Below the pieces are notes generated by a model that saw only the letters and a program-made list of their open reading frames with translations, was not told the origin of the DNA and made no database searches. The position numbers and the translations under genes are program-made. Shown one piece after another: positions 1-64,000 of a stretch of 64,000 bases of DNA; the stretch's first letter is position 1, and every line of letters starts with the position of its first letter. This DNA is from an uncultured delta proteobacterium (lineage in GTDB: Bacteria; Desulfobacterota; Binatia; UBA9968), in NCBI GenBank assembly GCA_963745835.1, contig CAVUZH010000003.1, positions 704,001-768,000 on the forward strand, read 5' to 3'.

Positions 1-167
1 AGCACTGATCCATATTTGTCCGCCTCTGCAAAGACGCTGACGCTCGCGGTAACCTGGTACCCGACGCGTGGTTCGCGGCATTGGCCGTGGAGTCCGGCCG
101 CGACTGGGTGACCACGGACAGTGATTATGCTCGTTTCCCCGGACTTAAATGGCACGCCCCGTCTTGA
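1..167 (+). CDS. vapC: 3' end of a PIN-domain (VapC-type) toxin, truncated by the window edge; in-frame TGA at 6-8
   Basis: Manual translation: H*SIFVRLCKDADARGNLVPDAWFAALAVESGRDWVTTDSDYARFPGLKWHAPS*, matching the VapC C-terminal pattern GNxxxDAxxAALAxExGxxxxTxDxDF/YxRFxGL. Confidence 0.8.
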
Positions 168-409
168 AATCCAAAACACCAAACTCTCTTTTCGCAGCCG
201 CTCTTGTACCTTCAGAACCGCCGGCAACGTCTATTTTTCTCTCGTGACTCCGGTCCCGGCCAGTACGGCAACATAGAATGAGAAATCCGCGTCCTTCGGC
301 TCTGGCCGGGGCGCTCACTACAGGTCTAATCATAATCTGATTCTTTCTGATCTACCTTCCTCATGAATATCTGTTTTCGGATGCCATCCAACTTTGCGGT
401 TCGGCATAT

Positions 410-2075
410 TTATCGATCATGGCTGGACGTGAGCGGTTTTGATTTAGCTCTTCGAAGATAGTCTTTCACTTGCTCATTTTCCTTGAGAGTGGCAAGTAAA
501 GCCCTAGCAATAAGCTCATACCCAACGGCGTTGGTATGCCATGGATCAGCCTGCATATAAATTTTTCCGAAGGATTCGATGGGCGTGTAAAGCTTTTTCT
601 CACCGTTCTTAGCTTCGACTGCAAAACTCCTGATATATGGTACATCCAAACCTTCCCATTTTCCTTCTTCTCCACTGTTGGTGTAAACATAGAAGAGACT
701 TGTTCCTGCGGGAAAGGTCGCCGAATAAGACCAGACGTGGTCGGCTGGTTTCTGATCCCCATGTGTTCCGTCGTCGTACATGACGATTTTGTTCGGTATA
801 AGGTTTCCCAATTTCGGATGATTTCCCGCGATGTAAATTGCCTTTGGTACAGACCATTTGTCCGCAAACAACCGAAAGACAACTTCGATTTCTCCATCAA
901 CATTGCCCCGTTGACGCTTACGAGGTTCAAGGTTTAATGTCCTCTCTAATTCCTCCTCGATCCTCTTTTGTGCCGCTGCGATCAAAGCACTGCTGTCCAC
1001 GAGCGGGACGCGTTCATCCCTGGAAATTCTTTGCAGTATCTTGAGATACGGGCTGTCCGTCCAAAACTCGTTGTACAGCAGGACAATACTGATATTGTGG
1101 TTCCTGGCCAGCTTGATCATCTCGCGGTGATAGTTATCAAAGTCTTTCACTGAATCCTTCATCCACGGTTCGAATTTATCAAAATCATTATCGACCACCT
1201 GTCTCTTCCATGTCGTGTGTCGCGACATGTTCTCAATATGCCTATCAATCGGCTCGGGCTTCCATTTTAAGAGCAAAGCCCAGTATTGCAGAAGTTTGAA
1301 GGATTCACTTTTGTTGACTATACCGCTCAGCGTCTTCAGCAAAGTAACAGATTCTTTGGCTGTAGACGCATTCTTATTATGGACACCCGCCATGTTGGGT
1401 TCATTCATGGCAAAGCCAAGGACCACTACATCAGGCTTGAGATCGAGCACTCTTGTTTTTAGCAACATTAATCCATTAATGGAGGAGTAGCCACCCACCC
1501 CTAAATTGAACACTTCAAAATTTGCTTCTGGGAACTCGCGCTTAAGCAAAGTCTTCAACGTCTGAGGGTAGGCCTGATTCTGCGCAACGTTCCAGCCAAA
1601 TGTCCATGAATCCCCCAGACATACTATCCGAAAGACGGATGGTGGCTTTTCCTTCGGAAACTCCACATCCCTGAACCCTTCGGAGTTAAGCGAAACTTCC
1701 CAAGTTGGATTCCCTTTTAGGGAATTCGGAAGGCTGAGGAAAGAAGCCGAGGAGAGCCGTTTTCTCTTGCTCGCTATGAGCGGGGCTGAAAATATCGACG
1801 TACTTCCGGTGAATGTTTGGTCGATTCTTCCAGATCAATAGATCGTCTGACTCCAACATCCGGAGACCATCCAGCCACGGGGGAATCGGGCCGTAGTAAG
1901 AGCCAAACACATATGGCAACGGAACTTCCGTCACCATCGAGTTCCGGGCAAAATACGCGATCCTGAGCAGTGCTTCCAGGATCGCGAAAACCAATAGTGT
2001 CGCGCCCAGCCCTTTAGCGATCTCGCTGAAAATAACCTTACGCTTCATCGTCCAACTGAGACCTGGGTTTTTCAT
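410..2075 (-). CDS. Membrane-anchored SGNH/GDSL hydrolase or acyltransferase with an inserted carbohydrate-binding-like domain; frameshifted near 1690-1750
   Basis: ORF 1686..2075 gives the N-terminal TM (AILEALLR). ORF 410..1666 has CLGDSWTFG, GVGGYSS, GFAMNE and DPWHTN (DxxH). Confidence 0.8.
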
Positions 2076-2265
2076 GGGTATCGCTCACGCGTAAACGAGG
2101 CTTCCGATTCTGTTCGTCATATTCAGAACGACGAAATCTACGCTGATCACGTCGGGAAGTAGTGCTCTTTCTGCAGCTTTATCACGAATATAAGTCGGTG
2201 CAACAAACAACTTTTCGAGCGTACGCTGCCGCGGTGGGAATCCTATATTTTGCGCCGCATCGCTC

Positions 2266-2365
2266 GTAGGATCCCATGCTCGTGCGCTTCTATGACGGCG
2301 CGATTTTACCCAGGGCTTTGCCCAAAATCGTCGAAGGTGAGCATAAGGTACTTTTCACCAGTCAT
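2266..2365 (-). pseudogene. Relic N-terminus of a ChbG/YdjC (HpnK-like) deacetylase
   Basis: MTGEKYLMLTFDDFGQSPG*NRAVIEAHEHGIL aligns with [29 protein letters not shown] of the intact gene at 25394..26218; internal stop, remainder missing. Confidence 0.7.
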
Positions 2366-2512
2366 AGTCACACTCGTGAGTCCTCGATAATCTTTGCCAG
2401 GACGGTCTCGGCGCGAAAATGTCTTATGATTTGGCCCGGCGGCACGCGAGGGTTTGTGGAGCAGATAAGGATTGCTCTGGAAGGCCAAACACACAATCCT
2501 GCATAAGAGAAG

Positions 2513-4214
2513 TTATGGGAAACCTTTGATTTCCGCTTTAACGTAGCTTTCTTCCAGTTTCATTAAACCTTCTGGATCGTTGGTCAGATCGTAGACGAAA
2601 ATGGAGTAGCCGACTTTCGCCACCGGCTGGCGCACCCAGAGCCAGCGAAAGAGCGGATCATCGGGGCTCGAAACATCCTGCAAATTGTAAACGCTGATCG
2701 CGAGCATCTTCCGAAGCGCGTCCGGCTGGAACCTTGTCAGCAGGCGGCGGCCATTCCAAAGTGCCGTTTCCCGGGACATATTGGTAGCGAATCCCGTAGT
2801 AAGAAGGCGGGGCTGTTCCGAAGTAAGACAAATAAATAATCGGCAGCTTCTCCTTCTCCATATACGCTTTTAGTCTTTTTAGGTCTTGTCCCCAGTCCAG
2901 ATTCGAATCGCTCAAATAGACGGTAACCCTGCTCCGGGCCTCCGACCGATTCATTAAAATACGCAAGCTGGTGCGGCGCAATGCGAAGCGAAGAAATAGC
3001 CGTGAAGAGCACCGGGATACCGATCAGCAATGGTGCGAGCCAGTCGCGGCGTAAGCGAGACCGTCGCCAGACGCGAGGCCAGGACGAAGAGAAACGGATA
3101 AATGGGAAGAATGTGGCGCAGACCGATATTCGTCTTCGCCTGCGTCATGGCAAGGAAAAAATTAGGATTACCGGCAGCACAAGGAAAAGGCTTGGCGGTA
3201 TCGGAGAGGCGTCCCGGCGCGGTAAAAAACAAGCGAGAGGGTGATAAGCACCAGGCTACCCATGGGTGTCTTGATAAGAAAGGCGATCGGGAAATAGCTC
3301 CACCAGTTGTGCGAAGAATATTCTCCTAAGAAAAAGGCCGGTAGGCCTTCTTGCGACAAAGTCAGAAATTGATAAAAGCCGGATAGCCAGGGTTGAAATC
3401 CTTGAAAGAAGTAAGCTGGCGGAATTGTCAGTAAGGCAACAAAAAATCAGCGAAAGGACTGTTGCTGCCTGAAGGAACTTGTGCCGTGTTTCATTTTGGT
3501 TCCGTTTTGAGGGCAAGAGAACATAACGCTCGCTGTCGATTAAAACAGATGCGATAACAATCAGAGCGATCATCGGGATGAGCAGAACCGCTGAAAATTT
3601 GGAGAGCAGGGCCATGCCTGTAGAAATGCCCGTTGCGATCAAAGCGTCCATGCGGGTCGATTCATATATTCCCAGAAAAGATAGACGGCAAGAAAAATGA
3701 ACAAAGTGACTCCGGTATCGGTGGTCACAGCGAGGAATGAGCAACGAGATTCGGTTCCAAAGACGCAAGCGCCATGGCCAGCATGGCTGCGCGATTGCCC
3801 CAAAGGCGGTAGGCCCACCATCCGGTGAGCGCTACCAGGACGCCGCCGAGCAATAAATTAGGGAAGCGACTCAAAGCAAGTATTTGATCGGCGCTGGACG
3901 GTGATTTGTACAGTAAGTCCCGTCCAATGCAAGTAACCATCTGCATCGCGCCAATGTTTAGGATCTGGACGGAAAGGCAGCCTGTAGCCTATGAAAAGCG
4001 GAAGCGCAAGAAGCTCTTTGATGAGGGGCGGGTTTTGCGGCTCTATGCGAAAGTCTCTTTTTGTAAGATAAGAATAGCCCGCTCCGAGATGCATTGCCTC
4101 ATCGATGGTTTGAGAGTTCGCTCGAATGAAGAAAATTCCCTGCACGAAGAAAAGGACCAGAAGAAAAAAAGCTCCGCCCAGTGCAAGTTTAGTTCTGGAC
4201 ATTAAACTGCTCAT
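2513..4214 (-). CDS. ArnT/PMT-like (GT-C fold) membrane glycosyltransferase, split by several frameshifts
   Basis: Consecutive fragments: TIDEAMHLGAGY..NPPLIK, ALLSKFSA, WWSYFPIAFLIKTP, NIGLRHILPIYP, LAYFNE..GG, DSNLDWGQDL. Confidence 0.75.
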
Positions 4215-4291
4215 GGGATGCCAAGCGCAGAAAAAGCGGTTGAGACCTGTACTGTAAATTGCTGACACCGGGCACATTTTGTCTACGGAAC

Positions 4292-5906
4292 TTAGTCTTT
4301 ATTCTTCGACCTCTGAGATAGCTGCTCTAAGACATAGACTTTGTAGTTGAATGATGTGAAGGGAATAGACCAACTATACTCGCGAATTACTCTATAGCCC
4401 GCGATAGGAGAAGCCGCGATCACATAAGGTTTTTTCTCCCCTGATGTGACCAAAGGAACATCTCTCTCGCGTACGGCGCCGGGCGACAGGTTTTCGGGGT
4501 GGGCATAGAGGTTCCAACCGTTGAAGACATATCCTGCGTCAATACTGTGCAAAAGGAATATTTTTTGTCACGAAGCCAGCTGAGCGCCTTGAGCGGTAGC
4601 GCGGCTAGTTTGGTTCTCGTTCCAGGTCACGAGCATAGATATAGCGTAAAAGAATGGCTGATACAAGCAAGCGCTCATCTTGGATCTAATATGGCTATTC
4701 GTAAGCATCACAATCAGGGGTGGGAGCAAGACCATAGAGTATCGATCAGAGTTCCATGGACCAAAGAACCAGAGAACCATTATAAGAGCAAAATGGATGG
4801 ACGCATACCAAACAAAAAGACCGAGTGGGTTTGCAATACCGGCGCGAGATTACATCGATAACTTTCACAATAATCGCAGCAGAAGAAAGAACGGAAAGTG
4901 TGAAAAGAGGATGGGTTCAACCACGAAGGGCAAGAAATCAGGAGCTGGTGGGCCCTGTAAGAGGTGACGCTCTCTGCCGAGGGTATTCAACTGCCACATC
5001 CCTTCTTGCGGATCGGGAATTTCGCCCGCAAATAATATCGAGCACCCGTTAAGATAAGTAAAGCGATGACAGCACCCCAAAACAGAGGCCGCCTGTAGAC
5101 TGAAGATGACCATGGGGATGCTCAGAGGGAGAAGTGCAAGTCCGACATGCATAAAGATTCGCAATACGCCCGGCACTGCTTGGTGATAATGATGGATCCA
5201 ATAATCGATCACCCAAGTCGTCCAGAATGTAGACTGCAGAAGTCACGCCAAAGATTTGAGCAGTGAAGATAGATGTAAGGGAGAACAGTAAACAAAATGC
5301 AGCGGCGGGTAAAAGATATCTCCAGGACCTGTAGGATGGCGCAAAAAGCAAATAAAGCAGTAGACTTGCTGGTATTGCGATCAGCAATCTGTCGTATGAA
5401 GAGGGCACATGCTGTAAAAATGCAGCCCAGCCATAGATTCAAAGGGCTTTCTCCGAGAAAGCCCACGCACAATGAAGAAGAAGGCGATCGTGGCATAAGC
5501 TCACGAAGTGAACATCGGTCATGAATGAGAAAGTGAGGACAAAAAATACAGGATTCGCGACAAGGACAACAGTCGCAATAAGACTCTCCCTTCGCGCGCG
5601 CCCAAACTCCCGCAATGTGCCGTACAGCGCCAAGGCCCCAAGCCAAGCCAGCACCACTGTAGAAAGTCGAAGGGCCGAAAATGAGAACCCAAAGGTAAGC
5701 AAAACAACGCTCCCCAAAGAATTTGCGTAAAAGGATAGTGAACGGACCAATCTAGGATTTGCAACTGGCCAGTTTCGAGGAAATGTTCAACGCTCCAAGC
5801 ATAAGTCCAGTCATCGTGAAAAGGCAGATTAGGAAGCGGATGAAGCAGGAGTGACGGGGAAGGAGAAAAAAAGAGCCAGGATTCCAGCTGGGATCAGGTG
5901 CTTCAC
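4292..5906 (-). CDS. Second ArnT/PMT-like (GT-C) membrane glycosyltransferase, split by several frameshifts
   Basis: N-terminal PFHDDWTYAWSV motif, SFMTDVHF, many hydrophobic fragments, C-terminal IDAGYVFNGW. Confidence 0.65.
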
Positions 5907-6026
5907 CGTAGCATGCGCACTCTTAAAACTCCGGAAATCGTCGCCCGGTTTAAAACATGAGAAAATTTTTTGCAAAGGCGTGAAGTTTGTGGACGACGTT
6001 ACCGTTGGGTTTATATAAGCTTTAGG

Positions 6027-7101
6027 TCATAGCTTAATGGGACGAGATGAGTTTAGAGGGTGGCGTAACTCGAACGCAACAAGTCGTTCGTTTTGTAGCA
6101 TGCAGTGATATCCGTATCGGAGGTGCGCGCTGAATTCATGGTAGTAATCGAACCACCAGAACGCCGGCCAGCTAAATATGATAGCGGCGACTCCGGAGCC
6201 GCGTAACCGTTCGAGCTCGTCAATGGCCGTAGCATCATCCGGTGGTGGTCCCGAATATTGACCGTCTCTATCAAGAAACGGAATGGCTCGACGCCCGGCT
6301 GAAATCTCGGTTGTAAACGCGCCTTGATCAACCAGAATGAAAGTGTCCTCGGGCTGGACCAAATCGGCGATCTCCTGTGCTGACAACTGAACCCGGTACT
6401 CCCAATTCCAGCTAACGCTTCCTTTGCGTAAAACCGCCGGGCCATGGCAATCCTGCCTCGGCAGTGTCTCAATTCTGTTGGAGAGGCTACGCCTACCGAG
6501 GAATTCATGTACAGCAATCGCGCAACCATCCCAAGTATAATAGTCGTCTAAAACCACGAAGCCACGGTCCAAAACTTGATCATAAAGATTGTCCAGACAG
6601 CACTTTACGCTCGAATACCAATCGCAGTCGATTCGGAGCAGAGCGATGGCACCGACGCGCTCACGATTGTTCCGTAGGGTCTGGTCAAACCAACCCTTGA
6701 CGAACTCAGTATAAGAGGCAAGTCCGAGGTCCGCCGCAATACCCTGTACCTCCTCGAGTGACGCACGACAGTTATCAAAGTACCAGGGATTGTTTGTGTT
6801 CTTGGCGTACGCCATGGCGGCTGGGCCGTCGATTACATCCGGCGGATGGCAATCCCTCGAACGAGTCAAAGAGCCAGACTTTTCGATCAGTGACCCCGGC
6901 CTGACGCAGGAGTTCAGCCATCAGGAACGCGGCGCCGCCGCGCCAAACCCCGCATTCCACAAAGTCGCCTGGAATGTTGCTCACGAGCAGGTATTTCACC
7001 TGAAGTGCAAGATCTACAAGCGACGCCTCGGCGACCATTGTAAACTGCCGTACCTTGTCCAGAACCGCCGTGAGCTCATGTATGTTTTTTAACGATTCCA
7101 T
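6027..7101 (-). CDS. TylF/MycF-family O-methyltransferase with an extra C-terminal domain; frameshift near 6850
   Basis: GDFVECGVWRGG and WLFDSFEGLP (ORF 6775..7164) continue into VKGWFDQTL, LLRIDCDWYSS and DDY (ORF 6027..6869). Confidence 0.85.
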
Positions 7102-7147
7102 TCTCCATTCGATAAGAAAAATGTCATCCAAATCGGCGGATTTCGAC

Positions 7148-8152
7148 TCACGTCGCCAAGTCAAACACGACCAAACGTTCGTTTTTCAGCACACAATGAT
7201 ACTGGGATTTAAGTTTGCTATGAAACTCCGCGTAATAATCCAGCCACCAAAAAGCATCCCAAGTAAAGACTAGAAACTTCGCACCTGACTCACGCAGCCG
7301 AGTGAGTTCTCGAATCGCCGTGTCGTCGTCTGATGGCACGCCCCAATACTTTCCCTCTCGTTCCAGAAAGGGTATGGCCCAACGTTCATTAACGAGCTGG
7401 CCTCTGATCACGTCATGGTCAACCAGGATGAACCTTTGTCCGTGTGAAATGAGCCTCCCAATTTCATTCACGGTCTTAAAGAGCCGATGTAACTCTAAAT
7501 ATGACCTCGGGTGAACTATCGAGAGCTTACGGATAGCTGTGTTTTCTGCTTCCTTTTTCAGGAGAGGGTGTTTTTCTAAAGACTGGGCTCTCATGAAAAG
7601 TAATATGTTTTGTGCGTACCACCACTCGACGAGCTCGTTTTGCCATACTTTGTCCCGTATGCAATCGATCGCAATATACTCTTTCCGTTTGAAATGGCTT
7701 ACCCAATAGTCTGGCCATTGCTCATTAAAGTGGTCTGTCCCTCCTTGACACGGAATCGCCGCAGAAAACAGAATGACATCTCCCAGGTTGATGAGAGACT
7801 CAACAAATGTCTCCGCGCATTCGAGGGGCAAGTGTTCAGCAACTTCTAACGACACGACCAGATCGAATTGCCTCTCTATTCGAAAAGGTTTCGTGAAGTC
7901 ACATGACAAGAAGCTATCCCCTGGGATTTCTAGAGCATCGCGGTCTACCCAATCACCGTCTACTCCCAAGAAGTCCGCGATCCCAGATTCTCTGAACACA
8001 GACAACCAAGTTCCTGTGCCCGAACCCACATCAACGACACTCCCGGGCCGGATTAGTTCTAAAACCAAAGGAACAATTTCCTTTGCTGATTGTCTCGACC
8101 CGCTTTCGTGTGCCCTATAGAAATCACGGTTATAGGATTGGCTGTTTTGCAT
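7148..8152 (-). CDS. Class I SAM-dependent methyltransferase with the same extra C-terminal domain
   Basis: VVDVGSGTG, SLEVAEHL, FSAAIPCQGGTDHFNEQWPDYW; likely ATG at 8152 (ORF extends to 8206). Confidence 0.85.
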   Translation of the reverse strand: MQNSQSYNRDFYRAHESGSRQSAKEIVPLVLELIRPGSVVDVGSGTGTWLSVFRESGIADFLGVDGDWVDRDALEIPGDSFLSCDFTKPFRIERQFDLVVSLEVAEHLPLECAETFVESLINLGDVILFSAAIPCQGGTDHFNEQWPDYWVSHFKRKEYIAIDCIRDKVWQNELVEWWYAQNILLFMRAQSLEKHPLLKKEAENTAIRKLSIVHPRSYLELHRLFKTVNEIGRLISHGQRFILVDHDVIRGQLVNERWAIPFLEREGKYWGVPSDDDTAIRELTRLRESGAKFLVFTWDAFWWLDYYAEFHSKLKSQYHCVLKNERLVVFDLAT

Positions 8153-8214
8153 GGACTCGGAAACCACGAGATTATCCACGAGAGTTTTAATCCGCAAGCA
8201 TCTCAAGCAAAGTA

Positions 8215-9432
8215 TCAGTTATTGTCATTCATTGCTTTGTCAATAAGCCGGCTAAGGACTTTTGCAGAGTCGAAGTATTCTTCGGCTATGGCCCTTGCCG
8301 CTCGGCAGTGGAACTCATAACGCCTGTTGACCTCCTCAATTCCCGCAAGCGCGTTTTCAGGTGTACTAAAGGGAATAACGCCTGCTCCTGTTTGTAACCA
8401 ATCCGAAAAGCCGGTCTCTTGAACGACTACGGGCCTCCCACTGCTAAGGTAAGCGGCGCTACGTTCGCTGAACCAACCGCTACGAGTGACAACATACCCG
8501 TGTTTAGCAACTCCGAACTCCGCCTTCGACTGCTGAATGTACTGCTGATAACTCCAAGGGTCTCGTGCTGCCTCGAGGGGATTGCTTAGCGTCCAGCCCT
8601 TAGCACGTAGCAAATTGCACGGTGCTGTCGGACTACCGACAGCCAATTCAAGAATAGGTCCGGCTCTCTTGGGCAGGTCACGATAGGGCGCGAAACTGTC
8701 CGACTTCATGCCATAACGTTGTCCATCGTATATCCTCCCAGGAAGGCTGTCCCATTGCATGACCGTTGTGAACTTCCCCTGTGCCGGCCCCGGCTTTACC
8801 GGCCACGTTTCCAAGACGACCGGCTGTCGGGTAGTTTGCCACGGCAGTCGATCGTCCGGAATGCTGCACCGACTGAGGCCGATATTCTCACCAAATGAAA
8901 AAAACGCGGTGTGTTGCATGGCGAGATTTTGTGCCGCAGCATCAGTAAGATGTTTGATCTGAGTGAAGGCTGGATCGGTATCGACAAAAACCCTTGCGGG
9001 AATATTTATAAGCCAGGGGCGTAAGGGATTCACGCCGCTGAGATTTAGCAGGATGTCCGCAGTCGTGAACGTCTCCAGAATGTGATTAGCGTACGGACCA
9101 AGCCAGCGCGAGGTGTGAGCATCATAATATGCCCAGCGGTCTGCTAGGCCAACACGTTCAAAAGTTTGAGTCGCAAATTGCAGCCCATAAGTCGGATCGG
9201 TGTCCATGGTGTGTCTTGTCGGATCGTAGCAAGACCAGGGAGTATCGCCGCTATCTTCGGCGAAGTATACGTCATGCCCACACTGAGCGAGACCCATTAC
9301 ATACTGCAAGTGGTGCCAGACTAAGCCGCCCACTGGCCCACGAACGATGTATCCGAGTACGATGATTCGCAACCGACTGCTTGTATCGCGGTACGGGATC
9401 GATCTAGTGTCAATCTGGTGTGGTCCGCTCAT
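8215..9432 (-). CDS. Uncharacterised GT-B-like (Glyco_trans_1_2/CgeB-like) protein, paralog A3
   Basis: GGLVWHHLQYVMGL..GHDVYFAED, DTDPAFTQ, GWFSERSAAYLSSGRPVVVQETGFS, EEYFD. Confidence 0.75.
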   Translation of the reverse strand: MSGPHQIDTRSIPYRDTSSRLRIIVLGYIVRGPVGGLVWHHLQYVMGLAQCGHDVYFAEDSGDTPWSCYDPTRHTMDTDPTYGLQFATQTFERVGLADRWAYYDAHTSRWLGPYANHILETFTTADILLNLSGVNPLRPWLINIPARVFVDTDPAFTQIKHLTDAAAQNLAMQHTAFFSFGENIGLSRCSIPDDRLPWQTTRQPVVLETWPVKPGPAQGKFTTVMQWDSLPGRIYDGQRYGMKSDSFAPYRDLPKRAGPILELAVGSPTAPCNLLRAKGWTLSNPLEAARDPWSYQQYIQQSKAEFGVAKHGYVVTRSGWFSERSAAYLSSGRPVVVQETGFSDWLQTGAGVIPFSTPENALAGIEEVNRRYEFHCRAARAIAEEYFDSAKVLSRLIDKAMNDNN

Positions 9433-9435
9433 TGG

Positions 9436-10677
9436 CTAATTCAAAGCGTTCTCGATCAAGTGAGTCAGCACCTTGTCAGAGTTGAAATACTGCTCCGCGA
9501 TCATGCGCGCTGCTTTAGCATGCTTATTATAGTTGCTGTCTACCTCTCGGATGCCGGCGATTGCTTCTTCCGGAGTTCTAAAGCTAAGGATCCCTGAGCC
9601 AGTTGGCAGGATTTCTGAAAAACCCGTATCCTGAACAACAACAGGTTTTCCAGCCGCAAGATAACAAGCGGACCTACAGCTAAACCAGCCTGGTTGGCCC
9701 AAAACGTAGCCATTTTTGGCTACGCTCCAATCGGCTTTCGATGCCTGGACGTATTCGCGATAGCTGTCGATATCGCCACACATCGCCATTGCATCGACAA
9801 CACTCCAACCGACTTGCATCAAAAGGTCGAGGACCTTCCACTTAGGATTATCAATTGTAAATGTCTTAATTTTTTGAGAGAAGTCTTGATCATCAGTGTT
9901 CCAGGTGTGTAAAAGTTTCCCGATAGCAACTTCCATCGTGGTGCAACCTACTTTAGTGGGCAGGTCGAGAAATCGCTTGAATTCCGTGTCCTTTTGGCCA
10001 TATTTTTGTCCCTCATAGACCAAGGCCTCGTAACTGGTCCAACTCATAACCGTGGTAAAAACATCACGCTGCGGTGGACACAAATTCCATTCAGATAGAA
10101 CGACGGGCTGCCGTGTAGCGCGCCAGTTATAATCAAGGGCAGGTAAAAAATTCGGCAAACGCTCACCAAATGTAAAGAACACATCATGGGCATTAACACA
10201 GTTACGAAATTTCTCAGGGCCTTGGGCTATCTTGATCTGCGTGAAGACAGGATCGCTATCAATGTATGCGAGAGTGTCAGCTCCGCGGTAAAACTCGGGG
10301 TGTTCCAGAGAGCCAGATACGTTGATCAACAAATCTGCAGATTTTGTGATTTCTGTTCGTTTCGTATCTGAAAGCCCGTACCATTCTCCCTCTCCGATGG
10401 GGAACCGATAGGCCCATTTACCTTCAAACCCAAAACGGGACATCACAGTCGCGAGATGATTTACATTTTTGTGGCAGTCATAAGCCGTCCAGTCGTCGCC
10501 ACATGGACCTCCATCTAGCTTATAGGGCCATTCCCCCGAATCCTCGAAGTAATAGACATCGTGTCCGAGACGCGCGAGACCCAAAGGATATTGCAGGTAG
10601 TCCCACGTCACGCCCCCAAGCAACGGATGTTGAGCGATAAAGCCTGTCACAATTATGCGTAGGGAAGAGGCTGGCAT
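9436..10677 (-). CDS. Uncharacterised GT-B-like protein, paralog A2
   Basis: GGVTWDYLQYPLGL..GHDVYYFED, DSDPVFTQ, GWFSCRSACYLAAGKPVVVQDTGFS. Confidence 0.75.
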   Translation of the reverse strand: MPASSLRIIVTGFIAQHPLLGGVTWDYLQYPLGLARLGHDVYYFEDSGEWPYKLDGGPCGDDWTAYDCHKNVNHLATVMSRFGFEGKWAYRFPIGEGEWYGLSDTKRTEITKSADLLINVSGSLEHPEFYRGADTLAYIDSDPVFTQIKIAQGPEKFRNCVNAHDVFFTFGERLPNFLPALDYNWRATRQPVVLSEWNLCPPQRDVFTTVMSWTSYEALVYEGQKYGQKDTEFKRFLDLPTKVGCTTMEVAIGKLLHTWNTDDQDFSQKIKTFTIDNPKWKVLDLLMQVGWSVVDAMAMCGDIDSYREYVQASKADWSVAKNGYVLGQPGWFSCRSACYLAAGKPVVVQDTGFSEILPTGSGILSFRTPEEAIAGIREVDSNYNKHAKAARMIAEQYFNSDKVLTHLIENALN

Positions 10678-10791
10678 TCAGTTCAGGTCAACACTGGTTT
10701 GATTGAATAGTACTGAAGTCTCCTACTTGACAGCGCACCCACTACAATTCTGATAACACCAATGACTTCTTACGAACCTACGAGTCACAAT

Positions 10792-11932
10792 CTACGACAA
10801 CGCTTGCTCCAAGACAGCCGCGACGACATTACGCGCATCGAAATACTCCTCCGCGAGATCGCGAGCTAGCTTACATTGCTTCTCATAATCGATCACGACT
10901 CTCTCAATGTAGTGTGATGCCTCCTCTACATCGCGGAAGCGAAATAGGCCAGCAGAATTGGGAAGAAAACGGCTTCGTCCTGTATGTTGCACAACGGCTG
11001 GCTTGCCGCTAGCCAAATAGCACAGGGTTCGGTTACTAACCCAGGCATTTTCGAGTCTCAAGCAAGCGGGTTTGGCGCAGCTAAATTCACTGAAAGAGTC
11101 CTGAATGTAACCCTGATAATTCCATGGGGTTGATGCGACCGTATGAGCATCAACAACACGCCAGCCGCGGCGTTGCAGTATAAATCGCTGCTCGTCCTCT
11201 GGCCACAAATCGAGCGCCAGTTCGAGAGGCTGGCCTGTAAGACGTGGCATGTCGAGAAATGGGAGAAATCCAGTCCGTTTTTCGTCCACGTGTGCTTTTG
11301 CTTCCTCGCTTTGTAACCACGCACTCGCATACCAATGCGCCAAAGTAGTAAACGCGCCTTTGCGTGTTGCTTCACAGGATGGCCACCATTCGAGAGCCAC
11401 ACATGGAGGCGTGTAAATCCACTTCAGTCCTACATCCGGAATGCGCGTCCCTGACTGACCAACGGTCTCTCCGGTCGTAAAGTACACATCGTGCGGAGCC
11501 GTGCATACCTGTCCTTTGCTCATCCATAACTGTAATAAACCTGGGTCAATATCTACCAGGGCTGACCTCCGGAAGCGCTTTACAACCTGCAAGGGGGTGT
11601 CGTAGCGAAGTTCTAATAGGAGATCCGCCTCTGAAGCTGCATCGAGGTCAAGACAGCCTATACTGGTTAGATCTATCGGCAGAGCTTCGTCTAGTGCAGG
11701 AATAAAGAGCCACACAATTCACAAGACCATAGCGCTTAAACGACGTTTCAGGGCGGCAACATTGGTGCGTATCGCATCAGCGGAAGTGGGCCGAGTTATC
11801 GCTTCTAACCAGATTACCTGGCAGCCCAGCGCACGAAGCCCAAGGGCCCAATTCAGATACTCCCATAAATGGCCACCACCCTCTAGGATACTCCAGGGTT
11901 TTTGCTGGAGCGATACATACTGTGATGCTCAT
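10792..11932 (-). CDS. Uncharacterised GT-B-like protein, paralog A1; frameshifted near the 5' end
   Basis: ATG at 11932 gives MSITVCIAPAKTLEYP, then GGGHLWEYLNWALGLRALGCQVIWLEA in another frame; ORF 10792..11715 has DIDPG and AWVSNRTLCYLASGKPAVVQHTG. Confidence 0.7.
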
Positions 11933-12032
11933 GTTGCCCGGACACTAGAACGCTTATCCGCCTTGTTTTCGGACAACAGCTGTTAAACCGAGTGCACACA
12001 TTTTTAAACTCTGCGAAGTGAAAATCTGGCAG

Positions 12033-13865
12033 TTAGCTAGGATCCAAATTTCTTCTCACGATAATGAGTAGAGTTTCGCCTCCACAACATCGGATGTGTC
12101 CGCTAGCGCTCTTGCCACATCGGACCGGATAGATGCAACTCGGCCCTTGCTCAATCCCGAGTACCAAGTCGCAGTGTTTCAAGGTCGACAGTCGATGAGC
12201 GATGATGAAGACAGTGCGGCCGACGCTGAGACGCTCCATAACCTCGATAATTTCTCTTTCTGTTTTTATATCGATGGAGCTCGTCGGCTCATCCAAAATG
12301 AGAATGGGAGCATTTTTCAGAAAAGCTCGTGCGAGCGCAATTCGCTGGCGCTGCCCGCCGGACAATTGCATGCCACGCTCACCCACCATCGTGTTATAGC
12401 CATCCGGAAGACGGATTATAAATTCATGCGCATGAGCCGCCTTTGCGGCCTCAACGATTTCATGTTCCGAGGCACCGGGCCGCGCATACGCAATGTTCTC
12501 TCCGATGCTGGTCGAAAAAAGTATAGATTCCTGAAGGACGATTCCGAACTGGTTGCGGAGATCCGCTAGCTTGTAATCCCGAAGATTAATACCGTCGAGG
12601 AGGATTTGGCCGTGAGTCGGGTCGTGAAATCTGGTCATTAGACTGACGAGCGTTGATTTTCCCCCACCTGTCATACCCATAATACCTACTCGAGTCCCAG
12701 GCTTAATTTCGAACGAGATGCCACTCAATACGGGGTTATCCCCGTTGTATGCAAAGCAAACATCCCGGAAGGTTATCTCCCCGCTCGCACGCGATAGAGG
12801 CACCGCATTTTTTCTTTCAATGACATCGGGCTCTTCATCTAAAAGCGCGAAAGCGCGCTCAGTGCTGGCGAGGGAGCGCTGTGCATTTGCCGTCATTTCG
12901 CTCAGTGATGCCAATGGTCCGAATAGCTGTGTCAGGTAAGACATTACGAGTAGTAGATCACCGAGAGTTAAACTTCCTGCTTGAACATGCCGCACGCCCA
13001 GGAATAAGACTCCGGCTGTTCCGGCTGCCGTCGTGATGGCAATCAGAAACTCAAACCCGCCTTCCGACCAAGCAGCCCGAATGCGGGCTAGAAAGCTTTC
13101 GCTGGAATGACGAACAAATCGTTCTTGTTCCCGCTCTTCCTGGCCAAAGGCCTTCACCACGCGCAGCGAGCTTAGTGCTTCCTGCACTACTGAAAAAGCC
13201 GAACTGTCCAACTGCCAAATCTGCCCCCATTGGTTGCGGAGCCGCGGATTAAAGGTTCGCGCGGCTATGTAGAGGATGGGTGAGATGGCCATTGCAACAA
13301 CCGCTAACTGCCAATCGAGAATGACGATGATGTAAATCATTCCGAAGACAGTCAATCCGGTAGCTATCGACGGTATAACTCCATCAATGGCTAGCCACTG
13401 AATCCCAGGAGCGCAATATTGGATGCGGTATGTGGAATCCGCAGTTCCTTTACTATCATGATAGGAAACCGAAAGTCGCTGGACATGTCGAAAGAGTCTG
13501 GTTCGGAACGCCAAAGTTAGCTTTTCGCCTGTATAGGTGGACAACCATGAACTTGCGAGTCGTTGGAGTCCACTAAGAAGGGCAACGGTTACAGTTAGAA
13601 TGATGACGAATATGAGGATGGCGTCGCTTGAATGGGCCAGCGCATCGGGGACCATCCGTTGAAAAAGCGATGGCAGAGGATGGGATCCCATAATGCTGTC
13701 AACTGCTATTTTCAGCGGCAAGGGAGTTAATAGGGCGAGAGGTGTTGATATCAAAGTTATCAACAGAATCCCCGCCAGATGGAAGAAATAGGGCCTGATT
13801 TCAAAGAATAGCCGACGGTAAAGCTTAGAATGATTGTGTTTCTTTTTGTCTGTCATAAATGGCAT
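12033..13865 (-). CDS. ABCB-type exporter (fused permease + ATPase), operon A; C-terminus probably frameshifted
   Basis: Multi-TM N-terminus, Walker A GMTGGGKS, LSGGQRQR, Walker B ILILDE, AHRLST. Confidence 0.9.
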   Translation of the reverse strand: MPFMTDKKKHNHSKLYRRLFFEIRPYFFHLAGILLITLISTPLALLTPLPLKIAVDSIMGSHPLPSLFQRMVPDALAHSSDAILIFVIILTVTVALLSGLQRLASSWLSTYTGEKLTLAFRTRLFRHVQRLSVSYHDSKGTADSTYRIQYCAPGIQWLAIDGVIPSIATGLTVFGMIYIIVILDWQLAVVAMAISPILYIAARTFNPRLRNQWGQIWQLDSSAFSVVQEALSSLRVVKAFGQEEREQERFVRHSSESFLARIRAAWSEGGFEFLIAITTAAGTAGVLFLGVRHVQAGSLTLGDLLLVMSYLTQLFGPLASLSEMTANAQRSLASTERAFALLDEEPDVIERKNAVPLSRASGEITFRDVCFAYNGDNPVLSGISFEIKPGTRVGIMGMTGGGKSTLVSLMTRFHDPTHGQILLDGINLRDYKLADLRNQFGIVLQESILFSTSIGENIAYARPGASEHEIVEAAKAAHAHEFIIRLPDGYNTMVGERGMQLSGGQRQRIALARAFLKNAPILILDEPTSSIDIKTEREIIEVMERLSVGRTVFIIAHRLSTLKHCDLVLGIEQGPSCIYPVRCGKSASGHIRCCGGETLLIIVRRNLDPS

Positions 13866-16523
13866 CCGACCATTGGAAGGTGCGAAGAACTGCGGCCACG
13901 GCGCTGCCGCAATTACGCAGACTGTATATCGTAAAAAAAAGGCTCAACAGAGCGAGGATGGCAGAAGCCACCCATACGTGATCAAGCATTGCTGCCGCGG
14001 TAAGAGAAGCGAATAAAGCGATGGGAAGAAGCCCTAACAATGACCACTTAGGCCAGACTCGGAGTCGGACAAATTGATTGCCGGCTCCATGATCTTCGAC
14101 CGCCATCAGTAAGCGCGCAGAACCTGATACGCCAGTGCGCACTTCCAAATCCCATCGATCGTAATCTCCACCCCTGCGCACGTAAACGCCCGGCTTGCGT
14201 AGATCCGCTTCGAAAGATTTCAATCTTTCATTGGGATCGCGCCAATGCTCCGTCCAAACGGCGAATTTCCGTGGCCAAGGTAGCGCAAAGCCGGATGCGT
14301 TATATCTCCAGAAAGTGAGCCCGGAGCGCAGGCGCCCGGTAAGCCGCGCCAAAGGCTGGAGTAAGTGCAGCAAGGCAGTGACGCCGCGCAGTTTAACCAA
14401 CTCCAAGCGCGACCTTCGTGATGCTGGAAAACTAACTCGTAATGAGCTCAATACGGCCTGACAAATCGGCGCATAAAGTGCCAGGAGCAAGAAAGGCAGA
14501 GCGTAGAACAATGGAGACCAAAGGAAACCAAGTGCGCAGATCGGCGCAAGTGCCGCGACGGCCAAGTACCATTCGGGGATCGGATAGCCAAGATTCCAAT
14601 GCCCCGGCAGGTGATTGGTAGATAGACTGGAAAGGCGCGCTCCCCCATACACCGTGATAAATGCTTCCCCGGCTCCAAGCTTTGTATTGATGACCATTTC
14701 CGTAAACGCGTCCTGCCCATGTGACGTGGCCCGCAAGATTATATTTTTCTGGCCATTTTTTCTCGAGAAAAGATTCTGCTTTGCCGTAATTGAACTGTTG
14801 CTTCCAGTACGCCCGAATTGAATTACGACGGTGGTGCCACACCATTGCTCCCGGGCTGTATCCGAGAGTCCACCCGTGTTGCTGCAGCCGCCAGCATACA
14901 TCGACGTCATCACCGGCGATGCAAAATTGCGGATCGAATCCGCCTATGGCTGCCAGCGCGGATTTACGAAAGGCCATATTGCAACCGGGAATATGTTCCG
15001 CCTCACTGTCAGACAACAGAATGTGAACTGGATTGCCGGGAGAGTGGGCGACGCACTCAGCAATGAGGCCATCGTCAGGAGGCGCAATGTTGGGGCCGCC
15101 AACTCCAACATGCTGCGTATTCATGAACGTGCTCGCAAGGTATCTTAGCCAGTGCGGATCAGCGTGCGCGTCGTCGTCGATGTAAGCGACAATTTCCCCA
15201 GTCGCCGCGTTGAGTCCAGTATTGCGAGCGGAAGAAAGCCCTCGGTTTTCTGTCGTTATGACGCGAAAGCCGTAGTTACTGGCGATTTTCGCAGTGGTGT
15301 CAGTTGAGCCATCATTGACTACGATCACCTCGTAATTAGGGTAGTCAAGTCTCAGCAAACTCTCCAGGCACTTCGAGAGAGTGCGGCTGCCGTTGAACGT
15401 GCAGACGATGACTGAGGTCTTGGGCCAAGGTAATTCTTTAGCGAAGGGAACTTTTGTAAACGCTTCTCGAACACTTGTGAGCGCGGGCTTTGGACGACGA
15501 TCTCGAGCGGTGATGCCGAATGCCCAATCTTCGACTTCGGCACCGGCTCTGTGCCACTCATCAGTCCAAGAAAATATAAAAGCGCCTGCGCAACCAGGTG
15601 CGAACGTAGTCCGGAGTTGCCATTCGAGCGCTTGCGCCTGAGTTGTCTCGCCATTCCTGAGGCTGTCGAGTCCGATCTCGCTCATCAGTAAAGGGCGATC
15701 CCCGGCGATATTATGAAGCCGTGCCAAGTACGCCTGGAGGCGGTCTTGGGATTCAAGATAAACATTGAACGTCACAAGATCTAGGAAAGGAAGATTAAGA
15801 TATTCGGTAGTGGGGTAATTTACGTAAGTGACGAGGCCGCTCGGGTCTTCTGTTTTCACCGCCCAGTACAGACGCTCGAGGTAACTCTCAACTCGCCCGC
15901 GGCCCAGCCACCGGACAACAGGTGCTGCGATCTCATTCCCAAGCGCATAACAAAGAAGCGCAGGGTGTCCTGCACAGGAACGCGCTTTGGCGCGCACCAA
16001 TTCTTCAACGTCAGGAGCACCTTTTCTGTCAATCAAAAAGCCCGCATACTGTTCTGCAGATAACCCGACCATCACTCGGAGGCCGTGTTTTTGAGCGGTG
16101 TCGAGAAGCTCCCGCGGCGGCATTGTATGTGGAATACGGACTGCATTAATTCCGTTCGCGGCCATCAGAGAAAAGTCTCTCTCCAAAACTGTTGGGTCGT
16201 GATATTCTCGACCCTTTGGATCCGGTCTGAATGCCCCGTAGGTAACGCCTCGGACCCAAAATTTATCATTGCCGACAAATAAAAATTTACCACCCACTCG
16301 TGGCCGCTGAAGCTTGCCATTTAAGGCCGGCGAGAGACTCTCGTAGTGAAATTCTTTTTTTGAGAAAAAGCTTTCATCATTGTTGAAGCAAAACCGTCCT
16401 CGCGCCGTAATCTTCTCCGACTCGGTTAACGGCGTGGAATGTGGATCACCGATGGATGGCATCGACACACGTCCCAGAGGCGCACGACAGGGTTTGATAA
16501 AACTTCTGCAATCGCATGTTCAC
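13825..16523 (-). CDS. Clan GH-A TIM-barrel :: GT2 glycosyltransferase :: membrane domain fusion, operon A; frameshifts near 16500 and 14600
   Basis: GVTYG, ALGNEI and LMSEIG (two catalytic-Glu-like motifs), FSWTDEW; GT2 motifs VVNDGSTD, YIDDD, PGCNMAFR, GDDVD, QQFNYG; C-terminal TMs in ORF 13825..14913; AGGAG RBS before GTG 16523. Confidence 0.85.
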
Positions 16524-16603
16524 TGCTTGCTCCTCTTTTAGAATAAAACGAAAGTCTGGGACGAGTCCCATAGAGTCATCCCGTGGAATTCTTGCGGAAA
16601 ATC

Positions 16604-16618
16604 GCAACAACAATGCCA
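16604..16618 (-). promoter_or_regulatory. Sigma-54 (-24/-12) promoter of operon A
   Basis: Minus strand TGGCATT-GTTG-TTGC fits TGGCAC(G)-N4-TTGC spacing; near-identical copy before operon B. Confidence 0.75.
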
Positions 16619-16705
16619 TCCAAAACCTAAAATTATTCCATTGATTTACAGTTTGCTTATTCGCAACGGTGTACCGTAGAAAGTCGAATTTGCCTGTAAT
16701 AGCGT

Positions 16706-16731
16706 CACTTCACTGCAGGGTATATCCTGCA
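16706..16731. promoter_or_regulatory. Putative enhancer-binding-protein site (palindrome), operon A
   Basis: CACTTCAC-TGCAGG-GTATAT-CCTGCA; conserved counterpart at 34094..34118. Confidence 0.6.
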
Positions 16732-16944
16732 CCAAGATGATAAAATCTTTTCGGCAAGACTTATTCCGGCCGGATTCTGCCGACGGCTAACGGTTTCTGT
16801 GTCTCATAGACGAGAAAACGTTTTGAAAAAAACTCCGCAGCTTTTTTAAGGTTCAGAAGCGCATCGCAAGCAAAGTGATAAGAAGCGAATTCAGCACGAG
16901 GCGCTCACGAAATTTGAACCGGAATCGTTGAACAAAGCCAACCA

Positions 16945-17570
16945 GGTCTCGCCTCGGCATGGCACGATTCGGCGGCTCCTCCCATATTTCAGCTTTGATT
17001 GCTCTGGACCACCTGGACCTGGATCCAAAGCGGGACAGGATCATACTGATGCAAACCGGCCTGGACCCAGAACGGATGGCGGCGCTGGAGCAAAGGGGGC
17101 TCGATGCCGCGATGCTGCAGCGGCTTGCTACCAAAACGATGATTGGCAAGGGCTATACCCAACTGTTAAATCTCAATCAGGCGAAGATTCCGTACCAGAA
17201 TACGGTGCTGGCCTCGCGCAGAGATCAGATGGCGGCAAATCCGAAACTCTATGACAGCTTCATTCGCGCCGTAGTCGAAGGTTACGCTTACGTGTTTAAC
17301 AAAGAAAACAAGCAATCGGTTAAGGAGGTTCTGGCGAGAAATCTTAGATTGCCCAACCCGGACGCGGCCGAAGATTTCTACGCAGAGGCCCTTGAGGAAC
17401 TCGATCGCAAACCTTATCCGACGGTCGAAGGAACCCAAACTGTGATCAAATACGTTGCGGAGCAAAATCCGAAAGTGGCCTCAGTCAAAGCTGAGCGGAT
17501 CGTCGATTCCAGCTGGCTAAAAAAACTCGACGACGAGGGATTCTTCGATAAGGTGTATAAGAGCAAATAG
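16945..17570 (+). pseudogene. 5'-truncated ABC transporter substrate-binding protein (NitT/TauT type)
   Basis: GMARFGGSSHIS..LDPKRD..ERMAAL..KPYPTVEG..IVDSSWLKKLDDEGFFDKVY resembles the C-terminal part of the SBP at 58773..59813; signal peptide and N-lobe absent. Confidence 0.7.
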
Positions 17571-17620
17571 GGCAGCAGCATGAACATCGCGGATGAGGGA
17601 AAGTGCCCGTTAAGACGCGT

Positions 17621-18415
17621 TCATCGGCCGCTCGCGGGATTAGTCGCGGAGTTACTGTCAGGTATGCCGCGCGTCACGAAGTCAGCCATTGCGCGGCCGA
17701 TGCAGTCGTAAAGCTTCACGGCGAGCTGGCGGCGCTTCGTATCCTCTTTGACCCGCAGATCGAGCACACCGCTCTCGGCCCAATAGCGCATAATGCCACG
17801 GCGGCGGAACAGCGGGGTCTCAGTGGCGTCCGCCACTTGGCGAAGGGCAATGAGATAGGGTTCGAAGTGAATCATCGCCTCCGTCTCACGTGAGAACTGC
17901 ATATTCATCAACACTACCTCGACTCCGGCGGCACGCAGTTCGTCGATTCCGGTCCGCACCGTCTCGCGCAATGTGTCGACGTCGGATCCGCGAACTGCCT
18001 CCATCGTGCCGGTCTCCCAGATCACAAGGTTGGGTTTCAGGGGTAGAATATCGCGGTCCAGGCGCTCTAGAACCTGCTTTGCGGTTTGTCGCGCGGCGGC
18101 GCGGTTGACAACCTTGATGCGCGCAGATGGAAACTTATCGGTAAGCACCGAACCAAGGCGCGCGGGCCAGGCGAGAGCGTTCGCCCCGGCCGCAAGTCCG
18201 AGAGTTGAGGACCCGCCAAGCGCGACAATAACCACCTCCCGACCGTTGGCGAGCGCTTTGGCCGTCTTTGTCAGCGGCGGCTCAAATTCGTAGAAACGCT
18301 CGGGCATAGGGCACTCGTGGGCCTGGTCGGAGGAACCAACCGGTGCGGGTACAAACCCGATGCCCGCCGCGGTAACCAAGACAAAAAGTTGTCGGACAAA
18401 GGCACCAGTTGTCAT
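17621..18415 (-). CDS. Exported SGNH/GDSL-family hydrolase coupled to opgC
   Basis: VALGGSSTLG, VIWETGTMEA, signal-like N-terminus; ATGA overlap with the opgC stop. Confidence 0.8.
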   Translation of the reverse strand: MTTGAFVRQLFVLVTAAGIGFVPAPVGSSDQAHECPMPERFYEFEPPLTKTAKALANGREVVIVALGGSSTLGLAAGANALAWPARLGSVLTDKFPSARIKVVNRAAARQTAKQVLERLDRDILPLKPNLVIWETGTMEAVRGSDVDTLRETVRTGIDELRAAGVEVVLMNMQFSRETEAMIHFEPYLIALRQVADATETPLFRRRGIMRYWAESGVLDLRVKEDTKRRQLAVKLYDCIGRAMADFVTRGIPDSNSATNPASGR

Positions 18416-19734
18416 CGTCTCGCTCCTCTTCCCGCCATCGGTGCACCAATTGGACCGCCTGATGTGCGCTGTGCGGTATCGAACCACTCCATGAACATAC
18501 CAACGCCGATCATGATCGCGATGCCGGCCGCGGATACCGCAAACTGCATGAGAATACCGCCGAAGAATTCGTTGAGCACCAGTTGCCCAAGCACTGAAAG
18601 CAGGATGCCAAGGCAGAAGATGTGCAGGGAGTTGCGCCCGCTGATAACGAAAGGCCGCGCGGCGCGACTAGCCAAAAACCACGCCTGCGGATGGATCACG
18701 CGTGAGACGAGAAGCGCGAGGGCGAGTACATTGGCGAAACGGAGGGATCCCAGATCTCCCTTGCTCAAGAACGGCCACAAAAGCTCGCCGCTGGCGGAAA
18801 CCGGAATCGGATCGTAAAATTCGTGCAGCGTCCAGCTAAACCGGATTAGGAATCCGGCCAGCGAGAGGCCTGCCGCGAGGTAGAACAACCAGCGACGGTT
18901 AAGCCAGGAAAGTCCACCGTGGCTGGCGCGCCAGCCGAACCAGGCCCCCAAGAAAAACAGCGCCTGCCACGCGAATGGGTTAAAGAACCAATATTGGTCC
19001 GGCCCGGGATACGCCGGTAGCGCAATCCGTTTATCGATCTGAACCGCGAGCCAAATCGCCATGGAGGCGAAAACCACTACGCCGGGCCAAGATCGATACC
19101 CGGCCACCACGAACGGGAGGATCGCCAACAGCACGATATAGAGTGGCAGGATGTCCATGAACGCCGGCTGGAACTGTAGCGTTAGCGCCTTTACCACGGC
19201 TAAGCCCGGTTCGTTGAGGAAATTGGCGGCGCCAAATTCCTCGGCGTAAAGCGAGGTGTTGAGGGCTCCGGCGGTGTACGCCATTGTCGCCATGAATATC
19301 ATGAACAGAAAGACGTGAGCGACGTAGAGCTGCCATACTCGGTGGTAGATGCGGACCGCGGCTATCACAAAGCCCTGGCGCTCCATGGCGCGACCGTACA
19401 CCATGCCTGCGGTGTAGCCGGAAATGAAGATGAACACTTCGGCCGCATCGGCGAACATTAGCGATTGGAGCGTAAACTTCGCCAGGATGTTATTCGGGAT
19501 ATGATCGATGAATATGCAAAAAAGGGCGAGGCCGCGAAAAAAATCAAGCCGGAGGTCGCGTACCATGGCCGGAGGGTTCGCACTGCTCATAATCTCTCTA
19601 CGGTCACTCTCTTCGTTGGCCACTGACACGGCTGCCGGTCTGCCTTGGTGTGTGACGAGATTCTGGTCCTGTCGAAGGCCGCCTACCCACTCTTTCAAAT
19701 TCTTCTGTAAATCACGGGCGGTGACAGTTTTCAT
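18412..19734 (-). CDS. opgC: OpgC-domain membrane protein (glucan acyl/succinyl modification family) with an in-frame Phd/YefM-like N-terminal segment; alternative ATG at 19590
   Basis: RDLRLDFFRGLAL..IFIDH, DAAEVFIFISG, DILPLY, FNPFAWQ, GRNSLHIFC. Confidence 0.85.
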   Translation of the reverse strand: MKTVTARDLQKNLKEWVGGLRQDQNLVTHQGRPAAVSVANEESDRREIMSSANPPAMVRDLRLDFFRGLALFCIFIDHIPNNILAKFTLQSLMFADAAEVFIFISGYTAGMVYGRAMERQGFVIAAVRIYHRVWQLYVAHVFLFMIFMATMAYTAGALNTSLYAEEFGAANFLNEPGLAVVKALTLQFQPAFMDILPLYIVLLAILPFVVAGYRSWPGVVVFASMAIWLAVQIDKRIALPAYPGPDQYWFFNPFAWQALFFLGAWFGWRASHGGLSWLNRRWLFYLAAGLSLAGFLIRFSWTLHEFYDPIPVSASGELLWPFLSKGDLGSLRFANVLALALLVSRVIHPQAWFLASRAARPFVISGRNSLHIFCLGILLSVLGQLVLNEFFGGILMQFAVSAAGIAIMIGVGMFMEWFDTAQRTSGGPIGAPMAGRGARR

Positions 19735-20126
19735 AAAATATCTTCCGTGCTCTTTCAAATAACGAAAGCAACGGGAGATCGACGCCCCTACTAAGGCGGT
19801 AACTCGGTCCCCCTCTTCACGCCACACTTGCGCTTGATGGGAGCTCCGGCAGCCATGCGTGCCGAGCATATACTCGGCTCTGCGGTCCGGTTTCCGATCT
19901 ACTATGGCGTTGAGCGGTGTCATCAGCGATAATCAGCGATCGATCGAGTTCGAGCCGATCTTCACGATTCCGTTTCATCGAGTCCGTTCACGATCCGGTA
20001 GCTCACAAGTCATCCTCGTCGAGCAGAATCGGCTATATCATACCCAGCTTTAGGCTACTACTTACTATTGTCATATCCAAAAGAGAACTGTCGATGTACG
20101 TCACTGTGAGATAACTGCGTGATGCT

Positions 20127-21560
20127 TTAACGATATCCAATCAGTGCGAGGGATTCTGTGGAGGCGATAATCTCGAGCTGCAAATACGGGTGCTTACTTG
20201 CAAACTTGGATGCCTCAGAATTGAACGTCAAACAGAGAAAAGGTTGGCCTTGCGCAAATAGCCGCTCCAGTTCGCTCTCTCCAATAGATTGGACCTGATC
20301 AGCGAGATAAAAGCGCAACGCAGGTTCCGACAGTCCAAACGAATAAAGCAGTGAAACACGGCCGTTCGCGAAGACTGGCGCGGTTGTTAAGGAACGAACC
20401 TCGGGGCTGAAATGGACGAGGTCCGCGGTTTCCACAAACCGACCGCGGCCAAACATGATGCCGGGCAGTGCGAGGAGAGTAGTGATTGCGAGCAGGGTAA
20501 CGAGTGCCCGGGTGTTCTGGATGAATCTTGTGATACCGAGCGCTGCCGTAAGCGCTGCAACTGGATAAACCGGCGTAACGTACCCGCCGATTTTAGTTCC
20601 TTGCACGCTGACGATCGCGAAGGCAGCCAACGTCAGTACGCTGGTCGCTGCGAGCAAGCGATCGCGCCTGACGATTGCGAGACTTACGGCAAGTGCTGTT
20701 CCAGCCGCATGGAAAGGAGCGAGGAACCCGGCCTTTTGAAAATAGGTATCCAGATAATAAAACGAACTCCCCTCGTGACCCTCGAGCGGCGAAACGAAAC
20801 GAGCCAAGATATGGAAGCCCAAGTATTGGTCAACGAACGAATCGCCGTAGGTCAAGGCCAGCCAAGCGTGCCAGGGCAGTGCAATCGCAATGGCTACGAT
20901 CGCCGCGAGCCAGATCTCCCGCGAACGAAGAAAACCGAGACCGTGCTGTGCAATGGCGATTGCCAGCAGCCCGGGGAGAAAGAGAAAGGCGGCGACGGAT
21001 TTGGTGAGAATGGCAATCCCGAACGCTGCGCCGGCTGCCATCATCAGAGAGGATCGCCCGTTGGCGTATAAAAGCAGAACGACCGAAAGCATTCCCAAGG
21101 TCGCGAGCGGAACGTCGGTCATGGCCATGCGGCTATAGGCGACAAACTGAGGGACACCCAGCAGTAAGACCGCGGCCAACACGCCTGCCGTGCGGCTGCC
21201 TAAGCGCCGCCCGGCCAAGTACTGAAGCACGACGGCAGCTATTCCGCAGAACGCGCTCGGCAGGCGCAGGGCGAACTCTGTTAGGCCAAAGAGCGAAGAG
21301 CTGGCGGCCATGAGCCAGAATGCAAAGGGCGGTTTCTCGAACCAGAGGCGATCGCCATAACGAAGAGTCAGGCCAGGGTCGGCGAGGAGTTCGCGAGTCA
21401 GCACCCCGTAGATCGCTTCGTCCCAATTGGCTAAGCTTTGCACCCCGAGTTCAGGGAGTATGACGATCGCGGCGATGACAGCAACGCCGGCCGCTATGGC
21501 GAAGTCCCTACGGTCGAAGGCACTTGAATCGAGTCGAGAGTGGCTGGCGGCGGATTTCAT
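20127..21560 (-). CDS. ArnT/PMT-like (GT-C) membrane glycosyltransferase
   Basis: WDEAIY, WFEKPP, EFALRLPSA, AMTDVP, ILTKS, ALPWH. Confidence 0.85.
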   Translation of the reverse strand: MKSAASHSRLDSSAFDRRDFAIAAGVAVIAAIVILPELGVQSLANWDEAIYGVLTRELLADPGLTLRYGDRLWFEKPPFAFWLMAASSSLFGLTEFALRLPSAFCGIAAVVLQYLAGRRLGSRTAGVLAAVLLLGVPQFVAYSRMAMTDVPLATLGMLSVVLLLYANGRSSLMMAAGAAFGIAILTKSVAAFLFLPGLLAIAIAQHGLGFLRSREIWLAAIVAIAIALPWHAWLALTYGDSFVDQYLGFHILARFVSPLEGHEGSSFYYLDTYFQKAGFLAPFHAAGTALAVSLAIVRRDRLLAATSVLTLAAFAIVSVQGTKIGGYVTPVYPVAALTAALGITRFIQNTRALVTLLAITTLLALPGIMFGRGRFVETADLVHFSPEVRSLTTAPVFANGRVSLLYSFGLSEPALRFYLADQVQSIGESELERLFAQGQPFLCLTFNSEASKFASKHPYLQLEIIASTESLALIGYR

Positions 21561-21893
21561 ATCCGCGGCTTTAACCGAGTTTCAACTCATCATCTGCTTT
21601 AACGAGTTGCAATGTAGCCGTCAGTTTTGAGCTTGGCAAAGAGACGACGGCGACTTCTTTTGATTTCACTACAGTGAGCTCATCGGCATGCGGGGCCTTC
21701 TTTGTGTTATCATTCGGTCGTCGAGTGTAGTGAGACGTTCGGCATCTCCGTGAACATAGCTGATGGTTTATTGCGGGTCACCATAGCTAGCCCCTGGGAG
21801 TTCGGCAAAGCGTCATCGGTAAACTGATTGATCGAAGTTAGGAGGAGAGAAGTACAGATAACCAGAAGCGTATCCATCAGCCTTTCCTCTTGG

Positions 21894-23864
21894 TCAATCG
21901 CCTGCCAGTCGTACAGGACGCCATTGTGAGGGATCTTGCATGGACTGAACGGGTGGAAGTCCGCTCCATGACATCCAGCGGGAGCGATGCCAGGCTGTGG
22001 CAGCGAGCTCCATTCGTAGATGTCCCTGTGGAGTCGACTCCGTTATGCCGAGCGCTCGCCAAGGTAGCGCGACCTCAACAGTGATACGCGGCTGATCACT
22101 TCCGAAGTAGGTCGTCACTGCTCCCGGCACGGGCTGACAGGAGACCTGGTCCGCGACACACAACTGGGGACGCATCATCGGCGCGCCGCTTTTGGGAAAC
22201 ACTCGAGGAGGAACGATATAAAGCGTAAAGCGACGTGCTCCGCCTCCCGCATCTACGCCCCAATCGATGCGAAAGGCATCCTGCAGCGGGAATTCGCCGT
22301 CGTAAGCGAGGAGATCGGAATCGTAATAATCCATCGCGATCATGGCCAAGTGTAAGCCATTGGCACTCCACGCCAAGTAGAAATCCCCGAAAGGTATTTC
22401 GGGCTCGGGTGCAATCAGCGGGGTGATCAAGGCTCGCTGTTTCGGCCATTCTTCGAGGGAGCGATCTCGCGCATCGATCGCCGCGTGAGGAATCTGCCAT
22501 GGGCTCGCCCAATTGGGCACGGCAGTTTCAGGTCCCTGCTGATGGAGGTCAGCAAAGCGAGGATTGATGCGACTGAAGGCCTCGGTGAGCCGCTCATAGG
22601 GACGGTCGTTGATGTCTATCAGCCCAAAGTTATAATCCTCGCCGTCCTCACGCCCGCCATACGGATGGTCATAATACTGAAACCAGTGGAGTCCGACGAT
22701 CTGTGGCTCGCGGGCGAATCGCTGGGCCGCCACCATTGCGCCATGAGTACGCTCCGTCTGCGTTGGCACGGTCATTAGATGGCCGTTATTTAGATTGCCG
22801 GAGCGATTTTCGTCTGCGGCAAAAAACCACTCGGAAATTAGAATGGGCTTGCCCGGGGCGAGCTGTCGCAGACCATCAAAGAAATACCGGGCGAGCCATC
22901 CGTCAGGGCTATCAACGTTATAGTTCGTGGATATAACATCGACATGCTGCACCATTGTCCGCACCGCGACCGGATCGTAATAGATAGGCAGGCGATCTCC
23001 CAGTATCAGAGCGTCAGGATCGGCCGCACGAATCGCTTCATGAGCTAGCCGATAGTAGAGCGCAGTGATGATTCCCGTCCATCGGCGAATAAATTGGATT
23101 CCCGCACCCCCAGGTCGCAACTGAGTGGCATGCGTGTGGTGAAGCAAATCCCTAAACGAGGCCGTGCCTTGAGGCGGCACAAAGTCGTGCGTGAAGCTCT
23201 CCCAATTATCGCCGTAATGCTCGCGTAGTCGAGCGATAAGCTGCTGCTTGGTGTGATTGGTGGCGGGCTGCTTGAGATAATATAAAAACAGAGCGCCATT
23301 CCACCAGCCGACTTCATTGTCGATAAAATAGCCAATGCGGTAAGGGTTGCCTTTGTAGGGAGCAACCAGGCGGCGTGCCCACGCATGCATGCGCTCGGCG
23401 GTGGCGGGATCAAAGGGATCAAACCAGTGAAAGCGGGCGCTGCGCCCCAACTCGAGATCCGGAGTGATTGGCAGCCCTAAGATCGTGGGATGGAGGGACC
23501 ATCCACCGGCAGTGTTAAAGCCCCAGGTTAATACCCGTTGCCGCGCCGTTCGCGCCCAGTCTTCCAAGTCAGGATAGAAGATCCCCCAATGGTAAGCGAT
23601 ACGCCCGTTGGAAAACCGCTGCGGCTCGCCGCCATCTATGGCATTGATCCCGACTGAAAAGAAGCGCTCGCCACATGGTGTAACCAACCAATGCACGCCA
23701 CTATCGATCGTCGTCCCCCAGCGCGAATGAGGCGCCTCTCGCAGGTCTCTGCAAACCACCGCCGAGCTGCTCGAACCGATCATCCGAGGGGCTGTGCAGG
23801 CCACCATCAGAGCGCTGGAAAGGAGCATGCCGATGCTCGGCACTAGCCAGCGAGGAACTATCAC
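21894..23864 (-). CDS. Putative lipoprotein glycoside hydrolase (clan GH-A, agarase/beta-galactosidase-like) with a C-terminal sugar-binding-like domain
   Basis: Lipobox-like LMVAC; WLVTPCGERFFSVG, WGFNTAGGWS, GYFIDNE, ILISEW, GLHWFQYYD, DGEDYNFGL; GTGA overlap with the upstream stop. Confidence 0.7.
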   Translation of the reverse strand: MIVPRWLVPSIGMLLSSALMVACTAPRMIGSSSSAVVCRDLREAPHSRWGTTIDSGVHWLVTPCGERFFSVGINAIDGGEPQRFSNGRIAYHWGIFYPDLEDWARTARQRVLTWGFNTAGGWSLHPTILGLPITPDLELGRSARFHWFDPFDPATAERMHAWARRLVAPYKGNPYRIGYFIDNEVGWWNGALFLYYLKQPATNHTKQQLIARLREHYGDNWESFTHDFVPPQGTASFRDLLHHTHATQLRPGGAGIQFIRRWTGIITALYYRLAHEAIRAADPDALILGDRLPIYYDPVAVRTMVQHVDVISTNYNVDSPDGWLARYFFDGLRQLAPGKPILISEWFFAADENRSGNLNNGHLMTVPTQTERTHGAMVAAQRFAREPQIVGLHWFQYYDHPYGGREDGEDYNFGLIDINDRPYERLTEAFSRINPRFADLHQQGPETAVPNWASPWQIPHAAIDARDRSLEEWPKQRALITPLIAPEPEIPFGDFYLAWSANGLHLAMIAMDYYDSDLLAYDGEFPLQDAFRIDWGVDAGGGARRFTLYIVPPRVFPKSGAPMMRPQLCVADQVSCQPVPGAVTTYFGSDQPRITVEVALPWRALGITESTPQGHLRMELAATAWHRSRWMSWSGLPPVQSMQDPSQWRPVRLAGD

Positions 23865-24520
23865 TTGCCCTGCTTTCCCTCCTCGGGCTTGCAATAGAGC
23901 GTCATGAGTACCTCGAATTCAACCCCTCGCTTGGTCGCAGTATGAATTTTTTCGCTCTCGATCGTGTAGCCCACGTTGACAAATAAATCTCGGTACGTGC
24001 GAATGATCCAGGGACGGAGGAGCCAGTCCTCACTCTCATCCATACTATTGGCGAGCATCAAGCGGCCGCCACTGCGTGTCGCCTCGAAAAGCTGCACGGC
24101 AAGCCAAGCCACATCAAAAAATGGATAGAGCCAGCCCAGGTAACATATCGTTTCGGTAAACACGACGAGATCCCAGGGTCCATCGACCTGCGGCTTGTAC
24201 TCCATGATATTGGCTACGCGAAAATCGACTTGCGTCTGACTCGTGCTTAGTGAACGCGCCCGTTCAATGGCCGTCTGCGAGATGTCGAGACCAACAATGT
24301 GATCGGCGTGCGGAGCAAGCATACGCGTGAGATAGCCGGCGCCGCATCCGATCTCAAGCACCCGACGGTAACGCCTGCCGTCGATCATTTTGAGCAGCTC
24401 TGCACATCGATCCCGCTCATAAGCCGAATTTTCCAAATCCCATGGATCACCGCGTTCCCACAGGCCCTCCATGAAATTTCGTATCTTCTGATCGACCAGT
24501 TCGCGCTCCGTTATCATCAT
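23861..24520 (-). CDS. SAM-dependent methyltransferase (NodS-like)
   Basis: DPWDLENSAYE, VLEIGCGAG, GLDIS; AGGAG RBS before ATG 24520. Confidence 0.8.
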   Translation of the reverse strand: MMITERELVDQKIRNFMEGLWERGDPWDLENSAYERDRCAELLKMIDGRRYRRVLEIGCGAGYLTRMLAPHADHIVGLDISQTAIERARSLSTSQTQVDFRVANIMEYKPQVDGPWDLVVFTETICYLGWLYPFFDVAWLAVQLFEATRSGGRLMLANSMDESEDWLLRPWIIRTYRDLFVNVGYTIESEKIHTATKRGVEFEVLMTLYCKPEEGKQGK

Positions 24521-24533
24521 TACTCCTTTTGGC

Positions 24534-25397
24534 TCATGGCTTGCGGAAGACTTGATGGCCCCAAAGCCACTCATCGCGCCAGACACTGACGAAGCCAAGT
24601 GCGCGCATACGTTCGAAGGTGGGCTCAAAATCGTACACGATGTGCTGAGGCCGATCCTCGTCAGGGTCTGCCGAAATCCGTCCGTAGAGAAAACCGCCTG
24701 GCTTGAGCGCATTCCAGAGCTTCTCGGCCGTTTCCACTGGGTCGGCCAAATGTTCGAAAACATCCATAGCCGTAATAAAATCGAACGACTCGCTGGGGAG
24801 GTGACAACTCTTGAGGTCGACGTATCGAGCAGGCAATTTCCTGAGACCTAGTCGCCAGGCGCTGAAGCGAAGCAAAGAGGAACTAATGTCCGCCAGAGTG
24901 GTTTGTAGCCCATGAGATGCGAAGAGAAGCCCGCCGGCTCCCACACCGGCGCCGAAGTCGAGGTAACTCTTGCAGCCATGCCGCTGGGCAAAGCGCAATG
25001 CTAAGACATAGGCGAGCGGCGAAAGATCGTCGCCAAGGGCGTGCCACCACATGAGCTCGTGCAGCATGGCCGGACTCTCATCGTAAAACTGTTCAATGGA
25101 CTGCCGATTCTCTGAGAGGACCTTGTTCTCCCACTCACGCTTGAGGTTGGCTACAGCCTGCTCGCACCGGCGCCGGACCTCAGCGAGGTCGGAGCATTGC
25201 GTGTAGCTGCCGAGCTCAGACAAAAGACTCTCACGTAAATCCTCGTGCGCAGGCAGGATCAGCGAGCGTGTCCACGTTTGCCGGAACTCGGCAACGGCGC
25301 GGTCGTATTCGCGAGTGTAGTCTTCATGGGAATGTTCACGGCGCTCCACTGACTCCCAACAATCTTTCAAGTGCTCGGGCAGTAACTTCTCCATCAC
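24534..25397 (-). CDS. Class I SAM-dependent methyltransferase
   Basis: YLDFGAGVG, LADIS, MDVFEHLADP, LKPGG. Confidence 0.85.
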   Translation of the reverse strand: MMEKLLPEHLKDCWESVERREHSHEDYTREYDRAVAEFRQTWTRSLILPAHEDLRESLLSELGSYTQCSDLAEVRRRCEQAVANLKREWENKVLSENRQSIEQFYDESPAMLHELMWWHALGDDLSPLAYVLALRFAQRHGCKSYLDFGAGVGAGGLLFASHGLQTTLADISSSLLRFSAWRLGLRKLPARYVDLKSCHLPSESFDFITAMDVFEHLADPVETAEKLWNALKPGGFLYGRISADPDEDRPQHIVYDFEPTFERMRALGFVSVWRDEWLWGHQVFRKP

Positions 25398-26218
25398 TCC
25401 TCGTGCTTACGCGGGCGTATCGAATGTTCACCGAAATTCGAACTAGGTGTGCTCCTCGAAGACCGACGTTCGCGGCCTTGTGAAAGATTGGCAAACGAAC
25501 GGAGCGCGATTCCGTTGTCCGTTAGCGCGGCTCGTACCCGGGGGTCACACAAAATCTTGAGCTCCTCCAGACGTTCCTGAGAATACAACGTTTCCACGTC
25601 GCACTCCGCCGCCGGATGGCATGCCAGCTCTGTGTAACCCGCCGGCAGCGTTTCCAAAATACGAATGAGGCCGTCGACGCTGATCACGTCACGCAGGGTC
25701 GTACCGTCGTCTGCTTGCCCATAGAAGCTGCCGCAATAGCTGACTTCCCGAGAGCAATTTCGGAGCGGAACTCCGAGGCGCTCGGCGATTTCCACGACGA
25801 TAATGCGGGCGGGCTCGCGCAGATGAACGTGCTGGTGCGAGTCGAGATGGGTCGGAGCATGTCCCACCAGGCGATCGAACATGCCAAGTTGCCGGGAGAT
25901 TTCGTCTCGCACCGTACTCTCATTCTGCACCGGAACTACGCTGTAGAGGGGCACCCATTCTCCGGCGCGCAAAATCTGTTCGCCGAGATCGATATGCAAC
26001 CCAAGGCTTAGGCGCGGATGTCTGCGCGCATCAGCGGCCGCTTCAGCGGCAGCCGGCCAGCGCACCATCAGGCTCGCGCTGGTGACGATGCCGTCGCGAT
26101 GCGCGGTGATGATGCCGCGGTTGATTCCGCGACTCTGGCCAAAATCATCGGCGTTGACAATTAAGTATTTGGCGCGAGTGGTTGCCTCGGAATGTACGCG
26201 ATTTTCAGATTCTGCCAT
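25394..26218 (-). CDS. ChbG/YdjC/HpnK-family carbohydrate deacetylase
   Basis: LIVNADDFG, TSASLMV, LGLH, THLDSHQHVH, ELACHP. Confidence 0.9.
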   Translation of the reverse strand: MAESENRVHSEATTRAKYLIVNADDFGQSRGINRGIITAHRDGIVTSASLMVRWPAAAEAAADARRHPRLSLGLHIDLGEQILRAGEWVPLYSVVPVQNESTVRDEISRQLGMFDRLVGHAPTHLDSHQHVHLREPARIIVVEIAERLGVPLRNCSREVSYCGSFYGQADDGTTLRDVISVDGLIRILETLPAGYTELACHPAAECDVETLYSQERLEELKILCDPRVRAALTDNGIALRSFANLSQGRERRSSRSTPSSNFGEHSIRPRKHEE

Positions 26219-26232
26219 TGCGTCGCCTTGAT

Positions 26233-27564
26233 CTACAAGCCTGCTTCGATCATCACCTGCCGGAGGAGCTTTTCAGCATCGAAATACTCCGCGGCAATTT
26301 CTTTGGCAGCCTGGGAATGGCTCGGGTAATCACTGTTGATGGCCTCAATGGCAGGAGGGATATCCTCGAGTTTCTGAAACGCATATAAACCGAGGCCCGT
26401 GGGAATGGACTTGCTGAAAGCCGTCTCCTGAGTGATCACTGGCTTGCCGGCGGCGAGATAGCAGGCGCTCCGCTCGCTGAACCAACCACTACGCAAGCGC
26501 ACGTTCATATCCTTGGCCACCGTGAGCTCGCCTCGCGACCCCCAGATATACGCGCGGTAACTCTCCAGGGTCTCGGAGACCTGATACGCATCTTCGACAC
26601 GCCACCCGTAGCCTTGGAGCATCTGCACGGTAGCGGGATCATCTATGGCCAAGGCCAGGGAAAATTCCTGAGCCGTGCGCCTGGGCAACTCGAGGAGTTT
26701 TAAAAACTCGTGATGCTTGCTCCAAGAGTAACGTTCGCCGTCATATTCCAGGTCTTTGACAGACTGATCCCAATGGCCAATAGTCGTAAAGTAGCGCGCC
26801 GCCGGATTACAGGGCGACTCCCAACAATCGAGGAGGACTGGGGAACGGGTAGGCTTATACTCAAAGGATTGCAGCGGAACACCGCAGTCCGACGCGCCGT
26901 AGTTGGTTCCCCACGTGAACAGCGCCGTGTGGGCTGACACGAGATCGATGTATCTTTGTTCACCGTTGGCGATGCGGAGCTGATGCACTACCGGATCGGT
27001 TTCAAGATAGATCCGGATCGGACATCTCATGTGCTCTTCGCGCAGGATCGTTCCGCCGAAGAGATTGATGATGGCGTCGGCGCGGGCGTATAAATCTTTC
27101 ACCTGAAGCTCTGAGAGACCGTAGCACCGGTTGTCACTATGCGCGGCGACATAGGCCCATTTATTCTCAAAGCCAAAGCGGTTCAGCAGATTGCTGATAT
27201 AGGTCACCGGAAACGTGCAATCATCGGTAGTGGCATTAAAAGGCCATACCGCAGTCGCTTCGACATAGTAGACGTCGTAACCGAGGCGACGAAGTGCGAT
27301 GAGATGCTGCAGGGTATTCCAAGCCACACCGGTTCCGGCCACAGGTAGACAGCCCATAATCCCTAAAACCACAACGACCTTTGGCTTGACGGCATGCACG
27401 CGGTCTCTTTTCCTTTCAACTCTTTCGAAAGATCGATTAATGGGAGGCAACATTGCGGCGCGGTCCACAGCTTCGGGCAGCGCGGTCGCACCTCTCCGAT
27501 GTGAAAGTGGCGGGAGGTCGCTACCCGGTGTGCGCTTTCTCACAGGGCGATCAGCCGCGACCAT
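26233..27564 (-). CDS. Uncharacterised GT-B-like protein, paralog B2
   Basis: GVAWNTLQHLIAL..GYDVYYVE, ETDPV, GWFSERSACYLAAGKPVITQETAFS, EYFD. Confidence 0.75.
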   Translation of the reverse strand: MVAADRPVRKRTPGSDLPPLSHRRGATALPEAVDRAAMLPPINRSFERVERKRDRVHAVKPKVVVVLGIMGCLPVAGTGVAWNTLQHLIALRRLGYDVYYVEATAVWPFNATTDDCTFPVTYISNLLNRFGFENKWAYVAAHSDNRCYGLSELQVKDLYARADAIINLFGGTILREEHMRCPIRIYLETDPVVHQLRIANGEQRYIDLVSAHTALFTWGTNYGASDCGVPLQSFEYKPTRSPVLLDCWESPCNPAARYFTTIGHWDQSVKDLEYDGERYSWSKHHEFLKLLELPRRTAQEFSLALAIDDPATVQMLQGYGWRVEDAYQVSETLESYRAYIWGSRGELTVAKDMNVRLRSGWFSERSACYLAAGKPVITQETAFSKSIPTGLGLYAFQKLEDIPPAIEAINSDYPSHSQAAKEIAAEYFDAEKLLRQVMIEAGL

Positions 27565-28714
27565 TCATCGCCTCCTCCACGAAATCTGTGAGCACCGTCG
27601 TCGCATCGAAATACTCTACAGCGATCTCACGGGCAGCCTTAGCATGCCGCTCATAGTTCGCTTCGATCTCTTTGATCGACGTTACCGCCTCCTCCACAGT
27701 GCTGAAGGCGAGGAGGCCCTCGCCTGTAGGAAGGACCGCGCTGAACCCGGTCTCCTGAACGGCGACGGGGCGCCCCGCCGCTAAGTAGCATGCCGATCGA
27801 CAACTGAACCACCCGGGCCGGCCGACGACATAGCCATTCTTCGCGACGCTCCACTCGGCCTTGGACGATTCGATGTAATTGCGATAACTCTCGAGGTCAG
27901 GACAGACCTCGGCCGGATCGACAACGCGCCATCCCTTGCGAGCTAGCAAGTGACGTGGTGTGCGGCGAGTTTTCCCGGCATTGACAGCGATCTCCAGAGC
28001 GGTTGGGGCGATAAGGCGCGGCAACTCCTGAAAGCGTGCGAACTCGAGATCTTTTTGCCCATAACTTCGATCGCCGTAGACGACCGGCTTGTAACTCGTC
28101 CAGTTCATCACGGTAGTGAAAACCTCGCGAAACGGTCTCTCAGGATGCCACTCTGACAGCACGATAGGCTGCCGCGTCGGACGCCATTGATGACCCGTCT
28201 CAGGCACCTCGGGCGAGAGGCATTCGCCGAAACTGAACTGAACATCATGCACATCGATCCATTTGCGAAAATCGAGCTGGCCGCGCGCCAGCTTTACCTG
28301 TGTAAAGACAGGGTCCGAGTCGATATAAGCCAGGCGGTTTACCTGTCGATACTCCTCAGGTCGCTCTAGAGTTCCCGAAACGTTGATGAGCAGGTCAGCC
28401 GAGCGAATGACCTCTTGTCGTTTCACGTCGGCAAGCCCAAACCACTGTGATTGCCACGGAAAGCGATAGGCCCACTGCTCAGCTAGTCCGTAACGCGACA
28501 TGACGCCAGCAAGATATTGAACATTGAAGTCACAGTCCTTGCCGAGCCCGCCTTCTTGCGGGTTGTAAGGCCATTGCCCGGTATCTTCAAGATAGTATAC
28601 ATCGTGACCTAGCTGCGCGAGGCCAAGAACATATTGAAAGTAATCCCAAGTCACACCACCGAGCGGATATTGAGCGATGAGCCCTGTCACGATGATGCGA
28701 AGCTTCGATGTCAC
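27551..28714 (-). CDS. Uncharacterised GT-B-like protein, paralog B1 (closest to A2)
   Basis: GGVTWDYFQYVLGL..GHDVYYLED, DSDPVFTQ, GWFSCRSACYLAAGRPVAVQETGFS. Confidence 0.75.
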   Translation of the reverse strand: MTSKLRIIVTGLIAQYPLGGVTWDYFQYVLGLAQLGHDVYYLEDTGQWPYNPQEGGLGKDCDFNVQYLAGVMSRYGLAEQWAYRFPWQSQWFGLADVKRQEVIRSADLLINVSGTLERPEEYRQVNRLAYIDSDPVFTQVKLARGQLDFRKWIDVHDVQFSFGECLSPEVPETGHQWRPTRQPIVLSEWHPERPFREVFTTVMNWTSYKPVVYGDRSYGQKDLEFARFQELPRLIAPTALEIAVNAGKTRRTPRHLLARKGWRVVDPAEVCPDLESYRNYIESSKAEWSVAKNGYVVGRPGWFSCRSACYLAAGRPVAVQETGFSAVLPTGEGLLAFSTVEEAVTSIKEIEANYERHAKAAREIAVEYFDATTVLTDFVEEAMNGRG

Positions 28715-28753
28715 GTGTGGTTCTCTCAGCGGCTACACTCGTCCCGTCGTCAC

Positions 28754-29479
28754 TTATCCGTGCTCGCCTAGTCGTGCCGTATAGCGCCGGAGGATCTCTT
28801 CCTTATCGAGCGTCATCCCATTTTGTGGTTTTTTCCGCACCATGATGCGCGTGCTGCTAGGACGCCACGCGCTATGAGGCTGTTCGTCGCGGACAGAATC
28901 AACGATCTCGAACTGCTCCTGCAGCAGAAGAGCTTCAAGGCTGTCGGCCGAGAACACTGTTGGTTCATCCGGAGTGGGTTCACCGCCAAGATCAACACTT
29001 AAGAATAATGCTCCTTCTTTGTTGAGAATCCGCCTCATTTCTTTCAACGCCACTGCGGGATTATGCATGTGGTCGAGAGCGTTCCGACAGATCACCAGGT
29101 CGGCATAATCAGACAGTAACGGAAGCTCCTCAGCGCCTGTCGATAGATAAACAGTCGCGCTACCGGCTTCATCCGGCATTAGCAACCCCAACTGTTGGTA
29201 AACATAAAGAAGCGGGTCTATTGCAATTTTGAGTCGGGAAGGAAATGTAACCAGGTCACCGCTACAGCCGCAGCCGATGCTAACGACTGTTTTCTCTTCC
29301 AGCCAGGTTGGCTCTTGCTTTAAGTACTTAGCGACCTCTTCAAGCAAAAGTCGGGAGTACGCGCGCCGCTCGGCATCATAAGAGCCGCCAAACTCATCAC
29401 GACCGTATCTCTCGTGATAGAGGAACCAACCAACTTCATCGACATACCGTGGATCTGTAAAGTCCGGTATAAATGGCAC
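28754..29479 (-). CDS. Class I SAM-dependent methyltransferase
   Basis: SIGCGCSG, IAIDPL, GAEELP, CRNALDHMHNP; probable GTG start at 29479. Confidence 0.75.
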   Translation of the reverse strand: MPFIPDFTDPRYVDEVGWFLYHERYGRDEFGGSYDAERRAYSRLLLEEVAKYLKQEPTWLEEKTVVSIGCGCSGDLVTFPSRLKIAIDPLLYVYQQLGLLMPDEAGSATVYLSTGAEELPLLSDYADLVICRNALDHMHNPAVALKEMRRILNKEGALFLSVDLGGEPTPDEPTVFSADSLEALLLQEQFEIVDSVRDEQPHSAWRPSSTRIMVRKKPQNGMTLDKEEILRRYTARLGEHG

Positions 29480-29489
29480 GTGTCCTGTC

Positions 29490-31271
29490 CTATTTGACCA
29501 GACGGAATTTCCGCTCATCGTCGCGTAAGCCAAACTGAGTCCTGTACAGAGACGCAAACGGACCACCGCGATGCAGCAGCTCGCTAAACGTGCCCTGCTC
29601 AACAATCTGGCCGGCGCGGACGACGAGAATGAGATCCGCTTGTCGAACCGTGGAGAGCCGGTGAGCGATAATGAAAGTGGTCTTGCCCTCCATCAAATGC
29701 TCCAGCCCATCCATAATCAGAGCCTCGGTTTCCGAATCCACGGAAGAAGTGGGCTCGTCCAGAATCAGTATAGGGGCATCGAGTAAGATGCCGCGCGCGA
29801 TGGTGAGACGTAATTTCTGTCCTTCCGATAAAGTGCATCCTTGTTCGCTGATCATAGTTTCGTACTTGTCCGGGAGCTGCTCAACAAAATCATGAACCTG
29901 AGCCACCTTAGCTGCGCTGATGACGTCTTCCAGAGATGCCTCCGGTCGACCATAAGCGATGTTTTCACGAATGTTGAAAGGAAAGACCAGCGGAGGTTGA
30001 AGAATCATAGCTATATTGCGACGCAGGGATTTCAGTTGAAAATCACGAATGTCGATGCCGTCGATGGTTACCCTACCCGATTGCGGGTCGTAGAACCTCG
30101 GCAGGAGACTCACCAACGTGGACTTCCCCGCGCCGGTCGCGCCGACAATCGCAATCCTTTGACCCGGCGCAACGCGAAAATTGATCTCTTTTAAAATCTG
30201 TCGGGAAGAGTCGTATCCAAACGAAACTTGTTCAAACGAGATCTCGCCTTTCGCCCGCTGTGTTCCAAGAGTCCTATGGCCCTCGGGCATGCTCTGTTCC
30301 GAGTCCAGAATGTCGAACGCTCGCCGCACCCCGACTTTTGCGCTCTGCACCAGCCCATAAGTTTCGAAGATGTTGTTCAGCGGGACATAGAGGGAAGCAA
30401 GATACGAGGTAAATACAACCATATCGCCAACCGAAAGCTGTCCTGATAGAACGTGGCGGGTGCCTACCCATAAAACAGCGGCGGTTCCGGCCGCGATCGT
30501 GACATTTACGACCGCAAGATAAAAATTTTGTAGGTTGTAGAGCCGCAAATCGGCTGCCAGACTCTCGGTGCTTGCTTTGACAAAGCCCCGCTCCTCGTCC
30601 TCTTCTTTGGTAAAAGCCTGGATGACGCGTATTCCTGAGAGCGTCCGCTGCAGGAGTGAATAGACTAAACTCTCCTTTTGCCGAGCCTGTGCAGCTGCAG
30701 AGGACATCTTCCTATTAAGAAGCCCGATGGCAACGAAGAGTGCCGGGCACACAGCCAAAGCCAGTAAAGTGAGAGAGGTATCGAGCGAGAGCATTACCAC
30801 GAACATTCCTGCTAGCAGCACTGAGGCTGAGAGGACTGAGAAAAACCCATTCATGGTAAGCGCCTGAATGCACATAGTGTCGGCGGTAATCCGATACATG
30901 AGATCGCCGACCTGCTGGCGGGTATGAAAGGAGAGCGACAGGCGCTGGATCCGGCTGTAGAGGTCTCGACGAAGATCGTTAACCATTCCCTGGCCAATCC
31001 GGACGGTTGCGCAATCATTCAAGAAGCGCACACCGCCCAGCACGATGTAAACAACGACTAAGCCGGTGCAAGCAGCTATGAGAAGGGTCTCCGAAGGCCA
31101 ATTAAGAGCCAATCCAAATGGCAACGGATTGTCGCTCAGAATATTGTCAATAATGATCTTGAGCGGCCACGGCTTGAGAAGCTCCAGTGCGCTAATAAGG
31201 AAAACCTGACCAAGCGCTAGAACGAAGGCCGGCCAATACGGCTTGAGATAGGAACGAACCGTGCGTTTCAT
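29490..31271 (-). CDS. ABCB-type exporter (fused permease + ATPase), operon B
   Basis: LLKPWPLK N-terminus, Walker A GATGAGKS, LSEGQ signature variant, ILILDE, AHRLST. Confidence 0.9.
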   Translation of the reverse strand: MKRTVRSYLKPYWPAFVLALGQVFLISALELLKPWPLKIIIDNILSDNPLPFGLALNWPSETLLIAACTGLVVVYIVLGGVRFLNDCATVRIGQGMVNDLRRDLYSRIQRLSLSFHTRQQVGDLMYRITADTMCIQALTMNGFFSVLSASVLLAGMFVVMLSLDTSLTLLALAVCPALFVAIGLLNRKMSSAAAQARQKESLVYSLLQRTLSGIRVIQAFTKEEDEERGFVKASTESLAADLRLYNLQNFYLAVVNVTIAAGTAAVLWVGTRHVLSGQLSVGDMVVFTSYLASLYVPLNNIFETYGLVQSAKVGVRRAFDILDSEQSMPEGHRTLGTQRAKGEISFEQVSFGYDSSRQILKEINFRVAPGQRIAIVGATGAGKSTLVSLLPRFYDPQSGRVTIDGIDIRDFQLKSLRRNIAMILQPPLVFPFNIRENIAYGRPEASLEDVISAAKVAQVHDFVEQLPDKYETMISEQGCTLSEGQKLRLTIARGILLDAPILILDEPTSSVDSETEALIMDGLEHLMEGKTTFIIAHRLSTVRQADLILVVRAGQIVEQGTFSELLHRGGPFASLYRTQFGLRDDERKFRLVK

Positions 31272-31295
31272 GGATGTGTCAGAGGGCTGATTTTG

Positions 31296-33905
31296 TCACA
31301 GCACCTCTGCCGATGATTTCGCGACCGGGACAAACTCGAGCTTGTGCGCCAAAGATTCCATGACGTGATAGAGTACGTGGCCGAGGCGGAATTTTTGATA
31401 CAGGATCGCACCCCCGTGAATTAATCCGATACCAAGTGTCGCCAGGGCAATCTGCGGCATCCCGAGGAAAGCGGCGGACGTTGTCAATACCGCATAGAGG
31501 GAAAGGCAGATGAGCGAAACCCTCGACATCCTTAGGGCGCAGCGCACACGTAAAAGCCGCTTTGAGCCGCCATGATTTTCCACCGCTGTCTTCACTTGAG
31601 CTTTTGCCCACGGCCCTTGGCAAATCTCCAGATCCCATTGGCTCCATCCTTGATCCATCGCGATGAGATACTTTCGCGGCAAAAGAAAGTCCATTGCGGC
31701 GCCGAGCAGGCTCTCCTTTTCCTGGCCGGCCTCGTTCCAGTACGAAAGATAAAAGGCGCGCTCGCGCAGCGAGATGCGCGGCGACTGCCGTGGCCCGTTA
31801 CACTCAACCCGTTTGACCTCGCGTAGCCTGCGAATGCGCCAGCGATAGCGCTCGAGGGTTCGAAAGAGTGGCCCAACGTAAATAAGAAATGTTATCAGCA
31901 GAGTCGCCGGCGCGCCCCGGTAAGCCCGGGGGACGCGAGCTCGTAGCGCGCTTGTCAGGCAGCGCGCTACTGTGACGCCGAATGGCGCGAGTGCAAGCCA
32001 GAACCAGCCGCCAAAAATAAACGCGCATGCCACCAGCGCGAGAGAAAGCAAGTTCCACTCGAGAGTCATCGGCAGGCATGCTAAGACGGAGGGCGGCGGC
32101 TGGTAGAGCGTTTGAAAAAGTCCACGACCGAAAACTCCCGAGTAGATCCTCGGCTGGCGGCTCGACAAGAAAGAGGAAAGATCGCCGTAAATCCTGCCGA
32201 ACCAACGCGATTGACCAAGCACATTAAAGCGACTCGGATGTTTAAAGAACAGGAGAGTCTCGGCCTTGCCATAGCCGCGTTGCTGACTTAAGTAATCTCG
32301 CACCGTATTACGGCGAAAATGCCAAACCAGCGCCGCTGGGCTGAAGCCGATCTTGTAGCCTTTGTTCTGAAGTCGCCAGCAAACATCCACATCATCGCCG
32401 GCAGCGCGGAAGATCGGATCAAACCCTGAGATCGCTTCCAAAGCTTCCCGGCGGAATGCCATATTGCATCCCGGTATGTGTTCGGCTACCTCATCATCCA
32501 AAAGCACATGGGCCGGCGCGCCGGGCGATAGGGCGACGCATGAGGCGATCATTGAATCGTCGGGCGGCGACAGATTCGGGCCGCCGACCGCGCCGAATTC
32601 CGACGATTGAAAGCGGGCAACCAGATAGGTCAGCCAGTCTTCATCGGCCATACAATCAGCATCGGTGAAGGCAATGATATCACCTGTGGAAGCGCGGATA
32701 CCGACGTTGCGCGCCTCACTCAGTCCTCTATTTTCCTGATTGATCAGATGAATGTAGTCGTAGCTCTCGGCGATTTTCTGGGTTCGATCCGTGGAGCCAT
32801 CGTTCACCACAATAACTTCATAATTTCGGTAATTGAGTTTTTCTAACGAAGCGAGGCAGGCATCTATTGTGCGTTCCCCGTTGTACACGCATACAACTAC
32901 AGAAACCTTGGGATAGCGGTTGAGATCCGCCGGAAGCGTATTAGCGTAGTACTTTTTTGCTTCCCAGTAAGCCGGTTTTGGTTGGCGGTTACGATCAACC
33001 AAACCGAAAGCCCAATCGTCAACCTGAAATCCCTCAGCGCCGGAATAGGCATGCCAGTCATCAGTCCATGAGAAGATCACGGTGCCCGCGACGCCGGTCT
33101 CGAAGCTTACGCGCAATTGCCAGGACATCGCTTGGGCCTGAAAGTCGAGCCCTTGGCTGACCGAGTCCATGCCAATCTCAGTCAGCACGAGCGGCCGATC
33201 ACCGGCTAAATTGTGGAGATGAAAAAGGTAACGACGGAAGTCTTGCTCGCGATGAAGGTAGACATTGAACGCCAAGAAGTCGGTAAAATCTATCTCCAGG
33301 TATTCAGTAGAAGGAAAATTCGCGTAACTAACGAATCGCTCCGGATCGCTTGCTTTCGCCGCTTTGAATAAGCTCCCGAGAAACGATCGGACTCGCCGTG
33401 CGCCGTGCCATCGCACAATGTCGGGGGGAATCTCATTTCCAATTAGATAGGCGAAGGTCGCAGGATGTCGCTTGCAAGCCTCAACACTGCCGACAATAGT
33501 TTTACGAACTTCAGACTGCGTGCGAGGTGAGTCAAGAAAAGATATATGCTGAGCCCATGGAATGCCGACGATCACTCTCAGGCCGCAGGCTGCCGCCATA
33601 TCGAGGAGCCAATCGGGCGGCGGCGTAAAGGTGCGGAAACAGTTGACTCCGAGTTTCCTCATCAATGTAAAATCCATCTCGACACGTGCTGCTTCTGGAA
33701 AAGGAACCCCTTGAAGTGAAGGAGCAAAAGGGCCGTAGGTAACTCCTTTCAAGAAAAACTTCTCATGATTGTTGAAGAAAAAACGTCCCTGCGCTGTGAT
33801 TTTTTCCGACGTGCTTAGCGGGGTAGAATCAAGCCGGCTCGATAGTGGTAGAGGTTCCAAGGTTTCAGGATAAGGTTTGAAAAGTTGCGGCAGCGGCATA
33901 TTCAC
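31296..33905 (-). CDS. Clan GH-A TIM-barrel :: GT2 glycosyltransferase :: membrane domain fusion, operon B (intact)
   Basis: GVTYGPF, LIGNEI, VLTEIG, FSWTDDW; GT2 motifs VVNDGSTD, FTDAD, PGCNMAFR, GDDVD, QQRGYG; C-terminal TMs; AGGAG RBS 8 nt before GTG 33905. Confidence 0.9.
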   Translation of the reverse strand: MNMPLPQLFKPYPETLEPLPLSSRLDSTPLSTSEKITAQGRFFFNNHEKFFLKGVTYGPFAPSLQGVPFPEAARVEMDFTLMRKLGVNCFRTFTPPPDWLLDMAAACGLRVIVGIPWAQHISFLDSPRTQSEVRKTIVGSVEACKRHPATFAYLIGNEIPPDIVRWHGARRVRSFLGSLFKAAKASDPERFVSYANFPSTEYLEIDFTDFLAFNVYLHREQDFRRYLFHLHNLAGDRPLVLTEIGMDSVSQGLDFQAQAMSWQLRVSFETGVAGTVIFSWTDDWHAYSGAEGFQVDDWAFGLVDRNRQPKPAYWEAKKYYANTLPADLNRYPKVSVVVCVYNGERTIDACLASLEKLNYRNYEVIVVNDGSTDRTQKIAESYDYIHLINQENRGLSEARNVGIRASTGDIIAFTDADCMADEDWLTYLVARFQSSEFGAVGGPNLSPPDDSMIASCVALSPGAPAHVLLDDEVAEHIPGCNMAFRREALEAISGFDPIFRAAGDDVDVCWRLQNKGYKIGFSPAALVWHFRRNTVRDYLSQQRGYGKAETLLFFKHPSRFNVLGQSRWFGRIYGDLSSFLSSRQPRIYSGVFGRGLFQTLYQPPPSVLACLPMTLEWNLLSLALVACAFIFGGWFWLALAPFGVTVARCLTSALRARVPRAYRGAPATLLITFLIYVGPLFRTLERYRWRIRRLREVKRVECNGPRQSPRISLRERAFYLSYWNEAGQEKESLLGAAMDFLLPRKYLIAMDQGWSQWDLEICQGPWAKAQVKTAVENHGGSKRLLRVRCALRMSRVSLICLSLYAVLTTSAAFLGMPQIALATLGIGLIHGGAILYQKFRLGHVLYHVMESLAHKLEFVPVAKSSAEVL

Positions 33906-33991
33906 TGGTGCTTCTCCTATTGAAAAATAAAACCGCGTCAGAGAGACAGAATGGTGCGAAAACGCTATCCGGGTAGCAATGGTGGCGCAAC

Positions 33992-34006
33992 GCAACAATA
34001 ATGCCA
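33992..34006 (-). promoter_or_regulatory. Sigma-54 (-24/-12) promoter of operon B
   Basis: Minus strand TGGCATT-ATTG-TTGC. Confidence 0.75.
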
Positions 34007-34093
34007 GTAAAGTTCTGAAAACGATTTACTTTTATAAATAATGGTTTAACGGTGTCTAAATTACCTTGGAGCGCTCATTTGTCTCAAAGGCAG

Positions 34094-34118
34094 CACTTCA
34101 GTGCAGGTTTATCCTGCA
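34094..34118. promoter_or_regulatory. Putative enhancer-binding-protein site (palindrome), operon B
   Basis: CACTTCAG-TGCAGG-TTTAT-CCTGCA (TGCA-N9-TGCA), same distance from the -24 box as in operon A. Confidence 0.6.
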
Positions 34119-34602
34119 GTGAGCGACTCTTTCCGACCAACTTTGCGCTGACGAATCAATCCCCACCGTTCCCCCTCTTTGATGATTAGACGTCGTCGAA
34201 CGTCAGAAACATTGGCTGTGCACTGATATAAAAAGGAATCGCACCACAAAGATCACCGATTGAACCCCAACCGTTGGGAAACAAACAAAGCAACTCCTGC
34301 GCGTCAGCTCAGGGCGACAGCGCCGGTGAATTTATGGTGAATACAGAATCTAAGAGCAATTCGTTAATAGGGGATTGGGTTTTCGTCCATCATCCGATAT
34401 GACCACTACCCAATGGTATGAATGACGATGCGAGTTTCGCTCGGAATGCGCCCGGTGACGGCCACTTTTATCTAATTCGTATCCCTTCTTAACTCAATCT
34501 GATAGTTATGCGGCCTATGAAAAATTGAATGCTTCGCAGGGTTGTTCTCGCCGCTCTAGCGTTTACAATTTCTCTGCAAGAAAGGGTGTGAGTATCCGCT
34601 TC

Positions 34603-34941
34603 ATGAAATGTCCAAAATGCCGTACTGAGACTATGAATGTATTTTCAGTAGAAGGGGTGGCCGTGGAGCGCTGCTCGTCCTGTAGCGGAATTTGGTTCGA
34701 TGCCCGGGAGCTCAGCCAGTTGCTCGAACAAGATGCTCGCCAGGTAGCCTCGCTGCGCCGCGGGCGCGATAACCAGCAGCTCGAGGGCAAGAGGGGCTTC
34801 TGCCCGCGCGATGGCTCAGAGCTTTTACGGGTTTACAGCAGTATCAATCAATCGGTAATTATCGACGCCTGCGCCGATTGCCGAGGCATCTGGCTCGATG
34901 GCGGCGAATTCGAAAAGCTTTTTTCCGCCCGCCAGCTGTAG
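34603..34941 (+). CDS. Tandem zf-TFIIB-like zinc-ribbon protein
   Basis: [20 protein letters not shown] and [20 protein letters not shown]. Confidence 0.8.
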
Positions 34942-34973
34942 TTCCCCCAACAGGTTCTGGCTTAGAGTTCATC

Positions 34974-35396
34974 ATGGCGGCGAACCAGGTCTCTTCTGAA
35001 AAACAGAAACTACTACAGCTTCGAATGCAGACCTTAGGCATCCGAGAACAGGACCTGGAGGAACAATTTGTTCGCTCGTCAGGAGCGGGCGGACAAAACG
35101 TTAACAAGGTATCTTCGTGCGTCGTTCTCCATCACCGGCCCACCGGTATTCGCGTTAAGTGCCAACAGGAGCGCTCGCAGGCGCTTAACCGTTTTCTTGC
35201 CCGCCGCATTCTGCTCGATAAAATCGAGGCAAAGCTCAAAGGAATCCAAGCCGCTGAAGATCAAAAGATCGCTAGAATCCGGCGGCAAAAAAGAAAGCGC
35301 TCACGCCGCGCCAAGCTCAAGCTGCTCGCGGATAAGCGCCACCTAGCGGAAAAGAAATCGCGCCGCGCCTCTGTCCGGCCTGATCAGCAAGATTAA
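34974..35396 (+). CDS. Peptide-chain-release-factor-like ribosome rescue protein (ArfB/YaeJ-like)
   Basis: [15 protein letters not shown] (GGQ), ERSQALNR, very basic C-terminal tail. Confidence 0.85.
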
Positions 35397-35433
35397 CAAT
35401 CTGGCGTCCCAATGCGTAAATTGGCGTAACGGG

Positions 35434-36648
35434 TTATAAACGCGCCGGGTTCGAGCCGAAGGCCACTTCGGGAAAATGCCTCTGCCGGTTGGTGTTGCTG
35501 TAGACGAGCGCGCCCGAGGCAAGCAGAATCAAAGCCATGACGGCCATAAAGCCGTCGTAGCTGCCGGTTCTATCAAAGACAATGCTGGCAAACATCGGGC
35601 CGCCGGCAGAGCCGATCTGGTGCACGATGAAGCTAAGCCCGAGAATCACTCCGGCAAGTCGGGGGCCGGCGATTTCATAGAACATCACGTTTTGCACGGC
35701 TACGGTGCCAAACGTCGGACCGATGGCCACAGCCACAAGAATGAAAAATACCGCCTCGTTGGCGACTTCAAACGATAAGAAAAACGTGCCGACCCCACGG
35801 ATAACGTAGCTAAGCGCAAGCATCCGGGCTCTGCCGTAGCGGTCGGAAAGCCAACCGAAGAGCAGCGCCGATGCGGCCGCTGCAGCGCCGAATACGCTGA
35901 CGGCGGCAGCGCCAGTGGCGCTGGTGAAACCTTTGCTTAATGCCAGCGCCACGAGGTGAGCTATCTGAAAGAAAGCCACTCCGCAGGAAAAACGCGCCGC
36001 GAACATCACCAGCATGGAGCGATTGCGCAAGTACGGGAGACACGCGCCCCAGCCCAGGCGGACCCGTTGGCTGCCTGCAGCCCGCGGCTCACGTGCGCCC
36101 AGCCATGCCAGCGGTAAGGCTAGTACCATGAGCAGGATCGCTGTCGATAACGCGCCGGCGCGCCAGCCAAAACGGTTGATCAAGAAATAGAGCGGCGCAG
36201 CGAAAAGGAGCGGGCTTAGAGGTGCCGAAGTTTGCAGCACGCTCACTGCCAGGCCGCGGCTCTTGGCCTCGTAATGCTGCGACACCAAGAGCGACGCGAT
36301 TGCCAGTCCGCACGCGCCCATGGCTAATCCCACCATGAGGCCGTAGGTGAGTGAAAGCTGCCACACATTTGATGACAAACTCATGCCGAAAAATCCCGCC
36401 GCCATGAGCAGGATGCCGCCGAGAATCACCCGTCGCGCACCGTAGTCGTCGGCGAGCTTGCCAAACAGAACCGCCCCGGCGCCCCAACCCAGCATGGCAA
36501 ACATATAAGGCAGCGTCACCATTGCCCGCGACCAGCCGAAATCCGCCTCCATGGGTCTAAGGAACAGGCTAAAGGAGCTCATGCCGATGGAAGTCATAGT
36601 GACGACAGCCGTGGAGAGCAGTAACACCGTGGTGCGGGAAATTTTCAT
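35434..36648 (-). CDS. MFS transporter
   Basis: About 12 hydrophobic segments; GKLADDYGAR and GWLSDRYGR motif A. Confidence 0.9.
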   Translation of the reverse strand: MKISRTTVLLLSTAVVTMTSIGMSSFSLFLRPMEADFGWSRAMVTLPYMFAMLGWGAGAVLFGKLADDYGARRVILGGILLMAAGFFGMSLSSNVWQLSLTYGLMVGLAMGACGLAIASLLVSQHYEAKSRGLAVSVLQTSAPLSPLLFAAPLYFLINRFGWRAGALSTAILLMVLALPLAWLGAREPRAAGSQRVRLGWGACLPYLRNRSMLVMFAARFSCGVAFFQIAHLVALALSKGFTSATGAAAVSVFGAAAAASALLFGWLSDRYGRARMLALSYVIRGVGTFFLSFEVANEAVFFILVAVAIGPTFGTVAVQNVMFYEIAGPRLAGVILGLSFIVHQIGSAGGPMFASIVFDRTGSYDGFMAVMALILLASGALVYSNTNRQRHFPEVAFGSNPARL

Positions 36649-36806
36649 GGCAGCGAGGAGGCGTGTTATTTTTATGCCAGAGGATAGATGGAAGCTCAAA
36701 CACGTGGCGACGAATAGCCATTGGAATTTTAGCTGCCGATTGAATCAGCCGAGCTAATATCCAGTTTTCGATGGCTGAGTTGGCAAGCCTTTCCCATCTT
36801 CCGCGG

Positions 36807-38030
36807 TTATCGGCCGCGAGATCCCCGGTAGAGTTTCAGTGGCGCCAGTACTAGGCCGGCGACGATGAGAAAAACTCCCGCTAGAACGAACGAGAACTTG
36901 ATGCCAAATTCGCCGATCAAAAATCCGGTAACCATAGGTGTCGGAATCACAACTAGCTGGGTGACGAGGGTCATGAGCCCATAGGTCGATGCCTGAACGG
37001 CGGCGCCGGCGACATCCATTACCGCGGCGTTCATAATGTTGAAAAGCGTATAGAAAAATAGGCCGATGGCGATGATCACCAATGCCAGAGGAATGCCCGC
37101 GGGTACGATCGCCAGCAGCGCGAAGAACAAGCCCAACAAAAGGCATGAAGGGACGAGCACGGCTTTGCGGCCAAAGCGATCGGAGAGCAAACCCAACGCG
37201 GGCTGGGAAATCGTGCCGAGAGCATGCATCAAAGCGACGAAAACTCCCAGCGCGAAGGCTGAATAGTGCAGTTGTTCCTGTAAATAGATGGGCAGAAAGG
37301 TGAGAATCACCAAACGTCCCATCGAGAGCAAGCCCGTGGCTGCCGAAACGCCCAGGAAAGCTGGGTTGCCGATGACGGCCACTACCTCGCGGATTTGAGT
37401 TGATCTGTGGCGTGGACCGGAGTCGCCATCGACGAAAACTCCGGCGAGCGCGCGCCAGACCACCAGAGCGAACAAAAGGCCCGGTAATAATTGCAGACGC
37501 GCGACGGTTTGCCAGGAGAAACTCGCCAGCAAAGCGCCGACAAACAGGGGAGTAATCGTATCGCTGATGGTTGCTCCTGTGCCGTGAATCGAAAGCGCGG
37601 TGGCGCGATGTTCTGGAAAACGATTCGACAACGATGCAGCTGCAGTCGGATGCCACAGCGCCGTGCCTAAACCGATCAACCCCGAGCCAAGCAGCGCCCA
37701 GGCGAAGACGGGCGAACCCAGGAGAAAATAGGCAGCGGCCATCGCCACCAACGACAAGGCCAGCATCCTGGCGCGATGGCGTACCATCGAATCGGCGAGT
37801 AAGCCCACGGGAAGTTGGCCTAACCCCATGATCATCTGCTGCGCCGAGGTTAACGCGCCGACTTCCACATTAGTCAATCCGAGACCCGACTTGATCGAGG
37901 GCAAGATGACTGGAAAAAACTGTTGAAACCAATGGATGACAAAATGGCCGCCGGTAAGAATACCGAGGAGCCGTATGCGCTCGGCGCCAAGCGAGCGCAC
38001 TGAGGCGAGCATATGTCGGGCTACATTCAT
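36807..38030 (-). CDS. MFS transporter
   Basis: GLLADS, LWHP, GLLSDRFGRK; about 12 TM segments. Confidence 0.9.
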   Translation of the reverse strand: MNVARHMLASVRSLGAERIRLLGILTGGHFVIHWFQQFFPVILPSIKSGLGLTNVEVGALTSAQQMIMGLGQLPVGLLADSMVRHRARMLALSLVAMAAAYFLLGSPVFAWALLGSGLIGLGTALWHPTAAASLSNRFPEHRATALSIHGTGATISDTITPLFVGALLASFSWQTVARLQLLPGLLFALVVWRALAGVFVDGDSGPRHRSTQIREVVAVIGNPAFLGVSAATGLLSMGRLVILTFLPIYLQEQLHYSAFALGVFVALMHALGTISQPALGLLSDRFGRKAVLVPSCLLLGLFFALLAIVPAGIPLALVIIAIGLFFYTLFNIMNAAVMDVAGAAVQASTYGLMTLVTQLVVIPTPMVTGFLIGEFGIKFSFVLAGVFLIVAGLVLAPLKLYRGSRGR

Positions 38031-38349
38031 AGTTTAGTTTCTAGGGGATGTTTCGGGACATGAACAACTCAGCGGAGGACCAGTGTGCGCGAATTCTCTA
38101 CGATTAGCTCATGCGATAACCGGTTGGAAGGGATCGATGCTCTGCTTGACGCAAGTCACGCCTATCGCAAACACAATCGTCTAAACTTCATAACCTTGCT
38201 CGGTCCTACTTGTCAGCAAAACAAAACCTAATAAGCTGAAAGTGAGATCCGAAGCTGAAATTCTTTCTGCGCCTGGTAATCGAGTTAGACTTAAATGGTA
38301 TCGTTCACGCGCCGGAAAGTGACATTTTTAATTGTCAGGAGGAGCAAAC

Positions 38350-38553
38350 ATGGCGAAGTACGGTTCGAAGGCAAAAGAAAAAGTAAAGAAGGCGATGCAC
38401 GAGCGCAAGAGAGGAAAACTAAAGAGCGGACGGTCCGGAAAAAAAGTGACTAGCCGCAAACAGGCTATCGCCATCGGCCTTTCCGAAGCGCGCCGAGCCG
38501 GCGGCAAGGTGCCGCGGAAAAAATCATCGACCCGGAAGACGAAAAAGAAATAG
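38350..38553 (+). CDS. Small basic protein (DUF6496-like)
   Basis: MHERKRGKLKSGRSGKKVTSRKQAIAIGLSEARRAG; AGGAGG RBS. Confidence 0.8.
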   Translation: MAKYGSKAKEKVKKAMHERKRGKLKSGRSGKKVTSRKQAIAIGLSEARRAGGKVPRKKSSTRKTKKK

Positions 38554-38591
38554 AGTCGGCCGGTCGAAACTCTCAGCAGCGGGCGAAGGCA

Positions 38592-40184
38592 TTATAACTT
38601 CCGCTCAACGAGCGGCGGCGGTGTCCACTGATACAGCCAGGTCTCGGTCAAGGGCTGCCCGCCCTGGCGCAGGTACAACCGGAGATCGATGGGCTCGGTG
38701 CTATCGTCAGTGGGTTTCAAGTCGAACATGGCGCGGTAGCCGTTGATCTCGGCCTGAGGCCGCGCTGATGCAATCTCAATTTCGCCACGCGAAGCGCTGA
38801 TCACCGGCTCCACTTGCGCTTCTTTGGAAAGCGCCGCGAGCTTGCCTCCGGTGAAATCCACAGCGAAGCGATAAGAGAAATATTTTCGCGGTTGACCGAC
38901 GACGCCGCCGATGCCTGTTCGAGTGGCGACAACTTGCGCGAGCGCAGGCGCAAACGGCATTGTCGAGCCCCAGTAGAGCCGGTAGCTGAACAGCAGCTCC
39001 TCTCCAGGTTGAGGTTGAGCGGCGGGATTCCAGTAGGCGACGATGTTGTCGAAGGTTTCATCCGGTGCTGGTAGCTCGGCCAACTGCACTGCGCCTGCGC
39101 CCCAACCGCTACCGGAAGCGTTTTTCGGTTCGACCCAGAGACTCGGGCGGCGCTCATAAAATACTGAATCATCCTGGTAGTGATCGAAGTTGCGATCGCG
39201 CTGCAACAGGCCGAAGCCGCGCGGGTTAGTGTCAAGGTAAGAGTTGACCCGAATTCCCGAGGGGTTCATCAATGGTCGCCAGATCCATTCGCCATTGCCG
39301 GTAAGCAGTGATAATCCGTCTGAGTCGTGAATTTCCGGACGCCAGTCGGTGGCCATGCGTCGATCGTTCTCGCCATGTTGGTACATGCTGGTTAACGGCG
39401 CGATGCCAATCCTCTCGATGGCTTTGCGCGGATAAAGGGCGGCATCGACATCCATGATCAAGGTTGGCCCGGGCCTAATCTCAAAGCGATAGGCGCCGGT
39501 CACGCTGTGAGAATCCATGAGCGCATAGACGGTTAATTGCTTAGAATTGTTTACCGGCCGTTGGAGCCAAAAGTCGGTGAAGCGCGGAAACTCTTCGCCC
39601 TTATCGAGCGCTGTGTCGACGGCAAGCCCGCGGGCAGAAATCCCGTACTGGCGATAGTCGCTGCCGACTGCGCGGAAGTAACTAGCGCCGAGAAAAGCTG
39701 CGACATCGGCGCGCCAATCGGTATGAAAATGCAATCGGAAGCCGGCAAAGCCGAGATCTCGCGGCAAGACGCCGGCGTCTACTCGAGCCCTGCGAAAATC
39801 AAACATCGCCGGATCGTAAAGTATCGCGCTTGCCTGATCATCGACAATTTCATGCATGCGCACCTGCTCTTTAAACATCGGGCCACGATGAAAGAATTCT
39901 ACCCGAAATGCGAGATTGTCTTTCAGCCATAGGGCTCTATGAGCGCCGAACCGAATCGCCTGATAGGCATTGTAATCAAGTTGAGTCAGCGGATGTGGCA
40001 GCACCTGGTCGGGTGCTTTGTAATCACTGGAGGCTATTCGCCGCGCGTGATTTTTAAGCCAGTCATAATTGAACTGCTGTGCTCGGGCCGGCAGCGCGCT
40101 TCCATGTAAGGGCCGCGCAGCAGGGATGGATAGGGGTGCTCCTGCCAGGATCAAGGCAGATTTAAGAAAATCACGTCGTCGCAT
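38592..40184 (-). CDS. opgD: Periplasmic glucan biosynthesis protein D/G (OpgD/OpgG family), Tat-exported
   Basis: MRRRDFLK twin-Arg signal; LGFAGFR, FLGASYFRA, EEFPRF, APLTSM, DWRPEIHDSDGL, ETFDNIVAYW, TETWLYQW. Confidence 0.9.
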   Translation of the reverse strand: MRRRDFLKSALILAGAPLSIPAARPLHGSALPARAQQFNYDWLKNHARRIASSDYKAPDQVLPHPLTQLDYNAYQAIRFGAHRALWLKDNLAFRVEFFHRGPMFKEQVRMHEIVDDQASAILYDPAMFDFRRARVDAGVLPRDLGFAGFRLHFHTDWRADVAAFLGASYFRAVGSDYRQYGISARGLAVDTALDKGEEFPRFTDFWLQRPVNNSKQLTVYALMDSHSVTGAYRFEIRPGPTLIMDVDAALYPRKAIERIGIAPLTSMYQHGENDRRMATDWRPEIHDSDGLSLLTGNGEWIWRPLMNPSGIRVNSYLDTNPRGFGLLQRDRNFDHYQDDSVFYERRPSLWVEPKNASGSGWGAGAVQLAELPAPDETFDNIVAYWNPAAQPQPGEELLFSYRLYWGSTMPFAPALAQVVATRTGIGGVVGQPRKYFSYRFAVDFTGGKLAALSKEAQVEPVISASRGEIEIASARPQAEINGYRAMFDLKPTDDSTEPIDLRLYLRQGGQPLTETWLYQWTPPPLVERKL

Positions 40185-40386
40185 GGATTCTGTCGCGCAA
40201 GGCGGGCGAGAAGGTAATTCAGGCGAGACTAGCAATTCAAGCTTAGGTTTCAAGAGGATCGGCCCAAAAAAACTTCGGCGTGGTGCATGTATCACAGAAC
40301 CGATTCGACAAAGTGTTCGAACAAAATGTCGTGAGATGCGAAGCTGTCGGAATACATCAGGCTAATTACATGCGGAGGAGAGTGAA

Positions 40387-41400
40387 ATGAGAATCGTCAT
40401 CTTTGGGCCGAAACGTCGCTTGGGTGGGTTGGCGGGCGATTGTGTGATCGACCTCAATCGTGGATTTGCCAGGTATCTGCAGGAACGCGGCGATGGCAAC
40501 CCGAATGAACATGCTGCCGAGTGGCTGCCGCCGGATCTGAAATCCTTCATCGAGGGCGGTCCGCTTGCTCTGGAAAATGCCCAACAAGTGATCGACCACT
40601 TTAACGGCATCGGCTGCGAGGATGGTGGTGAGCTAGCGAACGTTGTTCACAGCTGCTCACGGGTGAAGCTTCACGCTCCATGGCCGGAGCGTCGCATCGC
40701 TTGCGTCGGCGGCAACTACGCCGCTCATCTTGTGGGAATGTGGGCCAACCGGCTCGGCAAGACCGACATCACGTTAGAAGAAGTTGCTCGTGAAGCAAAA
40801 AAAGCAGGGCAATGGGGTTTTTGGAAAGTGCTGGCAGAGATTGCCGGACCGGAAGATCGCATTCCTTTTCCCAAGCGCGTCACTTACTTCGACTACGAAG
40901 GTGAGGTGGCGGTTGTGATCGGCAAACGCGGCAAAAACATACCTGCCGATCAGGTGCGGCACTACATATGGGGCGTTACGTTGTTTCACGACTGGAGTAT
41001 CCGCGACGGCGGCGGAACAGAACGGGCAGTCAGCTATAATTTACAGAAAAACTTCGATGGCGCGGCATCGATGGGACCTTGCATCGTCGTCGGCGAAGTG
41101 GAGCCTCAGAATGTCGATGTCGAGACACGGATCAATGGGGCCGTGCGTCAGAGTTACAATACCAGAGAAATGATCTGGTCCTTTGGCGAGGTGTTGGAAT
41201 TTCTTTCCCAAGACTTCACCTTCGTGCCGGGCGATGTCATCGCCGGCGGTACTTCCGCCGGCACCGCTGCCGACCAATCGCGGCGATCCGAAGGCAAACG
41301 ACCACTCGATCTGTTTCTTAAGATCGGTGACGTCGTCGAGGTCTCGTCGCCGCAGATAGGCGCATTATCGAACCAGATCGTGATTAGTGAATCGGAATAG
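40387..41400 (+). CDS. Fumarylacetoacetate hydrolase (FAH) family protein
   Basis: CVGGNYAAH, DYEGEVAVVIGK, DWSIRD, KNFD..MGP, PGDVIAGGT. Confidence 0.9.
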   Translation: MRIVIFGPKRRLGGLAGDCVIDLNRGFARYLQERGDGNPNEHAAEWLPPDLKSFIEGGPLALENAQQVIDHFNGIGCEDGGELANVVHSCSRVKLHAPWPERRIACVGGNYAAHLVGMWANRLGKTDITLEEVAREAKKAGQWGFWKVLAEIAGPEDRIPFPKRVTYFDYEGEVAVVIGKRGKNIPADQVRHYIWGVTLFHDWSIRDGGGTERAVSYNLQKNFDGAASMGPCIVVGEVEPQNVDVETRINGAVRQSYNTREMIWSFGEVLEFLSQDFTFVPGDVIAGGTSAGTAADQSRRSEGKRPLDLFLKIGDVVEVSSPQIGALSNQIVISESE

Positions 41401-41833
41401 CCGCGCAAAAAGCAGAGACATGCAGATCCTGTCGACGGCGATGAAGAACTTACCCCACACGCTGTACGGCTATTCTGAAGTAGCACGACAGGAAACTCCT
41501 CAGGCTTTTGGCCGGAATTTTTTAATCCGGTAGTTTACAAGCGCTTTTAATTCGTCGTATCAATATGCGCGGATACTTTGAGCCGTCTGTTTTGTGTTGA
41601 AATCAGAACAAGCGGAGAGCTTGAATTCGCGAAAGTGAACAAGGTATCGGCGTTACGTTCCAACTAGATCCATCCCGTGCCTAAAAACCACGAACTGTGG
41701 TGCAAATTTTCTCGCTGGTCTTTCGAGCAACCGGGTCTTTTCATCTGAAGTCGTAGTCTTTGCTGCGGCTAAGAAGCATTCATAAATTAATTGCCTGCCG
41801 GAATGGAACTCGGCCCGTTCATCACTGCTATTC

Positions 41834-42049
41834 ACCCTAATCCGACAATAGTTGAGCGCAATAAGCAATGCGCGAGGACGGCGAGACTGGAAGCGGTGGG
41901 CAGGTGAGCATGCAGTTGCCTATAAGGCCCCGACGTAACCAAAACATCACCCTTAGGGGAATGTGGGGTGGCCTTTAAGGCACTGTTCCATTGCCCACGG
42001 CTGGAGGGCTCGCTGGCCTTGCGGGATTTGAATAATGTCGGATTCGGGT
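41834..42049 (+). ncRNA. Candidate structured ncRNA: long imperfect rod-like hairpin (6S-like architecture, identity unknown)
   Basis: Nested complementary blocks AATCCGACA/TGTCGGATT, CGCGAGG/CCTTGCG, CGGCGAG/CTCGCTG, GTGGGCA/TGCCCAC, AAGGCC/GGCCTT, with several G-U pairs on the + strand. Confidence 0.5.
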
Positions 42050-42081
42050 TAACTATTAGCCGCACGCCGACCTCTGTCTAG

Positions 42082-42097
42082 TGGTACGAGCTTTGCT
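42082..42097 (+). promoter_or_regulatory. Putative sigma-54 promoter for the Rieske/DUF2231 gene
   Basis: TGGTACG-AGCT-TTGCT, about 40 nt before ATG 42140. Confidence 0.6.
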
Positions 42098-42139
42098 GCC
42101 CTCGAGCTGCAAGCAATTGTGAATTAACCGGAGGAGACT

Positions 42140-43018
42140 ATGTCGACGAGCCTACCTGTCGAACTGATCGAGAAGCAGCGATGGTTGGAGCCTATTGCGG
42201 ATCAACTACAACCAACGATTGCAGCCGCCCTCGATGATGAAGGTTCCATCGGTCCAAAATATGCCAACATCCTGCATGGAACCTGGCTGGGACATCCGCT
42301 GCACGCGGTACTTACGGATGTGCCTATTGGCTCCTGGACAGCCGCCGCTGTGTTCGACCTGTTGGAACAAGCAAGTGGGAGCACGGCTATGGGCCGAAAA
42401 GCGGATGCCGCCATCACTATCGGTCTCGTCGGGGCAACGGCGGCGGCTGTCACCGGTTTGGCCGACTGGTCGAAAGTTGGCCGCGACCGGCCCCGGCGCA
42501 TCGGTCTTGCGCATGGCCTGCTGAACATAGCCGCGACTGCCTGCTATGTGACTTCGCTCTGCCTTCGACGAGTTCATTCCCGTCGAGCCGGACGCCAATT
42601 TGCAATGGCCGGTTTTATGATTTCAAACCTATCTGCATACCTAGGCGGACATCTGGTTTATGGCGAAAGGATCGGCGTCGACCATACCGCGGGTTTTTCG
42701 CCGCCGGAGGATTTCTTCCCGGTTCTTGCCGAATCGGAGCTGTCCGATAATGAGCTGCGCCGCGTTGATGCCGGTGGCATGCCAGTACTGCTTGTGCGTA
42801 GAGGAATGCGGATTTACGCGATCGCGGAAACGTGTTCGCACCGTGGCGGCCCTCTGTCCGAGGGCAAGCTCCAGGGTATGCTAGTCCAGTGTCCATGGCA
42901 TGGCTCGTGTTTCTCAGTCGAGAGCGGCAAAGTTGTTAACGGACCAGCGGTGCATCCTCAACCTGTGCTGGAGGTTCGCGTCCGTGAGGGTCAAATCGAA
43001 TTACGATCAAAGCGCTGA
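42140..43018 (+). CDS. Membrane DUF2231-like + Rieske [2Fe-2S] ferredoxin fusion
   Basis: GTWLGHPLH..LTDVPIG, TGLADW, GLAHG; Rieske motifs CSHRGGPL and CPWHGS. Confidence 0.85.
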   Translation: MSTSLPVELIEKQRWLEPIADQLQPTIAAALDDEGSIGPKYANILHGTWLGHPLHAVLTDVPIGSWTAAAVFDLLEQASGSTAMGRKADAAITIGLVGATAAAVTGLADWSKVGRDRPRRIGLAHGLLNIAATACYVTSLCLRRVHSRRAGRQFAMAGFMISNLSAYLGGHLVYGERIGVDHTAGFSPPEDFFPVLAESELSDNELRRVDAGGMPVLLVRRGMRIYAIAETCSHRGGPLSEGKLQGMLVQCPWHGSCFSVESGKVVNGPAVHPQPVLEVRVREGQIELRSKR

Positions 43019-43121
43019 TCAGCCCAGGTGAGTTTTCGCGCTCACGTTTAGATCCGTTGGATTCTAAATGTCCCCGGCGCGGCAAGCAGTCCTGCCGTGG
43101 CAACACAGCTGAAGAGAGCCA

Positions 43122-43247
43122 CTAGGAAGCTGGTTGTTTATTCGTGCACTTGCTCTCATGCTGCTCCAGTTCTTCTCGCGAATCGAACTTCGTGCCGCAG
43201 ATAATACACTTGTATAAATCGTCTGGCCGTTCAGTTTCGCGTTCCAT
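43122..43247 (-). CDS. 41-aa C2H2/C2HC-type zinc-finger microprotein (not in the ORF track)
   Basis: AGGAG RBS then MERETERPDDLYKCIICGTKFDSREELEQHESKCTNKQPAS*: Y-x-C-x2-C-x3-F-x5-L-x2-H-x3-C. Confidence 0.7.
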   Translation of the reverse strand: MERETERPDDLYKCIICGTKFDSREELEQHESKCTNKQPAS

Positions 43248-43432
43248 ACGATACTCCTATAGCAAAGGCAGTTCGAAACTAACATGCCAGCGTGTGCAAA
43301 GAGCTCTTTTCTCGCGCTACTGGCGATCCTTTCTATTTGCTTGAGACCAAAGATTGCGCTTGCTATCAACATTCCTACCGGTGACGAAGGCAGCGCGCGA
43401 TGCCGATAACGCCAATGAGTTGATCGAGAAGT

Positions 43433-43973
43433 TTACAAAAAAATGCTGATGTTTTTTGCTGCCAAATTGGCTTGATCCAGGATGATCTTTCGTCGAGCAA
43501 TCTTGAAGTTGTCGTCTGCCCTGCGCAGCAAGTCATGACGGGTGCCGACGAAGAGATCCTGGTCCTTCTCCATACGGGTTCGGTAGCATAAAAAATTCGA
43601 TTGAACTTCAATCTCTGAGCCGCTGTCCTTCTTGACCCGAATGTTGGAAACGAGGTGACGGGTTCGCGATGGCGGCATCTCGGCCCAGGCGTTTTTCGCG
43701 TAAACCCGCTCGACTCGCACCTTCAGCGCATTTTTAGTGTCGTTGAAGTAATAAGCCTCGCCGGGTTTCGATAGCTCGTCGTTCAAGTCCGCCGATCGTT
43801 CCAGAGGATTGTAACGGATCGGCATCCAGTAGTGCACGTCATCGGTTAGATAGATCGAGCCAGTCGCGCAACCGGCGATCGTCCAGCAACTCGGCCTCAT
43901 AGTAAAAAAAATCTTCGATCGAGTGGCGCAGGTCGTGGTCTGTTCTATACGCGCTCGGTGCCGGCGATTTCAT
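43433..43973 (-). CDS. Aromatic ring-hydroxylating dioxygenase beta subunit; frameshift near 43850
   Basis: IEDFFYYEAELLDDRRLRDWLDL then TDDVHYWMP, AWAEMPPSRTRH, IARRKIILDQ..KNISIFL. Confidence 0.85.
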
Positions 43974-45234
43974 TCCAGCTGTTTGCCTCCATCATTTTGG
44001 CCCAGTGCATGTACAGGTTCATCTGGTTGTTGTCGCTAAACCGGCTGGCCAGTCGGCCAGGTAAATCATTTTGGACAATTTCGTCACCGCCGCTCATCTG
44101 GTAATTGGCCGGATAGCGCCTGGCGATCAGGCTCTTGGCGGCGCCCGTAACCTGAATCCAGTTGTCCATATCATCCTGCTCGAAAATGCCGCTGGGACTG
44201 AAGCGGTATTGCGAAACAAAACGCATCACATCCTTGGTTTTGGGAGACGCCGCTTTATCGACGATGGCCCAACTCCAGATCTCCATCTTGTCGGGACCGC
44301 GCGGCTGCCACACACGGATCGTACGCGTAAGCCAGTGGACAGAAAAATTGGGGAAAACTGTACCGGCCGAAGGAGAAATCTGCCGCGCCCGAACCGTACC
44401 GAGTCGCTGCTCGATCTCGCTGGCGTGCTCTTTCATGTAATTGAGTAAATCTTCGTCCGGTTGCGCGAACCACGGGCCGGCATCATCCGGTGGCGTCAGC
44501 CAAGAAACAAGAATGTGACCGTTACCGCAGGCAATCTGGCAGCCTTTGTTCCATTTGCGGGTCGAGCTCGATGTCGTGTCGACGCCGAGTTCTCGGGCGG
44601 AACCGTGAGTATATGAAATATGATAACCATCACCGCCGAAATTTTCTGCAGCGGTTTTCCAGTTGGCATCAACAATCCAGCGATGCGGTCCACTGACTTC
44701 GGTGCCACCCTCGCGGCGATCCAATAAAATATCCAGGTACCAGGCCATGTCGCCTAAATAGTCGAGCAACGGTGGCGCCGCCGGATCGAACGTGGCGAAG
44801 ATCAGACCTTTATAACTGCTTAGTTGAGCCACGGGAACGAGACCCCACTGCTCGCGGTCGAGCCCGGGAAAGGCATCCGGCATCGGCACAATCGCCAGTT
44901 TGCCTTCGCTGCTATAGGTCCAGCCGTGATAGGAGCAGGTAAACACTTTGGCGTTGCCGCGATCGGCGCGGCACACGCGATTGCCGCGATGTCGGCAAAC
45001 ATTCAGATAAGCGTGCATCTGCCGGTTCAAGTCGCGCCACAGGATAACCGGCTCTTCGCCCATGTAGGCGGTAACAAAATCGCCGGGATAGGGGATCTCG
45101 CATTCATGGCCAAGATAAAGCCAGCAGCGCGCAAAAATCCGTTCGCGCTCCACTTGGTAAATCTCTCGATCGGCAAAGATGCGCCGGTCGATAAGACCGC
45201 CTTCGGGATCGATTAGAGATTTGATTTCCACCAT
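43945..45234 (-). CDS. Aromatic ring-hydroxylating dioxygenase alpha subunit
   Basis: Rieske CRHRG/CSYHGW, ANWK..ENF..DGYH..TH, EQDDMDNW; AGGAGG RBS before ATG 45234. Confidence 0.92.
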   Translation of the reverse strand: MVEIKSLIDPEGGLIDRRIFADREIYQVERERIFARCWLYLGHECEIPYPGDFVTAYMGEEPVILWRDLNRQMHAYLNVCRHRGNRVCRADRGNAKVFTCSYHGWTYSSEGKLAIVPMPDAFPGLDREQWGLVPVAQLSSYKGLIFATFDPAAPPLLDYLGDMAWYLDILLDRREGGTEVSGPHRWIVDANWKTAAENFGGDGYHISYTHGSARELGVDTTSSSTRKWNKGCQIACGNGHILVSWLTPPDDAGPWFAQPDEDLLNYMKEHASEIEQRLGTVRARQISPSAGTVFPNFSVHWLTRTIRVWQPRGPDKMEIWSWAIVDKAASPKTKDVMRFVSQYRFSPSGIFEQDDMDNWIQVTGAAKSLIARRYPANYQMSGGDEIVQNDLPGRLASRFSDNNQMNLYMHWAKMMEANSWNEIAGTERV

Positions 45235-45266
45235 CGTGCCTCCTGGCCTTTCAGCGCCTCGCCTTG

Positions 45267-45295
45267 GTGATAGTAGGACCGTCAACCACTGTCAA
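45267..45295 (-). promoter_or_regulatory. Possible sigma-70 promoter of the dioxygenase genes
   Basis: TTGACA-N17-TATCAC on the minus strand. Confidence 0.4.
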
Positions 45296-45512
45296 GGTTA
45301 TGCTCCGGCTTCGTGCGCGAGGCTGTCGAGCTTCCATAGCATGGTGCGGCTAGTACTCGTCCTTCGAAGATCGAGCTCTGACCCGGAATTTTCGAACCGT
45401 TGAACGTTGAACTAACTTCCAAGATCTTGAGACCCGCATCGATCGGGTGTAAGACACACGAGATTATCCCCGAAGCCGGATACATTGAATTACGATTGGA
45501 GGAAGATCGAGC

Positions 45513-46019
45513 ATGACTGCTGAGGCCGAGTACGCGGCTGTTCCGATAACCGTGACCGTCAACGGAGTGAAGCATGAGACCGTGGTCGAGCCACGAACCT
45601 TGCTGGTTTATTTTCTGCGCGAACAACTGGGATTGACCGGAACGCATGTGGGTTGCGATACCAGCCAGTGCGGCGCCTGCACGATCCACCTTGACGATCG
45701 AGCAGTAAAATCCTGCACGATTTTGGCGGTCCAGGCCAATGGCAAAAGGATTACTACCATCGAGGGACTGGCGCAGGACGATGATTTTCATCCGGTGCAG
45801 CAGGGTTTTCGCGAGAAGCATGGCCTGCAGTGCGGTTACTGCACGCCTGGCATGATCATGACCGCCGCTGATTTGCTCCGCACCAACGCTAATCCAAGCG
45901 AGGAAGAGATCAAGCACGCTCTGGAAGGAAATCTGTGCCGCTGCACGGGCTACGTCAACATCGTCGAGTCGGTAAAATGGGCCGCAGAGAAGATCGGAGA
46001 CAAGAATGTTTCCCGCTAA
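45513..46019 (+). CDS. coxS: Molybdenum hydroxylase [2Fe-2S] subunit (CoxS/CutS-like)
   Basis: [29 protein letters not shown]. Confidence 0.9.
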
Positions 46020-46872
46020 CTTTGGCTACGTTGCGCCACGGTCGCTAGACGAAGCGCTGCAGTTGTTAAAGCAGCACGGTGAAGATGCCAAACTGCTGGC
46101 CGGCGGCCACAGTTTATTGCCGGCGATGAAGCTGCGACTGGCTTCACCGCGGACCTTGATAGATCTGGGGACGGTGCCCGGTCTCAGTGGCGTGCGTTTA
46201 GAAGGTAATAGGTTGGTGATCGGCGCTTTGACGGTGCATGCGGATGTCGGCTCATCCGATCTCGTGCGCAAACATTTTCCGGGATTGGTCGATGCCGCCT
46301 CAGTGATCGGCGACGTGCAGGTGCGCAACCGTGGGACGATTGGCGGCAGCGTCGCTCATGCCGATCCGGCGGCCGATTTTCCGGTAATTTTAACCGCTCT
46401 CGATGCCTCCTTCGTATTGAACTCGAGCGGTGGCAATCGGACAGTCGCGGCGGACGAATTTTTCACCGATTATTTCACCACGGCGATGGCGCCCGGCGAA
46501 ATACTTACGGAGATCCTGGTACCGTTGCCGCCTGCCGGCAGCGGCACCGCCTATCACAAGCTGGCGCATCCGGCTTCGGGATACGTGGTCGTCAGCGCTG
46601 GCGCGATGATTACGCGCCAGCAATCCGGCTCGTGCGCATCGGCGCGCATCGTCATCGGCGGTTTAGGCAGCGGTCCCATTCGAGCAGTCGCCAGCGAGAA
46701 GGAATTGCAAGGCAAGGTCCTCAATCCACAAAACATCGCCGCCGCGGCGGCTAAAGCGGCCGAAGGCGCCGACCCGGATGACGACATCTACGCCAGCGCC
46801 GAGTATAAAAGGCATATGGCAACGGTGCTGGCGCGCCGAGCGATAGAAGCCGCAATCCAACGAGCCGCTTAA
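46006..46872 (+). CDS. coxM: Molybdenum hydroxylase FAD subunit (CoxM/CutM-like)
   Basis: [34 protein letters not shown]. Confidence 0.9.
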
Positions 46873-46882
46873 AAACAAAGCC

Positions 46883-46980
46883 GTGTTCGTGCTCGTATCG
46901 TGTTCAGAAGACAAGACGCGGAAGATCATAATAGTTCTTCTTTGATTCTCAGACGAACACGAATCACTATCACGAGCACG
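46883..46980. repeat. Intergenic inverted repeat of CGTG(C/T)T-type units between coxM and coxL
   Basis: CGTGTTCGTGCTCGTATCGTGTTC ... GAACACGAATCACTATCACGAGCACG. Confidence 0.55.
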
Positions 46981-47006
46981 TTATTTCTTTTGACGAGGTT
47001 GAACTC

Positions 47007-49320
47007 ATGACAACTGAACACAACAGCGATGGTTTGATCGGCGCTTCGATTCGACGGGTAGAAGATCCTCTGCTGATTAGCGGCAAAGGTTGTTACGTCG
47101 ACGACATCAACCTGCCGGGCATGTTGCACATGATGGTGCTGCGCAGCGCCTATCCCCATGCAAAGATAGTTTCGATTGATACCGACACGGCGAGATCCAT
47201 GAAAGGGGTCGTCGCCGTGGTAACCGGACCGGAACTGCCGGAACGCTTGAACATCAATGCTCAGGTGATGTTTCCGGGTCAGAAGATTCCGCCGCATCCG
47301 GTGCTGGCGCGCGGTGCCGTGCACGCTCCGGGGACGCCGGTCGCTGCGGTGGTCGCCGAAAGTCGCGCGATTGCTCAGGACGCGTGCAATGCCATCGAAG
47401 TGGAATACCAAGCCTTGCCATCGATACAGAACGCCGAAGATGCGCTCAGGCCAGGCGCGCCTCTCGCTCGTGAAGAGTTGGACAGCAATATCTGTTACAC
47501 GGCGGTGAAAAAAGGCGGCGATGTCGATAAGGCGTTTGCCCAAGCAGAGCATATCGTTCGCATGCACATCGTCAGCCCGCGACAGGTTGCTCTGGCCATC
47601 GAGCCGCGCGGCGTCGCAGCCAATCCTGATCCGATGGGCAAGAGCCTGACAGTCTGGCTTTCCACCCAAGGCCCGCACCGGGCGCGCGCCGATCTCGCTA
47701 GTACCCTCGGCATTCCGGAAAACAAAATCCGCTTGATCGCGCCCGATGTGGGCGGTGGATTCGGCAGCAAAGGGCCGCTTTATCGCGAAGACGTTTTGAC
47801 TAGTTACCTGGCGCTAAAGTTGCGCCGTCCGGTCAAATGGGTGGCCACCCGCAGCGATGATTTTGTCACGACGATTCAGGGCCGCGACCAGGCGATGACG
47901 TCCGAGTTGGCGCTCAAGAAAGACGGCACGATGTTGGGACTTGAAGGTTCGCGTGGTCGCCAATCTCGGTGGCTATCTGCAATCGAGCACGGCCGGGCCG
48001 CCGCAGCGGATGATGGCGATGGCGCCGGGCTGTTATCAGATTAGAGACTGCCATGTCGAAGTCGTCGGTGTGTTTACCAACACGGTTCCGACCGGTCCAT
48101 ATCGTGGCGCCGGCCGGCCCGAGTCGGTGTTGAACATCGAGCGGCTGATCGACAAGGCGGCCAAGGATCTCGGCATTGATCGGCTGGAAATCCGCCGGAA
48201 AAATTTTATTCGACCCGAACAGTTTCCCTATAAGACGGCAGTCGGCATGGAGTACGACTCGGGCGATTATTTCAAATCGCTCGACGAGGCAATCAAAATT
48301 TCCAACTACAAAGATCTCCTGCGCCAGCGCGATGAGCGGCGCGCGCGCGGCGAAATCGTCGGCGTCGGCGTTTCTACTTTTGTCGAACCCAGCGGCGGCG
48401 CCGGCTTTGAAAGCGGCACGGTGCGCGTCGAGCGTACCGGCGAGATCACCGTGCTTACGGGATCGAGCTCCCACGGCCAAGGACACGAAACGGTATGGGC
48501 ACAAATTGCCGCGGAAATGTTAAAAACGGATATGGAGCACGTAACCGTGCTGCACGGCGACACCTACGTATCGCAGCAGGGCACCGGAACATTTGGCAGC
48601 CGCAGCGCGGTGGTGGGCGGTGGCGCTTTAGCGACCGCGGCCCAGCGTGTGATAGAAAAGGCCAAGCGCATCGCCGCCCATCTGGTTGAAGCATCTGCCG
48701 AAGACGTGGTTCAGGCTGACGGCGGATTTTCCGTCGCCGGTGTTCCCGAAAAGAAAGTCACCTGGCGCCAGATCGCCGCGGCGGCCTATAGCGGGAAAAT
48801 TCCGCCGGGCATGGAGAACGGTCTCCAGGAAACCTGCTTTTTTGATCCCAGGCGTGAGGCGTGGGGCTATGGCGCCCATGTTTGTGTGGTCAGCATCAAC
48901 CGCGAAACCGGCGAGCCCAAGATCGAGAAACTCGTGCTTGTCGATGATTGCGGCGTGCTGATTAATCCGATGATCGTCGAAGGACAGATTCACGGAGGCG
49001 TGGCGCAGGGACTCGGTGAAGCGCTGCGCGAGCAAATGGTCTACAGCGAAGACGGCCAAGTGCTCACCGGCACATTGATGAATTATGCGGTTATGCGCGC
49101 TACCGATATGCCGCCGCTAACCCTCGGCGAAACCGTCACGCCCAATCCGTTTCACCCGTTAGGCGTCAAGGGAGTCGGTGAAGCCGGCACCAACGGCGCG
49201 CCGCCGGCGGTGGCCAATGCGGTGATGGATGCGCTGGCGCCGCTAGGCATCGATCATATCGATATGCCTTACACTGCGCCAAAGCTCTGGCAAGCGATTC
49301 GCCACGCGGGTGGAACTTAA
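47007..49320 (+). CDS. Xanthine dehydrogenase-family molybdopterin subunit (CoxL-like, non-form-I); frameshift near 47940
   Basis: RVEDP, DVGGGFGSK, PYRGAGRPE, HGQGHET, GTFGSRS, GQIHGGVAQGLG, GVKGVGEAG. Confidence 0.88.
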
Positions 49321-49718
49321 AAACCGTGATCGTGGCGGGGCTCGTGTCCGTGGAAGAACTACGACCGCATGCGGCGCGCTTTCTCCTGGTGCAAAGCCCG
49401 CTCAAATCCTGGTCGTCGAAGCGAAAAACGTCGTCAGGAAAATAAAAGTTTTCTTCGGGCGAGTTTGTTGGAATGGATTCTCCTTTCCAACTTTCAATCA
49501 CTGCGGGTTTGATTACTCGGAGCTTGCTGCGTGCTAGTTCACTAAAGATCCTTGTCACGAGATTTGCCCGTTTTAGTTAACACGCGCACGTGCTTTATCA
49601 TCTCCACATATGCTTGATTCCACTGGAGCCTGCTTTCCCCACCTGCGGAACAAAATCTCGCTATAAAGAACCCTCGTGTCGGCACACCGGCGAGTTGAAT
49701 GGCCTTTTATATTGGCCG

Positions 49719-49747
49719 TTGACAAATATCCTTAACCGTAATTGAAT
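49719..49747 (+). promoter_or_regulatory. Possible sigma-70 promoter of the TTT transporter operon
   Basis: TTGACA-N17-TTGAAT about 50 nt before ATG 49795. Confidence 0.4.
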
Positions 49748-49794
49748 CCATCCCGTTTTCGAGATACGGCTTTGCTCTTGAGTGAGGAGATCAT

Positions 49795-50871
49795 ATGACG
49801 GAAAGAGAATCGATCTTTAGGTCTGTGGCACGGCTTCTGGTAATTGCCGTGTCGTTGCATTTGTCTGTGTTAGCAGCCGAGGTGTTTGCCCAGGCTTCGT
49901 TCTTTCAGGGGAAGACGATCACGATCGTTCAAGGCAGGGATCCGGGTGGTTCGGGAGATCTTCGAGTCAGAGCTTTGGTGCCGTTCTTGGAAAAGTACAT
50001 TCCGGGTAACCCCAAAATCGTTATGGAGTTCATGCCCGGCGGCGGCAGCCGTAAAGCGGCCAACTATCTTTTTCGTACGGCCAAGCCGGACGGATTGACC
50101 ATGGGCAATCTCAGCGGCGGTATGGTCTCGCTTGCCGTACTCGGCGAGTCCGGCATTCTCTACGACCTCGATAAATTTTATTACCTGGGTTCTCCTTACA
50201 GCACTTATCACGCTGTCTTGGTGAGCCGAAAAGAGGCGGGCCTGGACACGATCGAAAAGCTTCGCGCTACTCCCGGGCTCAAACTCGGCGCGCAGTCGGT
50301 GGGCTTCTCGACCTTTCTGGAAGCGCGAGTGTTCGCCTATATACTCGGACTCAAAGATACCAGCTTCATTGCCGGCTACTCCGGAGTCGAGCTCGATCCG
50401 GCGCTATTGCGCGGTGAGATCGACCTGCGCTCCAACGGCGCGGACACCATCGTGCAAAGAAATAAAGACTGGTTGAAAGGCGGAGTGGTTAATTTCCATG
50501 CGATCACCGAAACCCCCAAAGGTGAAAAGCATCCGGCTTTCCCGAGCCTGCCTGAGATCGAAACGTTTGCAAAAAGCCCTCTCGACCGCAAAATCATCGC
50601 CATGCAGCGCGCCTTTAGAGTGACCGGGACGCCGTTTGTTCTGCCGCCGGGGACGCCTAAAGATCGCGTGCAAACTCTTCAGGATGCATTTCGCAAGACT
50701 TACAAAGATCCGGAGTTTGCGAAGCATTATCAGAAACTCACCAGCGATGAGCCGAGTCCACTGATGCCCGAGGATCACGAAAAAGCGATTCGAGATGTGC
50801 CGCGGGATCGGGAAGCCGTGGAAGTTTTTAAGCGGCTCGCCAATGCGGTTGCGCTGCCACCACGCCGCTAG
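49795..50871 (+). CDS. Bug/TctC-like tripartite tricarboxylate transporter substrate-binding protein
   Basis: Signal peptide; FFQGKTI, PGGSGD, IPGNP, MPGGGS, KPDGLT, PPGTP. Confidence 0.85.
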   Translation: MTERESIFRSVARLLVIAVSLHLSVLAAEVFAQASFFQGKTITIVQGRDPGGSGDLRVRALVPFLEKYIPGNPKIVMEFMPGGGSRKAANYLFRTAKPDGLTMGNLSGGMVSLAVLGESGILYDLDKFYYLGSPYSTYHAVLVSRKEAGLDTIEKLRATPGLKLGAQSVGFSTFLEARVFAYILGLKDTSFIAGYSGVELDPALLRGEIDLRSNGADTIVQRNKDWLKGGVVNFHAITETPKGEKHPAFPSLPEIETFAKSPLDRKIIAMQRAFRVTGTPFVLPPGTPKDRVQTLQDAFRKTYKDPEFAKHYQKLTSDEPSPLMPEDHEKAIRDVPRDREAVEVFKRLANAVALPPRR

Positions 50872-50900
50872 ACTCCGCGCATTCAATTCTGGGAGAAGCA

Positions 50901-51968
50901 ATGATGAGCAGTCGAGTTGTCAAAACGGCCGGTAGAATCATAACCTTCCTCGCCGGATTGCAGATGTTTGCCGGCGCCGGGTTGGCACAAGCACCGTTTT
51001 ACCAAGGCAAAACCATTACGATGATCGTCAGCACAGCGCCGGGCGGGACAGGCGATCTGCGGGTTAAAGCCATGACTCCGGTGCTACGCAAGCATATCCC
51101 GGGTAATCCAGCCATCGCGATGGAGTACATGGACGGTGGCGGCGGTCGAAAAGCCGCTAACTATCTGTTTAGAAACAGCCGCCCTGATGGCCTCACCGTC
51201 GGCGCCCTGAGCGGCGGTATCGTGTCCCTGGAGATCATGCGCGAAAGCGGCGTCATGTATGATCTCGACAAATTTATTTATCTTGGCGCTCCCGAAAGCG
51301 GCGGCCACTACATCATCTATACAAGAAAAGAGCTGGGCTTGAGCAGCATAGAGAAGCTGCGGGCAGGCTCGGGCCTGCGCATCGGCGCGCAATCCGTGGG
51401 ACATGTTTCCTATGTGGCCGGGAGGCTATTCGCTTATTTCCTCGGTCTGAAAGATCCCAAATTCATCGCCGGTTACTCGGCGCCCGAAGTTGACGCGGCT
51501 CTTCTCCGTGGAGAATTAGACGCGAGAGCCAATCTCACCACATCGATGTTGCGCCGCAATCCTGAGTGGGTTGAAAAGAGTTTGATGGATTTCCATTCGA
51601 TCATGGAGGTGCCGTTGGGGGCGAAACATCCGCGTTTTCCGACTGTGCCCGAGATCGAGACCTTCGCCAAATCGGAGCAAGAAAAGAAAGTCCTCGCTGT
51701 CTGGCGAGTCTTCAGGCTGGTGGGTTCTCCTTACATGCTGCCACCAGCAACGCCCAAGGACAAAGTCGATATTCTTCAGGACGCGATGCGCAAAACTCTC
51801 AAGGACGCTGAGTTCCATCGCGAATACAAGAAGCTGGTCGGCGATGACGTCGATCCGTTGATGCCGGAGGAGTTGAGCAAGGCGATTCGAGAGATTCCGC
51901 GGGATCCCGAAGTCATCGAGATGCTCAGAACCCTATCCGGCGCTGGTCCTCTTCCACCGCGTAGTTGA
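50901..51968 (+). CDS. Bug/TctC-like substrate-binding protein (tandem paralog)
   Basis: FYQGKTI, APGGTGD, HIPGNP, RPDGLT; colinear with the upstream paralog. Confidence 0.85.
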   Translation: MMSSRVVKTAGRIITFLAGLQMFAGAGLAQAPFYQGKTITMIVSTAPGGTGDLRVKAMTPVLRKHIPGNPAIAMEYMDGGGGRKAANYLFRNSRPDGLTVGALSGGIVSLEIMRESGVMYDLDKFIYLGAPESGGHYIIYTRKELGLSSIEKLRAGSGLRIGAQSVGHVSYVAGRLFAYFLGLKDPKFIAGYSAPEVDAALLRGELDARANLTTSMLRRNPEWVEKSLMDFHSIMEVPLGAKHPRFPTVPEIETFAKSEQEKKVLAVWRVFRLVGSPYMLPPATPKDKVDILQDAMRKTLKDAEFHREYKKLVGDDVDPLMPEELSKAIREIPRDPEVIEMLRTLSGAGPLPPRS

Positions 51969-51998
51969 TCGGAAACAAGCAAGACGGGGAAACTGCCA

Positions 51999-53498
51999 AT
52001 GGAGATGTCACTGCTCGACGCCGCTATCAAAGGCCTGACGAACATCCTTCATCTTAAAGTTTTCCTCGCCATGATGGTGGGCGTCGGCATCGGCACTTTT
52101 ACCGCGGTGGCGCCACAGGGTCTCGGCATGCCGTTGGTGTACGCGATCCTATTGCCTGTGGTCGTGCGCTGGGAGCCGGTAACCGGCATGGCGCTGCTCA
52201 TCGGAGCGAGCTCCGTGAGCGCGATCTGCGCCGCGTACTTGCCGATTCTATTCGGCATACCCGGCGGTTCAGGCTCTCAAGCGACCGTGCTGGACGGCTA
52301 TCCGATGGGCAAACGCGGCGAAGGGCGGCGCGCCTTAGGCGCCTCTTTTATGGCCGGAGGGATGGGCTGTCTGGTGGGAACTTTTACACTGGCGCTGGCA
52401 ATCCCTGCGGCGCAACCTTTGATCTATCTGATGGGAGCGCCGGAGTTGTTTGTGGTGGTGTTGTGGGGGCTCAGCATGGTCGCAGTCCTGGCCGGCCGGC
52501 GTCCGATTAAGGGACTTATCGCGGCGGTATTTGGCTTGCTGATCGCGACCGTGGGCCAACAGGGGCAGAGCGGTATCATGCGTTTTGTCTTCGACCAGCC
52601 TTATCTCCTCGATGGAATTCCCTTGAGCATCATCGCGCTGGCGCTATTCGGTATTCCCTCGGCGCTGGATCTGGCGTTGACCAAAATCGGCGTAGAGCAA
52701 CAACCCGCGCCTTTAAAGGGCAGCCTGCTTGACGGGGTCAAAGACACTCTGCGCGAGTGGTGGCTGGTGTTGCGCTGCAGCTTTATCGGCGTCTGGGTCG
52801 GTATCGTTCCCGGCATCGGCTCGCAGGTAGTCGATTGGCTTGCCTACGGCCATGCGGCGCAAACCAGCAAGGACGCAAAAAATTTCGGCAAAGGCGATGT
52901 GCGCGGCGTGATCGCGCCGGAGAGCGCCAATGACGCCAAGGACGGCGGCGATCTGGTGACAACCTTGCTGCTGGGATTTCCTCAGGGAGTGGTCACCGCG
53001 TTATTCATAGTCGCGCTATTGGCGTGGGGATATCTACCCGGTCCTGAGATGGTTAAAAAGAACCTCGACATCGTCTATAGCGTGGTCTGGATTCAGGGCA
53101 TCTCCGGCGTGATCGGAACCTTGGTCGGCTTTGTTTTAGCGGCGCAACTGGCCAAACTCGCCGAGGTGCGTTACTCGGTCATGGTGCCGATCATTTTCAT
53201 ATTTGTTCTGATGGGCGCCTTCAGTGTCAACCGTGATCCGATCGATTTGCTTGTGGTCGTGGTGTTCGGAATCATCGGTTATCTGATGAGGCGATTCGGT
53301 TATCCCAGGCCGGCAATGATTCTAGGCCTAGTACTGGGTGGTCTCATGGAGACTTATCTATATCGATCGATGGCGAGCTATGGATTTAGCTGGCTCGCCA
53401 GGCCCTCGGTGATCGTGCTGCTGAGCTTGGCAGCCATCTCTTTTCTTCTGACCATGCGGGCGAGACTGAAGAACTCGCCCAAAGCTCAGGCAGCATAG
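51999..53498 (+). CDS. tctA: Tripartite tricarboxylate transporter permease TctA
   Basis: ILFGIPG, ATVLDGYPM, GIVPGIG, GVIAPESANDA, PAMILGLVLG. Confidence 0.9.
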   Translation: MEMSLLDAAIKGLTNILHLKVFLAMMVGVGIGTFTAVAPQGLGMPLVYAILLPVVVRWEPVTGMALLIGASSVSAICAAYLPILFGIPGGSGSQATVLDGYPMGKRGEGRRALGASFMAGGMGCLVGTFTLALAIPAAQPLIYLMGAPELFVVVLWGLSMVAVLAGRRPIKGLIAAVFGLLIATVGQQGQSGIMRFVFDQPYLLDGIPLSIIALALFGIPSALDLALTKIGVEQQPAPLKGSLLDGVKDTLREWWLVLRCSFIGVWVGIVPGIGSQVVDWLAYGHAAQTSKDAKNFGKGDVRGVIAPESANDAKDGGDLVTTLLLGFPQGVVTALFIVALLAWGYLPGPEMVKKNLDIVYSVVWIQGISGVIGTLVGFVLAAQLAKLAEVRYSVMVPIIFIFVLMGAFSVNRDPIDLLVVVVFGIIGYLMRRFGYPRPAMILGLVLGGLMETYLYRSMASYGFSWLARPSVIVLLSLAAISFLLTMRARLKNSPKAQAA

Positions 53499-53521
53499 GC
53501 GATGCTCAGCGCGGTCCGATC

Positions 53522-53995
53522 ATGAATAACCTATTCACCTATTTTTTATTTTTCATTTTTCTGGCCGCCACAGTGGCGGGTTGGAGCTGGCCCTACATTG
53601 CCAAGTTGATGCCGGTGTATGTTGCCGCGATTCCCGGTTTGATTTTGGTCGTGGCACAGCTTGCGCGTGACGCTTTCGGCAAGGCACCCGCTGCCGAAAC
53701 CGGTGGCGGCTCAATCGATATGGATGAAGTTTATACCGCCCAGCTCGAAAGCAACGTCGAAGTCCGGCGCACCTTGCTCTTCTTTGCCTGGTTCATCGGT
53801 GGGGCACTGGGCATTTGGTTACTGGGGATTGTCATTGCTCTCCCCGTGCTGGTTCTGCTCTATACTCTCATCGAGGGCAAAGAGAGCTGGACTACTTCGT
53901 TGGTGATGACCGCGTGCACCTTTTTACTGATCTGGGGACTCTTCGAATACATGCTGGAAACACGCTGGCCCGCCGGATTGCTGTTCGGCTATTGA
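53522..53995 (+). CDS. TctB-like small membrane subunit
   Basis: Four to five TM segments directly after tctA, C-terminal WPAGLL. Confidence 0.65.
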   Translation: MNNLFTYFLFFIFLAATVAGWSWPYIAKLMPVYVAAIPGLILVVAQLARDAFGKAPAAETGGGSIDMDEVYTAQLESNVEVRRTLLFFAWFIGGALGIWLLGIVIALPVLVLLYTLIEGKESWTTSLVMTACTFLLIWGLFEYMLETRWPAGLLFGY

Positions 53996-54143
53996 CCTCA
54001 CGAACTCTCGAACCTTGCCGTCGTCAACATTTCGTCTGGGCGCGCCCGCCACATATTGGCATCTGCCCATGACCCCTTTACCCATATCTGCGGATCATGT
54101 TAGGTATCGGGGAATAGCTTACAGCGCGACAAGGATAAACAGA

Positions 54144-54878
54144 ATGCAGATCATCGAAAAGGAATTTACCACCAAGGAGCACGGCATCGCCGGTTTCCTG
54201 TCTCATCCCGAACGCAAAACGCCGGGCCCCGCATTGCTTTTGATTCATCCCAAGGGTGGAATGACCGACTACATCAAAATCGAATCACGCAAGTACGCCA
54301 GGCTGGGTTACAGCACGTTTGCTATTAACGTTTTCGAGCAACTCGGCTACCCTGCGGCAACCCACATTGAAACCGGATCACAGATTCAAGCCAAGACCGC
54401 CGATCCCGAATTCACCCGGGTGCTCACCGAGGGCTGGCGCTTTTTGCTTTCGCAGCCGCACGTGAATAAGCAACGAGTAGCGGTGTGCGGTTACTGTATG
54501 GGCGGGCGCATCGCGATTCATTTCGTTGCCGCAACGCCCGAGGTGCGCGCGTTTGTCGGTTACTATCCGACGGTGCGTGACGAACCGACGTCGGCCTTAC
54601 GGCCGGTTCATCCTTCGGAGGCGGTGGGCAAGATTCGTTGCCCGTCAATCGTTTTGTACGGCGCCGACGATGTCACCACGGTTGTGCCGGTGCAGGAAAA
54701 GATGTGGCAGGCATTTAAAAACAACGGTCAGCCCTTGGAGTGGCATTTCTTTCCATTCGGCGGGCACGGTTACGTCGATCCGGGCGCGGTCGGTTATCAC
54801 GCCCACGCCGCTGAGCTGTCGTGGCCGCTGGTGGTGGATTTCATGGAGCGCCAACTTCAGTGGGGCGATGCGGCGTAA
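54144..54878 (+). CDS. Dienelactone hydrolase family protein
   Basis: GYCMGG nucleophile motif, YGADD, GHGY. Confidence 0.85.
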   Translation: MQIIEKEFTTKEHGIAGFLSHPERKTPGPALLLIHPKGGMTDYIKIESRKYARLGYSTFAINVFEQLGYPAATHIETGSQIQAKTADPEFTRVLTEGWRFLLSQPHVNKQRVAVCGYCMGGRIAIHFVAATPEVRAFVGYYPTVRDEPTSALRPVHPSEAVGKIRCPSIVLYGADDVTTVVPVQEKMWQAFKNNGQPLEWHFFPFGGHGYVDPGAVGYHAHAAELSWPLVVDFMERQLQWGDAA

Positions 54879-54940
54879 AGGCGATTTATCAGTCTGTATA
54901 AGTAAATTTAAGCTTCTTAGTAACATTTTGGAGGTGCGCA

Positions 54941-55360
54941 GTGGAAAAGATTAGCAAACCGACTGTCGTCGATACCGAGAAACAAGCTCAATGGGGACGC
55001 GTGACCGGCCGCAATTACATCCGCCCGACGCAGACGGATCGCGCCCATATTGCGCTCAACTGTTACGAGCCGGGAGCGAACGACGAGATGCATTGCCATC
55101 CAGGATCGGATCATACGTTCTTGGTAATCGAAGGCGAGTGCACCATGAAAGGGCTAAACGAGGGCGAAGAATACAAGCTCACCCAGCACCAGGCGGTGCA
55201 TGTGCCGGCGGGTTATTTTTACCAGCTCAACAACACCGGTTCCGGGCGGCTGATTCTTTATCAGGTTAGCACCGAACCCAATCCTAAGCCCAAGATTGGC
55301 AAGGTGCTGTACGGCATCGATACCAGCTTGAAAGAACATCTGCTCGAACCGATCGGCTAA
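54941..55360 (+). CDS. Cupin-domain protein
   Basis: EMHCHPGSDHTFLVIEG, VHVPAG; GGAGG RBS. Confidence 0.8.
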   Translation: MEKISKPTVVDTEKQAQWGRVTGRNYIRPTQTDRAHIALNCYEPGANDEMHCHPGSDHTFLVIEGECTMKGLNEGEEYKLTQHQAVHVPAGYFYQLNNTGSGRLILYQVSTEPNPKPKIGKVLYGIDTSLKEHLLEPIG

Positions 55361-55373
55361 TGCGGAGGAAGAG

Positions 55374-55625
55374 ATGACGTTCGAACAGGTACTACAGTGG
55401 TGTCGTGACAATGGAGCCGATGCCAGAGGAATCTACCGGGCAAGGGACTTCTGGATCCGCCGCTCCGATCGTCTGCCCGATGATTTGCCGGCAATCGGCG
55501 CGCTCTTTCATTGGGATGTGCGGTTGAGCGAAACGCAATTAGCCGTCAGCCCGTCCGATATGGAGCGCATGGTGAACGGTAAGATGACTCTCGAACAATT
55601 CAAAGCCACTCACCGTCGCGGTTGA
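55374..55625 (+). CDS. Hypothetical protein (83 aa)
   Basis: GGAGG RBS; last gene of the operon before the terminator. Confidence 0.6.
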   Translation: MTFEQVLQWCRDNGADARGIYRARDFWIRRSDRLPDDLPAIGALFHWDVRLSETQLAVSPSDMERMVNGKMTLEQFKATHRRG

Positions 55626-55666
55626 TTCTCTCAGCTAGCCAACAAGACACGGTGAGCAATTCACAT

Positions 55667-55698
55667 AAAGCCGCAGCAAGATCCTGCTGCGGCTTTTT
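55667..55698 (+). terminator. Rho-independent terminator
   Basis: AAAGCCGCAGCA-AGATCC-TGCTGCGGCTTTTT. Confidence 0.85.
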
Positions 55699-55816
55699 AC
55701 TTGAGCTCACGAGAGTGCGGCGACAGATTGGCTCGATTGGAGCCAGAGGTGGATGACTGAAGAGCAAGCGCAACTATCGTCATCTTTGGATATACTTTCA
55801 GTCTGCCTTCATCGCG

Positions 55817-55846
55817 TTGACACCTCCGCGGTGCGCACAATACAGT
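55817..55846 (+). promoter_or_regulatory. Possible sigma-70 promoter of grdE/grdB
   Basis: TTGACA-N18-TACAGT about 30 nt before ATG 55875. Confidence 0.45.
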
Positions 55847-55874
55847 CGATATATCGGTAGAAAGCTAAGTTGTT

Positions 55875-57157
55875 ATGGAGCTAACCCTCGCGATTCATCC
55901 GATCACGGCAATTCGCTTCGGTCATTCGACCGGCTTGGACGGAACCTTGCTGGATGTCGCTGCCGAACAGTTGCAAGCACTGCTCCTTGAAGACCAAACC
56001 TTGACCGCGGTGGATTTAGAGATCGCTTGTCCTGGAGAGAGCTGCAGGGCCGGTCCGGTTTTCGATATCATCGAACCGCGTGCCAAGGCCCCGGATTCGA
56101 GTCCTGATTTTCCCGGTATTCTTGGACCGCCGCATACGGCAGGGTTCGGTACAACCCACGTGCTCGAGGGCGCCGCGGTAACAGTGCTGAGGGAAAAATC
56201 TGCCGGAGACTCGCGCGGCGCCATCGGCTATGTCTTGGAGATGAGCGGAGAACCGGCGGCAGGATCCAAGTACAGCTCGTTGCAACATCTGATTATCACG
56301 CCGCATACTCAGCCGGCTCTGGCCGATCATGCCCGGCAAAAAGCCTATCGGCTGGCCGGACTCAAGGCCGCTGTGTATCTCGCGCGCGCTGGATTCGATC
56401 ATGTGCCTAGGTCACGCGCGACGTTTGGGAGTGTCGATCCATCCGCTACAGCACGCGACGGAGTGCCCCGCCTCGCCTATGTCGGACAGATATTTTCGCG
56501 TCAGAGAAAGCCGGTGCTGGACGAGCAGATTCTTTACGGTCTCGGTACCGATGGCATGCTGCCGGTCACACTTCACCCCGACGAATGGCTCGACGGCGCA
56601 GTAGTGCCGTCGTATCACACCTCTCTCGGCGGTGCGGAGACCTATTTCTATCAGAACCATCCGGTCATCACCGAGCTTTACCGGCGCCATGATCAAGGCG
56701 AGCTTAATTTCGTCGGCACGGTGGCAACGATTGCATCGGCTGACAACTTTGATCGCGAGCGCAATTGCCGGTTCGCTGCAAACCTCGTGCGAACGGTTTT
56801 AAAAGCAGATGCGGCGGTACTGACCAAATTTGGCGGCGGCGTTCCTCATACGGATCTATCGGAAACGGCACGTTTGCTGGAAGGAATGGGCATCAAAACC
56901 GCCGTGCAGGTCACCGATCTGGCGCGCGACCGCAGGGTGGAGTCGGCGCTGCTGTTTAATTTTCCGGAAGTCAACGCGATCGTGTGCATCGGCGGCAACA
57001 GCACGCGCTGGAAGGTGCCGCGTGCCGAGCGGGTCATCGCCGCATCACCGGAGTTGAAGGAAGCTGCTCGGCGGAGATCTTGGAACTGGAATCGCTGAAC
57101 GTCGTCGGCATCGCCAATCAGCAGGGAGGATCGCGGCTCCGTGCAATGGTTTATTAA
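55875..57157 (+). CDS. grdE: Glycine/sarcosine/betaine reductase component B proprotein-like subunit (GrdE-like, divergent); frameshift near 57060
   Basis: IACPGE, DIIEPRAK, GTTHVLEG, RLAGLKAAVYL, LHPDEWLDGA, QNHPVITELY..H..LNFVG, GIKT; ends ANQQGGSRLRAMVY* in a shifted frame. Confidence 0.8.
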
Positions 57158-57305
57158 CAGGCTGGTGAAAAAGCCTCATATGCTTCGTTGCGCTTGCTCG
57201 ACTCGCTTCAACGTACTGAAGCGTACGCCTCAGCTCATCGAGCTTCGCGGGCCTTGCCTCTGAGTCTTTTTGACCAGCTGTGATCAGGGTTTTTCAGAGA
57301 CTGGT
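57157..57305. mobile_element. MITE-like intergenic repeat with terminal inverted repeats
   Basis: ACAGGCTGGTGAAAAAG ... CTTTTTGACCAGCTGT, a second outer copy GTTTTTCAGAGACTGGT, and a central CGTAC-TGAAGC-GTACG hairpin. Confidence 0.6.
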
Positions 57306-57350
57306 ACCTATTGGACGTTTTGAACTGACTTGCTTAACAGGAGACCAAGG

Positions 57351-58634
57351 ATGCGAATCGTACATTACCTAAATCAATTCTTCGCGGGAGTCGGCGGTGA
57401 AGAGAAGGCCGGCATGCCGCTCGAAACTCGGGAAGGCGCCGTCGGCCCCGGAAAACTATTCGCACAGCAGATTGGCGGCGACGCAAAGGTGGTGCTGACT
57501 CTGGTATGCGGCGACAATTACGCGGTCGAGAACCAGGATCAGATGATCGCGGTCGCTGTTCAGAAAATTCGCGAAGCCGACGCCGATCTGTTAATCGCCG
57601 GGCCGTGCTTCCAAGCAGGCCGCTACGGCATGGCCGCGGGCGCGCTCTGTTCCGCGGTACAGTCGCAGTTGAACATTCCTGTGCTAGCAGCGATGAGCGA
57701 AGAAAATCCCGGCACCGATCTTTATAGAGAGCTGATGTACATCGTCGACTCGGGCTCCAACGCGGCCAAAATGCGCGAGGCTGTACGAAAGATGGCCGCT
57801 CTGTCACGCAAACTGATCGATAATCAGCCGATTGGCTTGCCCAAAGAGGAAAACTATTTCTCCCGGGGCTTGATTCGAGACCGATTTGTCGAGAAGACGG
57901 CGGGCCAGCGGCTAGTCGATATGGTTCTAGCGAAAGTCAAAGGGGAGGCTTTCGAATCGGAAATGGCGCCGACGACATTTACGCCTGTGCCCATGCCGCC
58001 CGGAGTTAAAGATCTTAAGCGCGCAAAGTTGCTACTGATTACCGACGGTGGGTTAGTCCCCAAGGGCAATCCGGACAGTATCCAAGGCTCGGCTGCTACC
58101 CGCTGGGGATCGTATAAAATCGACGGTTGTGACGATCTCAAAGGCGAAGATTACGAGATATCGCACGGCGGCTACGATCCGCAGTTTGTCTGCCAGGACC
58201 CGGATCGTCTCGTCCCGCTTGATGTCATGCGCGAGCTGGAAAAATCCGGCGCCATCGGCGAGCTGTACGAAGAATTTCTTTCGACTTCGGGTTTGTCCAA
58301 TCCGCTGTCGAATACGCGGCGCATGGGGCGTGAGATGGCCGATAAGGCGAAGCGGCTCGGCATCGATGCGGTGATATTAACCTCGACTTGAGGCACGAGC
58401 ACTCGCAGCGGTGCTGCGATCACCACCGAGTTGGAAAAGGCTGGAATTCCAACCGTGCAGATCACTTCGGCGATGCCGATTGCCAAGATGGTAGGCTCCA
58501 ATCGGCTGGTGCTAGGAAACGGTATCGTCCACGTAGTCGGGGATGCCAAGCTTTCTGCCGAGCAAGAAAAGGAAGTGCGCCGGCAACTGGTTCAAAAGGC
58601 ACTCAACGCGCTCGAGGCAGACAAACCAGAATAA
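57351..58634 (+). CDS. grdB: Glycine/betaine/sarcosine reductase selenoprotein B-like (GrdB), Sec at codon 347 (TGA 58389-58391)
   Basis: MRIVHYLNQFFAGVGGEEKA, AGPCFQAGRYG, DGGLVPKGNPD, HGGYD, DPDRLVPLD; reads through as ILTST-U-GTSTRSGA..EKAGIP..VGSNR in one frame. Confidence 0.9.
58398..58415 (+). promoter_or_regulatory. Candidate bacterial SECIS hairpin
   Basis: AGCACT-CGCAGC-GGTGCT stem-loop starting 7 nt after the UGA. Confidence 0.5.
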
Positions 58635-58772
58635 TGTTTGCAAATGATGGAACGTTGGTGGGGTATGTAGCAGTGCGTTTGGTGTGAAAGCGGGCGAAGC
58701 CTGCCGATCGCCGAGGTTGCCCGGCGAGGCCTTCCGATCGGTTCTAGTAGCAACGCGACCAAAGTCTTGACG

Positions 58773-59813
58773 TTATCTCCACAATTGATCGAAGAATCCT
58801 GACCTTTTCACCTCTTCGACGTAGCGATTGTCGTAATACGCGGTCAGCGGCGTAGCCGATGCCATTTGCGGATCGGCGAGATTGCTCTGCACCATCTGCT
58901 TGACCATACCGCGCAACGCCGCCTCGGGGACCATGCCTTCCTTGGCATAATTTTCGGTCGCGAAGCGATACGATTGTTCCACCATATCGGCGTCACTCAT
59001 GGGCATCCACTTACTCATCACCTTTTTGGTGTATTCCCTGTCCGTCTGGATGATTTTTATCGCCTCCGCCGTGCCCTTGATTGTCTTAATCACGGTGTCA
59101 TTATTTTTTTCGGCAACCGACCGGCGCGCGACGATACCGTTAGTGATAAACGGGGTGAGCTTCGCGAGATCGCTTGGTGAAGCGATCTCATGGTAACCCT
59201 GCTTCTTAAGCTGAAAGTTATACGGCGGTGAGAACACCGCACCGTCCACCGAGCCGCGGCTCAAACCCGCGAAGGCTTCCGGCTGACCGCCCATTTGGAG
59301 AATCGTTACATTCTTGATGCCATAACCATCGATCAAGGTTTGCAGGGCAAAATGCGTCACGGTGCCGAGGCGGCTTACACCGATTTTCTTGCCTGCTATG
59401 TCTTCTGGTTTTTTGATTTCGGATTTCACCATGATCGACTGTGTAAAACGTGGCACCATCGCAGTAATCTGGATGATATCTCCGCCCTTTAGGATATTCG
59501 ATATCACCGCGGGTCCGCCCGATCCGGCCACATCCGCCGCGCCTGATAACATGGCGTTGAACAGCGCCGAAGAGGCGCCGATAAACACCGGGTCAAAGTC
59601 AATTCCGTGTTTCTCAAAAATGCGCGCGTCCTTGGCGACAAACCACGGAAGACAATTGAGACCGATGGGCGAGAATGGAAAAGGAACTTTCTTGAGAGCC
59701 TGCGCCTGGAGCGGAGTGGCGCAAAGCAATGTGGCGACTAGAAAGAAGACAGCGGGTTTGAGACCGGCCCTCAAAAACAAGTAAAAAGACGGAAAATCAG
59801 ACGAGTGTTGCAT
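58773..59813 (-). CDS. ABC transporter substrate-binding protein (NitT/TauT type)
   Basis: Signal peptide; PWFVAKDARIFEKHG, GKKIGVSRLGTVTH, SPP, YYDNRYVEEVKRSGFFDQLW. Confidence 0.85.
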   Translation of the reverse strand: MQHSSDFPSFYLFLRAGLKPAVFFLVATLLCATPLQAQALKKVPFPFSPIGLNCLPWFVAKDARIFEKHGIDFDPVFIGASSALFNAMLSGAADVAGSGGPAVISNILKGGDIIQITAMVPRFTQSIMVKSEIKKPEDIAGKKIGVSRLGTVTHFALQTLIDGYGIKNVTILQMGGQPEAFAGLSRGSVDGAVFSPPYNFQLKKQGYHEIASPSDLAKLTPFITNGIVARRSVAEKNNDTVIKTIKGTAEAIKIIQTDREYTKKVMSKWMPMSDADMVEQSYRFATENYAKEGMVPEAALRGMVKQMVQSNLADPQMASATPLTAYYDNRYVEEVKRSGFFDQLWR

Positions 59814-59900
59814 CTCGGATCCTCCTCTCTTCGTGACGGTTGCTGGTCTAGTACATTCGGCTCGCCACTGTCAATGCTCCCGCGCGATTACGATAGCCCA

Positions 59901-59950
59901 AGATCTCTCACGGAGTTTATCCTGAGTCTCTTCGAAGGCGGGGAATCTCT
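59901..59950. repeat. REP-like intergenic repeat fragment
   Basis: AGATCTCTCACGGAGTTTATCCTGAGTCTCTTCGAAGG has the ATCCTGAG-N5-CGAAGG core I recall from short interspersed repeats; single copy in this window. Confidence 0.4.
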
Positions 59951-60078
59951 CCGACGTGAGAATTCGTGACCAATACAAATGAAGAAGCACGCGATACCAG
60001 GATGGGTGTCCGTCTTGAAACAGGTTGCACGTTTGGAAGGCTTTCACTGTTTGAACTAATCTACTGCTGAGTCGCGAC

Positions 60079-61110
60079 TCAGTTTCCCAACACTTTTTTC
60101 AATCGTTCGATGACCTCCGGCCGCTGGGACATCATTTCCTTGGCCAAAGTTTCCATCTCTTCGCCGGAAGTGTACTCGGCATCGAGCTTCTTGCTTTTCA
60201 CTTCCTCCATGAACGCATTGTCTTTCAACGTCTTGTGGAAAGCCTCGCGGAGGATCCTAACATGTTCGAGACGCACGCCGGGCGGGCCCATGTAGGGACG
60301 TTGAAAGATCTCCGAGGCGGTTACGATTAGGGCTAATCGTCGGCCGATGTCGGGTGTCTTATACTTGTCCATTAACTCATTGAGGGTCGGTACGTCCAGC
60401 AACCGGTTATCTCTATTTTGGCCCAATTGGATGATGGCCCGCACAAAGTTTGTTTTTCTCCAGGTATGAAACGGTTCTCGGCCGAAGAATGCCGTGACGC
60501 TGAACGCGCGGCACTGTAGCTCGCCGCGCTCGACCGCCAAGTCGATCTCATTGCCGCCTTTATATCCCGTGACGATGTTAAACTTGGCGCTGATGGTTTC
60601 GTCCAACAGTCTGGGCACCAGATACCCTGTCGTCCCGGTACCGGTTGCGCCGCACTTGGGCGGTTCTTTGGCACTGCGCACATCTTCCATAGTTTTGAAC
60701 GGCGCATCGGTGCGCATATAAAGCACATCGGTCGTGCGCGAGGCATTACCGATCCAAGCAAATTTGGCCCAATCGAATTTGATTTCCGTTCTGCCAATGA
60801 GCTGGTCAATGTAGAGATTGGGGTTGGGCGCGAGCAACGTTAAACCGTCAGGTTTGGCGACGCCGTAAACGAAATTCGCCGCGACAATATGTCCCGCACC
60901 CGGCATGTTCTGCACCAAAATACTCGGATTACCGGGAATGTTTTTTCCCATATGCGTTGCGATCATGCGTGCGTAAATGTCGAACAGATCGCCGGCCTGG
61001 CTACCGGTGATTATCGTAATCGTCTTGCCCTGATAATAGGGCGTCTGCGCGGCAGTACGGCTGCTCGTCGCGACGACAATTACAAACAAGAAAAGAATTG
61101 CTCTTCGCAT
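60079..61110 (-). CDS. Bug/TctC-like substrate-binding protein
   Basis: YYQGKTI, IPGNPSILVQNMPGAG, KPDGLT, TGYKGG.EIDLAVERGE, RPYMGPPG. Confidence 0.88.
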   Translation of the reverse strand: MRRAILFLFVIVVATSSRTAAQTPYYQGKTITIITGSQAGDLFDIYARMIATHMGKNIPGNPSILVQNMPGAGHIVAANFVYGVAKPDGLTLLAPNPNLYIDQLIGRTEIKFDWAKFAWIGNASRTTDVLYMRTDAPFKTMEDVRSAKEPPKCGATGTGTTGYLVPRLLDETISAKFNIVTGYKGGNEIDLAVERGELQCRAFSVTAFFGREPFHTWRKTNFVRAIIQLGQNRDNRLLDVPTLNELMDKYKTPDIGRRLALIVTASEIFQRPYMGPPGVRLEHVRILREAFHKTLKDNAFMEEVKSKKLDAEYTSGEEMETLAKEMMSQRPEVIERLKKVLGN

Positions 61111-61185
61111 TTGTGACCCTTCAATCCGATGTGCTGTGACCGAACTCCCCACAATGAACCGCATGGATAATTATATAGAAACTTT

Positions 61186-62331
61186 CTATCCCCGCCCCTC
61201 AAACAACTCACCGGCACGCACGGTCCACCTCGCCGCGATACGCCGCCTGTGCAGTTTCTCGGCGCCCACGGAATCGCGCAACATGACGGGATCGTCGAGA
61301 ATCTGCAGCACGGCGATGTCCGCTTCGCGGCCGACCTGTAGGCTACCGAGTCGATCTTGCCAGCCGACCGCTCGGGCTGGGTTGCTCGTGCAAGCGGCGA
61401 TAATCTGATCCAAACTCAATCCCAACGCTAAAAACTTTGTCATCACGGTCGGCAAATCACCGACGACTCCGAACCCCGGCTGCTTCAACCGACCGTGCAA
61501 ATCGGAGCTGATGATGTCTGGCAGTAAACCATCGGCCATCGCGCGGCGGACCAGATCGAAATCGAAATGGCCGCCGGCATGGCCGACGTCGAAGATGACG
61601 CCGCGCTCGTGAGCCTTCCGGACGCTATCGAGAAGCCGGGCGTTTTTATCCATGATGGAAGGTTGTTTTGGCGTGTAGCAGTGCGTGACAATGTCGCCGG
61701 CGCGCAGCGTATCGACGATCTCTTCCATAGAAATCGCTGTGTCGCCGACGTGCACCATTACCGGCGCGCGGCACTCTTCTCCCGCCTTAACAGCGAGCCG
61801 TAACACCTCTCGGCTGTTCTCTCCGACGGCTTTCTTGTGCATGCGCACTTTGATGCCCACGCCGACGTCGCGATTTTCCGCGACAATCTGTGCCGCGCCT
61901 TCTGGATCGGCGAAGTATATATTCTCTAATTCACCTGGATCGTTCAGCACGCCATGCTGCGCCATTGCGACAAATGCGAGCATGCGAGTACGGGATTGCT
62001 CATAGACCAGTTTGCGAAACCCCAGGAAATTAGTCGGTCCCGAAGAACCGGCATCCATCGTCGTTGTTACGCCGCTGGCCAGGCAAATCGGATCGGCATT
62101 AAAGCCATAAGGATTTACTCCCCAATAACTGTGCACGTGAAAATCGATCAGGCCCGGCGTGATGATGCACCCCTCGACGTTCAGCGCTTTCCTGGCGTTC
62201 ACGGCAGGGATGTTTGACCGGATGGCGGCAATCCGATCGGCGGTGATACCGATGTCCAACTTCTGATTAATGCCGACGCTAGGATCTATGACGGTGCCGC
62301 CGGTGAGCAGGAGATCGAAGATATCACTCAT
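61186..62331 (-). CDS. Amidohydrolase (dihydroorotase/deacetylase-like)
   Basis: TPGLIDFHVH, GVTTTMDAGS, GIKVR, MVHVG, THCY, DVGHAGGHF, IISSDLH. Confidence 0.88.
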   Translation of the reverse strand: MSDIFDLLLTGGTVIDPSVGINQKLDIGITADRIAAIRSNIPAVNARKALNVEGCIITPGLIDFHVHSYWGVNPYGFNADPICLASGVTTTMDAGSSGPTNFLGFRKLVYEQSRTRMLAFVAMAQHGVLNDPGELENIYFADPEGAAQIVAENRDVGVGIKVRMHKKAVGENSREVLRLAVKAGEECRAPVMVHVGDTAISMEEIVDTLRAGDIVTHCYTPKQPSIMDKNARLLDSVRKAHERGVIFDVGHAGGHFDFDLVRRAMADGLLPDIISSDLHGRLKQPGFGVVGDLPTVMTKFLALGLSLDQIIAACTSNPARAVGWQDRLGSLQVGREADIAVLQILDDPVMLRDSVGAEKLHRRRIAARWTVRAGELFEGRG

Positions 62332-62473
62332 GAGAAGGCTGGATTCGGAAGCTTCGATGCCGCATCACCCGATTCCTTGCATCGCTAATTGCACCCGATG
62401 CGAACACGACCTGCGGTTCTCTCGTGCCTATCAAATCGACTGGCACGGCCTCAAACGTACAAGGGTTACCAGG

Positions 62474-63493
62474 TTAAAGAGCGTAGAGGGCACGTGGATT
62501 GTCGCCGAGAATTTTATCAATAACCTGGGCGCCGATCTTTCCCTGATTCCGCAACTTGCGCAAAGCTTCAATCTCGCTGGCGTTGTCGGCATGGCCATAA
62601 TCGGTGCCGATGACGAGATTATTTTCGCCGGCATAGGCGAGGATGTACTCGAGATCGTCGTCGGTTTGGCAGGTGACATAAACCCGGTGATCCTCCAGGA
62701 CTTGAGAGTCAAGCTGTTTGCCGCGGCGCTGGTATCGCCGCGCCAAATCATGGATCGCATAAGGGATCCATTGCGCGCTGACTTCGACAATGGCAATCCG
62801 CAATTTCGGAAACTTTTCCGGGATCCCCTCGACCAAAAGGGAGTGAAATGCGCCGACCACAGCGAGCTTGAATTTGCAGAAGCCCGGCTCGTCGAGAAAG
62901 AAGTCGTACGAGTCGATACTGCCGTTGGCCGAATGAACGCAAATCGGCAGATCAAGTTTGCTCGCCTCGTCATATAGCGGAAAAAAATAGGAATCGCTCA
63001 AGCGGCGGTCTGCTTCCAAGCCTCTTAGATAAACCCCGCACGCGCCGCGCTCCTTGCCAAATTTCAACTCCTCGGCGATGCGATCCATGTTGAGTAGTGG
63101 CGGGACCACGACCCAGCGAAAGCGTTCAGTCGCTTTTCCAACAATATCGGCCATCCAGCGGTTATAGCTACGGCAAAGCGCGAGATCGACTTCGGGCCGC
63201 CGAGCGGTCGGGAAGATAAAAATCGTAGGATAGATCACCTGGAGATCGATATTCAGCTCATCCATGTGAGCGATCCGGATGGTCAGATCGCTCATATCGC
63301 GCGCGGCTTCGGGCAAACTCTTTTCGACGTTGCTGCGCGGCATCAGCCGGCCATCAATCAACCAATAGTCGACGGATGGATCACCGTCAGTAGCGCCAAC
63401 GATTCGTGGTTTAAAACGGCGCTCGGATTCGAGCATATGATCCCAGGTCGATTCGTTCTCGATGACGTGAGCATCCGCATCAATCACCGCCAT
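62474..63493 (-). CDS. Amidohydrolase_2 family protein
   Basis: IDADAHVIE, YNRWMAD, PICVH, GTDYGHAD, ILGDNPRALY. Confidence 0.88.
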   Translation of the reverse strand: MAVIDADAHVIENESTWDHMLESERRFKPRIVGATDGDPSVDYWLIDGRLMPRSNVEKSLPEAARDMSDLTIRIAHMDELNIDLQVIYPTIFIFPTARRPEVDLALCRSYNRWMADIVGKATERFRWVVVPPLLNMDRIAEELKFGKERGACGVYLRGLEADRRLSDSYFFPLYDEASKLDLPICVHSANGSIDSYDFFLDEPGFCKFKLAVVGAFHSLLVEGIPEKFPKLRIAIVEVSAQWIPYAIHDLARRYQRRGKQLDSQVLEDHRVYVTCQTDDDLEYILAYAGENNLVIGTDYGHADNASEIEALRKLRNQGKIGAQVIDKILGDNPRALYAL

Positions 63494-63596
63494 TGTTTAC
63501 TCCTTACCAAGCCAGCAGCTTTACTTTTGATTCAAAAGGCACAAATTGGAAATTGTTACGTAAAACCAGAGATGCAGTCATGATATTTAAGTTCGA

Positions 63597-64000
63597 TCAG
63601 CCTTCTCTAATAGTTTCTTTCACCAGCTTGCCATTGTCGTAGGCGAAGCAACCACCGCTGTGTTCCATCGACAGCTCCGCGGCGAGAACAAATCCTTCTC
63701 CTAGAATTTCGGGACCGGGCAGGCGCTTGAATGCCTCTTCCGGAGCATCCTCGGTCACAATCGGCACCCGCGGTGAAAAGGTCACGACGCAGATGTTGGA
63801 ACTTCTGACCTCTTCGGCAACATAGCGACTGAAGGTTCGAATGCCATCTTTGGTCACCATGTAAGCGCAGGCTCCGGCCGGAGTGATTCCACCGCCACCG
63901 TAGAGATTGATGATGTGGCCCGTCCGTCTTTTCTCCATGTGGGGGATCACATGTTTGGTGCCGTTAAATGTGCCGTTCAGGTTGGTCTGAATAACCCGAT
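63597..64000 (-). CDS. SDR-family oxidoreductase, 3' part (start outside the window)
   Basis: TNLNGTF, GHIIN, catalytic YxxxK (YMVTK). Confidence 0.8.
   Translation of the reverse strand, partial: RVIQTNLNGTFNGTKHVIPHMEKRRTGHIINLYGGGGITPAGACAYMVTKDGIRTFSRYVAEEVRSSNICVVTFSPRVPIVTEDAPEEAFKRLPGPEILGEGFVLAAELSMEHSGGCFAYDNGKLVKETIREG

Follow-up and report, generated by a model that had tools for sequence, protein, structure and literature searches.

A twice-occurring GH-A–GT2 fusion module in an uncultured Binatia bacterium defines a candidate glycan synthesis and export system

All domains of the cyclic glucan synthase Cgs are cytoplasmic, the Pseudomonas NdvB/Orphan GH17-GT2 enzymes are cyclic β-1,3-glucan synthases, and MftF makes oligo-glycosides that are methylated. 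Cgs and its partner Cgt/ChvA combine a membrane synthase carrying GT and GH/transglycosylase domains with ABC export, according to the accessible parts of PMC11842490. NdvB-type enzymes hold GH17 in the periplasm behind a signal peptide, with membrane helices between GH17 and GT2, and P. syringae has forms without the signal peptide (available excerpts of PMC10237404). In the Sinorhizobium uxs1-uxe-apsS operon, genes for a UDP-xylose synthase (Uxs) and a 4-epimerase stand directly ahead of the GT2 synthase gene (excerpts of PMC12560781 and PMC13438883).

The system analyzed here is not Cgs, NdvB, OpgGH, MftF or ApsS. As originally predicted, the same module occurs twice, with matching gene order and content, in the window, the whole 64,000-nucleotide stretch of DNA from an uncultured Binatia bacterium. 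Family searches confirmed that a fusion gene comes first in each operon and an ABCB exporter gene second, accompanied by two or three proteins with a GWFSxRSACYLA motif (family G) and two or three methyltransferases. The conserved core consists of three genes, encoding a GH-A::GT2::4-TM synthase, the ABCB exporter and the GT4-like GT-B family G. Operon B is intact, and its genes and the GT-C gene after it lie in the following order:

31296..33905, minus strand: synthase B, 869 aa (PF02836 and PF00535)
29490..31271, minus strand: ABCB-type half transporter B (PF00664 and PF00005)
28754..29605, minus strand: accessory SAM methyltransferase, MT11-like (family search; 8/80 loci)
27551..28714, minus strand: G protein B1, core (model pLDDT 96; BshA fold match)
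26233..27564, minus strand: G protein B2 (38% to B1; G-family alignment), its true start probably ∼60 codons inside this annotated frame
25394..26218, minus strand: accessory YdjC/ChbG-like deacetylase (PF04794, E 2e-48; below the ChbG and HpnK cut-offs)
24534..25397, minus strand: accessory SAM methyltransferase, MT12-like (family search)
23861..24514, minus strand: accessory NodS-like SAM methyltransferase (PF05401, E 4e-16; start set from a homologue)
21894..23894, minus strand: GH50-like secreted glycoside hydrolase, accessory but recurrent (GH50 structures, homologue, motifs)
20127..21560, minus strand: intact GT-C, PMT_2/ArnT-like (family search)

Operon A is followed by GT-C fragments and a ChbG relic:

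13825..16468, minus strand: synthase A, frameshifted near 14580 in the present assembly
12033..13865, minus strand: ABCB-type half transporter A, frameshift near 12140
10792..11931, minus strand: G protein A1, several frameshifts near its start
9436..10677, minus strand: G protein A2 (56% to B1)
8215..9432, minus strand: G protein A3 (42% to B1)
7148..8206, minus strand: SAM methyltransferase (MT23) with an unnamed 110-aa C-terminal domain (family search)
6027..7164, minus strand: TylF-like O-methyltransferase with the 110-aa domain (PF05711, E 6e-19; frameshift near 6850)
3256..5750, minus strand: GT-C fragments (weak PMT_2 match and translations)
2267..2374, minus strand: ChbG relic of 36 codons with an in-frame stop (53% over 36 aa)

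The gene content of operon A had been read correctly, without mention of the frameshifts in its fusion, ABC, first G and TylF genes. The two halves of synthase A are 73% and 53% identical to the intact homologue L020, and a contig from RNA run X1 is one base shorter at 14580. An assembly error is the probable source of at least one of the operon A frameshifts. ChbG is indeed intact in B and a relic with a stop (2374–2267) downstream of A. A GT-C gene had been placed after both operons; it is intact after B, and after A there are only fragments, where the PMT_2 match (E 8e-4) covers 3256–3768 alone and the remainder was judged from translations. The fusions of A and B are 47% identical, the ABC proteins 39% and the five G proteins 30–56%. 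A search of the host genome turned up no G copy beyond these five and no full GH-A::GT2 fusion beyond the two synthases. The synthases fall into two deep clades and operon A has a lower G+C content (0.513 vs 0.554), so the two could equally well have been acquired separately as have arisen by duplication, and their designation as paralogous is unproven. RNA-run contigs from related strains span most of operon B, including one of 3,832 nt over 30180–34010 with ∼5% difference; as contigs they carry no information on transcription and were not taken as support.

Synthase B contains a clan GH-A barrel (residues ∼30–325), a GT2 domain (330–600) and a membrane part that was modeled as two helical hairpins around a small α/β domain, with about four membrane helices (pLDDT 81). 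The barrel has the (β/α)8 fold and the acid/base and nucleophile glutamates of retaining clan GH-A enzymes (Z 30–32). Both glutamates, E158 and E243, are invariant in 31/31 homologues, and the nucleophile E243 aligns with E224 of LaGH157, the site of E224A. LaGH157 is also the best sequence match (E 8e-9 in single and 2e-18 in profile search; ∼20% identity). NxK is the carboxylate-binding motif of GH2 β-glucuronidases; in the synthase this motif is replaced (DWAFGL aligned with GNKKGI of 6ed2). At E 0.01 the synthase had no GH17 Pfam match, its matches being PF02836 and PF03198 and its best structures GH157 and GH2. GH157 is an endo-β-1,3-glucanase family in the accessible text of PMC10229575.

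The Pseudomonas NdvB/Orphan synthases share the domain layout, in which a clan GH-A barrel at the N-terminus is joined to GT2 and membrane helices. They differ in that the present GH domain, GH157/GH2-like rather than GH17, abuts GT2 with no helix between, and ABC and G genes are present. The comparison with NdvB in the original prediction does not carry over: the GH17 of NdvB is periplasmic with helices before GT2, whereas nothing hydrophobic precedes the GT2 core here (31/31 homologues, by hydropathy only). Both catalytic domains are predicted to be cytoplasmic. The present system also resembles Cgs with Cgt/ChvA in joining a GT–GH membrane synthase to ABC export, but Cgs is a ∼300-kDa protein with GH189, and G is an obligatory partner here. 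PF10091 (Cgs) had no match in the host genome (97% complete assembly), and Cgs was rejected as a component there. The exporters score highest with MsbA-like models. Exporter B falls below the cut-offs of MsbA, ChvA, HepA and PglK; against the ChvA/glucan-ABC models the two proteins reach 322 and 296 bits (TIGR01192, cut-off 585) and 403 and 347 (PRK13657, cut-off 733).

In the GT2 domain, D369, D415-x-D417 and D504-D505, the D, DxD and catalytic D of processive BcsA-type enzymes, are invariant in 31/31 homologues. The QxxRW motif and multi-helix channel of BcsA are replaced by QQxGY and the four or so helices, too few for a channel of its own, so the ABCB protein would export the product. The nearest curated GT2 model is MftF (TIGR03965), with 174 and 165 bits against a cut-off of 280; the MftF pathway is without GH, ABC or G, and the host genome has no MftF over the cut-off. 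The structure atlas returned only unnamed clusters for the GT2/membrane part, and a plasmid search gave no full synthase match and one GT2-only match. An exact-phrase search of open-access main texts found no description of such an architecture.

The G proteins are GT-B-like, as had been proposed. The B1 model matches BshA best (Z 25.3, rmsd 3.6, 328 aligned), and the family shares the GT-B fold with the retaining GT4 transferases BshA, PimA and PglA (Z 22–25). It differs from these and from streptococcal Gtf3 in having 10–15% identity and GWFSxRSAC in place of EX7E, with G301...C309 at the equivalent positions. The GT4 models PF00534/PF13692 do not capture the family: PF13692 was touched by 4/94 members, at E 0.01 or worse. 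PF13524 gave sub-threshold matches in 55/94 at E 0.1, and weak profile matches to Gtf3 covered the C-terminal motif (E 0.02–0.04). Among 42 long proteins scanned, G was fused to GT2 (22), ABC (6), methyltransferase (5), APH kinase (5) or sulfotransferase (4) domains; nine APH kinases are left out of the family alignment.

The core genes co-occur across phyla, in agreement with the prediction of a distinct, uncharacterized glycan synthesis and export pathway. Two phylum samples, 352 genomes together, contained 16 genomes with both G and synthase (16/16 of those bearing G), none with G alone, four with the synthase alone (two in each sample) and 332 with neither. Where the G locus mostly lacked a synthase, one was found elsewhere in 35/37 genomes. 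Metagenome loci were also selected by their synthase; of the 26 that extend 6 kb downstream, 19 contain ABC and 14 contain G, so that ABC is missing nearby in 7/26 and G in 12/26. Stand-alone synthases have mostly housekeeping genes as neighbors. Clustering at 90% identity gives at least 7,965 synthase clusters, and at 50% identity (E below 1e-30) 1,468 G clusters; the bacteria come from soil, sediment and the sea and represent many phyla, and both families carry generic names only. Named strains with the genes are Tateyamaria pelophila DSM 17270 and Moorena producens 3L. Chloroflexota and an Acidimicrobiia bin, both from monoderm groups, have the system as well, so a strictly periplasmic role is doubtful.

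The product had been expected to be a glucan. The nucleotide-sugar genes found repeatedly at the head of the operon, in lineages that are not related, encode Uxs and a dedicated epimerase subfamily, so a glucan is unproven and a pentose likely; judged from these sequences, the product probably contains xylose or arabinose. Of the 24 loci with the synthase together with Uxs or epimerase, 17 have an epimerase gene on the synthase strand that ends 128–245 bp ahead of the GH match, and five have Uxs, epimerase and synthase in a row. The linked Uxs proteins are of high identity to known ones: human UXS1 gives 421 bits and the next family 140, and identity to S. meliloti Uxs1 is 57–66% (five tested). 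The genomes G003 and G233 hold a second Uxs elsewhere. Both deep clades of the synthase show the linkage, with 8 changes along the tree, and the 21 cluster epimerases, from different phyla, fall into a single group (support 59/95). By small margins, 16/17 linked epimerases score higher to Uxe than to GalE/ExoB, and uxe is the best pSymB match of a cluster epimerase; in the tree S. meliloti Uxe sits beside its own exo-region GalE. The accessible open-access literature gave only two passing mentions of the epimerases' best PDB matches. Uxs or epimerase is found in only 16/62 loci with 3 kb upstream, and in the host genome Uxs lies ∼300 kb away and no GalE/Uxe exceeds its cut-off. Uxs is present in 76/82 synthase genomes; this was set aside as evidence because the baselines are 138/201 (69%) and 73/81 (90%). 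The arabinose-containing-polysaccharide locus uxs1-uxe-apsS likewise has Uxs and a 4-epimerase ahead of a GT2 synthase; its ORFs gave no blastp match to synthase B at E 1e-5 and none to G or ABCB.

Which of the methyltransferases, ChbG, GT-C and GH50-like protein accompany the core differs between lineages, and the predicted methylation or deacetylation is not a general trait of the product. An unnamed 110-residue domain, matched only by unnamed clusters in the structure atlas, is found on many tailoring enzymes of related operons. The glycoside hydrolase closing operon B, predicted to be a lipoprotein, is a GH50-like secreted protein with a lipobox-like N-terminus; it matches GH50 agarase structures (E 5e-22), is 42% identical to a homologue in locus L100 and has both glutamates. 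GH50 includes β-1,3-glucanases (accessible part of PMC11079163).

Two neighbors had been assigned to the pathway:

17621..19923, minus strand: OpgC and SGNH pair (family search, neighborhood counts)
38592..40295, minus strand: OpgG/D-family protein with a twin-arginine motif (PF04349)

The resemblance to the OpgGH pathway lies in these genes adjoining the module; in other lineages they are unlinked to the core. OpgC is near G in 2/80 loci and OpgG/D in 1/80, all close Binatia relatives, and the genome has its own OpgG and OpgH operon on contig C14, with a second OpgG/D copy beside OpgH. Membership of OpgC and OpgD was rejected and that of SGNH is not supported; OpgC and OpgD probably serve this ordinary pathway. 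That no OpgH is visible is right for the window and not for the genome, where the OpgH model matches only C14:299776-301548; OpgH is not the synthase of the module.

We tentatively favor a short, branched β-oligosaccharide of controlled length, made in the cytoplasm and exported by the ABC protein. Going by its fold and motifs, the inverting GT2 domain would build a β-linked chain at the cytoplasmic membrane face. Also at the cytoplasmic side and with both glutamates, the retaining GH-A domain fused to it may cut or rejoin the chain and so fix its length, free it from a primer or close it into a ring. G, a retaining GT4-like obligatory partner by fold and co-occurrence, would prime the chain or add α-linked branches, perhaps one sugar per paralogue. 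With moderate confidence, UDP-xylose would feed the GT2 or the G step, and so, in some lineages, would either UDP-L-arabinose (its 4-epimer) or UDP-galactose. Lineage-specific methyl-, sulfo-, acetyl-, pyruvyl- and phosphotransferases and deacetylases, whose genes are present, would then decorate the chain, many sharing the 110-aa domain as a putative targeting module. The product may finally leave through ABCB and be trimmed or recycled by the GH50-like enzyme. From the nearest GH relatives, the backbone would most likely be β-1,3-linked glucose or xylose; the linkage is a guess, because the GH157 (Z 32.2, 30.5, 29.9) and GH2 glucuronidase (Z up to 31.0) fold scores nearly tie. A more specific version is rather speculative: the cytoplasmic GH-A transglycosylase–GT2 would make a cyclic or defined-length β-glycan of xylose/arabinose or else a glucan with xylose branches, a xyloglucan- or arabinoxylan-like oligomer, to which G adds branches and the 110-aa domain recruits tailoring enzymes, each lineage exporting its own methylated, sulfated or aminated variant. 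If the favored reading is true, the system adds a synthase architecture, probably a new GT family, a GH family or subfamily and a targeting domain, and abundant uncultured soil bacteria export a glycan by a previously undescribed route.

The main rival, possible but on the unlikely side, is a lipid-linked glycan or glycolipid. An MftF/HpnI-like GT2 and G would build on a lipid held by the membrane module, GH would edit or transfer blocks, the ABC protein would flip the product like MsbA/PglK and GT-C would add sugars outside, a logic analogous to PIG-A/PIG-L/GT-C for B-type G, deacetylase, flippase and GT-C. The MftF match with its non-canonical QQxGY, the MsbA-like exporter scores, the BshA fold of G and the presence in Chloroflexota all fit. 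One slot is filled by three unrelated deacetylase families (YdjC, CE4, PIG-L), though deacetylases occur in only 10/58 loci. GT-C genes follow both operons, that after operon B being probably linked to the system, and a neighboring GT-C in L008 bears the 110-aa domain, but GT-C like that of the window is found in 2/80 loci; an ACP and ketosynthase between synthase and ABC were seen once, in L174. An invariant endo-type GH fits the favored oligosaccharide better than a short head group.

A long surface polysaccharide (capsule, S-layer glycan or O-chain-like) exported by ABC, with GH as quality control, is considerably less probable. Methyltransferases and APH kinases would cap it, as WbdD caps polysaccharide chains, and related operons encode pyruvyl-, sulfo- and acetyltransferases, APH kinases and GT8/GT2 multidomain proteins, with CBM9-DUF5916 genes in five loci; however, the system has an ABCB half transporter as its exporter instead of Wzm/Wzt or KpsMT, and no Wza/OPX or co-polymerase recurs among families in at least three loci or scanned unassigned ORFs. 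A Nod-factor-like secreted glycoside or signal (GT2 oligomer, de-N-acetylation, NodS-like N-methylation, sulfation, acetylation, ABC export) is improbable: operon B has ChbG-like and NodS-like genes and relatives have sulfotransferases and hexapeptide acetyltransferases, but NodC scores 50 bits (cut-off 550) and NodS 65 (NF041650, cut-off 300; 4/80 loci), the ChbG–NodS pair is confined to close relatives and no NodA-like family recurs.

Upstream of the two fusions lie the following elements:

34102..34118, minus strand: palindromic element of operon B, candidate enhancer-binding-protein site
33992..34006, minus strand: sigma-54 −24/−12-like site of operon B (motif)
16714..16731, minus strand: palindromic element of operon A, candidate, common to both operons
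16604..16618, minus strand: sigma-54 −24/−12-like site of operon A (motif)

The shared palindrome, TGCAGG-N5/6-CCTGCA-n-TGAAGTG, has only these two copies genome-wide as an extended motif, and stands 112–113 bp ahead of the TGGCA-N6-TTGC sites at 16618–16604 and 34006–33992; the module ends given by the original prediction, 16731 and 34118, are palindrome positions. A palindrome-like motif is present in 6/116 synthase upstream regions, a set that counts one gene twice and includes the two operons of the window. The operons had been called sigma-54-dependent. Support from the window alone is weak (10 pattern matches vs 5 expected; 10 reached in 3/100 shuffles), but the pattern occurs in 22/116 upstream regions of the fusion vs 0/116 on the opposite strand. 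Given the motif, the Binatia operons are probably under sigma-54/enhancer control, probably as part of a stress or envelope response.

The two operons of the original prediction were borne out when gene order and content of the window (C3:704001–768000) were checked. Operon A (6027–16731) and operon B (21894–34118), on the minus strand, share a core of three genes: a clan GH-A::GT2 fusion with four transmembrane helices (the synthase), an ABCB half transporter (ABC) and a GT4-like GT-B family termed G. The host assembly is 7.28 Mb, with 97% completeness and 9% contamination, and its nearest kin among named records is Candidatus Binatia. Operon B is intact, and its synthase sequence is present in the protein collection:

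start 33905, minus strand: synthase B, 869 aa

Operon A carries frameshifts in the synthase, the ABC, the first G and a TylF-like gene. A contig from RNA run X1, which holds contigs of related strains, is one base shorter at 14580, where synthase A breaks, and differs from the window at 24 further positions over 1,731 bases, many close to the break. Unbroken A-type synthases occur in four genomes of the host's family, and other genes of the host assembly are also split (window 47007–49320; Ugd). For these reasons the break at 14580 is likely an assembly error. The window segment 43433–49320 encodes ring-hydroxylating dioxygenase subunits and a xanthine-dehydrogenase-family gene whose split is another probable frameshift error. 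Synthases A and B fall into separate deep clades of a FastTree tree of 61 rows, and A-type and B-type operons lie in tandem in another genus of the host's family (G300). A sigma-54-like site precedes the synthase in 22 of 116 upstream regions, whereas their reverse strands gave 0 of 116; the palindrome of the window operons is present in six of the 116.

The core genes were found together well beyond the host. Among the best 80 of 102 loci selected by G, many of them short, ABC was present in 45, GT2 in 41 and GH in 38. Accessory genes in the same set were ChbG (8), MT11 (8), MT12 (6), NodS-like (4) and GH50-like (4), and the rarest were GT-C (2), OpgC (2) and OpgG (1). Within the best 80 of 576 metagenome loci selected by synthase, the 26 with 6 kb downstream contained ABC in 19, G in 14 and a GH50-like gene in 5. 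Where the G locus mostly had no adjoining synthase, one was encoded elsewhere in 35 of 37 genomes. The expected co-occurrence held in both phylum samples, as every genome with G also had a synthase: 201 genomes of the host's phylum (synthase 10, G 8) and 151 of Verrucomicrobiota (synthase 10, one a GT2-only match; G 8), related genomes not being independent and five of the first 10 belonging to one family. Records with the system span Binatia, Pseudomonadota, Nitrospirota, Planctomycetota, Verrucomicrobiota, Chloroflexota, Cyanobacteriota, Bacteroidota, Acidobacteriota and others. Accessories in other lineages include sulfotransferases, a pyruvyltransferase-like family, APH kinases, GNAT and hexapeptide acetyltransferases, CE4 and PIG-L deacetylases, GT4, GT8-GT2 and CBM9-DUF5916.

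Several loci show further variation. ABC genes are paired in tandem in L025, L028, L041, L045, L050, L134, L163, L165, L172 and L173, a sign that the exporter of some lineages may be a heterodimer. In genome G004 (L174:4900–10900) the synthase and the ABC are separated by genes for an acyl carrier protein and a ketosynthase, and two more unnamed operon families without a Pfam match recur (L011:13654–15432, 7 loci; L045:6529–8037, 6 loci). After operon A, a split SGNH hydrolase gene with a CBM20-like domain (window 410–2075, minus strand) may be a further accessory, since similar SGNH genes occur in G loci L014 and L016.

With 8,000 candidates scored, the synthase family amounts to no fewer than 7,965 clusters at 90% identity, all under generic names. 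Residues ~30–325 form the clan GH-A barrel. Its glutamates E158 and E243 are conserved without exception in 31 homologues, and the second of them lines up with E224, the nucleophile mutated in LaGH157. GH157 is the best match by sequence; by fold it is nearly tied with GH2 glucuronidases, whose characteristic NxK motif is missing here. The GT2 domain retains its aspartates and has QQxGY where QxxRW is expected; its nearest model is MftF, at a score below the cut-off. Hydropathy revealed no hydrophobic stretch ahead of the GT2 core in any of the 31 homologues, and the predicted model of the membrane part has two helical hairpins around a small α/β domain. On these grounds both GH and GT2 domains are predicted to be cytoplasmic, and the synthase is unlikely to act as its own channel. 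In one subclade (L012:2111–4714, L014:14244–16868, L056:3645–6251) the acid/base glutamate stands in K-E, not N-E, a hint of a different GH specificity. A second synthase copy at L168 (G272:C21) shows strong divergence in its GH domain (25% identity) and has neither ABC nor G nearby.

The G protein is modeled as a GT-B fold (pLDDT 96) nearest to GT4 enzymes, including BshA (Z 25.3, rmsd 3.6 over 328 residues). All 94 aligned members have G20, E43, P135, K221 and T322, and nearly all have K292 and R306. EX7E is missing from G, as it is from Gtf3, the best profile match although a weak one. G forms 1,468 clusters at 50% identity scoring below 1e-30, and the 42 long members scanned are fused to GT2 (22), ABC (6), GT4 (6), methyltransferase (5), APH kinase (5) or sulfotransferase (4).

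Both operon-A methyltransferases end in a common domain of 110 residues, confined to these two proteins in the host genome, with no Pfam match and only unnamed Atlas clusters. A profile search recovered 51 copies, which come from eight related loci, from the window and from 25 of 150 proteins that contain G; the carriers are G, GT2, GT8-GT2, sulfotransferases, methyltransferases and one GT-C. The domain probably serves in glycan binding or docking, and its presence on a GT-C links an extracytoplasmic transferase to the system. A second GT-C gene survives as a 28-codon relic at window 21655–21738 (minus strand); that gene is intact at L008 16979–18595 and carries the domain.

The nucleotide-sugar genes that recur in the loci encode a UDP-glucuronate decarboxylase (Uxs, UDP-xylose synthase; 421 bits to UXS1) and an epimerase of GalE type. 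In 17 of 24 loci having the synthase and either gene, the end of the epimerase gene lies 128–245 bp ahead of the GH match; the order Uxs-epimerase-synthase is uninterrupted in five loci, which belong to Gammaproteobacteria and to a single family of the host's phylum, and the linkage occurs in both deep synthase clades. The 21 cluster epimerases form one moderately supported group, distinct from the housekeeping copies. Their best match on Sinorhizobium meliloti pSymB, 471461–472411, falls in uxe according to PMC13438883; PMC12560781 describes uxe as the second gene of an arabinose-polysaccharide operon. Against a pentose link, just 16 of the 62 loci that extend upstream contain Uxs or the epimerase, and Uxs is common among genomes regardless of synthase. 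Score comparison and tree did not separate UDP-xylose 4-epimerase (Uxe) from GalE, and any close epimerase was found in 26 of 40 synthase genomes. The host has Ugd and Uxs, both far from the operons, and no GalE over the cut-off. On balance we lean towards UDP-xylose, or a pentose derived from it, being used by GT2 or by G. Just past the window begins a large region (G000:C3 ~776–1037 kb) with many genes for GT2 enzymes and nucleotide-sugar epimerases, and with Ugd and Uxs inside it at 1034–1036 kb.

We tentatively propose that a soluble, branched oligosaccharide would be made in the cytoplasm and then exported, the chemistry throughout being what we infer. A lipid-linked glycan or glycolipid, favored by the 110-residue domain on a GT-C, is a less probable product; a long surface polymer is improbable, and a secreted signal glycoside even more so. 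The proposed oligosaccharide system would work most like Cgs with Cgt (PMC11842490), yet fails their defining tests. The suggested likeness to NdvB stands for domain order, which the synthase shares with NdvB/Orphan (PMC10237404), but not for the defining tests. MftF, OpgGH and ApsS were each rejected as the identity of the system on their own defining tests. Searches of an open-access library yielded no paper on it. The pathway is real, widespread and uncharacterised, following a known general logic with new families, and is testable at once.

The OpgC and OpgD-like genes had been considered part of the new pathway. They need no new synthase, because OpgG adjoins OpgH, the latter over the cut-off, on contig C14 of the host genome. 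A Phd/YefM antitoxin-like stretch that the long OpgC ORF takes in at its N-terminus (window 19750–19923, minus strand) probably represents a small gene of its own or a relic. The GH50-like protein carries a secretion signal as well as both glutamates and turns up again in five distant loci. GH50 covers agarases, a β-galactosidase and β-1,3-glucanases (PMC11079163), so the protein points to an exported β-linked substrate without singling one out. Farther along, window 55875–58700 (plus strand) carries glycine/betaine reductase component B genes, where the GrdB frame reads VILTST*GTSTRSG; its in-frame TGA (58389–58391), followed by ~80 more codons, is what selenocysteine would predict.
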